Positions 1-26,409 of a stretch of 26,409 nt of DNA are shown piece after piece. Both the position numbers and the translations under genes were made by a program. The notes beneath the pieces were generated by a model, which worked only from the letters and a program-made list of their open reading frames with translations, made no database searches and was not told the DNA's origin. The stretch covers positions 1 through 26,409 of the forward strand of contig NW_021834079.1 of the NCBI RefSeq assembly GCF_006345805.1. Reading direction: 5' to 3'. The first letter of the stretch is position 1, and each line of letters begins with the position of its first letter. This DNA is from Octopus sinensis. Lineage: Eukaryota.

Positions 1-1345
1 ACAGTTGCAACAAATTTGATAAACCACATTGGCAACTTAAGCCTTCGCAGACACTCAACGAGGTAGGCATGATCAACTGAGTCATATGCCTTCTTCACAT
101 CCACCCACATCGACACTAGTGAGTTTCCATGGGCTCTCGCGAGGCATTTGTTGATCAGTGCCTGCTCCTTAGCTCCCTGGCAATCCCGCCGAGTACCTAA
201 CTGGTTCTCGAAAAGAATTCCATTCACCTCCACGAAATCTCTGACCTCAGTAGCCACCACCTTAGTCATCAACTTGTACAGGTTGGGCATACAGGTTATC
301 GGACGATAATCTGTCGGAACGGAAGGGTTATCTACTTTAGGGATCAAATAAGTGACCCCAGTACATAACCACTCTGGAATCGAGCCAGGGTCTAGTGTAA
401 ACTGTTCGATTGCTCGACACATGCAATCATGGATAGGTTTGCAATTTTTTATAAAGAAATTATACACCTTATCGACCCCAGGTGTCTTCCAGTCAGAGAG
501 ACGGGTTACTGCTTCATCGAACTTCTTGCGGATATCAGAGACACCACAAGACTCGGTCATCAAGGGAGCATCGGGTCCAAAAAACGGAAACGACACACCC
601 TTGCGAGGACGTGCTTTTCACATACTCCCCCATGTGTCAAGCATTTCGGCCTTTTGCTGGGTACCCTCCTTCGTCTCTCCGTGTAACCGACGATAGAACA
701 CCCTGCGATTAAATTCAAACAGGTTGTTCTCCCGCCTGCGCTGACACCGAGACTCATGAGTTGAGAGCTTCTTCTGATAAACGAGAATCAGCTCCTCCCT
801 CTCTGCCCGGACACGCCTCAACTCGTTGAGGTCCCATTTGGCAGCTCGTCCCCGACGAAGTAAAGTACGCACCAAGGGGGGAGTCTTGCCCTTGACCCCA
901 TTGCTCACATTCAGAATGTGCCCAGTCAGCGCTTCCAGCTCGGCTTTCCTTGCGGCAATGTTTTCTCTCCATCTACTCTTTGGGGCAGGCATCTGGGTGA
1001 TTTCATCAAAAAGATTCTGCAGAGTAAACAAATCAATTTTATTAGTTGAGAAAAACAAAGAGTAATTTTATTAGTCGGCAAGCGTCAAACGAGACACTCT
1101 CCAGAGTCCTCTTAAGAACAGTTGACTGTACATAACTCTTTCGGGTCACTCTACGGTCCGCAAGGAGGACAACACGATTTGCAGAGAAATGCCTACTAAA
1201 TATCTTCCTAACTTGCAAGGGTAGCAATAACTCGCTACTCTGATGCTCGTGTTGTTCAGAACACGGGGGGCATCCTGTCGGCGTAACCGCAGCGAACCAG
1301 GAGGAAAGGTCTTGGTTAGCTTCTTCAGTCCATTCAAATTGAGAA
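1..1345 (-). mobile_element. R4/Dong-clade non-LTR retrotransposon, 5'-truncated, running off the window start
   Basis: The frame of the 618..1058 ORF continues past one TGA (618-620, at the expected W of GSMW) to base 1. It reads WKTPGVDKVYNFFIK, DYRPITCMPNLYK, CQGAKEQALIN and WVDVKKAYDSVDH (RT subdomains 0-3). The preceding YQKKLSTHESRCQRRRENNLFEFNRRVFYRRL block is typical of R4/Dong. A frameshifted upstream frame (EWTEEANQDLSSWF...) reaches ~1345. Confidence 0.85.
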
Positions 1346-2031
1346 TGCCTCTTATGGCAGAAGGGAACTGCGTCAGGCTGCAGTTTGCAAAATAGTGCCT
1401 ATAGTTTTTAATAATCAACTTCTACCTGTAAATGTCCAAGATTTCCAAAATTTTCTGGAATTGAATCGCCACTGTTGTTGTTCCTCAAAAGCAAGTTTTC
1501 CAGCGGAGTAAAACTCAGCACCTATCGTGAACAGAAAATAATACATATTCTGGAAATAAGTTTAACTTATTGCTAGAAATATCTAACGATTTAATTTGAC
1601 AGTTCTTTTATAGTGCAGAGAACTCGGTAATTTCGTTGTTTTTCAACAATTTCAATAATTTTGGAAAGCAACCCAAAAACAACTTGGGAAATGTGTTTAG
1701 TTTGTTAGAATCAAGTATAATAGTCTCCACGTTTAGCATGATTTTTATTTCTCGTGGAGTTATCCAAATTTTGTTAAATTTTGAGTGAAACGTATTTCAG
1801 ACAAGGCAATATTGTTATGATATATGGAAATTCTTCAAGATTACACTTATCCAGTGTTATCCAAGTAACATTAAAAGACAAAAGAAGAGCTTGAAATTTC
1901 GGATCATCAGGACTGATCCTGGATAAGTCAACTTGCCGTTTCTGAGATTTTCCCCTGTGACGAAGAAAGCATTTGAGCTTATTTCCCTGCAGTTGCTGAT
2001 CTTTGTTCGATTTATCGCTGTGATTTTCCAT
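1346..2031 (-). pseudogene. Leucine-rich-repeat protein gene, disrupted and 3'-truncated by the R4 element
   Basis: ATG at 2031. LRR units include ITLDKCNLEEFP, VETIILDSNKLNTFP, IKSLDISSNKLNLFP, LENLLLRNN and NCSLTQFP. GT-AG introns lie at 1544-1522 (23 nt) and 1425-1399 (27 nt). There are frameshifts near 1780 and 1390 and an in-frame TAA near 1610. Confidence 0.8.
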
Positions 2032-2335
2032 GTAAAAGTTCAATCAAATCCGAACGTGTAGAAAAATAATATTTTAGCCTTGGAAACTAAAACTAAGAAT
2101 ACAATGTTTATACTTTAAAGTTTTATTATTACAAAAAGTATATTTAATCTACCAACAAATACTAAACTCTCGCAGGCCAACATCTTTTTGCCTCCGTCGC
2201 ATTCGAAGCATCGGAGGTCGCCGGAATCACCACGACAGACTTCATCCACAATATCGAAGAAAGATCGCTCTCCGAAAAAGAAATAATACCCGAATATTAA
2301 ATATTCAAAATAAATCAAATTTGGACACTCGTAAC

Positions 2336-3737
2336 TTAGCGCAGGGTAGACCGGTCAACCTGCATCATCGAAGGGTGGACAGGGCGAGGCTCATCAGTGA
2401 AGTAATCATGAGTAAGAGCATCCTGAGCGGAAATACGTTTTTCTGGAGAATAGCGAAAAAAAGAATTGAGCAAATTGAATCCATTCACAGTAAGGTAGTT
2501 CCCAAACCTGTTCCGCAATGAGTTATAGCGATAGTCCGGAATTTTAATCATCTTCACTCCTTCCAACTCGGTGAACCCCGGCCAAATCTTCTCGTTCGGA
2601 GAGCCAAGGTCCTTCAACTACTTGATCAATACAACCTTAAAGATTGCGTGAAGTTGATCAATCTCCGACCTGGAGGTCCAGAGGGGTCTCATGAGCAGCA
2701 ATTCAGCAAACACACAACCAACAGACCACACATCAACCTTTGTCGAATATTTCTTGAATAAAAAACACACACATACCTTGATCCCCAACAACAACTCGGG
2801 AGACCGATACCACAGAGTCACAATGACTGGCGTGTAGTTCTTAAGGGGAGAACCATATTCTCGGGCGGAACCAAAGTCACCCAACTTGAGGACCCCCCGG
2901 TCAGTGATGAGTATGTTTGAAGTCTTAATGTCCCGGTGGAGGATCCAGTTATCGTGCAGGTGGGCCACGGCGGTAAGCAGTTGCCTTAAAATGCACTTGA
3001 CTTCTCCAATCCTAAAGGGTGACTTGCGAGCCTCGATTAGCGACTTTAGGTCACTTTGGACGAAATCCATAACCACGTATATTCGATCCATATGTGACCC
3101 CACCACAATTTCCCGCACTCCCACAATGTTCTCGTGGGGGGCTTTCAACAAAGTAGATACCTCACGAAGAGAGGTTATCGGAAATCCATCCTTTTCATTC
3201 TCCATCTTGAGTCGCTTCAAAGCCACCAACTCGCCCGTGGTTTTGTCACGTGCCTGGAAGACCACTCCGTAACTCCCCTCCTCCACCCGAGACAGGTTTT
3301 CATACTCTTCCACAAACCGACACCCCTGAATTGCCGGGAAATACGACGCGAGTTTTTTTTCTGGGAATTTTTTTTGAGGGACAGCAATCTCTTCGGCAAC
3401 AATCTCTTCAGCAACAATCTCTTCGGGACTGTCCTCGCTGTTGTCGCCCTCTTCCTTTTTTTCTAATCAGATCTAACGATTTAAAAACTATACCAATTTC
3501 AGTCTCGCTCTCTGAGTTTTCAGACAAAGGAATGTCACGGAAAAATCCACGACGCTCAATCCTCATTTGCTTGGCACGGATTACCTTCCTTGCTAACAAT
3601 TCTGCAGAAAAGTCATTTTGTCCGCGTTTCTCTGATTCGGTTTTTAATGAGATTTTATAGTCTAGTTCGTTCTTATTGGATTCAGAGTCTGCCTCGGATA
3701 CTTCTCCATTTTCTAATAAAATCTTGAATTTCGACAT
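2336..3737 (-). CDS. CDK11: Cyclin-dependent kinase 11 (PITSLRE kinase), 4 exons, 440 aa as spliced
   Basis: Exons are 3737-3494, 3462-2777, 2752-2636 and 2611-2336 (1323 nt, open). Introns are 31, 24 and 24 nt. Motifs: YFPAIQGCRFVEEY, EEGSYGVV, GFPITSLRE, HRDIKTSN, DFG, VTLWYRSPELLLG, DLGSPNEKIWPG. Splicing restores LLGIK-KYSTKVD and IFK-DLG. Confidence 0.95.
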
Positions 3738-3831
3738 TGATACACAATACTACAACAAGATAGAAATAATAGTTATTATTAATTATATGATTTCCATTCT
3801 ATAATCAAGAAAATATTTTTTTACTTATAAG

Positions 3832-4360
3832 ATAATTTTGAGTCCACTTCTTTTCAACCTCGTCTTGTCGGACATTCCCCTGCCGTCTGTATGTACTGGC
3901 AAGCTTGTCATCTACACTGATGATATCCTGGTTATGGATACCTCGAAAAGGATATCACAGTCTTGGAGACGATTGAAGTCGTACATTGCCGAGTTAAAGA
4001 AGTGGACTGCTGAGAAGGGCTTGACCATAGCCATCGAGAAGAGCACCATTTCATGGACGCGAAGAGGAACACGTTGTGCAGCTACGTATTCCTATGCTAT
4101 GAGTGGTTATGATATGGATCTTTTCAAGAGTTTGAATCTAGACTATTTCGGAGTAATAGTCAACTTCTGTGGTTCGTGCGCCGACCACGTAGCTAAACAG
4201 AGGAAGAAGAGCGTTAGAATCCTCAGAAGCTTAACCAGTTCCATCTGGATCCGGAAACTTACATCTACGTCCACAAAACATGTCTACAGCCAGTCCTCAC
4301 ATATGGCTAGAGTGACTACCTTGTCGAACAGTTGGAAAAAACAAAACGTTTCGGATTGAA
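3832..4360 (+). mobile_element. Decayed non-LTR RT fragment (I/Jockey-group-like), domains 5-7 onward
   Basis: LSPLLFN...LVIYTDDILV (degenerate YADD)...WTAEKGLTIAIEKS...LDYFGV...RILRSLTSSIW. No upstream RT domains are present. Confidence 0.75.
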
Positions 4361-4494
4361 ACTAGCTTATGGAGTACAACTTGACGGAAGGCTAGAAAAC
4401 TCGCAAGAATCTTCTGTCCCCACGATCCGGATGGTCTTGGAGAAATGTTGTCAACACCGACATGAAAAAAAATCTCAAACTAGGACGTTAATCA

Positions 4495-5210
4495 TTTGAC
4501 TTGGCCTTAAGACGTGAAAACTACTATAGACAAGAGAAAATAAATATGCAAGCTCTCCACGTGTGTAAAATTAATCGACCCGTTTTTTTCACGAAAACAG
4601 TCCCCTAGAAAATATTAACTTGTTCGGTGTCATTTACATCCTTCGTTTTATCTCAAACTAAGGATCCACTTGACGTGGTCTTAAGATGTAAGACCTGTAA
4701 TAGAAATTAGAAAATAAATATGCGAGATCTCCACGTATGTGGAACCAATCAACATGATTTTTTTAGGGAAACAGTCTCACGTGCTTTTCGACAATATTAA
4801 CTTATCGACCACTTCGACATTTATTCTACCATCAAAAACTAAAGATTCGTGGTACGTCGTCTCAAGATGTGAGACACTCTATAAAAATCAGAAAATAAAT
4901 AGGTCGATTGTTGGGACACACGAGTTGAACTTGAGCATTGATTTTCTGATTTTCGGAGTAGGTCTTAAATCTTAAGACGAAGAATTGTGAAAGCTTAGTT
5001 TAAGATTGTAGAAAAGTCAAACAAGTTAATATAATTGACGATTTTCCTTTAAAAAATCAGGTGGATTGGTTCCAAGCACGTGGAGAACTTCATAATGATA
5101 TCTTAATTTTCATTATATGTCTCACATTTTAAGAAGACGTATTGTGAAGCTTTAGTCTGAAATAATAGGAAGGATGCCGAGAAGAAAGAACAAATTAATA
5201 TAGCGTTTAA
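4495..5210. repeat. Foldback structure built from a degenerate ~175-180 bp subrepeat
   Basis: Forward units carry TTAAGAYGT..GAAAATAAATA..CTCCACGT..AATATTAACTT at ~4508, 4681 and 4862. Inverted units follow 4941. The core inverted pair is AAAATCAGAAAAT (4884-4896) and ATTTTCTGATTTT (4941-4953). Confidence 0.7.
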
Positions 5211-5319
5211 CTCATGACGTCGAAGAGAGTCAGTTGAATGTAGTACGAGTACAGTAGAGGCATCTAACGTGTAGATCTCCTCCCACGTAGGGACCGATCG
5301 CCATTGGTTATTATATTAC

Positions 5320-5620
5320 GCAATATATTATTATAGGCACTTTTGCGATGCCATGGATCATGACAAAGCTTGTGCAGCACAGGAAACAATAAGAGTAATT
5401 AGTCTATTCCATTTCCCGCGATCTTGGGCAACGTCCCGTAGTGCATCGAGATCGTCCCCGGCTTTCAATTCTTTACGAGCCCTCTTTAGGTCTCTATCCA
5501 GCGTACCTGGGAGAGTATTTCTTGGTCGCCCACAGAAACGATGACCCCCAGCTTCGAAATAGTCTGTCGCGAGCGCTGAGAGCGATGACAGGTGATTTGA
5601 CAGCTGCCAGCATCTGTCAT
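5320..5620 (-). mobile_element. RTE-clade LINE 3' end fragment
   Basis: RFCGRPRNTLPGTLDRDL...DDLDALRDVAQDRGKW is the RTE C-terminus and parallels 11764-11950. It is followed by a GTGCCTATAATAAT 3' tail like the one near 11724. Confidence 0.8.
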
Positions 5621-5654
5621 GATAAATATATAACAAACTTCAAAAAAGAAATTA

Positions 5655-5835
5655 AAGATAGCTAAGTAAATTAAAGGCCTCACGAGACACCCGGCCAGCC
5701 TCGCAAATGGCGAAGCCGTTCCCTCGGATCACAGCAATCGACAGACGTTCCAGGAGCCAAGAAAACTCTCTTGGATCGTGACTAGTCCTTGAAATCCGTC
5801 GACCGAGCGAGCGAAGGAAGCGGAGTGTCTTGGGG
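5655..5835 (-). mobile_element. CRE-clade retroelement 3' end fragment
   Basis: FGPKTLRFLRSLGRRISRTSHDPREFSWLLERLSIAVIRGNG is the CRE/RLE C-terminal helix. About 100 bp are nearly identical to 6476-6575. Confidence 0.8.
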
Positions 5836-5889
5836 CCGAAAAATTATAAATATACATAATTATCATAAATTGATTCACTTTATTAAAAA

Positions 5890-6350
5890 AATTATAAATT
5901 AAGTTTCGAAATAATTTGGGCAATCAGGTGTTAAGGAAAATCCAAAACGTTTTGATATGGAAGAATTGGAAGTTGGAGAAAATCCAGACATTTATAATAA
6001 AGGTTTTTTATTGTTATTTATTAGTAAAAATGATGAGTACAATTTAATTTTGAGAGGATGAATTTGGAGTCTTCATATTATAGAAGAATGAATAGGAAAA
6101 TGGGAGTCCATCGATCAAAATATGAGTTAGATGTTGGACATATTGTATTCTATTTTTAATTACTTAAAGGTTCGTGTATAAAAAGATTATGGGACGAATC
6201 CTTCTCTTCGATTAAAAAAATTTGAACATCCGTATGGGGATCCAGTAACTATTGTCGAGAAATTGTCTAACAATTTTGTCAAAGTGCTAGGTCTATTAAG
6301 AAAGTTGATTCAAGGCGACTAAAAAAATTCAAGAGGACTTAAATAATTGT
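5890..6350 (+). mobile_element. Ginger2-type transposase C-terminal relic with a micro-intron
   Basis: YYRRMNRKMGVHRSKYELDVGHI, then a 25-nt intron (6145-6169), then VRV*KDYGTNPSLRLKKF. This matches GVHRSKY..GDK|IRIKKDYGTNPSL at 24270-24390. Confidence 0.75.
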
Positions 6351-6435
6351 TAATTATTATTCTTTCTCGATCGCGTCTAATTCTTTCTCGATCGCGTCGG
6401 CTTCCCGTCCATGAAGCTTTCAACACTTGACCGAA

Positions 6436-6577
6436 TTTTTTTTTTAAACAAGAAAGAAATTAATAAGTTAATTAAAGGCATCACGAGACACCCGGCCAGC
6501 CTCGCGAATGGCGAAGCCGTTCCCTCGGATCACAGCAATCGACAGACGTTCCAGGAGCCAAGAAAACTCTCTTGGGG
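6436..6577 (-). mobile_element. Short CRE 3' retrocopy with poly(A)
   Basis: Near-identical to 5676-5773. It has a T-rich 3' UTR and a T11 run at ~6436-6446, which is a poly(A) on the minus strand. Confidence 0.7.
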
Positions 6578-6749
6578 TTAAGGTTTAACTCTCTTGCCAA
6601 GAAAATTCTTTTTTTGTAACAAATAAATTCATATTTCTTCAAAAAAAATTATCATTTATTAATTGTCAATAATTGACCTTAGTTAACTTTGATGTAATAG
6701 ATTTTTTTTGTTAAAATTTTTTTTATTTAATGGAAATTGTTAAAAAAAT

Positions 6750-8818
6750 CTAGCTATTAAGTACTGGCTCGCAGAATTGAAAGACAATTCCCGCGTAAAA
6801 CAGCCAGCGAGATCCTCTGAATAAGGAATATAAATTTCCTGGGATCTCGGGAGCGATAGTTGCACAGACGGCCAAGTTTCTTAAGGTGAGCAAACGTCTT
6901 GGCCCCCAAAACATAGGAAGTCTCGACGGCAATTGTTCAAAACCTAAATCGGTCGCGCAAATCCTTGTATTTCGTTAATTTCGCGAATTCGGCCTTCTCG
7001 GCCGACGAACCGGGGCGACAAGCCGTGGAATTCAAGGCTTCCTTGGCGAAAGAGTCGGCACACATGACGTCCCAAACGGAGTGAATCCTTATCGAGAACA
7101 GTATCCAAAAGCGGAGAAAAAAGTACATTCAGCCAGGAGCCTGAGTATGGCTGACAGGCGGAACGGAAACAAGACAGTCTGTGTTGGTCGAGTTTTGTCC
7201 CAATCTCGCTGAGAAAAGATATCGGAAGGGACTTCAGAGAAATTTTGTTTCCAAAGTGCAAGGGTCGAATCGATATCAGAGTCCAACGATGATTCAGTAG
7301 TTTTTTCCAGAATCTTTTGGACAAGGAGATATGATCCAGACGCCGAAAAAAGAAAGGCAGGAAGAGCCAAATCAATACTGGAACGGAGGCCCAGACCCCC
7401 GTGACTCAAGGAAGTTTAGCCTGACACCAGGCAATATCGTCGAAATGCACATTAAGAATTTTCTCCGCAGAACTCGAACGAATTTATCATATGATTCCAG
7501 CACTTGCGTGACATAAAAACAAGGAGAGCTCCTCAGGATATAAATAATTTTTGGGATCAAAAGATAATTCTTGCGGATGTAGAATGAAGGATGAGGATCA
7601 ATGATAGAAAGTTTTTCACAAAGAGATGCGATAAGATTTTTTTGGCGAGGAGGATTCGTGTAGCTGAGTCGGCGAGAATCGGTGACCCCAGAATTTCCAG
7701 ATCAGACAGAAGTGTCTGTCTCAACTCAGGAAGGAGTCCACAGAAAAGAGAGAAGAAGTTCTTAAACAGGGATGGCTCAACAGAGAAATTGACAATCTCA
7801 GACTTGCTGGAATTAATGTCGGATAACGCCGAAATTAGAATGGCCAGGTCCTTCAACAAAACACCAGGTGGACCGCCCAGGGTGCAATCGTCGAGATACC
7901 AGAGATTAAGGAGTGATTCATTAACCCGGGCAATGGGATCCACGGCAAGAGCGAAAAGTAATGGTCCCAAAGGATCACCCTGTTGGACGCCACAGGACGA
8001 AGAAATGAAAAAACCGCCGGCGATTAAAAGTGATGGAAGCGAGTACGAAAGTGAGATAAAAGGAAGCAAGTGTGGAACACGGTCTTGACAGACCTCCAAC
8101 AAATAGCCACGGTCCAGAGAATTGAAAGCATTAGTTACATCCAGTTTCAATAAGGCAAGGGGAATATTGGAACGAATAGAAGCGTGAATAAAACAACGAC
8201 AGGCATAGACAAAAGACTCGCAGCCGCCAGGAACACCCACACCCAAATGAATGGGCTGCAGTTGCTCGCCAATAGAAGGGATAACGGACTTGCAACAGAT
8301 TTTCGCAAATAAACGACGAAAGACATTTCCAACAGGAATAGGCCTGATACCACCATCTTTCTTGCCCAAAGCTGTAAGATTCGCGGAAAAGAACAGAATT
8401 CTAGCATGGTCAGAAATTTTGCCGCTTAGAAATAAATTGCACAAGTTAGTGCAAGCATTCAAGAGGTGATTCCCGGTATCACCAGTTGCGGAAATTAAGT
8501 CTCTCAAATGAATAGGGCGGAGACCGTCGATACCTTTGCTACTGTTACCCCTAAAAAAGTTTAAGACGTCCAGAAGTTGTTTGGAAGAAACAGAAAAGGG
8601 AAAACAGGAGGAATGGGCCATATCAAAGGTTACTGGTTTTCTAATAGGGTGCTTTTCCTTGAGAATGCGAGCAACATCGGGGGTGATTGTACGGACAGAA
8701 TCGGAAGATGACAAGAGACGAACAGCCGCGCTGACATCATGCGACATTAGACAGGAGTTAATCAGAGACCGTAAACGTTTAGAAGCGTCCTTCGACGAGA
8801 GCATAGCGGTAGATTTTA
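6750..8818 (-). mobile_element. CRE-clade non-LTR retrotransposon (copy A), 5'-truncated, frameshifted, internally deleted
   Basis: RT ORF 7557..8804 has FFSANLTALGKKDGGIRPI, LDVTNAFNSLDR, GVQQGDPLGPLLF and WYLDD. Later frames give GGLGLRS and QHRLSCFRSACQPYSGSWL, then WDVMCADSF..KAEFAKLTKY..VETS..QRISLAVLRGN. The zinc knuckle and RPDG are missing at ~7090. Confidence 0.92.
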
Positions 8819-8821
8819 AAT

Positions 8822-9060
8822 GGGAGAGAAACGGAAGATAAAGAGTGAGAAATACGCTAAAATTGGAAATGACAGAGTGTTTGTCCCCTTGACTGTTGAG
8901 ACGTCAGGAATACAAGGAACCTTCTACTCGGAGCCTACTCCTGCGGATTGGCTCACTAATGGAAAAGGTTACCGGCGATCCGTCTAAGCACCGGTATTTA
9001 ACCGAACGAATATCCATAGCCATAGTCAGAGGCAATGACCAGTTTTCTCTAGTCTTTTTA
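8822..9060 (+). mobile_element. RLE-type (CRE-like) retroelement C-terminal fragment, head-to-head with copy A
   Basis: EKRKIKSEKYAKIGNDRVFVPLTVETSG...VTGDPSKHRYLTERISIAIVRGN. Confidence 0.75.
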
Positions 9061-9139
9061 TTAATAAATGTCACCGTCCAGACCGGCCGGGGTGCCAGAT
9101 CGGTCACGTTCAAAATTAAAAAAAAATTATCTTTTTTTT

Positions 9140-9236
9140 GGGATGATTTTTTTGGGATGATTCCTCTGGATTGCATGAAATTGATAGCTTCTGACATATT
9201 TGTGGGTAGATTGAATAGATTGACCTCACTTCTCAT
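9140..9236 (-). mobile_element. Possible Merlin/ISXO2-like transposase N-terminal stub
   Basis: NLFNLPTNMSEAINFMQSRGIIPKK resembles the EAIxFLQxRGILP start of eukaryotic Merlin transposases. No DDE core or TIR is visible. Confidence 0.3.
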
Positions 9237-9339
9237 TTAAATTAAAGTAGCGTGGGATTTTATTATTTTTATATTGTATTATTTTTAATTATATATTTTT
9301 TTTAACTAAAAAAAATATAGTTTTTTTAAAATTCGCTAA

Positions 9340-9845
9340 AAAGTGGCCGCCAACTACTACATATGTACCGTAAACCATTCCAAAAAAATGATATGTTTAT
9401 TTGAAAGTAATTTTGTTTGCGAACAGTTATTTTTAAAAATGAAAAACACGAAAAACAATCATAGAACAGAAATTACTGATAATCATCTTAAATTACTGAT
9501 AATCATGTTCCGCCTCTTAATTAGTGATTTCTTTACCTTATAAACTGTCTAAATTCAAAAAAAAAAAAATCATCTTAATGTTGTTTTAATTTTAGCGTCC
9601 ACGACCTATGCACCCAATATCGATGAACTCCCGAACAATCCAAAGTAGTCGATTGAAAGAAGGACAAATGACAGTATATGAAAAATTAAACAGCAAATTC
9701 ATTTAAAATAAAATTTACACGTTGTTTGGATAAAGTTTTATTCAATTAATTAATATTAGCCCTAAATAAGTAAAAAAATATCCGGCCCGCAGACCAATAA
9801 TTTTTTATAATCCGGCCCGTGAAGTCGAAATTCTGCCGACCCCTG
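9340..9845 (+). mobile_element. hAT (Buster/SPIN/Charlie-type) transposon 3' relic with right TIR
   Basis: LFESNFVCEQLFLKMKNTKNNHRTEITDNHL matches the hAT dimerisation-domain pattern FGSTYxCEQLFSxMKxxKxxxRxxLTDxHL. Subterminal TCCGGCCCG occurs twice (9781, 9811). The TIR TGCCGACCCCTG (9834-9845) reads CAGGGGTCGGCA on the other strand. The flank CTTTATAA fits the Buster NNNTANNN target. Confidence 0.85.
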
Positions 9846-10110
9846 CTTTATAAGAATGGAATACTCAATTCGATTGAAAGTAGGGAGCATGTTAAAATCG
9901 AATGACTTGAAATTTTAATAATTAAATAAACATTCATTTTTATTTTTTGTTAAATTCACTCTTAGTAAAACAAGCCATCATTAAATTATACAAATTTTTT
10001 GCTTTTGTATTGAAATTTGTTCAATTTTTGAGTATATATTTTAACCATTTTTGTTAAGCTAAAATTAAATTTAAAATAAACGAACATCAATAATAAATTA
10101 CATCAAGAAA

Positions 10111-11210
10111 ATGCGATCATTCTACCACTGGGTGATATTAGCGTGATAATAAACACAGGCATCTATTCTTACAGACGTCGAGATAGTCACCCACTGCAGA
10201 CTAAGTGATTATACAGTCTTCATCCGATTAGTCGACATTATGTAATACTTTTATTTTCACCAGTTGTGACACTACCACCACAAATACGGCACTCATTAAA
10301 AGACAAGAGTACGTGAAAGAATATTTGGAGCATGGTTTGCTCTTTATTCATTTTTCAGTCTTCGAGGATTCCCCTGTGGAATTGGATTGTGTGTTTGACC
10401 TTCTGAGCCACGACGACTGTTTTAGCTTAAATTCTGTATTATATTGTATACTATTCCTTATTTACTCGTATTGCTTTTGACATTACTTCCTTCTTCTGTC
10501 TCCGAGTCAATTTTGTATAAAATTAACGAGAGTCTCTCTCTGTTGAGTATGGAAGATTACACTCTGCTCGGTGGTGTCCTTCCCACCCTTTACGATGAGA
10601 CTGATTCCGTCAAACCCTCGCTTTGGGCCATTGGGGAACTTTGTGTACATCCCTTTCGTTGTTTTTGTATTCATTTTGTAGTTTCTTTGGAGGTGAATGA
10701 GACAGTCGAGTCCAAGGACGACATCTGTCTCCGTGATTTACTCCAATCTGTCATTTCTCGCCGAAATGTACTAATTTTTTGGCCCTTCAAGAAATAGGTG
10801 CAGTTGGAGCAACTTGAAGTGCAGGTAAACGAGAAAGAACGTCAAATAAAGTTGATTTCTCAACAATTGTTAGAAGCACAATCCCGTTTAAGACAAGAAG
10901 GTGGGAAACAATATATTTGTGCATAGAGGACAAAGCCCAACTTCTCTCCTCGCAGTGCAAGCAAAGTGAGATCACGATAGAACAACTCGGAAAAGAGTTG
11001 AAAAATTTAAAGCCGAAAACATTGGAGGTTGATTCCTGCCTTTTGACTGGTCGGAATATTGAATTGCATGAGCGTTGGTGTCAGTTGAAAGAGTTGTGCG
11101 CGGATGCTACCAAAAAATTGAAGGAATGTAAAGAAGAGCATAAACTGTTAGAGAATGCATTCCTGTTCAGGCAACATAAAAAAATAATTAAAAAACAACT
11201 ATTTAATTAG
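10111..11210 (+). CDS. NuMA/Hook-type N-terminal CH domain plus coiled-coil protein, 7 exons, ~315 aa, one unresolved frame break near 10440
   Basis: Introns: 10132-10158 (27), 10242-10263 (22), 10335-10358 (24), 10658-10681 (24), 10768-10797 (30), 10901-10926 (26). Spliced: MRSFYHWASILTDVEIVTHCRLSDYTVFIRLVDIIC...RQEYVKEYLEHVF...YLLVLLLTLL...VQLEQLEVQVNEKERQIKLISQQLLEAQSRLRQEEDK. The N-terminus resembles NuMA (W..LQDCSIFIKIIDRI). Confidence 0.7.
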
Positions 11211-11321
11211 TTGTGCGTCAAATTTTTTTCGGAAGCCAAAAGGCCACAATGGCATCTAGTAGTTCGTCAAATGCGTTGCGCTGTTTAACTCATTTACTTG
11301 TCCTCTCAAAAGAAATGTTTA

Positions 11322-11384
11322 TCGACAATATTAACATGTGTAACCTCCTCTACAACCTTCCTACCATCTCTAACTGAGGATTCA
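11322..11384 (+). repeat. Dispersed partial copy of the ~180-bp foldback subrepeat
   Basis: TCGACAATATTAAC is identical to 4788-4801. CTACCATC..AACT.AGGATTC also matches the 4495-5210 units. Confidence 0.5.
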
Positions 11385-11721
11385 TAATTTTCATCCTAAA
11401 ATTTGAGTCACTAATTTGTGTTCTTTGCCATTAATTTTACAGCAAATATTTCAGTAAAAGAATTGTCAATGATTGATTATATTTCATTGATCCATCTATT
11501 CTTTGAAAATTGAGAACTTTTGGTGAATTTTTTAGCGAATAAATATAACCCTATTTTGTATTTATTTTAGCAGAGACATTTTGGAATTCGTTTTTAATTG
11601 TTTCTACGAGTTCCGCTGGAGAGAAGAAGAGAGAAGGCTCTCCAATTTTGTTATGTAGCTGGTTATATTGTATTTTATTGCACTTTGTATCCTTATTTCA
11701 GCTATCTGGAGCATCACTGAG

Positions 11722-12232
11722 ATATTATTATAGCACATTCCGTAGGGACATAAATAGAAAGAGTTATATTCCTACACGTGCCACACACGATACGGCCTTC
11801 TGTACCAACAATTTCCAACTTCTGCGGTTTTGGGCCAGTATCCGAAGTTCGTCGAGATCATCACAGGTCTTCAGGGTTTTCTTTAAAAGCCTCAAGTCGT
11901 CTTGCAGAACAACCGGTAGGGTTGTTCTGGGTCGTCCTCGAAATTTTACGTCATCTGATAGGAAGTATTCTTGCATGGTCACATAGGAAGGTGAATTTGG
12001 ATCCATCCTCAAGATGTGTCCAAATAGTTTCCAGTGACCATTGACAATATCCCGACTAATTGGCCTCGAGTTGCTGATCTTGTAAATAGTTGAGTTGCTG
12101 ATTTTCTTCGGCCAGTGTAGGCAGTTCAGGGAACGAAGCTGTTTTCTGTGGAAAGAATCAAGGTTCTTTAAATCTGAATCAGAAATGCCCCATGGTGAGG
12201 AATTGTAGAGTAGTACAGGTTTGACGAAAGAT
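11722..12232 (-). mobile_element. RTE-clade LINE 3' segment (~500 bp)
   Basis: FVKPVLLYNSSPW..LDSFHRKQLR..WPKKISN..WKLFGHILRM..GRPRTTL..AQNRRSW, then a GTGCTATAATAAT tail. Confidence 0.9.
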
Positions 12233-13166
12233 AAGAGCATTCTGTTGATAAAAGAACAGATCGACGAAAGAAACCGTGATCTCGAGTTTCCAGTGTCCGG
12301 CGAGATTAGGTCCTTAAGATGTCCTGGTCGCAGCCCGTCTAGACCCGTCCCGCTGCTTGGAGCGAAGGATAAAATTCCGGCTTTAATGTCATCGTCCGAG
12401 ATAAACAATGGCTGAAGAATCCCTGGGAGAGGTGGAATTCGAGAGTCGCTTTGAGCAGCCGGATGTCGATCCAGGAGAGCTTCATGAGTCTCAATTGAAG
12501 GCTTCAGGAATGGACTATCACTGGAGAGCACTCTCAAAGCCGAGTGTATTCCTCCTTCCAATAATTTAGAATGAATAGTCCTCCGTAAATGTATCTCTTC
12601 AGAAAGTGTATCCTTTGGTATCTTTCGATGACTCTTCACAGTAGCCGGTTGTAATGGGGGATCGATCACTGTAAGTTCGGAATCAAACAGGCGTATGTTT
12701 TCTTTGTCGGACGATGAAAAAGATCTACCACGATTCGTAGAACCAGAAGGTAAACCCAAACACAACGGGCAAAACAAAGCAGGCGGATCCAGTAACTGAT
12801 GTCGTTCGATGATAACGAGCTTTCAATGCTGGCTGAAAGGCAGTCGGCAGCGGTTAAACGAGCTCCTCTGGGAATCCCTATGAGGATGTGTCTTGAGGAT
12901 GACCATTTAGAAATCGTGTCAAGTAGGCGTTCGTGATCCAACGGCACAGTGCAAGCAGTTTGATTGAAGGGGGCAGTGCCAGCTGGAAAGCATCGATGAC
13001 AGTCCCAATGGGAAATGTTAGTAAGGGCTTTCTTAGAAACTCCTACGGATGACATGTGAAAGAGCCTTGAGCACGCTGAACAAGTGATCGTTCTCTTTCT
13101 CGTGTTAATTATGTTGCATTTTTCGCACGAATGGCTGTTTTTCTTATTTACCTCATTAATCTTCAT
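12233..13166 (-). mobile_element. CRE-clade element 5' part (copy B) with N-terminal PHD finger, fused in frame to the RTE segment
   Basis: The 13166 ORF reads CEKC..CSAC..FHMSS..WDCHRC, continuing in frame into IPRGARLTAA..SSND..WIRLLCF. After a frameshift it reads SKLLEGGIHSALR..DRHP..GLDGLRPGHLKDLIS..INRML. Confidence 0.88.
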
Positions 13167-13479
13167 TGCACTGACTCTGTGTTGAAAATAGTGATTACAC
13201 TACACCACGTCAAAAAAATTCATATTAATTATTTTACATGTCCCGAACGTGTCTTAATCTGATACAGTGAATACTCGCAAATTCGCTATTTTTGGTCATT
13301 TTTTGCTGATAATTTGAGAATTCACAAATTTCAGAATATAATCAATAATTTTTGAATGTGGTAAAACTGTTTAATAATTTAAAAATAGACAAAATTGACG
13401 TAATTAAAAAAATTAATTTAATTCTTCTTTTCCTAATTTGAGGGAGACCTTCCAATTTGGAATTATTGACATTATAAAC

Positions 13480-14190
13480 TTTGATATCCATTCAGGAAGC
13501 CCGGAATTTTTCAGAATCTCTGAAGGAACGTCATTTAGCGAGGCGTGGCGGGACCTCGACCGGCGCTCCTGCGACACGAGAGAGGGTGGAGCCCTTTAGC
13601 GTCGACTTTGGCTCCACATCGGCATCGGTGGATGCTGCATATGTTGAGGCCAAGCCGAAGGGAGATCCCAATCCTCAGGCAGTCGTCATCCAAAAAAGTT
13701 CCTGTTGATGTAGATGGGTAGGCGCCGAGCCATGCATCGCTGTGAGGATGTGCGGCCGAGAGTAGGCACGCTAGCCGGTGTTGGTCTAGCTCTGGTTTCA
13801 TCTTCCAAAACGAGTCGGCGGCCCAGATTTCATCCCATTCCCGTTGCACGGACATGTCGAACGGAAGAAGTAGGTTAGCGTCAGTCCAGAATTCCAGGAG
13901 TCGGCGGTCGGCAACTCCAGAGAGAGTTCGTTGAAGGGGAGTAGAACCACTAGGACGAGTTGCCGGCTTCTGGAAATTGAAGAGAAATGTGCATGTGGAG
14001 CCAGATCTTTCGGCGAGCGAAGACCGATCCCTCCGAACCTGACGGGAAGTTTTGCTTGAGTCCAACCGATTTCGTCAAAGGAAATGTTCAAAACTGCTCC
14101 GTGCAGGATTTCAATGATTTTTCCAAGTAAGACAGAATGTCTGGATGCGAGTAGCATGGCAGGCAGTGGAGCGTGTACAGAATTTTCGAC
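13480..14190 (-). mobile_element. Internal CRE fragment (post-RT region and zinc knuckle)
   Basis: QAKLPVRFGGIGLRS, QHRLACLLSAAHPHSDAWL, CRCGAKVDAKGLHPLSCRRSAGR. Both ends are truncated. Confidence 0.88.
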
Positions 14191-14299
14191 ATATGTAATT
14201 GAGATTATGAAATAAATTGAGTAATAATTTGCTTAAAAAAAATTTGCACGTTGCACGTTGTTGTTGTGGTGCACTTTTTCAGTATATTTGTCAACCTAT

Positions 14300-14472
14300 C
14301 TTATCTTTTTCTTTCATTTTATCTCTCCATTTATCATTTCTTTTTCTTTCATTTTATTTGTCCTTCTATCTCTTCCATTTCTTTATTTCATTTTTCTTTC
14401 TTCTGAACTTCTTTCTTCTTTCTTTTCTATTTCTTTTTTATACATTTCCATCTTTCTTTTCTATTTCTTTCC
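14300..14472 (+). repeat. Polypyrimidine low-complexity tract (TTTC/TTC-like)
   Basis: About 170 nt made almost entirely of T and C, ending just before ATG 14477. Confidence 0.85.
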
Positions 14473-14476
14473 TACG

Positions 14477-17188
14477 ATGGCTATTTGCTCTTCATGCAAA
14501 ACTAGCAACGATCGGAAGAAAGGTAGATACTGTTCTGGCTGCAACAGTTTCTTCCACCTTTCGTGTGTTCGACTTTCCAGGCGCGTTTCAGCTTCTCTCA
14601 TAACCTGGAACTGCCCTGTTTGTCGTTCTTGTTCCCCGTTCGGCCAACAGTCCGCCGGAAATCCCTGCTGAAAGTCCATCTCCGTCAGCCGAAGATGCTT
14701 TAAGATTCATCTATTCTTCTCGCTGTAACCGCCAAATTCCGGCACGGATACCGAAGGCAGCGAGGATTCAAGCTGCTCTCTCTTTGTCCACAGCTATAAA
14801 CCGAGCTTTGTCATCTAATGACCAGTCTGACTGGTTACTCCTTTTTGGTTTTGCTGTTTTCGGTATTGGGATCCAACCCTCCCGGCCCGACAGCGAGTCT
14901 AAAAAACTTTCTCCCGCATCGATTATTAAACAGCAACTCGCCCTATTCGATCATTGTACTTCTCTGTTTCCCTCCCAGTTCGATTCCCTCCACTCTGACT
15001 CTCACAAATGTGTCGCCCCTTCTGTGGTTAACACTAAAACTTCCTCCGATTGCATTTACCTCCGTCGTAAGGTGAACAGCAAGCTGTTGGACGGCGACGT
15101 CCGCGGAGCTGTCAGACTTGTTGCCTCCTCTAACCGGCTTTTGTCCCCATCTCCTTCCGCATTGTCTAATTTGAGATCCAAGCACCCCAGTCCTCCAGTA
15201 AACTCCCGCACCCAACCCGCTGTCGATACGACCGCCCTTCCGCAACTGCTGGTTACCGCTTCACAGGTTGAGAAGGCACTGAAAAGTTTTTCCCCAAGCA
15301 GCAGTGGGGGTATAGATGGGCTGAAGCCCGGACACATTAAAGACTTGACTTCACCTCTTACTGCTGAGGCAGGCCGTCTCCTCTTGGAATCTATCACCAA
15401 TCTCTGTAACCGTCTTATCGGTGGGAATTTACCGGATTTTGCCCGGGCGATTTTCTTCTCGGCTAATCTCACTGCTTTGGGTAAAAAAGATAACGGGGTC
15501 AGGCCGATCGCCGTGGGTAATGTTTTCCGCAGATTGGCCGGAAAGCTCGTTTGCCACGTTGTGATCCCCGAGTTGGTCCCGAAATTTTTGCCAGTCCAAT
15601 TGGGCGTCGGCGTCAGTGGAGGGTGTGAATCGGCTGCCCATGCCGTAAGAGAACTTATGGATTCTTCATTGGAATATCTTTTAGTTAAACTGGACATATC
15701 AAATGCGTTTAACACAGTGAGACGGGATCATTTGCTCGAGACCTGCCTTTCTCTCGCCCCCTCCGCTTATCCTCTGGTCCACCTTTCGTACTCACAACCC
15801 AGCCTCCTCCTGTTTGGCGATTCCTTTATCGTCTCATCGACCGGAGTGCAACAGGGAGATCCCCTGGGGCCTTTCCTATTTGCTATGTGTGTCAACTCCG
15901 TCGCTCATTCTGTCCGCTCTCCGGTAAATATCTGGTACTTGGACGACGCGACGATTTGTGGACCTCCCCGCTCTGTCTTAGACGACCTGCGGAGCATTAT
16001 CCCGGCCCTTTCATCCATCGGTCTGGAGATAAACTCAAGCAAGTCCGAAGTCCTAAACCTGAATATTCCTTCCGATTTTTTGCCGAAACTCTGGACGCCC
16101 TGGAACCTATTCTAAAAGGCGCGCGGGTATCAGAAACAAAGGACCTTGTAATCCTTGGTTCGCCAATTGGTCACGAGGCCCTCTCACAAACGCTCATCGC
16201 CAAGGCAAGCAATCTGTCAAACATGATCGAACGGCTTTCCCTCATTGATGCCCACGTCGGGTTCTTTCTTCTGCGTAACTATTTCTCAACTCCGAGGCTT
16301 TTGTACACCCTAAGGAGTTCTCCTTGTTTTCGCATGCCTAATCTGTTATCCGATATCGATTCTATCTTGAAGTCTGGAGCCGAGTATCTGTGCAACATCC
16401 ATTTCGACGCTCTGGGGTGGCTTCAATCTTCCCTGCCTGTTAATCTCGGGGGGATTGGCCTTCGTTCGCCCGTTTATCTGGCTCTTCCTGCCTTCCTCTC
16501 GTCCCTGGCATCATCCCGTGCCCTCACTGACATCGTTCTCAGAAACCTTCCCGAACGAAAAATGTCAGTTGATCACGTGGCCGCTCTGGACCTTTGGGAT
16601 TCATTGTACAACAAAAGACCCAGTGACCCGTGTATCCAAGCTCAATGGGATGCCATTTCTTGTGAAGCTCTTGACGTACATCTACGCAAAAATTTCGATC
16701 AGCACAGACTTGCATGTCTCCGCGCAGGCTGCTGCACAGGGAGTGGGGCCTGGCTGGATGCTCTCCCTGTCCCTTCCACCGGTAACCTACTAGACAAAGA
16801 TTGCCTACGAATTGGTTTATCATTGCGTCTTGGATTGGAAATCTGCGAAATACACAAATGTCGTTGTGGTGCTGTCATTGACCGTTTTGGTCTACATCCC
16901 CTTTCCTGTCGTCGCAGTGCAGGGCGCGCACCACGCCATGCAGCACTTAACGACGTTATTCAGAGGGGGCTCACGGCCGCTGGGATTCCATCAATCCTCG
17001 AACCCGTCGGGCTTGCGAGGGGAGACGGAAAAAGACCCGACGGCCTATCGGACTTTCCCGTTTGAGTTCGGCAAGTCTCTGTTATGGGATGCGACGTGTT
17101 CAGACACTTTCTCGGAGCTCAACCTTCCTTCTTCAGCTGTCGAGCCTGGCTCAGTCTCTCGCAAAACCGAGAAGATGAAGATTGGAAA
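14477..17188 (+). mobile_element. Near full-length CRE-clade retrotransposon (copy C): PHD - RT - zinc knuckle - RLE, 3' end cut by satellite
   Basis: From ATG 14477: CSSC..CSGC..FHLSC..WNCPVC (C4HC3). Frameshifts occur near 14660, 16085 and 17045. Motifs: GVQQGDPLGPFLF, WYLDD, CRCGAVIDRFGLHPLSC, RGDGKRPDG, LLWDATCSDT. The last ~60 codons and the tail are absent. Confidence 0.93.
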
Positions 17189-20100
17189 GATTTTGTAATA
17201 AATTATGTGACATATTATGCAATTTGGGAAGGTAGCAGGATGTGAGGATTTAGGGGTACTTGAGATTATGTAATTAATTGCGCAATATATACAACAATTT
17301 AGAGAGGTCTCTAGATGTGTGAATAAGTGGGTACTAGAGATTATGTAATAAATTGCCTAATATATTACGTAATTTTTAGAGGTCCCTATATGTAAAGATA
17401 TATGGGTTCTTGAGATTATGTACTAAATTGCGTTATATACTTTCCAATTTGGAGATGTTTCTAAATTTTAGGTTATGGGGGTACTTAATATATATCATAA
17501 ATTGAGTAACATTTATATTATCAATTTGGGGAGGTGCAGGATGTAAGGATATGGGGTTCTTGAAATTATGTAATAAATTGCGTAAAATATGAATTTCCAA
17601 AGTTTTCCAGGATGTAAGGATCTATGGGTTCTTGAGATTATTTAAAGATTTCGTTATGTATTTTCATTTGGAGAGGTCTCTAAATGTTTGGATATGGGGG
17701 TACTTGAGATTTTGAAATAAATTATGTAACATATTATGCAATTTGGGAAGGTGCCAGGATGTGATGATTTAGGGGTACTTGAGATTATGTAATTAATTGC
17801 GTAATATATACTACAATCAAGAGAGGTCTCTAGATGTGTGAACAAGTGGGTAATTGAGATTATGTAATAAATTGCCTAATATATTACGTAATTTTTGGAG
17901 GTCCCTATATTTAAAGATATATGGGTTCTTGAGATTATGTACTAAATTGTGTTATATACTTTCCAATTTGGAGAGGTTTCTAAATTTTAGGATATGGAGG
18001 TACTTGAGATTAAATCATAAATTGAGTAAAATTTATATTATGCAATTTGGGGAGGTGTCAGGATGTGAGGATTTAGGGGTACTTGAGATTATGTAATTAA
18101 TTGCGTAATAAATTGCGTAAAATATGAAATTTGGAGAGGTCCCACGATGTGAGGATATATGGGTTCTTGAGATTATTTAATTTATTGCGTTATATATTTT
18201 CAATTGGAGAGGTCCCTAAATGTTGGGATATGGGGGTACTTGAGATTTTGTAATAAATTATGTAACATATTATGCAATTTGGGAAGGTGCCAGGATGTGA
18301 GGATTTAGGGGTACTTGAGATTATGTAATTAATTGCGTAATATATACTACAATTAAGAGAGTTCTCTAGATGTGTGAATAATGTGGGTACTTGAGATTAT
18401 GTAATAAATTGCCTAATATTACGTAATTTTTGGAGGTCCCTATATGTAAAGATATATGGGTTCTTGAGATTATTACTAAATTGCGTTATATACTTTCCAA
18501 TTTGGAGATGTTTCTAAATTTTAGGATATGGGGGTACTTGAGATTATATCATAAATTGAGTAACATTTATATTATGCAATTGGGGAGGTGTCAGGATGTG
18601 AGGATTTAGGGGTACTTGAGATTATGTATTAATTGCGTAAAATTGCGTAAAATATAATTTTGGAGATTTCCAGGATGTGAGGATATATTGGTTCTTGAGA
18701 TTATTTAATAATTGCGTTTATTATTTTCAATTGGAGAGGTCCCTAAATGTTGGGATATGGGGTACTTGAAATTTTGTAATAAATTATGTAACATATTATG
18801 CAATTTGGGAGAGGTGTCCAGGATGTGAGGATTTAGGGGTACTTGAGATTATGTAATAATTGCGTAATATCAACTACAATTTAAGAGGTCTCTAGATGTG
18901 TGAATAAGTGGGTACTTGAGATTATGTACTAAATTTGTTATATACTTCCAATTTAGAGAGGTTCTTAATTTTAGGATATGGGGGTACTGAGATTATATCA
19001 TAAATTGAGTAACATTTATATTATGCAATTTGGTGAGGTTGCAGGATGTAAGGATATGGGGTTCTTGAAATTATGTAATAATTGCGTAAAATTTAATTTT
19101 GGAGAATTTCCAGATGTGAGGATATATTGGTTCTTGAGATTATTTAATAGATTGCGTTATATATTTTCATTTGGAGAGGTCTCAAATGTTGGGATATGGG
19201 GTTACTTAAGATTTTGTAATAAATTATGTAATATTATGCAATTTGGGAGGTGCCAGGATGTGAGGATTTAGGGGTACTTGAGATTATGTAATTAATTGCG
19301 TAATATATACTACAATTAAGAGAGGTCTCTAGATGTGTGAATAAGTGGGTACTTGAGATTATGTAATAAATTGCCTAATATATTACGTAATTTTTGGAGG
19401 TCCCTATATGTAAAGATATATGGGTTCTTGAGATTATGTACTAAATTGCGTTATATACTTTCCAATTTATAGAGGTTTCTTAATTTTAGGATGGGGGGGT
19501 ACATGAGATTATATCATAAATTGAGTAACATTTATATTATGCAATATGGTGAGGTTGCAGGATGTAAGGATATGGGGGTTCTTGAAATTATGTAATAAAT
19601 TGTGTAAAATTTGAATTTTGGAGAATTTCCAGGATGTGAGGATATATTGGTTTTGAGATTATTTAATAGATTGCGTTATATATTTTCAATTGGAGAGGTC
19701 CCTAAATGTTGGGATATGGAGGTACTTGAAATTTGTAATAAATTATGTAACATATTATGCAATTGGGAGAGGTGTCAGGATGTGAGGATTTAGGGGTACT
19801 TGAGATTATGTAATTAATTGCGTAATATCAACTACAATTTAAGAGGTCTCTAGATGTGTGAATAAGTGGGTACTTGAGATTATGTACTAAATTGTGTTAT
19901 ATACTTTCCAATTTAGAGAGGTTTCTTAATTTTAGGATATGGGGGTATTGAGATTATATCATAAATTGAATAACATTTATATTATGCAATATGGTGAGGT
20001 TGCAGGATGTAAGGATATGGGGGTTCTTGAAATTATGTAATAAATTGCGTAAAATTTGAATTTTGGAGAATTTCCAGGATGTGAGGATATATTGGTTCTT

Positions 20101-21186
20101 GAGATTATTTAATAGATTGCGTTATATATTTTCATTTGGAGAGATCTCTAAATGTTGGGATATGGGGTTACTTAAGATTTTGTAATAAATTATGTAACAT
20201 ATTATGCAATTTGGGGAGGTGCCAGGATGTGAGGATTTAGGGGTACTTGAGATTATGTAATTAATTGCGTAATATATACTACAATTAAGAGAGGTCTCTA
20301 TGTGTGAATATGTGGGTACTTTAGATTATGTAATAAATGCCTAATATATTACGTAATTTTTGAGGTCCCTATATGTAAAGATATATGGGTTCTTGAGATT
20401 ATGTACTAAATTGCGTTATATACTTTCCAATTTGGAGATGTTTCTAAATTTTATGATATGGGGGTACTTGAGATTATATCATAAATTGAGTGAGTAACAT
20501 TTATATTATGCAATTAGGGGAGGTGTCAGGATGTGAGGATTTAGGTTTTCTTTAGCCTATGTAATAATTTGCGTAATAAATTGCTTAAAATATGAAATTT
20601 CCAGAGGTCCCAGGATGTGAGGATATATGGGTTCTTGAGATTATTTAAACAATTTCGTTATGTATTTTCATTTGGAGAGGTCTCTAAATGTTTGGATATG
20701 GGGGTACTTGAGATTTTGAAATAAATTATGTAACATATTATGCAATTTGGGAAGGTGCCAGGATGTGATGATTTAGGGGTACTTGAGATTATGTAATTAA
20801 TTGCGTAATATATACTACAATTAAGAGAGGTCTTTAGATGTGTGAAAAAGTGCGTAATTGAGATTATGTAATAAATTGCCTAATATATTACGTAATTTTT
20901 GGAGGTCCCTATATGTAAAGATATATGGGTTCTTGAGATTATGTACTAAATTGCGTTATATACTTTCCAATTTGGAGATGTTTCTAAATTTTAGGTTATG
21001 GGGGGTACTTAATATTGTATCATAAATTGAGTAACATATATATTATCCATTTGGGGAGGTGTCAGGATGTGAGGATTTAGGGGTACTTGAGATTATGTAA
21101 TTAATTGCGTAACAAATTGCGTAAAATATGAATTTTGGAGAGTTTCCAGGATGTGAGGATATATTGGTTCTTGAGATTATTTAATA
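17189..21186. repeat. Higher-order satellite of ~75-bp monomers (7 types, A-G)
   Basis: Monomer starts at 17189, 17264, 17339 and 17414 are 75 bp apart. Type-A monomers start at 17189, 17708, 18244, ~18770, 19210, ~19730, 20176 and 20712, giving units of 519, 536, 526, 440, 520, 446 and 536 bp. Confidence 0.95.
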
Positions 21187-21648
21187 TGTCGCGAGCGCAG
21201 CGAGCGACCACTCAATTTCTAGATCCGATCAATCAAAAAATCTATAAATTGACAAATACCCAGGCTTGTATTTGGGATTAAATATATTCGATAACAAAAA
21301 TTAAAATCGATGCCAAAGCAGAATGAGCTTTAAAACCGATTTCATAAATAAAAATAATATTTTAAAATTTATAATTGATATTTTAGAATAATGAGAAAAA
21401 ATCTAAATGCTTCATAATTTATTAAAAATGTCAAAACAAGAATCTTCTGAAGGAGCAAGCCTGTCTGCACAGTTCATTTTTGATTAGAAGACCTAATTTT
21501 AGAGATTAAAACGAAAAAATAGCAATGAGATCTGTCAAATTATTACCCCCCTCACAACCAAACCAAATTAGCGTTCAGTATTCATTGATTTTACTTTTCT
21601 ATTAAGGTCTAATTATAAATTATTTTATGGGATTCAATGGAAAACTTA

Positions 21649-21683
<35 letters not shown>

Positions 21684-22977
21684 TTAGGGTCAAACTACTA
21701 AGTAAAGTCAACAAACTAATAAATTCTCCCAGCGAGACGGAGGGAACAGCTGTTGCCACGCATGACAGCCAGCAGGATCCTCTGAATGGGAAAGTAAATT
21801 CCTAGGGTCCTTGACGCGAAAGAACAAAGATGTCCCAATTTCTTTAGGGAAGTGAGGGTCCCGGAGCAAAGACGCCGGAAGTCTCGACAACGATTGGCCA
21901 AAACCAAAAGTCATCCATCAAAGACTGATATTTCCGGCACTTCGAAAGCTCAGCCTTATTAGCACGAGACCCAGCAAGAGAGGCCGATTCGTTGATGAAA
22001 GACTTTGAGAAGGTATCCACACAAGTGGAATCCCAGACCAAAGGTCTCCCAGAATAAAACGAGAACAACGTAGAGCCGTCCGGCCTTTTCCCGTCACCAC
22101 GGTCGAGACCCTTAGGCTCAAGGACAGAAGGGTAGCCGGCCTTTTCGAGTGAGTCGAGAATGATTCTGTTAATCGCCGAATGGCGTGGAATACGACCGCG
22201 CTTTTCTTGCAGGAGAGGGCATGGAGCCCGTATACGTCCATAGTAGATCCGCACCGGCAGGGGTGGGGACTACAGATCGGAAGTCCGAGGCGGAGGCAAA
22301 TGCCAAAACGGAGGGCGTCGGAGTCAAGACAGGTGTCCAAATGGGTCGAAGGAAGGCAGTTAAGCCAAGAGCCAGAATGCGGTTGGCGGCTGGCACGGTA
22401 ACAAGCCAGTCTGTGCTGGTTCAGGAGAGCCTCCAACGAGTCCGCATGATGCTTACTAAGAATTTTATCCCATTCACGTTGGAGGGACCTATCAGAAGGG
22501 AACTCAAGCCCTTTTTCCTTCCAAAGCAAAGTGCAGAATTAATATCAGAGTCCAAACGAGATCCGGGCGATTTTCAAGAATCTTATGGACAAGAAGATAC
22601 ATCCTGAAGACGATGAAAGGAAAGCGGGAAGAGAAATGTCGAGAGCCGAGCGGAGCCCAAGCCCACCAAAAGGAACAGGAAGTTTGGCCTGACGCCAACC
22701 GACATCATCGAACTTGACGTTAAAAATAATCTCGGCTGAAGAACGCACCAGAGCGTCAAAAGACTCAAAGCAGAGGGAACAGAAAAGCAACAGGAACTCC
22801 TTAGGACATAATTGATCCTCGGAATCAAAAGAAAGTTTTTGAGGATAAAAAAAGCGGGATGGGATCGATGTCCACAAGTTTATCACAAAGAGAAGCAAGA
22901 GCATTTCTCTTGGAATCGAGAATACGAGAGACCGATTGGTGGTGGATCGGGGCACCCAGGATTTCAAGTTCAGAATA

Positions 22978-24916
22978 TGTCACGAGCCTAGTCGTTACGA
23001 GCTAGGTCGTGACATTTCGCTTATGTTTCTATAAAGATTAAAAATTAATTATCGCTGAGCCTAATAAAATTATTCTTAATATTTAAAATTAATCTTATTA
23101 ATTAAAACAAAATATCCGGATAATTATACATCCGTAATTGTAATATACATATAAACGCGTGTTTTTTCTGTGTTACCTATGTCGCGTTCTTTTGTAAAAG
23201 ATATGGATGAGTATCGATTGCTTGAAAAAGTTTTAACTGGACAAAATATTGAAAATCAATCGAGGCAAAAAGTTTACTCCCTTAAAAAGAAAGCTGAAAA
23301 GTTCATTTTAATCAATGGAAGAATATACCTTAAACAGCCGTGTGGAAATCACAAATTAGTGATTTCGACGGACAACGTTGACGAGATGAAATTGGTGGCT
23401 AGCCAAATTCATCTCGTTTCGCATTGTGGACATAACACTCTTGAGAACATGTGCCATGAAAGATATTTCACTGTAAAACGACAAATAATCCGAAAAATTG
23501 TTGCCGATTGTGAAATTTGCAAATTTTCAACTCCCTTGAAAGTAGGGGGGAAGAGAAAATCATGTGATTGCAATCGTCCCAATGAAAAATTCCAGATGGA
23601 CTTAATTGATCTGAAGAGGTATCAATTTTTGTATTATATAATAAAGATTTAAACAAACAAATGAAACTATAGCAGGCTTAACGGCTTTTAACGGTTATTG
23701 ACGTCTACTCGAAGTTCGCATTCACTCGAAACTAAAACATAAAGCGGAATTGACGTTGCTGAAAATCTCAAAAAAATTTTTCTACGTTTGGACGTGTCCA
23801 TATTTGCAATCGGATAATGAAACTGAATTCAAAAATCCACATGTGACTGCATGTGTGAATCTTTCAACATTCAACAGATACACAGTAGGCCAAACAATCC
23901 CAGAAGTCAAGGATCATCGAGCGTTTTAACCAAACGGTTACCAGGTCGCTATCTAAAATGATGGCTAATGATGAAGATAAGTGTGGACGAAGTATATAGA
24001 TTGAAGCTGTTTATTTTAATTAAAGTAAACATTCTTCTACTGGTTTTCTTAAAAATTATTCATTTTAGGAGATTCCCCATTTCATAGATATCGTGGGATT
24101 AGAGGATCGAACAACTTCATTCCTGAAAAGACATGAGATGAAGAGTGACAATTCAGATGGTTAGTTAAAATTCGCAATATATAGAATAGATTCGAAAAAC
24201 ATAGAATTTTCTTTCAACTTTCCGCACACCGATGTGACATCTCCATATTCCAAAAAAATGAACCAGGAGAAGGGGTGTTCATCGGTCAAAATATTCATTT
24301 AATTGGAGATAAGGTAAAACTCAAATTATTCTAAATTGTAGATAAGGATCAAAAAGGATTATGGTACCAATCCTTCACTGCACTCAAAAAATTGAAAGTC
24401 CATACGGAGAAGTTTGTACAATAACTGAAATCCTGCGCATAATATGGTCAGAGTTCAAATGGATGAGGGAACTACTAAGAAGACACTCATGAAAAGAATT
24501 AAAAAAATTTAAATAACATAATTGATTGTTTTGTTAATAAAAAAATTCAAAACCTAATTAGCAGAGAAACATTCATGACCGAACATTCAAATAGACAAAA
24601 TTTCGAATAAAAATACATTTTCTGCGTATTTTTCTAATTTAAAGCATTTTGAATTTTCTTATTTGAAAAAAATAGCAATTCATAAATTAAAATATTATTT
24701 TAGTTCGGGAATCGTTTTTAAAGCACGGTCTAGTTGGCAATTTTTTAAATTCTATCATCGAAAAATATTGGCATCCAATTCCATTTTTAGTATTTGTCAT
24801 TTTATAATATTTATTTGACAAAGTCGATTTGAAATTGAATTCAAATATTTTTTGAATTTTTTTTCTAAGTCCATAAGGTAACGACCTAGGCTCGGTAACG
24901 ACCTAGGCTCGTGACA
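22978..24916 (+). mobile_element. Ginger2/TDD-type DNA transposon, 1939 bp
   Basis: ~37-39 bp TIRs TGTCACGAGCCTAG(G)TCGTTAC.. lie at 22978-23014 and 24878-24916. The 5-bp TSD GAATA lies at 22973-22977 and 24917-24921. It encodes a retroviral-type integrase and has no RT, RNase H or LTRs. Confidence 0.92.
23179..24512 (+). pseudogene. Ginger2 DDE integrase/transposase with four micro-introns and several frameshifts
   Basis: HHCC finger (HLVSHCG..CEIC), D1 in QMDLID, LTVIDVYSKF, D2 in QSDN, and E in IERFN 35 residues later after repairing two 1-nt shifts. Also HSSTG|DSPF and GDK|IRIKKDY. Introns: 23619-23646 (28), 24043-24068 (26), 24160-24189 (30), 24314-24341 (28). Confidence 0.85.
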
Positions 24917-25761
24917 GAATAAGAGGTCTGCCTCAGATCGGGCAAGAGGCCACGAAACTGGGCAAAAAGGTCTTCGAAGGTGAGGTCTTCGACGTTAAGA
25001 TTAACGATTTCAGATTTTAGAGAATTGATTTCAAGAACAATAGATGACAACGCCGGGGAGTAGAGATTGCAAGTCGTTTAGCAAAATGTCGGGCGGACCA
25101 CCAATAGTACAGTCGTCCAAATACCAAATATTAAGAGGGGGACGCAATCCTGCGGGCGACAAAGTCCACGAGAGGGCAAATAATAAAGGACCAAGGATCG
25201 CCTTGCTGTACGCCACAGGAAGACGAAAGAAAGAATCGCAGCAACCAAGAGGCTCGGGTTTACCATAAGAAAGAAAAAATGAAGGGGCAGCAGCAGAGAA
25301 GGAAATTCTGGCACCTTGCAAACCTCAAGAAGATGCTTTCTATTGAGCGAATTGAAAGCGTTCTTCACATCCAATTTAATAATAACTGGGGCCGCTCTGA
25401 GAGACGAGCCGATTCAATGAAAACACGGGCAGGTGGACCGAGGCCTCGCACCCACCAGGTACCCCCACACCCAACTGAATGGGCTGGAGTCGTCGCTAAT
25501 AGGAGGAATTACAAGCTTGCATCCGACCTTTGCAAACAAGCGACGAAAAACGTTTCCCGACGGCAATAGGTCTGATGCCGCCGTCTTCTCCCCAAAGCAG
25601 ACAGGTTCGCAGAGAAGAAAAAATTGAAAACTTAAGTTATTTCAATTTTAATTTAAAATCATGTTAAAATTTAAAATAATTAATAAATATATTTGTTGAT
25701 GATAGGCTTGTTAGGTGTCAAAGTTGCGTCTAGCGCTCGGTCGCGCGCTGCGCTCGCGACA

Positions 25762-26409
25762 TAATAGATTGAGTTATATATTTTCCAATGGAGAGGTCCT
25801 GAAATGTTGGGATATGGAGCTACGTCTTGAAATTTTTGTAAAAATTATCTGTAACATATTATGCAATTTGGGAGATAGAGGGTGTCGGATGTGGGGGATT
25901 TAAGGGTACTTGAGATTATGTAATAAATTGCGTAAATCAACTACAATTTAAGAGGTCTCAGATGTGTGAATAAGGGGGTAGTTGAGATGTGTAATAAATG
26001 CCATAATATATTACGTAATTTTTGGAGGTCCTATATGTAAAGATATATGGGTTCTTGAGATTATGTACTAAATTGTGTTATATACTTCTCCAATTTAGAG
26101 AGGTTTCTTAATTTTAGGACATGGGGGGTTGGTAATTGAGATTATATCATAATTGAGTAAATTTATATTATGCAATATGGTGAGTTTGCAGAATGTAAGG
26201 ATATGGGGGTGGGTACTAATTAAAATTATGTAATAAATTGCGTAAAATTTGAATTTGGAGAATTTCCAGGATGGAGGATATATTGGTTCTGAGATTATTT
26301 AATAGATTGCGTTATATTTTCAATTGGAGAGGGTCCCTAAATGTTGGAGATATGGAGGTTACTTGAAATTTTTGTAATTAAATTATGTCCATATATGCAA
26401 TTTGTGAGA
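25762..26409. repeat. Continuation of the ~75-bp higher-order satellite to the window end
   Basis: Resumes in register within monomer G, then A-B-C-D-E-F-G-A, with more small indels than the left block. Confidence 0.9.

Follow-up and report, generated by a model that had tools for sequence, protein, structure and literature searches.

Predicted micro-introns of about 23–31 nt in conserved, decaying and transposon genes of metazoan, probably dicyemid, DNA

Introns shorter than 30 nt are, to our knowledge, known among animals only from dicyemids and myxobolid myxozoans. Minimal GT-AG introns of similar size also occur in ciliates and in chlorarachniophyte nucleomorphs, with those of Paramecium being about 25 nt long and those of the nucleomorphs of comparable size. 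In dicyemids and myxobolids these introns have been documented in publications since 2007, and those described here illustrate a known oddity well without adding a new one. Dicyemid introns are reported to be 26.2±1.9 nt long (PMC2222250) or to have a median of 27 bp (PMC6543705), and the passages cited describe them as uniform, very short GT-AG introns at conserved positions with reduced splice signals (PMC2222250, PMC6543705, PMC13644364). The genome of Dicyema japonicum is of moderate GC and rich in repeats, with 36.7 % GC, 49 % repeats and multiple LINE ORF2 copies (PMC6736024). For myxobolids (Henneguya, Thelohanellus and Myxobolus), a 2026 paper gives median intron lengths of 22–27 bp, with 27 bp in Henneguya salminicola, 22 bp in both Thelohanellus kitauei and Myxobolus rasmusseni, and intron positions that are conserved (PMC13644364). 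The same source describes a reduced 'GTa' donor as common to all myxozoans, with weak A residues preceding the AG in myxobolids; D. japonicum likewise has 'GTa ... AG' signals in reduced form and A residues upstream, and introns of Stentor are given as 15–16 nt (PMC13644364).

The DNA analysed here is a single 26-kb stretch (26,409 nt; the window), for which a preliminary description had proposed genome-wide micro-introns, namely 16 GT-AG introns of 22–31 nt, most of them restoring a conserved motif or the reading frame. All 16 were located from their lengths and run from GT to AG over the length proposed. This pattern is uninformative by itself and context decides, because 1505 GT..AG segments of 22–31 nt are present on the two strands of the window. 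For 11 of the 16, either the reading frame or conserved protein sequence is recovered on removal. Five of these are proven by homology (two in CDK11, two in a Ginger-type transposon and one in a Ginger relic) and six are needed for the frame or a start codon (one in CDK11, one in an LRR gene, two in an orphan gene and two in the Ginger-type transposon). For the other five, comprising a 27-nt LRR segment and four segments in the orphan gene, restoration was not found or not required, and they are unverified or doubtful. The supported introns of these 26 kb have a mean length of 26.8 nt (range 23–31), and at least one intron, in the orphan gene (10436–10506), is probably about 71 nt long. Searches of the window for Rfam families and tRNA genes gave no matches.

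The CDK11 (PITSLRE kinase) gene occupies positions 2336–3737 of the reverse strand and consists of 440 codons in exons 3737–3494, 3462–2777, 2752–2636 and 2611–2336, the last of which includes the TAA stop. Its spliced translation matched metazoan CDK11B with up to 67 % identity (E=4.5e-146), and the named matches among the top 120 were CDK11B. Alignment to six metazoan CDK11B sequences was gapless across the kinase domain, and the GFPITSLRE motif is present. The conserved C-terminal tail (FPTWPAKSE...GFSLKF) is absent from the gene model, and a search of the window for the exon encoding it gave only a 4-residue chance match.

Introns 2 and 3 of CDK11 are each 24 nt long, GT..AG and in phase 0. 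Intron 2 (2753–2776, reverse strand) lies at LLLGIK|KYSTKV and agrees in position and phase with CDK11 introns of Trichoplax (LLLGVK|EYSTAV) and Nematostella (LLLGIK|EYSCPI), and in position with an exon boundary of Elysia (LLLGCK|EYSTHV); after its removal the protein alignment has no gaps. Intron 3 (2612–2635, reverse strand), which contains an in-frame TAG, lies at AIFK|DLGSPN and likewise matches Trichoplax and Nematostella in position and phase and Elysia in position. The exon between them measures 117 nt in the window and in all three animals, the Elysia boundaries having been obtained by tblastn. These sites, shared with Trichoplax and Nematostella, argue that the introns are genuine minimal spliceosomal introns, as the preliminary description had proposed. 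Intron 1 (3463–3493, reverse strand; 31 nt, GT..AG, phase 1) sits in the non-conserved N-terminal region, and the case for it is one of frame and start codon, not of homology. Its removal links the gene's only ATG exon, starting at 3737, to the kinase ORF; with the intron left in place, exon 1 runs into a stop and no ATG precedes the catalytic domain in the kinase ORF.

An orphan coiled-coil gene was reconstructed as an ORF at 10111–11210 of the forward strand, in a model with up to eight introns. It had been presented as a CH gene; this label was dropped because searches of Pfam (no CH match at E≤0.05), of the PDB (no relative) and, by word index, of 5.8 billion protein clusters (candidates drawn from these included no homologue) gave nothing for the protein. 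Two of its introns are needed for the frame: taking out 10768–10797 (30 nt, GT..AG, containing an in-frame TAG) connects two stretches that are open in a single frame, and removal of 10901–10926 (26 nt, GT..AG) corrects a frameshift, so that ...SRLRQE is joined to DKAQLLSSQCK..., open to a stop at 11208–11210. A candidate at 10658–10681 (24 nt, phase 1) is not required, as the unspliced ORF at 10426–10794 stays open through it in frame without a stop, and it resembles an intron only by composition (75 % AT, GT..TAG). Further upstream, many alternative GT..AG paths leave frames open. Candidates at 10205–10231 (27 nt), 10242–10263 (22 nt) and 10335–10358 (24 nt) imply an exon of 10 nt, and another at 10132–10158 (27 nt) would provide the ATG at 10111. 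The likeliest join in the gene is at 10436–10506, the probable 71-nt intron.

The LRR gene (1300–2031, reverse strand) resembles SHOC2, RSU1 and LRRD1. Its three-frame translation gave weak Pfam LRR matches and aligned to LRR proteins of the PDB at E values of 1e-18 to 1e-7, contiguously over the conceptual junctions. Rather than the intact spliced gene previously described it is a decayed copy, probably a pseudogene, with a frameshift of 1 nt in the run of four A residues at 1782–1779, an in-frame TAA at 1610–1608 and a 3' part replaced by a 5'-truncated non-LTR retroelement. Removal of a 23-nt GT..AG intron (1522–1544, reverse strand; NLFPEY|VLSFTPLENLLL) changes the frame, bypasses a stop and maintains the LRR register, and LRR proteins align gaplessly over this junction. 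A second candidate (1399–1425, reverse strand; 27 nt, GT..AG) is doubtful, since its removal leaves a frame reading ALFCKLQPD, which is wrong for an LRR continuation; the LRR-like continuation RHYFANCSLTQFPSAI is read in a different frame, for which 25 or 28 nt would have to be removed. An alternative genetic code, as an explanation of the in-frame TAA, was rejected because TAA terminates both the CDK11 gene and the model of the orphan gene, and TGA the Ginger frame; the LRR gene also has a frameshift.

A Ginger-type DNA transposon of 1939 bp was identified at 22978–24916 (forward strand) from its terminal repeats and a Pfam rve domain. The termini, at 22978 and 24916, are perfect 14-nt inverted repeats (TGTCACGAGCCTAG) flanked by a GAATA target duplication. 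Known Ginger transposons likewise combine an H2C2 zinc-binding domain and a retroviral-like rve (DDE) integrase with inverted repeats starting with TGT, a terminus reportedly described by Bao et al. in 2010, and a short target duplication. In the frame-corrected translation the rve domain scored 5.3e-12 and Integrase_H2C2 weakly, at 0.003; of the intact transposase homologues P0121 and P0122, the latter has both domains. The window copy differs from Ginger transposons in having four host-sized micro-introns and about eight frame changes. The latter were mapped by tblastn, together with at least one in-frame stop, in the transposase gene (23179–24397), so the integrase gene is decayed and not intact as had been supposed.

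Two of the Ginger introns on the forward strand are established by homology to P0121. Splicing of 24043–24068 (26 nt, GT..AG, phase 1) gives IEAVYFN*SKHSSTGDSPFHRYRGIRGSNNFIPEK against KVVHNYNISTHSATNKSPFRLFLNIPGFNTVATEK in P0121, 35 residues without a gap, and splicing of 24314–24341 (28 nt, GT..AG, phase 0) gives LIGDK|IRIKKDYGTN, gapless against EVGDK|VIVAKDFDTN. The intron at 23619–23646 (28 nt, GT..AG) removes two in-frame stops and gives DLKR|FKQTNETIAGL, within one residue of DLKCYKEKNSNYAWI in P0121; a 45-nt alternative may apply here. Removal of 24160–24189 (30 nt, GT..AG, containing an in-frame TAG) gives ...SDNSD|DSKNIEFSFNF. The 3' part of a second transposase gene was recovered as a relic at 6058–6274 (forward strand) by tblastn with P0121, and its 25-nt GT..AG intron (6145–6169, forward strand) yields VGHI|VRV*KDYGTNPSL, gapless against P0121. 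One intron site is thus common to two Ginger copies, with 28 nt in one (24314–24341) and 25 nt in the other (6145–6169). The relic also has a 22-nt GT..AG segment (6003–6024) immediately upstream of the same SKNxE[FY] motif that follows 24160–24189. L003, an intact relative with similar terminal repeats, is intronless, and the Ginger transposase genes of the window carry host-sized micro-introns at sites where L003 has none.

All 11 supported introns begin with GT and end with AG, and their GC content is 25 % compared with 47 % for the CDK11 coding sequence. Their splice signals are limited to a reduced 'GTa' donor and an acceptor of the form '(T/A)AG', and they have no real polypyrimidine tract. 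This composition and these splice sites agree with the signals reported for D. japonicum and myxobolids (PMC13644364). Upstream of the acceptor, A is the commonest base at positions −7 and −4 (six of the 11 introns each) and is found in four of the 11 at −8 and at −9, in what is a small sample. Excision of the segments from mRNA is inferred; the ordinary spliceosome would remove them through intron definition, and A residues about 7–9 nt upstream of the AG may serve as branch points. Introns would have shrunk while their ancestral positions and phases stayed, as seen for the two 24-nt introns of CDK11. One size class is found in a conserved host gene (CDK11), the orphan gene, the decaying LRR gene and the Ginger transposase gene, and the size class would therefore belong to the genome and the machinery that splices its transcripts, not to particular genes.

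It is improbable that chance GT..AG segments in decayed or non-coding sequence account for many of the introns proposed and that those of CDK11 alone are real. The abundance of such segments in the window would favour this, as would the frameshifts and stops in the Ginger copy and the LRR gene that no intron explains, and an orphan gene with no homologue and many open splice paths. However, intact homologues align without gaps over three Ginger junctions, which are exact at both GT and AG, one of these sites is present in two copies, and the 23-nt LRR junction preserves the repeat register. Five junctions with GT and AG at the block edges would be expected by chance at roughly (1/256)^5, assuming equal base frequencies. 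On this evidence from the sequence, the micro-introns of the window are almost certainly real. The reading favoured here, with good confidence, is that the window is metazoan nuclear DNA with U2-type GT-AG introns shrunk to about 23–31 nt, most likely from the dicyemid lineage.

The window is metazoan DNA using the standard code. The CDK11 frame is open throughout its length and terminates at TAA, and the standard code therefore excludes Paramecium-type ciliates, as previously stated. Ciliates and chlorarachniophyte nucleomorphs also differ from the window in that it encodes a metazoan CDK11, with introns at animal positions and with TAA, TAG and TGA as stops. A dicyemid mesozoan is, with modest assurance, the most likely host lineage. 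Dicyemid intron sizes do match, as the earlier comparison of sizes had held, although that comparison left out the myxobolid myxozoans, in which introns are of the same sizes (PMC13644364). The window is likened to Dicyema by indirect properties, namely its intron size and signals, a GC content of 39.6 % and at least seven RT-bearing non-LTR (LINE-like) retroelement fragments in 26 kb. It differs in having micro-introns within a DNA-transposon gene, which the cited passages of the dicyemid papers do not mention. For CDK11, the lowest distances were to the spiralians Tubulanus, Elysia and Candidula, closer by 1–2 % only. Because about 87 fish sequences outweighed the rest, diagnostic columns were screened on balanced groups; the bilaterian state is present in the window in four of four columns separating Bilateria from Cnidaria and Placozoa (a handful of columns from a single gene) and the spiralian-specific state in one of three, a state also found in Intoshia. 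In a neighbour-joining tree of 121 CDK11 sequences the window adjoined P0186, a placement attributed to long-branch attraction and rejected because the contig of P0186 (L006) is gene-dense and intron-free.

Intron length and motifs do not separate a dicyemid from a myxobolid, and the introns could be real while the DNA comes from a myxobolid, a parasitic cnidarian; the median lengths, 'GTa' donor and weak upstream A residues of these animals would all fit. This source is nevertheless very unlikely. H. salminicola has 29 % GC (PMC13644364), lower than the window, and LINEs are minor in M. honghuensis, totalling 0.46 Mb, whereas RT-bearing non-LTR elements dominate the window. The non-bilaterian state was found in none of the four CDK11 columns common to Nematostella and Trichoplax, in a comparison of one gene and one cnidarian. 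No myxozoan was among the named top CDK11 matches, in a collection where the presence of T. kitauei proteins (NCBI GCA_000827895.1) is not established. No protein exceeded 72 % identity to the window CDK11 in a word-indexed search of 5.8 billion clusters and, for a CDK11 exon, in a full scan of 1.84 billion representatives. This last result would also suit a third, unsampled animal lineage, such as a reduced spiralian parasite in which micro-introns evolved independently, as would the orphan gene without a detectable homologue and an exact look-up of the window ORF at 7557–8804 (reverse strand), which found none on record. Such a lineage is rather unlikely, as intron size, GC, repeat type and the weak spiralian signal are all already consistent with a dicyemid. 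The lack of dicyemid matches is uninformative, because annotated dicyemid proteins are not established in these collections. It is a minor possibility that the window belongs to an animal that is neither Dicyema nor a myxobolid, or, from the micro-introns of the Ginger genes, that miniaturisation, or gain at miniature size, acts on selfish elements too.

Introns shorter than 30 nt represent the lower limit at which donor, branch point and acceptor can still be recognised by a spliceosome. The window offers a clean worked example, in which two ancestral CDK11 introns are now 24 nt long at unchanged positions and a transposon gene has introns of the same size class. Every gene here would be broken by gene finders and RNA-seq aligners that set the minimum intron length above 20–30 nt, and if the contig belongs to a host assembly, of a cephalopod or a fish, it is a sign of parasite DNA. 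Were a third lineage the source, introns shorter than 30 nt would have arisen independently a third time. If miniaturisation does extend to Ginger elements, this would indicate, in any lineage, that the machinery of splicing or mutation is constrained or biased, and not selection for compact host genes.

The window contained 1505 GT..AG segments of 22–31 nt, and this pattern by itself is no more than chance; the evidence for introns comes from context. The claim of 16 micro-introns in the preliminary description was largely right when judged in this way, with five having exact junctions against independent homologues and six more being required by the reading frame. These 11 supported introns were 23–31 nt in length (mean 26.8).

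The CDK11 gene (minus strand) encoded a 440-residue kinase after removal of three GT..AG segments, at 3463–3493 (31 nt), 2753–2776 (24 nt) and 2612–2635 (24 nt). The PITSLRE motif was present and the top matches were metazoan CDK11B proteins (at most 67 % identity, E = 4.5e-146). Both 24-nt sites were gap-free in an alignment of the window protein with six animals. Exons were mapped exactly for the Trichoplax and Nematostella genes and by tblastn for Elysia. Phase-0 introns of the first two genes, between LLLG.K and.YS and between.IFK and.LG.P, corresponded to the 24-nt sites, Elysia exon boundaries coincided with both, and the intervening exon was 117 nt in all four genes. These shared positions indicate that the 24-nt introns are ancestral spliceosomal introns that have shrunk. 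The remaining ancestral intron positions of the kinase domain carried no intron in the window gene. The 31-nt intron sits in a short N-terminal region (~120 residues) that cannot be aligned, and the sole ATG available joins the kinase ORF only through its removal. The C-terminus (2336–2400, minus strand) read ...PSMMQVDRSTLR followed by a stop, without the FPTWPAKSE...GFSLKF tail conserved in other animals; an exon encoding this tail was looked for downstream and not found.

The Ginger element (22978–24916) had perfect 14-nt terminal inverted repeats, a TGT start and a GAATA target duplication, and encoded an integrase with H2C2 and rve. Logan assemblies contained two intact relatives (P0121, 45 % identity, and P0122, 36 %), one of them a complete, intronless element of 1598 bp with similar terminal repeats (L003). 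The proposed Ginger introns hold up, two of them through template matches. Removal of 24043–24068 (26 nt) gave a 35-residue match to the template without gaps, and removal of 24314–24341 (28 nt) joined LIGDK to IRIKKDYGTN, where the template has EVGDK and VIVAKDFDTN. A relic copy (6058–6274) had a 25-nt GT..AG intron at this same site (6145–6169). The segments 23619–23646 (28 nt) and 24160–24189 (30 nt) are less certain as introns; their removal eliminated in-frame stops and fitted the template length. The copy itself has decayed, however, with about eight frame changes in conserved blocks that leave no space for introns and at least one in-frame stop relative to P0121 and P0122.

The LRR gene (minus strand, ~2031 to 1300) matched PDB entries for LRR proteins, among them SHOC2, LRRD1 and RSU1, and removal of 1522–1544 (23 nt) brought back both frame and repeat register. 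A further proposed intron at 1399–1425 (27 nt) is doubtful, as its removal puts the LRR-like continuation out of frame. The gene is probably a pseudogene, with a frameshift of 1 nt at an A4 run (1782–1779), an in-frame TAA (1610–1608) and a 3′ end lost to a truncated non-LTR retroelement (LINE); alternatively, its sequence includes homopolymer assembly errors.

The gene at 10111–11210, previously labelled a CH gene, had no CH domain, PDB relative or detectable homologue and is an orphan coiled-coil gene. A continuous ORF needs its 30-nt and 26-nt introns, while the 24-nt segment 10658–10681, also among those claimed, is open in frame and therefore optional. Three upstream candidates would entail a 10-nt exon and are unverifiable. 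An extra intron is required to connect the two halves of the gene, most plausibly a 71-nt one whose 3′ end is rich in pyrimidines, and thus micro size, proposed to hold throughout, would not be universal among the window introns.

The GC content of the supported introns was 25 %, versus 47 % in the CDK11 coding sequence. Donors were GT followed mostly by A, and acceptors TAG or AAG. Four of the 11 were a multiple of three in length, three of these four having in-frame stops, in a sample too small for testing selection against stopless 3n introns. Termini, conserved positions and frame restoration are observed directly; a conventional spliceosome of the U2 type would excise the introns by intron definition, perhaps using an adenosine ~7–9 nt 5′ of the AG.

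The window (GC 39.6 %, 26.4 kb of eukaryotic DNA) consisted chiefly of mobile elements and one satellite, with three non-transposon genes. Rfam and tRNA scans of the whole window gave no match. Stop-to-stop ORFs searched with Pfam gave at least seven RT-bearing fragments, some with a PHD finger. PHD-finger-like cysteine-rich ORFs lay 5′ of RT domains at 12669–13199 (minus strand) and 14237–14668 (plus strand), in one retroelement family. Such an N-terminal domain is unusual in a non-LTR element, and the Pfam PHD match was weak (E = 1.8e-4, under the gathering score). A satellite with a 75-nt unit (~52 copies, 68 % matches, higher-order period ~446 nt, strongly positive GC skew) occupied 17188–21186. 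The array starts again at 25762–26409, the window end, and the intervening 4.6-kb block therefore looks like an insertion. Inverted termini of 23 nt (21187–21209 and 25739–25761; TGTCGCGAGCGCAGCG(A/C)GCGACC, 22/23 identical), flanked by a TAATA duplication, enclosed this entire 4575-bp block, and a similar terminus was present at 5565–5580, 5′ of the Ginger relic. The block could represent another Ginger-like family, or else a composite element. Within it, RT element halves at 21847–22979 and 25034–25641 (minus strand) lay on either side of Ginger and appear to be one element split by a nested insertion. Two motifs in the C-terminal half, one CCHC-like (HPCRCG...LHALSC) and the other KRPDG...WD, resemble the restriction-like endonuclease of R2/NeSL-type elements. 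Pfam gave no match for one piece of this element (21921–22538), KRPDG lying in an overlapping frame outside that scan.

The window uses the standard code, which excludes Paramecium-like ciliates, as already argued. CDK11 places the DNA in Metazoa. In a phylogeny of the spliced CDK11, suggested as a check, the NJ sister, the CDK11-like protein P0186, is an artefact. The contig encoding it (L006; Logan SRR31030835, 9938 nt) was gene-dense, with closely packed intronless genes (Ski2-like helicase, CDK11-like kinase, CCT chaperonin), and is unrelated to the window, probably coming from an intron-poor microbial eukaryote. Window CDK11 formed a long branch at a roughly equal distance (34–36 %) from all slowly evolving animals, marginally nearest to one nemertean and two molluscs. 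It had the bilaterian state at all four columns where Nematostella and Trichoplax agree against Bilateria, and one of three spiralian-specific residues, which is also present in the orthonectid Intoshia.

Introns of this size are known from two animal lineages: the dicyemids (PMC2222250, PMC6543705, PMC6736024) and, absent from the candidates considered previously, myxobolid myxozoans (PMC13644364, 2026). Published reduced splice signals agree with the window at donor and acceptor for D. japonicum and at the donor for myxobolids. The D. japonicum genome is reported to have 36.7 % GC, 49 % repeats and multiple LINE ORF2 copies (PMC6736024), and its GC and non-LTR (LINE-like) abundance fit the window; H. 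salminicola (29 % GC) fits less well in composition and the LINE-poor M. honghuensis in repeats. A dicyemid source is favoured, with some reserve, and a myxobolid one is improbable. The remaining probability falls to an unsampled lineage; no protein exceeded 72 % identity to window CDK11 among 1.84 billion representative proteins. The earlier interpretation as dicyemid-like DNA is reasonable but unproven.

Micro-introns of this kind are an established phenomenon, in the literature since 2007. The portions of the dicyemid and myxobolid micro-intron literature available make no mention of a DNA-transposon gene with host-sized micro-introns; here, one Ginger micro-intron site was common to two copies in the window and missing from the intact relative L003.

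Follow-up and report, generated by a model that had tools for sequence, protein, structure and literature searches.

The window analysed here, 26,409 nucleotides of Octopus sinensis DNA, contains an interval in which two decayed 5' ends of CRE-clade retrotransposons, belonging to different families, lie head to head, and each opens with a zinc finger. The locus raises the question of whether this finger is a PHD finger that belongs to the element and, if so, what it would do there. The best explanation of the whole, to which we assign a probability of about 0.72, is that these are decayed copies of two CRE-II families, with an integral PHD finger placed at the target-engaging position of an R2-like machine, where it would have a docking role.

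The minus-strand copy (copy A) was the 5' part of a CRE-II element at 12235 to 13166, with its ATG at 13166 and one frameshift near 12770. It matched residues 4 to 316 of a 903-residue composite built from the plus-strand copy (copy B) at 33 to 36% identity. CRE homology stopped at 12235, and the broken end was joined in frame (ORF 11764 to 12777) to a minus-strand tail at 11764 to 12234 that truncates copy A and did not match the CRE composite. This tail probably derives from a different non-LTR element, judging from its typical C-terminal motifs (..LLYNSSPWG..GHILRM..RGRPR..). Between the two 5' ends lay a third CRE fragment, again on the minus strand (13485 to 14142; residues 621 to 843; CCHC motif at 13574 to 13624).

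Copy B was preceded directly by a 38-bp remnant of a 75-bp satellite (14189 to 14226, plus strand) and by its presumed 5' UTR (14227 to 14476, plus strand), which contains T/C-rich short repeats. From its ATG at 14477 it extended through a body at 14640 to 17180 with an N-terminal helical region, reverse transcriptase (RT), linker, CCHC knuckle and RLE endonuclease. The motifs RIPKAAR (14745 to 14777, in the conserved helical region), YLDD (15927 to 15953, RT), CRCG..HPLSC (16859 to 16909, CCHC), KRPDG (17027 to 17044, RLE) and WDATC (17079 to 17108, RLE) were all recognizable, and frameshifts in the body were located near 16080 and 17055. The 3' end was broken at about 17180 by satellite, so that roughly 60 terminal codons are lost together with the 3' UTR and tail; the abutting array of the 75-bp unit (about 52 copies, no strand assigned) occupied 17188 to 21186, and the same satellite was present again at 25851 to 26409. 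Two further CRE-II copies, both on the minus strand and both 5' truncated, were found at 6968 to 8774 (residues 197 to 903, 40% identity to copy B, no finger) and at 21651 to 22985 (from about residue 555). The latter retained the CCHC motif (22209 to 22259), KRPDG (22075 to 22092), about 160 nt of 3' UTR and an A32 tail (21651 to 21682), and it kept the region of the RLE catalytic Lys that is absent from copy B. In total, CRE-derived DNA made up about 31% of the window, which also held the tail of another LINE, further RT fragments and a piece of an integrase.

Six-frame translation placed the two N-terminal fingers where they had been predicted, at 12990 to 13127 on the minus strand (copy A; CEKC..CSAC-SRLF-H-MS-S..W-D-C-HRC) and at 14486 to 14623 on the plus strand (copy B; CSSC..CSGC-NSFF-H-LS-C..W-N-C-PVC). 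The pattern C-x2-C..C-x2-C-x(3-5)-H-x2-[C/S]..W-x-C-x2-C had exactly two matches in the window, at 14486 (plus) and 13127 (minus), and none in 200 shuffles of it. The ligand pattern claimed for both copies was found complete in copy B, as C-x2-C-x11-C-x2-C-x4-H-x2-C-x15-C-x2-C with W-x-C, the canonical Cys4-His-Cys3 spacing, but copy A carries Ser at the sixth zinc ligand (H-M-S-S) where a Cys after the His had been claimed. Across the homologs the zinc ligands were invariant or nearly so. PF00628 (PHD) was the best Pfam family for both fingers, with 28.5 bits (E value 1.5e-6) for copy B, above the 24-bit cut-off, and 21 bits (E value 3.5e-4) for copy A, just under it; the lower score is explained by the decay of that copy. 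Homologs also scored above the cut-off (P0034, 40.8 bits; P0074, 25.7 bits). An AlphaFold model of the copy B finger (pLDDT 89.3) was searched with Foldseek, and the top 50 PDB matches were all PHD fingers, with TM scores of about 0.8 to 0.86 and rmsd values of 1.2 to 2 Å; a PDB sequence search likewise returned PHD fingers only. With RING_2 reaching at most 17.6 bits against its cut-off of 27.3 bits, a RING reading was discarded, and the assignment as PHD was borne out by each of these approaches.

The finger of copy B had also been predicted to lie in frame with the conserved pre-RT region (IPRGAR..SSND..W). It was instead for the minus-strand copy that this held, with the finger, IPRGAR (12846 to 12875) and SSNDISYW (12789 to 12812) all within the ORF at 12666 to 13166. 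For the plus-strand copy it was not, since RIPKAAR..SSND..W was one frame over from the finger; the two are connected by one +1 frameshift in the zone 14627 to 14668, with no further stop intervening. The same layout of finger and pre-RT region was seen in the homolog alignment and in a near-intact relative, L001, which extended from the PHD finger through the RLE with a single frameshift and ended in AATAAA and an A25 tail. Intact proteins combining PHD, YxDD, CCHC and RPD were also identified (P0158, P0165, P0193, P0147, P0152 and P0245), and intact finger-bearing proteins of 970 to 1,010 residues came from other animals, including Diaphorina citri. Membership of the finger in a single ORF was thus demonstrated in copy A, L001 and the intact relatives. 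A second relative, L002, was a 5'-truncated paralog of 93% identity without the finger, distinct from the window's own locus.

To place the elements, the copy B composite was compared with 22 reference RLE elements by BLASTP and phmmer. All six CRE references ranked above every R2, NeSL, HERO and R4 reference in both searches, led by Cre-1_BM of Bombyx mori (37% identity over 565 residues, E value 1.5e-117) and followed by Cre-1_HM, CRE2, CZAR, SLACS and CRE1. In a neighbor-joining tree of 510 columns, drawn from the 22 references and 11 query and homolog sequences rather than from a full Repbase sample or by maximum likelihood, both the grouping with Cre-1_BM and the CRE clade as a whole received 100% bootstrap support. 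A single ORF with RT, then a Cys-His knuckle, then RLE, as is typical of CRE elements, was evident from the copy B motifs, P0158, P0193 and L001. RT phylogeny and similarity ranking therefore agree with the original prediction of CRE-clade RLE retrotransposons, and within that clade the elements fall in the metazoan CRE-II subgroup, whose type is Repbase Cre-1_BM, here in a cephalopod genome. Among molluscs, CRE-type LINEs were already known as a cephalopod speciality (PMC10294476).

The full-length AlphaFold model of the 903-residue composite had a pLDDT of 90.7 and a pTM of 0.86, with pLDDT below 50 in the linker between finger and body at residues 55 to 63. Its top Foldseek matches were 9nl3 (R2Tg), 8gh6 (R2Bm), 9dou and 9nl2, ahead of LINE-1 ORF2p; the R2 proteins matched with an E value of 8e-17 over 830 to 990 aligned columns, and the top R2 structures (R2Tg, R2Bm and R2Pm) were caught in target-primed reverse transcription. 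In the best explanation, each element encodes one long protein consisting of the PHD finger, a short disordered linker, a conserved helical region (RIPKxAR..W..F), RT, linker, CCHC and RLE. This protein is an R2-like machine for target-primed reverse transcription, which closes its copies with a poly(A) tail.

A search of representative clusters with the N-terminal profile, which was exhaustive, matched 3,872 of them; an earlier word-based profile search, which collects candidates by shared words, had given only 6 matches. The finger was present in 91 of the 145 best representatives (of the 3,872), a proportion biased upward since the search profile included the finger. Finger-bearing members were scattered across the RT tree. 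In relatives the same N-terminal position was occupied by PHD plus C2H2, C2H2 alone, C2HC, SAP or RFX. The finger-bearing alignment was classified with a family-specific HMM and regular expressions; the classes drawn from the regular expressions are coarse and undercount C2H2 fingers with 14-residue spacing. C2H2 alone was found in moths, in the Cre-1_BM lineage, while beetle and psyllid relatives retained a C2H2 finger beside the PHD. Within the lineage, the PHD finger has been inherited as an integral module, and the PHD-first layout is widespread among animal relatives and not a rarity of this locus.

Site specificity for spliced-leader RNA genes or telomeric repeats is a feature of the founding CRE members and not of every Repbase CRE family. 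In this small sample of copies it was not observed, and the window contained no Rfam family, tRNA or telomere repeat (TTAGGG). The 3' flanks of three A-tailed copies, which come from different families and species, were unrelated, and no target-site duplication was found for the tailed minus-strand copy, the best shared word being 8 bases. The satellite pieces flanking copy B were considered as a duplication; their monomer registers overlap, yet they were only about 73% alike by count and were therefore not taken for one. The satellite was also rejected as the 3' UTR of the element: its start lies within the ORF, with about 60 codons still to come, the relatives L001 and L002 lack it, and it recurs on the 5' side of copy B and at the end of the window. 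Transposons of several kinds are interspersed through this region of 75-bp satellite array, which is a simpler cause of the clustering of copies.

The composition of the fingers bears on what they may bind. They were strongly basic (net charge +5 to +9, pI 9.0 to 10.2, 0 to 2 acidic residues each), whereas the PHD stretches in the PDB sequence alignment were near neutral by count (ORTHRUS2, 0; WSTF, 0). Readers of H3K4me0/H3R2 such as AIRE, BHC80 and UHRF1 contact H3 via acidic residues, and in the octopus fingers these positions were replaced by S, G, N or basic residues; in the PDB sequence alignment, for example, C-S-G-C-N pairs with the acidic C-D-E-C-D of UHRF1-type fingers. No conserved aromatic cage was found in the fingers, the cage positions, including Trp two residues before the His, being taken from BPTF and ING2. 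As predicted, the residue two before the His was Phe in copy B and Leu in copy A; it was variable in the homologs (R, H, Q, M or F), in which a Trp usually stood one residue before the His. Beyond the zinc ligands, conservation was limited to an R-K pair and the Trp that precedes the final two Cys, with no conserved surface. Given this strongly basic charge and the missing methyl-lysine cage, the finger would more likely bind DNA, nucleosomes or some other acidic surface than the basic H3 tail. The N-terminal slot is where RLE elements carry their target-engaging modules, and from its position there and its charge, we infer that the PHD finger may help the ribonucleoprotein to settle on its target independently of DNA sequence. 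Lineages keeping the PHD only, this one among them, would in that case have no defined target sequence for insertion.

Other readings were weighed against this docking role. That the finger is foreign to the element, as an exon captured from the host or an ORF arisen by chance, or that a RING or different treble clef was mistaken for PHD, might be argued from the sub-threshold score and lost ligand of copy A and from the finger of copy B being out of frame with its body. It is refuted, and thus extremely improbable, by dozens of independent relatives, intact proteins among them, in which this finger stands ahead of this conserved region, by PHD being the top Pfam family in both copies with RING_2 far below its cut-off, and by the structure matches (50 of 50), the listed PDB sequence matches and the shuffles. 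The original prediction went further and proposed that the finger may be a reader of unmethylated H3 (K4me0) that steers integration to a chromatin state, which would explain the clustering in repeats. The PHD fold is genuine, its closest structural matches (Alfin-like, BPTF, PHF2/8 and TAF3) are all H3K4me readers that bind H3 tails, the cage Trp two before the His is missing from both window copies, the abundant CRE copies lie in or beside the satellite array, and a general targeting role for PHD in CR1/L2 elements was proposed by Metcalfe and Casane (PMC4120745). Against these points stand the charge of the fingers, the replaced acidic contact residues, the lack of a conserved surface and the C2H2 finger kept beside the PHD in beetles and psyllids; moreover, the window is a general transposon graveyard whose clustering is explicable without special targeting. 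Binding to unmethylated H3 thus appears disfavored by the residues of the finger and is not supported, and the reading as a whole is unlikely. In its wider form, with the finger as a true chromatin or nucleosome reader directing an RLE-type LINE to a chromatin state such as satellite heterochromatin, it is still doubtful.

It is just as unlikely as the H3 reading that the finger has no targeting role and has as its partner the RNA of the element, some host protein or a second molecule of the same protein, in assembly, nuclear import or stability. Certain zinc knuckles of LINE ORF1 proteins are suspected of such roles, and they would suit a small, basic finger on a disordered linker; where C2H2 is kept beside the PHD, it could do the DNA work. 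In CR1/L2 elements, too, PHD domains are found in ORF1, an RNA-binding protein, without known function (PMC4120745). However, N-terminal modules touch target DNA in solved R2 complexes, and the replacing modules C2H2, SAP and RFX are DNA-binding families.

Among known systems, Cre-1_BM (RepeatMasker LINE/CRE-II) was the closest reference, its similarity spanning RT, linker and CCHC and including the same C-x-C..H-x3-C knuckle followed by ..SCxxSAG. Its lineage differs at the N terminus, where full-length moth relatives (Plutella, Cydia, Tuta, Mythimna and Galleria) open with a single C2H2 and no PHD. The founding trypanosomatid elements CRE1, CRE2, SLACS and CZAR, which target spliced-leader RNA genes and have C2H2-type motifs at the N terminus, belong to the same clade and likewise consist of one ORF in which CCHC and RLE come after RT. 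Unlike them, the octopus elements have a PHD module and no RNA gene at any copy, and identity was only 24 to 30%. R2, whose zinc-finger and Myb modules find one 28S rDNA site, was the best overall fold match and has the same order of N-terminal modules, RT, linker, zinc knuckle and RLE, but it falls in a different clade of the tree, and the window holds no rDNA. Chromoviruses, chromodomain LTR retrotransposons, are the best-known retroelements in which a chromatin-reader fold biases integration. They provide the analogy behind the histone-reader model, under which the CRE finger would read chromatin too, and are distinct in the class of element, the enzyme (integrase) and the fold of the reader. 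CR1/L2 elements likewise recruited PHD, in ORF1 or, in elements with one ORF, sometimes at its N terminus, and shuffled it among lineages (Metcalfe and Casane 2014, PMC4120745); they are APE-endonuclease LINEs of the Jockey superfamily, whereas the octopus elements are RLE-type members of the CRE clade.

RLE-type LINEs such as R2 are under development as tools for site-directed gene insertion, and it is the N-terminal modules that determine where they act. Metazoan CRE-II, one R2-like lineage, has repeatedly exchanged this module among PHD, PHD plus C2H2, C2H2, C2HC, SAP and RFX. Its natural variants could therefore be used to study how these elements specify their targets and whether a DNA-reading module can be exchanged for one that reads chromatin or has no sequence specificity. 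If the finger were a chromatin reader after all, CRE-II would be the LINE counterpart of chromodomain-guided LTR elements, and the swaps among PHD, C2H2, SAP and RFX would form a natural re-targeting series on one R2-like enzyme.

As to novelty, a literature search found no paper describing PHD in CRE or other RLE elements, so the combination is undescribed in papers. The layout is nevertheless widespread, public databases already label such proteins automatically, as with an Ignelater luminosus “PHD-type domain-containing protein”, and PHD in LINEs is known from CR1/L2, so the finding is incremental. For annotation, it explains PHD-type domains in “hypothetical proteins” of cephalopods and insects as parts of retrotransposon ORFs.

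The finger pattern was found at two places only in the six-frame translation of the window, and in 0 of 200 shuffles. Both places are N-terminal in divergent CRE-clade elements, as the original prediction had proposed: in copy A, the 5' part of a minus-strand element with its start ATG at 13166, the finger spans 12990 to 13127, and in copy B, a plus-strand element starting with an ATG at 14477, it spans 14486 to 14623. The zinc ligands claimed for both were complete in copy B, which has the full Cys4-His-Cys3 pattern, but not in copy A (C-x2-C-x11-C-x2-C-x4-H-x2-S-x15-C-x2-C), where one ligand was lost to a Ser in place of Cys. Finger and body had been predicted to share a frame in copy B; it is instead the minus-strand copy in which they do so, with IPRGAR (12846 to 12875, minus strand) and SSNDISYW (12789 to 12812, minus strand) in the same ORF as the finger. 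In copy B, the conserved RIPKAAR..SSNDQSDW sits one frame away from the finger, and since both frames are open across 14604 to 14668, just one frameshift of 1 base, located between 14627 and 14668, parts finger and body.

The best Pfam model for both fingers was PHD: copy B passed the 24-bit cut-off with 28.5 bits, and copy A reached 21 bits. A RING reading was rejected, as RING_2 scored just 17.6 bits against a cut-off of 27.3 bits. Modeling the copy B finger with AlphaFold from 20 aligned sequences gave a mean pLDDT of 89.3, and the 50 best matches of the model among solved structures were all PHD fingers, including those of Alfin-like 1 and 3, BPTF, PHF2, PHF8, Pygopus, and TAF3, with TM-scores of about 0.8 to 0.86 and rmsd values of 1.2 to 2 Å. 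A PDB sequence search with the finger likewise returned PHD fingers only, MLL3, ORTHRUS2, WSTF, UHRF1, and KDM5 among them. The domain is therefore a PHD finger rather than a RING domain.

For clade assignment, the 22 RLE-element references of the supplementary alignment of Mahbub et al. 2017 (PMC5678591; 884 columns per row) were used. The frameshift-corrected 903-residue translation of copy B (the composite) was 37% identical to Cre-1_BM over 565 residues (E 1.5e-117), followed by Cre-1_HM, CRE2, CZAR, SLACS, and CRE1, all ahead of the R2, NeSL/Utopia, HERO, and R4/Dong references. Neighbour-joining analysis (200 bootstraps) placed the window copy, along with ten database homologs, next to Cre-1_BM at 100% and also recovered the whole CRE clade at 100%; ranking and tree together bear out the predicted CRE-clade membership. 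Toward its C terminus, copy B has a CRCG..HPLSC knuckle as well as KRPDG and WDATC, both endonuclease motifs. The AlphaFold model of the full composite (pLDDT 90.7, pTM 0.86) found its best PDB matches in R2 proteins engaged in target-primed reverse transcription (9nl3, 8gh6, 9dou, 9nl2; E down to 8e-17), and as modeled, the protein is shown to be an R2-like enzyme for this reaction. Among molluscs, CRE-type LINEs have been reported to be nearly confined to cephalopods (Martelossi et al. 2023, PMC10294476).

Four lines of evidence established that the finger belongs to the element and to its single ORF. One ORF of copy A holds both finger and body. In the alignment of database homologs, single proteins run from the finger through RIPKxAR..W..LL.F and DGDI.AALR.L.S.D to the RT. 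On L001, a related cephalopod-like contig, an element is nearly intact from PHD to endonuclease, interrupted by one frameshift and one stop and ending in the AATAAA signal plus an A25 tail. Finally, intact predicted proteins of 972 to 1436 residues, one of them KAI5728591.1 from Diaphorina citri, combine PHD, YxDD, CCHC, and RPD; the 972-residue protein occurred in 14 near-identical versions on contigs of roughly element size.

The architecture was common. An exhaustive search of 1.84 billion representative proteins with a profile of the finger plus the pre-RT region matched 3872 clusters with E <= 0.001, of which 1221 had E <= 1e-10. A family-specific finger model matched 91 of the 145 best new representatives, a fraction inflated by the presence of the finger in the query. 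Some relatives bear two PHD fingers (P0034, P0127), beetle and psyllid elements a PHD followed by a C2H2 finger (P0193, P0378, P0403), and full-length moth elements of the Cre-1_BM lineage a C2H2 finger alone (P0325, P0333, P0340, P0353, P0380). In further relatives the module is a C2HC finger, a cluster rich in Cys, a SAP domain (P0094), or a DNA-binding domain of the RFX type (P0245, P0250). Precomputed Pfam matches in animal CRE-II proteins comprised RFX (PF02257), SAP, OTU (PF02338), and UCH protease (PF00443) domains (P0245, P0250, P0394, P0400, P0094, P0311, P0359), with rescanning and a position check covering the SAP domain of P0094 only. Module exchange in the clade seems to be much broader than PHD. 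On an RT tree built without bootstrapping, PHD-bearing members were scattered through the group with other module types interspersed, a distribution that fits an old PHD finger with repeated replacement.

One beetle protein bears the UniRef name "PHD-type domain-containing protein," so the architecture is already visible in public databases; a literature search found no paper describing PHD in CRE elements. The PHD-first layout is a widespread and apparently undescribed variant within a known clade. CR1 and L2 elements can likewise carry a PHD domain, either within ORF1 or, where there is just one ORF, at its start, and a role in general targeting has been suggested for it (Metcalfe and Casane 2014, PMC4120745).

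Two further observations concern the relatives. L003, a related contig, and the P0158, P0147, and P0152 clusters hold many intact full-length ORFs on contigs of 3.3 to 5.5 kb, about one element, from metagenome or read-archive assemblies, which suggests transcribed or very young copies in animals. P0327, a 943-residue CRE-II protein, shares 45% identity with the psyllid element although its annotated source is a plant, Castilleja foliolosa; it may reflect insect contamination of the assembly or horizontal transfer.

The finger occupies the N-terminal position, the site of variable modules in the CRE-II group, and precedes a disordered linker (pLDDT <50 at residues 55 to 63 of the composite model); the CRE copies terminate in poly(A). 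In such an enzyme the finger would take part in target engagement, and a general docking role is the reading to which we give a probability of roughly 40 to 50%. The original prediction was that the finger reads unmethylated H3 (H3K4me0). Judged from the residues of the finger, this appears unlikely. Sixteen fingers had 6 to 11 basic and 0 to 2 acidic residues (pI 9.0 to 10.2), and conservation was limited to the zinc ligands, the Trp preceding the final Cys pair, and an R-K pair of the first loop, with no other conserved surface. Positions that are acidic in UHRF1-type fingers, according to aligned PDB matches and the structures of such fingers, are S, G, and N in the CRE fingers. As had been noted, the fingers lack the Trp two residues before His with which BPTF and ING2 form their methyl-lysine cage. 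Such a basic finger would suit DNA, RNA, or an acidic surface of the nucleosome better than the H3 tail, which is itself basic, and the proposed mechanism is somewhat disfavoured. A role outside targeting is similarly improbable. Returning to docking, the presence of both PHD and C2H2 in insect elements suggests two modules with different jobs, and PHD-only lineages may have given up sequence-specific recognition.

Founding CRE elements sit in targets of the RNA-gene or telomeric-repeat type, whereas no RNA gene, tRNA, or telomeric repeat was found in the window. The 3' flanks past the poly(A) of three copies (window 21650 downward, L001, and L003) were unrelated. Satellite DNA of 75-bp units encloses copy B: a remnant of 38 bp (14189 to 14226, plus strand) directly precedes its 5' UTR, and an array of about 52 units (17188 to 21186) starts within its ORF, about 60 codons before the ORF end. 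The 3' end of the copy must have been lost after insertion. A target-site duplication was not called, since the flanking satellite pieces, though overlapping in monomer register, are only about 73% alike. The units matched at 68%, a higher-order period of 446 bp was present at 19347 to 20338, and the satellite recurs at 25851 to 26409; it was absent from L001 and from L002, a 5'-truncated paralog lacking the finger. The satellite is interrupted by transposons, and a strong G-over-C skew runs across the array.

Mapping the composite back onto the window gave six related pieces, which by summed coordinates take up about 8.1 kb (31%) of its length: residues 197 to 903 at 6968 to 8774 (minus), copy A (residues 4 to 316) at 12235 to 13127 (minus), residues 621 to 843 at 13485 to 14142 (minus), copy B at 14477 to 17180 (plus), residues 594 to 900 at 21949 to 22864 (minus), after which come a 3' UTR and an A32 tail (21651 to 21682, minus), and a more distant RT piece at 24910 to 25627 (minus). 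Protein identity to copy B was 30 to 54%, indicating different families rather than recent duplicates. The window is eukaryotic DNA, most probably of an octopus: part of its main reading frame matched an Octopus sinensis protein at 98% identity, and a paralogous locus of this species was 93% identical in DNA. Copy A ends at residue 316, where the tail of another LINE interrupts it. With the satellite, this tail, and integrase and RT fragments around the CRE copies, the clustering is as expected of a satellite-rich transposon graveyard; it is by itself no argument for the chromatin-guided insertion that it had been taken to fit.

The tail interrupting copy A (11764 to 12234, minus; ..GHILRM..RGRPR..LAQNRRSW..) is the C terminus of a different non-LTR element, fused in frame. 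The distant RT fragment, 29 to 35% identical to copy B and containing stops, sits between the A32-tailed CRE copy and the satellite block at 25851 to 26409. The plus-strand segments 23170 to 23652 and 3838 to 4359 contained a weak match, at 18 bits and below cut-off, to an integrase zinc-binding domain (PF17921), suggesting an LTR-element fragment, and a separate RT fragment (RVT_1, 33 bits) from another LINE. On L001, a second CRE fragment (176 to 661, minus; residues 671 to 846) lies 4.5 kb upstream of the near-intact element, another case of closely spaced CRE pieces. An uninterrupted 231-residue ORF at 2618 to 3313 (minus) covers the greater part of a protein kinase domain (Pfam Pkinase, E 6.7e-53) and includes a PITSLRE-like motif, resembling CDK10/11; with no intron across 690 bases, it represents a large exon or a processed copy.

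Follow-up and report, generated by a model that had tools for sequence, protein, structure and literature searches.

In an Octopus-like genome, a satellite array very likely contains a three-layer nest of transposable elements that was built by three successive insertions. Within the window (the whole stretch of DNA analyzed, 26,409 nucleotides), the satellite is interrupted by a miniature inverted-repeat transposable element (MITE), the MITE by a CRE retrotransposon, and the CRE by a Ginger2-type DNA transposon, and it is certain that the insertions followed one another in this order. The six junctions, the three identical pairs of target-site duplications (TAATA, GAAAACTTAAG, and GAATA) and the 32-base tail lie where the original prediction had placed them, and its span of 21182–25766 runs exactly from outer duplication to outer duplication. 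The family labels also stood, that of CRE by comparison with reference elements and that of Ginger2 by structural criteria. The features, in order along the window, are:

17187–21181, unstranded: satellite array up to the nest; unit of 75 bp within a higher-order period of ~446 bp (TRF, self-BLAST map)
21182–21186, unstranded: TAATA duplication, left copy (satellite sequence)
21187–21639, plus strand: left portion of the MITE, with the inverted repeat TGTCGCGAGCGCAGCGAGCGACC at its end (21187–21209)
21640–21650, unstranded: GAAAACTTAAG duplication, left copy (MITE sequence)
21651–21682, minus strand: A32 tail of CRE-II, seen as T32 on the plus strand
21683–22972, minus strand: CRE-II retrotransposon, 3' part (linker, CCHC, endonuclease motifs, 3' UTR)
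21928–21954, minus strand: restriction-like endonuclease motif K (K-CRKY) of CRE
22009–22038, minus strand: restriction-like endonuclease motif WDSTCVD of CRE
22063–22092, minus strand: restriction-like endonuclease motif RPDG (GKRPDG) of CRE
22209–22259, minus strand: CCHC motif of CRE, CRCGSTMDVYGLHALSC
22973–22977, unstranded: GAATA duplication, left copy (CRE sequence)
22978–24916, plus strand: compact Ginger2-type DNA transposon, 1939 bp, ends TGTCAC...GTGACA
22978–23016 and 24875–24916: Ginger2 inverted repeats, ~40 bp, each of two 17-bp subrepeats
23179–24512, plus strand: integrase-like CDS of the Ginger2 element; frame broken as assembled
23410–23526, plus strand: Ginger2 HHCC
23685–23723 (D), 23804–23836 (D), and 23913–23939 (E), plus strand: Ginger2 DDE core
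24917–24921, unstranded: GAATA duplication, right copy
24922–25619, minus strand: 5' part of the CRE-II retrotransposon, with motifs of the reverse transcriptase, among them YLDD (25097–25132)
25620–25625, minus strand: six extra bases at the CRE 5' junction (AAAATT on the plus strand)
25626–25636, unstranded: GAAAACTTAAG duplication, right copy
25637–25761, plus strand: right portion of the MITE, with the second inverted repeat at its end (25739–25761)
25762–25766, unstranded: TAATA duplication, right copy
25767–26409, unstranded: satellite right of the nest (self-BLAST map, monomer alignment)

Target-Site Duplications and Restoration of the Host Sequences

With a per-base match probability of 0.277, the chance of a matching pair is 1.6e-3 for each 5-mer and 7e-7 for the 11-mer, and ~2e-12 for all three pairs jointly, which rules out coincidence as their origin. 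The 11-mer GAAAACTTAAG occurs twice in the entire 26.4-kb window, on both occasions flanking the CRE. Lengthening this duplication to 15 bp (AAT[G/T]GAAAACTTAAG) was considered and dropped, as the extension is indistinguishable from chance.

The original prediction held that every host rejoins exactly once its guest and one duplication copy are removed. For the satellite this was borne out: removal of the whole block brings the array back into register, and the rejoined flanks align without gaps over the junction to eight in-register monomers, four of which read exactly TTTAATAGATTG. It was likewise borne out for the CRE, which is restored base for base when the Ginger2 element is removed, and then aligns over its full length with a copy from O. 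sinensis that has no interruption (locus L001, 6829–8847). The two CRE pieces overlap on the L001 copy by just the duplicated site, GAATA being single and free of Ginger2 there, and the CRE reading frame is continuous across the rejoined junction. For the MITE, the rejoining is supported by insertion hallmarks alone (the duplicated 11 bp together with the tail and truncated 5' end of the guest), because no independent MITE copy was found.

Outer MITE

The MITE extends over 21187–25761, of which 589 bp are its own sequence; the inverted repeats at its two ends agree in 22 of 23 positions. It is short and non-coding, the longest overlapping ORF (48 aa) beginning in the flanking satellite. An internal stretch (21233–21427) is 72% similar, in inverted orientation, to positions 24629–24818 of the Ginger2 element; this match of ~200 bp has a bit score of 68.9, compared with 26.7 ± 2.6 for shuffled sequences (~16 SD above). 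The MITE and the Ginger2 element of the window have 15 of 23 inverted-repeat bases in common, and their terminal sequences (TGTCGCGAGC and TGTCACGAGC, respectively) can be compared with that of a Ginger2-like element at O. sinensis locus L006 (TGTCGCGCGC); all three elements make 5-bp duplications. Based on these sequence features, the MITE can be classified as a non-autonomous Ginger2-type element, and they mark the Ginger2 element of the window as a member of a related family rather than the direct parent. Neither the rest of the window nor six loci of O. sinensis (~120 kb) contained a second MITE copy, and a metagenome scan with the MITE inverted repeat gave no matches. A solitary motif resembling the terminal inverted repeat, at 5565, has no inverted partner and was rejected as a further copy.

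CRE-II Retrotransposon

By BLASTP ranking, as distinct from a bootstrapped tree, against references taken from the supplement of PMC5678591, the best match to the nested CRE is Cre-1_BM (E = 2e-92, 37% identity over 506 aa), followed by SLACS (4e-14), CRE2 (4e-11), Cre-1_HM (1e-9), and CRE1 (4e-5), while all R2, Dong, R4, HERO, NeSL, and Utopia references have E ≥ 3e-4. Dong/R4 and HERO are listed in the octopus literature as the abundant endonuclease-bearing LINEs (PMC13282606, PMC8967140); both were tried as labels for this retrotransposon and ruled out by the far stronger match to Cre-1_BM. On sequence similarity, the element is thus assigned to the CRE clade in the Repbase sense, as CRE-II. 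Cre-1_BM (Bombyx mori; RepeatMasker LINE/CRE-II) has the same layout of reverse transcriptase, linker, CCHC, and restriction-like endonuclease, although its host belongs to another phylum and the similarity is at the level of the family group only. A Bombyx protein found by search (P0072) is 99.4% identical to Cre-1_BM. The trypanosomatid elements CRE1, CRE2, SLACS, and CZAR, which the similarity of their reverse transcriptases (E from 1e-14 to 4e-5) places in this clade as well, also combine a restriction-like endonuclease with target-primed reverse transcription. However, they insert site-specifically into spliced-leader RNA genes, unlike the octopus copies, three of which have unrelated AT-rich targets with duplications of 7–11 bp (those of the other two being TGTAACAAT and AAGATAG).

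The CCHC and endonuclease motifs (PD...D/E...K) were found by eye and by alignment of paralogues rather than by profile. A Pfam search of the raw three-frame translations yielded almost nothing because the reading frames are broken, and a PDB search gave only weak matches, to R2 and L1 reverse transcriptases. Locus L001 holds a full-length CRE copy (~3.15 kb, with the 9-bp duplication TGTAACAAT), which identifies the nested copy (2.0 kb of a ~3.15-kb element) as 5'-truncated; the truncation falls inside the reverse transcriptase region, and ~1.1 kb is missing. The related database proteins P0002 and P0019 have an N-terminal PHD finger in the region lost from the nested copy, and visual inspection shows motifs resembling this finger in two further CRE copies of the window. 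Having lost both the PHD finger and the first part of the reverse transcriptase, the nested CRE was dead on arrival. Its A32 tail, 11-bp duplication, and 5' truncation are hallmarks of target-primed reverse transcription. The AAAATT between the CRE 5' end and the duplication (25620–25625) has no match in the L001 copy or in the duplication.

Across ~1960 aligned bases, the nested CRE differs from the L001 copy by eight substitutions (0.41%), which supports a young age for the CRE layer; the Ginger2 insertion, lying inside the CRE, must be younger still. By themselves, the identity of the duplications and the purity of the tail date an insertion poorly, and for the CRE layer they do no more than limit divergence to roughly ≤5%. 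The recency that the original prediction claimed for all three insertions is therefore supported for the CRE and Ginger2 layers and does not extend to the MITE. The comparison with L001 also revealed 33 indel events against the eight substitutions, 27 of them in homopolymers, so that one-base indels in homopolymers are strongly overrepresented; in a neighboring young CRE copy (14268–17189), gap columns number just 10 over 2926 bp. This excess probably reflects poor consensus quality, and the nest has either an unusually poor consensus or an otherwise unexplained mutation pattern. For this reason, neither the tail length nor the coding status is to be trusted.

Innermost Ginger2-Type Transposon

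The innermost element has the TGTNR ends with inverted repeats (TGTCAC...GTGACA) that are among the published features of Ginger2 (PMC2836005), its TGTCA ends being in agreement, and is flanked on both sides by GAATA, in keeping with the AT-rich target duplications of 4 or 5 bp (PMC10045372). The inverted-repeat arms are identical except for three 1-nt gaps, all homopolymer contractions. One integrase gene and the ends fill all 1.94 kb, and the element is devoid of reverse transcriptase, RNase H, and LTRs. In this copy, the frame of the protein is broken in its C-terminal region. The Pfam Integrase_H2C2 match is weak (E = 0.014); homologues of the integrase contain rve (PF00665), and the protein is collinear over its whole length with 458-aa homologues. 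On these structural criteria, the element can be classified as a putative structurally full-length Ginger2-type transposon. An indirect hint in the same direction is that one integrase homologue is automatically annotated as SCAND3-like, SCAND3 being derived from Ginger2 (PMC3575427).

Ginger2/TDD elements such as Ginger2-1_NV and TDD-4 share with the octopus elements an HHCC plus DDE integrase-like transposase, TGTNR ends, inverted repeats of ~40–50 bp, and AT-rich targets, and have short non-autonomous derivatives (Ginger2-1N1_NV) that are the counterpart of the octopus MITE (PMC2836005). The 5-bp duplication is the same as that of TDD-4/5 (PMC10045372), whereas the first-described metazoan Ginger2 families make 4-bp duplications. 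The octopus elements, at 1.6–1.9 kb, are much smaller than the autonomous Ginger2 elements that have been listed (2.75–6.7 kb); the second of them, at L006 (12306–13908), is independent of the nest and has TGTCGCG/TGTCACG ends and the 5-bp duplication ATTAT. The closest database proteins to the window integrase are from microsporidia. The window transposase is 46–50% identical to those of amphipod-infecting microsporidia, compared with 39% for another octopus Ginger2-like element.

Proposed Sequence of Insertions and Alternatives

The following steps draw on the established behavior of these families. The 589-bp non-autonomous Ginger2-type MITE would have been inserted by cut-and-paste transposition into a TAATA site within a single satellite monomer, with a 5-bp duplication as the result. 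A CRE-II element, using its restriction-like endonuclease, would then have entered the MITE by target-primed reverse transcription: nicking of one strand after ...CTTAAG would free a 3'-OH to prime cDNA synthesis on the poly(A) tail, and a second nick 11 bp away would give the 11-bp duplication. Premature termination of synthesis would leave the dead 2.0-kb copy, with six filler bases at the 5' junction. Finally, the 1.94-kb Ginger2-type transposon would have inserted into the dead CRE at a GAATA site that lies between its regions for reverse transcriptase and endonuclease, where 5 bp were duplicated once more. We infer that all three events took place at the present locus.

Fewer than three events would be needed here if the MITE had gained its guest(s) elsewhere and the resulting 4.6-kb unit had been moved into the satellite by a Ginger2-type transposase, or if a CRE transcript already bearing Ginger2 had been retrotransposed. 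The nearly intact MITE inverted repeats (22/23) and perfect duplication are compatible with such composite mobilization, the inner duplications would travel inside the unit, and size is no barrier given that autonomous Ginger2 elements of 2.7–6.7 kb are known to be mobile (PMC2836005). However, no second copy of the unit is present in the window or in the six O. sinensis loci, the Ginger2 site is empty in the related L001 CRE copy, and a CRE RNA split between the reverse transcriptase and the endonuclease would be unable to provide protein in cis and would depend on another copy for it; with the extra steps required, we regard this route as improbable. Even less credible is the mis-joining of repeats in a noisy long-read assembly to give false junctions. 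The excess of 1-nt homopolymer indels and the confinement of all inverted-repeat arm differences of Ginger2 to 1-nt homopolymer contractions do suggest low consensus quality in the nest, but mis-joins yield neither matched duplications of the length proper to each family, with the joint probability given above, nor exact restoration of the hosts.

Three successive insertions at this site thus remain the preferred reading. The original prediction further proposed that these families favor the satellite domain. Further CRE-II copies adjoin satellite remnants (14195–14231) and the array edge (17187), one of which has 99% identity to a copy from O. sinensis, and within 12 kb at O. sinensis locus L006, elements resembling CRE and Ginger2 lie together with this satellite family. 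Yet these are two anecdotes rather than a test: in the nest the MITE alone landed in satellite, the CRE and Ginger2 having landed in transposon DNA, the other CRE insertions have unrelated targets, and the Ginger2-type targets TAATA, GAATA, and ATTAT are AT-rich 5-mers common genome-wide. Active targeting is therefore rather unlikely, and tolerance or passive accumulation in a region of low constraint fits the pattern equally well. An empty allele of the nest was not found: a CDK11-like ORF (2618–3313), used as a probe for the orthologous locus, matched no octopus protein (best match 69%, to gastropods) and led to no such locus, and exact-protein searches with four ORFs of the window gave no match that could lead to allelic contigs.

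Significance

Layered insertions provide relative ages, and guest elements build up where selection against them is weak. The octopus nest does not differ materially from nested insertions in satellite or heterochromatic DNA generally, of which it is a textbook-clean case. Taken as one locus, it is an ordinary if clean record of nested insertion and recent mobile-element activity, and its elements are further members of already known kinds. It is unlikely, if slightly less so than composite mobilization, that the nest is very young and possibly polymorphic and that a compact (1.6–1.9 kb), uncharacterized Ginger2 lineage and its MITEs are now active in octopus. On this reading, the closer similarity of the transposase to those of microsporidia than to the other octopus element would hint at horizontal transfer; were the insertion heterozygous, half coverage would also account for the local excess of consensus indels.

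The resolved nest gives a firm relative chronology, in which Ginger2-type DNA transposition occurred both before and after a young (0.41%) CRE-II retrotransposition. The activity of DNA transposons and retrotransposons, originally predicted to be simultaneous, is thus documented as interleaved events (Ginger2-type MITE, then CRE, then Ginger2), without this amounting to overlap in time. A recent catalogue of recently active transposon families in Octopus vulgaris includes neither Ginger nor CRE (PMC13282606). If genome-wide data agree, two superfamilies would be added to the recently mobile elements of octopus, and nests of this kind would provide dated markers for the colonization of satellite arrays.

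Structure of the nested insertion

Three nested layers with identical duplication pairs, as described in the original prediction, were borne out when boundaries were set by script after direct reading of the region:

17187-21181 and again from 25767: satellite, 75-bp unit, higher-order period ~446 bp
21182-21186 and 25762-25766: TAATA duplication bounding the MITE
21187-25761: MITE, including its guests
21640-21650 and 25626-25636: 11-bp duplication GAAAACTTAAG, inside the MITE
21651-21682: T32 run adjoining the left GAAAACTTAAG copy
up to 25625, minus strand: retrotransposon (CRE), inside the MITE
22973-22977 and 24917-24921: GAATA duplication, inside the retrotransposon
22978-24916: innermost element, 1939 bp, ends TGTCAC...GTGACA

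The chance probabilities of the TAATA, GAAAACTTAAG and GAATA pairs are 1.6e-3, 7e-7 and 1.6e-3, respectively (per-base match probability 0.277), and the 11-mer occurs only twice in the window, both times at the retrotransposon flanks. The insertion order is certain: MITE into satellite, CRE into MITE, and Ginger2-type element into CRE.

Exact rejoining of each host, also claimed, holds for the satellite and for CRE. The satellite flanks plus one TAATA align gap-free at the junction with eight in-register monomers (~90% identity in the best two full-length alignments, ~230 bp), and four of the eight read TTTAATAGATTG exactly. The rejoined retrotransposon (2031 nt) can be aligned, base 7 through tail, to an Octopus sinensis copy that no insertion interrupts (locus L001, 6829-8847, contig VCDQ01001009.1); the two pieces, aligned singly, overlap on L001 by the duplicated site only, and a paralogous window protein spans the junction in one frame (...LRQTSYSELEILG...). 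For the MITE, of which no second copy turned up in the window, in six Octopus sinensis loci or in a metagenome scan, restoration rests on insertion hallmarks, namely the 11-bp duplication, the tail and the 5' truncation. At the CRE 5' junction, six bases (AAAATT, 25620-25625) have no counterpart in L001 or in the duplication; LINE 5' junctions often contain such filler.

Identity of the nested elements

The frame-stitched CRE translation best matches Octopus sinensis proteins (57% across 94% of the query; 81% across 48%); many Lepidoptera proteins rank next. Full-length relatives in the database combine a PHD finger, reverse transcriptase, CCHC motif and restriction-like endonuclease, and PHD-like motifs were seen by eye in two other window CRE copies. 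Because the octopus literature on endonuclease-bearing LINEs stresses Dong-R4 and HERO (PMC13282606, PMC8967140), with CRE types in cephalopods also reported by one survey, the label was tested against references from the alignment supplement of PMC5678591. The best was Cre-1_BM (LINE/CRE-II; E=2e-92), then SLACS, CRE2, Cre-1_HM and CRE1, versus E=3e-4 or weaker for all of R2, Dong, R4, HERO, NeSL and Utopia; the CRE label thus stands in the Repbase sense. The octopus element does not share the site specificity of the clade's trypanosomatid founders: the duplication measures 9 bp (TGTAACAAT) at the L001 copy and ~7 bp (AAGATAG) at a copy of another family in Octopus sinensis L003. The full element is ~3.15 kb (from L001), and the nested copy, which lacks roughly the first 1.1 kb, is dead on arrival.

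The single gene of the innermost element is collinear, from first methionine to C-terminus, with integrase-only proteins of 420-458 aa (rve, H2C2), so the 1.94-kb element is structurally full length; its reading frame is broken at several places as assembled. An HHCC finger, DDE motifs, TGTNR ends, ~40-bp inverted repeats and a 5-bp AT-rich duplication agree with the published criteria for Ginger2 (PMC2836005, PMC10045372), and on this structural basis the label holds. A further, independent Octopus sinensis element (L006 12306-13908, 1603 bp) ends in TGTCGCGCGC/TGTCACGCGC, with inverted repeats of 47 bp and the duplication ATTAT; compact Ginger2-type elements with 5-bp duplications are therefore a feature of the genus. 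Among database proteins (P0121-P0138), those nearest to the window transposase (CDS 23179-24512) are from the microsporidia Dictyocoela and Nosema granulosis (46-50% identity), compared with only 39% for the L006 integrase; this closeness may point to horizontal transfer or may just reflect sampling.

The MITE (589 bp of its own sequence) lacks coding capacity. Of the 23 bases of its inverted repeat, TGTCGCGAGCGCAGCG(A/C)GCGACC, 15 agree with the Ginger2 end, its duplication is likewise 5 bp, and 200 bp of its interior resemble the 3' subterminal region of Ginger2 at 72% similarity (bit score 68.9 versus 26.7 +/- 2.6 for shuffles). Judged from these similarities, the MITE is a non-autonomous Ginger2-type element of a related family, a relationship absent from the original prediction. 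A solo motif at 5565-5590 (TGTCGCGAGCGCTGAGAGCGATGAC), with no inverted partner nearby, resembles the MITE inverted repeat; it may be what is left of a further Ginger2-type element, or the resemblance may be due to chance.

Age and sequence quality

Nested CRE and L001 differ by 8 substitutions in ~1960 aligned bases (0.41%), and therefore the CRE insertion, and the later Ginger2 insertion, are young; for these two the predicted recency stands. On their own, the identical duplications and pure tail would limit the divergence of the CRE layer only to roughly <=5% (computed from 54 unchanged bases). The same alignment contains 33 indel events, 30 of them single-base and 27 in homopolymers; most are private to the window, since the L001 copy has only ~2 frameshifts. 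The two inverted-repeat arms of the Ginger2 element differ at three places, each a 1-nt homopolymer contraction. The excess is local to the nest, since the neighbouring young CRE copy (14268-17189) aligns with L003 over 2926 bp with just 10 gap columns. Consensus error is the likeliest source, perhaps through low or half coverage, for example at a heterozygous insertion; little weight should be put on the broken frames or on the precise length of the tail.

Neighbouring repeats and genes

Further CRE-type copies lie to the left of the array, and L006 carries comparable features:

~11764-14190, minus strand: CRE-type copy
14268-17189, plus strand: CRE-type copy with complete 5' end, 99.1% identical to L003 14484-17403
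L006 10001-11614: CRE-like gene
L006 12306-13908: Ginger2-like element
L006 21160-21578: satellite, 70-73% identity

Between the two head-to-head window copies sits a 37-bp island of the nest's satellite (14195-14231). The array formerly extended further to the left and was invaded there too. The 14268-17189 copy stops where the satellite begins, lacking its last ~250 bp and a poly(A) tail, so its insertion was followed by a deletion or rearrangement. Another CRE-type copy (6733-8806, minus strand; 88-89% identity to Octopus sinensis L002) retains a 415-aa open reading frame, with its 3' part frame-broken. A 173-aa ORF (3838-4359, plus strand) with reverse transcriptase motifs (SPLLFN..., YTDDILV) comes from a different LINE family.

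The ATCACGAGACACCCGGCCAGCCTCGC... repeat (~100-190 bp; 5652-5840 and ~6480-6580), 94% identical at L006 16067-16256, is probably a SINE-like family. Imperfect inverted repeats clustered at 4550-5201 (arms 47-111 nt, 71-83% complementary) suggest a short repeat family with copies arranged in tandem or in inverted orientation. At 2618-3313 (minus strand), an almost intronless 231-aa CDK11-like (PITSLRE) kinase ORF has a best database match of only 69% identity (gastropods), with no octopus protein among the best 120 matches listed. Either a retrocopy or a diverged paralogue that lacks annotation may account for it.

Timing and location of the insertions

Overall, the observation and labels are confirmed, the labels being refined, and the interpretation is partly supported. 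Of simultaneous activity, what the nest supports is interleaving, in which a Ginger2-type event was followed by a CRE event and another Ginger2-type event. That all three insertions occurred at one spot is the parsimonious reading; alternatively, the MITE could have moved as a unit with its guests already aboard. As to whether the domain is favoured, only the MITE, of the three nest insertions, landed in satellite; further CRE-II copies adjoin the 37-bp island and the edge of the array at 17187, and at L006 a 12-kb stretch contains this satellite family together with a CRE-like and a Ginger2-like element. The co-occurrence of satellite, CRE and Ginger2 is real at two loci, but passive accumulation is as good an explanation for it as targeting. 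The nest is a clean, ordinary nested insertion of new members of known families.

Follow-up and report, generated by a model that had tools for sequence, protein, structure and literature searches.

The element and its insertion site

The 26,409-nt stretch of DNA that we analysed (the window) contains a Ginger-like transposable element of 1,939 bp (22978-24916). It has TGT..ACA ends, exact terminal arms of 14 bp (22978-22991 and 24903-24916) and the pentanucleotide GAATA on both sides as a 5-bp target site duplication (TSD). The preliminary description, made from the letters of the window alone, had proposed a complete 1.94-kb element with terminal inverted repeats (TIRs) and a 5-bp TSD, and these ends bear it out. 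In sister copies the TIR has 40 bp with an internal 17-bp repeat; in the window copy single bases are missing within it.

The element interrupts a non-LTR retrotransposon, recognised by eye from its ORF motifs, which is continuous in contig C9300 of the same assembly. At this empty site the flanks are joined with one GAATA (98.3% identity over 302 nt). Since filled and empty alleles occur in the same assembly, the insertion is polymorphic and recent, and the element is young or recently active.

A 16-mer of the terminus occurs 30 times in the assembly (control, 0). Searching the assembly with the element DNA gave at least 92 matches (40 scored of 286 candidates), and those scored include one further full-length copy of 95% identity and several internal-deletion derivatives of 840-1,600 bp. 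Seven loci (L009, L010, L011, L015, L016, L019 and L025) make up a non-autonomous subfamily that shares an internal deletion from element position 247 to 1296 and is found at several sites. The target of the family is TAWTA: at 29 distinct termini, the five adjoining outer bases are T in 23, A in 22, T or A in 27, T in 28 and A in 24, and the 5-bp TSD is exact in five of the eight two-ended copies among 11 loci examined.

The window contig and C9300 represent two haplotypes (window 1-26409 against G000:C9300:420138-449857), and C9300 has two insertions that the window lacks, of about 1.8 kb near window position 1830 and about 4.1 kb near 5110. The window also holds a nest of non-LTR retrotransposons (618-1067, 6944-8903, 11764-17198 and 21844-25413), with several long open frames and a PHD-like ORF1 recognised by eye, and a 75-bp satellite of 52 copies with a strong G skew (17188-21112), further arrays of which flank the retrotransposon in C9300.

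Table 1 Features of the window, and intron sites of the element groups found in the same genome (as residue/phase of the Dictyocoela protein P0127)
Feature	Position	Strand	Remarks
Host CDK11, 21-24-nt introns	2336..3737	-	Same-contig control for intron size
Non-LTR retrotransposon, 3' part	21844..22977	-	ORF motifs by eye; pieces without Pfam match
Left TSD copy, GAATA	22973..22977	+	Single copy at empty site in C9300
Left TIR	22978..23014	+	Sister copies, 40 bp; single bases missing here
Exon 1: N-terminal extension, HHCC zinc finger, first catalytic Asp	23179..23618	+	Integrase_H2C2, E 0.003; second ATG at 23203
Predicted intron 1, phase 2	23619..23646	+	28 nt (sister copies, 29 nt)
Exon 2: catalytic core, second Asp and Glu	23647..24042	+	Several 1-nt indels in this copy
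Predicted intron 2, phase 1, 26 nt	24043..24068	+	GT-AG search; 21 of 25 loci
Exon 3: core end, linker start	24069..24159	+	Spliced majority frame
Predicted intron 3, phase 1, 30 nt, in-frame length with stop	24160..24189	+	P0127 gives this junction, P0126 another donor
Exon 4: linker and start of C-terminal domain	24190..24313	+	Frame, P0126/P0127 alignment
Predicted intron 4, phase 0	24314..24341	+	28 nt (sister copies, 27 nt); one site common to groups A and B
Exon 5: predicted beta-rich (SH3-like) C-terminal domain to stop codon	24342..24512	+	Fold inferred from homolog P0126
Right TIR, two 17-bp tandem units	24877..24916	-	Terminal repeat comparison
Right TSD copy, GAATA	24917..24921	+	Flank sequence
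Same interrupted retrotransposon, 5' part (reverse transcriptase motifs)	24917..25413	-	ORF motifs by eye
Group A (family of the window element), intron sites	148/2, 281/1, 394/0, once 239/1
Group B, intron sites	48/2, 123/0, 168/2, 182/1, 236/0, 394/0, 432/0
Group C, intron sites	47/1, 138/2
Group D, intron site	286/2

Integrase gene and predicted introns

The majority sequence of 16 copies and fragments stays closed without splicing, its frame ending at 164 aa. Spliced, it encodes 409 aa with an H2C2 (HHCC) zinc finger and the catalytic residues D141, D202 and E238, the latter two spaced by 35, in agreement with the HHCC-D,D(35)E integrase that had been proposed from the window. The introns were chosen on this majority by an exhaustive search for GT-AG gaps of 18-40 nt: removal of one, two, three and four gives frames of 287, 311, 360 and 409 aa, and a fifth brings the length down to 403 aa. 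They measure 29, 26, 30 and 27 nt and lie at the places given by the preliminary description; the residues at its last junction differ in the other copies, being GDK|IRIQKDY there and not GDK|IRIKKDY.

In a single copy without any indel relative to the majority, L005, removal of these four introns extends the frame from 105 aa to 350 aa, a length that none of 200 block-shuffles of L005 reached (median 97, maximum 245). With the Dictyocoela protein P0127 as guide, all four junctions of L005 are found and the alignment needs no frameshift; it scores 755, compared with 676 when no introns are allowed. Its counterpart P0126 recovers three of them exactly and assigns another donor to intron 3, which is situated in a variable linker and is the least supported of the four predictions.

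Positions of the introns were further compared in 25 loci of related families (about eight families, with many near-copies), which, apart from L005 itself and two fragments, are 51-65% identical. Intron 1 is found at the same codon and phase in 23 of the 25 loci, the two exceptions being fragments that start later; intron 2 keeps its site in 21 of 25, and intron 4 is found in 15 of the 20 loci spanning it. At these conserved sites the introns, of 19-34 nt, are unrelated in sequence. With GT-AG ends, a size typical of the host, and, for three of them, position and phase kept while the sequence diverged, the four segments of 26-30 nt hold up as predicted introns.

No Pfam match, including SH3 and p58_C, was obtained for exon 5. 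The C-terminal region has an SPYG string and a predicted beta-rich domain, and the predicted fold of the homolog P0126 (pLDDT 72) resembles foamy-virus and Ty3 integrases with a C-terminal beta domain. In group C an F-P..F..Y pattern precedes the finger. Between families dN is 0.17-0.35, with dS saturated or 1.8-2.0, which shows purifying selection on the integrase. In L006 the start of intron 3 is covered by an imprecise deletion of 21 nt, and the decayed copy L024 has GC at the donor of intron 1.

It had also been claimed that removal of the introns restores the reading frame. This holds for the majority and for L005, but not for the window copy, where introns 1 and 4 are 28 nt each and further indels remain: it departs from L005 by 28 further indel events (23 of them of 1 nt) and 14 substitutions, and on it P0127 and P0126 recover only one and three junctions, respectively. 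Compared with the allelic C9300, the flanks of the window copy have 14-31 indels per kb and almost no substitutions, whereas further left the rate is 0.2-0.9 per kb. Because the flanks show the same indel rate with almost no substitutions, the extra frameshifts are mostly sequencing errors; this end of the contig is poorly polished, and the window copy may be intact.

Host genome

The 2.72-Gb assembly contains two CDK11 genes. One has introns of 0.6-5.6 kb, is located on a 106-Mb scaffold and is closest to gastropods (71-73%, with fish at 68-70%); the best matches of the other, in the window, are gastropods and other invertebrates (66-70%). The window gene keeps two of the seven junction positions in the kinase region of the large-scaffold gene, so that its introns were lost as well as shortened. 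On element-bearing contigs, the 21 introns of five kinase genes measure 22-35 nt, with a median of 26 (hand count). Among the scored hits, no match to the element is on a chromosome-scale scaffold; element-bearing contigs whose length was seen have at most 1.3 Mb, and every intron class of the elements, including the intronless one, occurs on contigs shared with an intron-bearing family.

The accessible text of PMC13644364 names myxobolids and Dicyema as the only animals with introns below 30 nt, and the median given for Dicyema sp. is 27 nt (PMC6543705); the D. japonicum genome is described as 49% repeats and LINE-rich (PMC6736024). Intron size, a lophotrochozoan-leaning CDK11 and the mollusc-like co-sequenced genome together make it likely that the host is a dicyemid sequenced along with a cephalopod. 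A myxozoan in a fish is disfavoured, as the large-scaffold CDK11 is no closer to fish than to gastropods.

Relatives of the integrase

A protein search with the family profile was evaluated on the best 120 of 281 passing proteins, one query-derived row being set aside. The best matches among those listed are proteins of Dictyocoela roeselum and D. muelleri (47-55% identity), followed by Nosema granulosis, Pseudoloma and Nematocida; Enteropsectra is also represented, and a full HMMER scan agrees on microsporidia as nearest relatives. The microsporidian proteins can be aligned from end to end, C-terminal domain included, with 46-49% identity across some 390-450 residues, while the named animal KRBA2-like proteins among the matches listed are only 28-38% identical and branch apart. 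The five microsporidian genera live in crustaceans, fish and nematodes.

The smallest clade of a 270-row FastTree with all families of this genome has 117 rows: 18 of its own, 14 named microsporidian ones from five genera and 85 rows without an organism name, so that all named relatives (14 of 14) are microsporidian. Organism names were looked up for 30 further proteins, and the four clusters that name one are all microsporidian. Two unnamed rows are identical to elements of this genome, and some of the others may therefore be dicyemid or belong to another animal. In a quick tree of 88 rows the clade is separate from seven LTR polyprotein rows, from chromodomain-bearing integrases (which we take to be Polinton-like) and from KRBA2-like proteins, the latter three groups forming a three-way split without resolution; a grouping with the LTR or Polinton-like integrases sampled was not observed.

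A more careful tree of 60 rows pairs groups A and B (A+B, support 94/19) with the Dictyocoela rows (100/100), as a sister and not nested in them; the support of A+B itself drops to 94/19 once L234 is added. Groups C+F, D and E have other places in the tree, with microsporidian and unnamed rows around them. A single clade for the families of this genome was rejected (p 0.0002 with 13 rows; 5e-60 with 23 rows) in a test devised after the first tree had been seen. The topology is consistent with transfer between microsporidia and the host lineage in either direction.

In a metagenome relative beside group D, the contig carries a 474-aa frame without interruption. Two other metagenome sequences, which the tree places on the KRBA2-like side, are TIR elements, L183 with a 5-bp TATTA TSD and L170 with a 4/6-bp TA-repeat TSD, and by L183 the 5-bp target is not unique to the clade.

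Intron content of the element lineages

We aligned 66 loci of this genome to P0127 and found 13 intron sites in alignable regions (Table 1); linker introns (P0127 residues about 290-370, intron 3 among them) are unalignable between families and lie outside this count. Groups E and F have no introns, F being seen over residues 36-285 only. An 18-nt intron called at 288/2 in group E is spurious: the frame is open there and identical to P0373. Lineages with no, one, two or four to seven micro-introns thus occur in one genome, at least four of them branching separately. Groups A and B have only 394/0 in common, and A+B, C and D have no site in common. Site 236/0 is patchy within A+B, which suggests some intron loss there.

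The introns amount to 83 distinct sequences of 19-34 nt (median 26, 79% AT) that are not conserved across families. In every group with complete ends (all but F) the ends are TGT..ACA, the TIRs measure 39-73 bp and the TSDs 5 bp. An intact four-intron family (L048 and L050, contigs C9497 and C10213) has only 1,606 bp; its intron 1 of 24 nt is stop-free, and its retention would add eight residues beside the first catalytic Asp. The intronless group E families L226 and L229 (C12442 and C1794) are identical to the database proteins P0373 and P0321, 399 and 397 aa long, so sequences of this organism are present in the protein set searched. In depth group E equals group A (branches 0.36-0.85), yet it has no introns, and this contradicts the idea that intron number simply tracks residence time in the host. 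Tandem duplication as the mechanism of gain left no footprint, with junction overlaps of only 0-5 nt. Separately, a group B fragment (L112:2013-3824) has perfect inverted repeats of at least 150 bp on its two sides, and their flanks are inverted as well, either a fold-back structure or an assembly artefact.

Two proposals of the preliminary description fare less well. Because intronless families exist in the same genome, the micro-intron spliceosome is not a requirement of the entire lineage. The argument on horizontal transfer points the opposite way: the lineage seems to have moved repeatedly and to be shared with microsporidia. For intron-bearing families alone, the introns could still block export.

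Origin of the lineage and of its introns

We consider it probable that the window element is a young Ginger-like copy with four predicted introns, from a lineage that reached the host out of microsporidia, or out of a pool shared with them, and acquired its introns in the host. Related lineages carry different intron sets or none, and the introns were therefore likely gained after arrival; repeated entry followed by intron gain is the likely course. The elements would have entered the host lineage at least four times (as A+B, C+F, D and E), and intron-free arrivals would have gained AT-rich GT-AG introns of 19-34 nt at no fewer than 13 sites, with later loss of some of them within A+B. The host spliceosome would remove the four host-sized introns from the integrase RNA; the integrase would then bind the TIR repeats, excise the element and insert it with a 5-nt stagger, in the manner of a retroviral intasome. 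The introns would be tolerated passengers and not a switch, being cheap where the splice signal is little more than GT..AG. Transfer of transposable elements between microsporidia and metazoans is described as recent and bidirectional (PMC4202319), and microsporidia are recorded as infecting Dicyemida (PMC8262960). The microsporidian genes are presumably free of introns, and it should be kept in mind that protein and pattern searches favour intronless genes and are biased against split ones.

Could the gaps simply be decay or assembly errors in a dead element? The 28 indel events of the window copy would suit this, but L005, which has no indels, opens only by splicing, gaps at the same codon and phase recur in diverged families and an outside protein recovers them; we rejected this reading, which is very improbable. 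A role of the introns as a switch, along the lines of the preliminary description, by which regulated retention sets the transposase output and introns are kept to confine the element to its host, is not supported by our results and is improbable. Retention of any of the four would truncate the protein (at 164, 287, 311 or 360 aa), stop-free introns are fewer at in-frame lengths (5 of 20) than among the others (15 of 32), and control of P-element splicing offers a precedent. That difference is small and uninformative, as the aligner misses stop-free introns of 3n length; the intact 1,606-bp family has a stop-free intron 1, intronless families thrive in the same genome and the intron sequences are not conserved.

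The two remaining alternatives concern the source. An intron-rich ancestor, whose introns shrank with those of the host while microsporidia and the host lineages lost different subsets, would explain the data by differential loss. Microsporidia are intron-poor, loss is apparent within A+B at the patchy site 236/0 and host CDK11 kept two of seven junction positions, all in keeping with it. Ginger1 has 0-4 introns, some conserved into host genes (PMC2836005), and loss is reported to dominate in CACTA transposases (PMC4158355). Against old introns, A+B (10 sites), C (two) and D (one) share none; had all 13 been ancestral, such a split would arise with a probability of about 0.003 (3/78 x 1/13, calculated by hand). 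Groups E and F lack introns, and 47-52% identity across two fast-evolving parasite phyla would be hard to fit with vertical descent. We regard this account as unlikely. The other is about equally unlikely: the home of the clade would be poorly sampled animals or protists, from which copies that were intronless or retro-processed passed to microsporidia, the host having gained introns itself or obtained them from such donors. The sister position of A+B, the many clade members without an organism name, the published bidirectional transfers (PMC4202319) and the database bias against split genes speak for an animal source; the exclusively microsporidian named rows, the distance of the named animal KRBA2-like proteins and the lack of matches on chromosome-scale scaffolds among scored hits speak against it.

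Host-sized introns in a Ginger-like element are by themselves expected biology, and introns in Ginger elements (PMC2836005) as well as intron change in transposases (PMC4158355; 10.1101/656579) have been described. New here are the exclusively microsporidian named relatives of the clade and at least four lineages with non-overlapping intron sites in one genome. Neither this clade nor any dicyemid transposon is described in the literature searched, a scope that leaves aside Repbase, subscription journals and supplements. The origin of new spliceosomal introns is still open outside introner-driven cases, and here one short gene, in one genome, exists in intronless, one-, two- and four-to-seven-intron versions beside an apparently intronless outside relative, which makes gain directly comparable and opens its sites, rates and junction footprints to comparison. 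We put forward only tentatively the stronger statement, that an unnamed microsporidia-centred clade made at least four jumps into a dicyemid, where its intron-free arrivals built at least 13 new micro-introns while mobile. If true, it would be a replicated natural experiment on intron birth, in which each gain makes the element a one-way passenger barred from return to an intron-poor donor, and it would add a parasite-to-parasite transposon route between microsporidia and dicyemids. These would be the first dicyemid DNA transposons described, as far as the literature searched shows, and the labels that call such proteins Gag-Pol in databases would need correction.

Comparison with known systems

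By structure the element appears Ginger2/TDD-like. Shared features, according to the accessible text of PMC2836005, are TGTNR ends (here TGTCA), TIRs, an AT-rich target and a single HHCC-DDE integrase without an OTU/Ulp1 tail; the 5-bp TSD is that of TDD-4/5, Ginger2 having 4 or 5 bp (PMC10045372). The preliminary label of Ginger2/TDD is therefore fair for how the element works, and tentative as a placement: the clade is apart from KRBA2-like proteins, KRBA2 and SCAND3 having Ginger2/TDD as their reported source clade (PMC3575427), and TDD-4 and the Repbase Ginger1 and Ginger2 families enter our comparison by description and not as rows of the trees. Micro-introns are a further difference. The elements are very compact, as had been noted, with 1.6-2.4 kb against 2.75-6.7 kb in the listed autonomous Ginger2/TDD families; the TIRs (40 bp here, 39-73 bp in related families) start slightly under the lower limit of the listed range of about 45-300 bp, and the 5-bp TAWTA target differs from the 4-bp TSD in RTATAY listed for animal Ginger2/TDD families. 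Ginger2/TDD is also described as lacking YPYY and GPY/F motifs; on this point the exon 5 results (no Pfam match beside an SPYG string and a predicted beta-rich domain) and the group C pattern point both ways.

Ginger1/GIN elements resemble the present one in TGTNR ends, TIRs of 40-270 bp, 0-4 GT-AG introns and the HHCC-DDE integrase. They differ in a 4-bp CCGG/CCGT TSD and in a protein of 500-800 aa with an OTU/Ulp1/PHD tail and clear YPYY and GPY/F motifs, whereas ours has 409 aa and ends after the C-terminal beta domain. LTR retrotransposons (Gypsy/Copia) possess LTRs, reverse transcriptase and RNase H, in contrast to a TIR-bounded 1.9-kb element with one gene. The best sequence and fold matches in the homolog alignment are foamy virus and Ty3 integrases (PDB 5frm and 7q5b), with the same predicted four-domain layout; unlike these systems, the element has no reverse transcriptase, gag or LTR and its ends are TIRs. 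Polinton/Maverick elements are 15-20 kb long and encode a polymerase. They are listed with a 6-bp TSD and no HHCC (PMC10045372), compared with 5 bp, an HHCC finger and 1.9 kb here. GingerRoot/IS3EU and IS481EU are likewise listed without HHCC, and with a 6-bp TSD and TA ends or with TSDs of 4, 15 or 25 bp (PMC10045372); the HHCC finger and 5-bp TSD set our element apart from both.

Stand-alone microsporidian integrases labelled 'Gag-Pol polyprotein' or 'transposable element' belong to the same clade and match over the full length, and are apparently unspliced single ORFs, unlike the intron-bearing families here. The accessible part of PMC5751038 reports Ginger in microsporidia only as an rve-domain class. 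Dicyemid and myxobolid micro-introns are alike in size (median 26 nt here, 27 nt in Dicyema sp.), GT..AG ends and weak signals (PMC6543705, PMC13644364), but the cases described there and in PMC6736024 are host genes with largely old positions, whereas these introns are in a mobile element at lineage-specific sites. Intron number also varies between families of CACTA (PMC4158355), of plant mariner as cited there and of the bivalve Tc1 element TLEWI (10.1101/656579). TLEWI is described as lacking TIRs and looks domesticated, and in CACTA the change is mostly loss; the elements described here are mobile, have TIRs, and show a pattern which suggests that, within a single genome, introns were gained at 13 or more sites.
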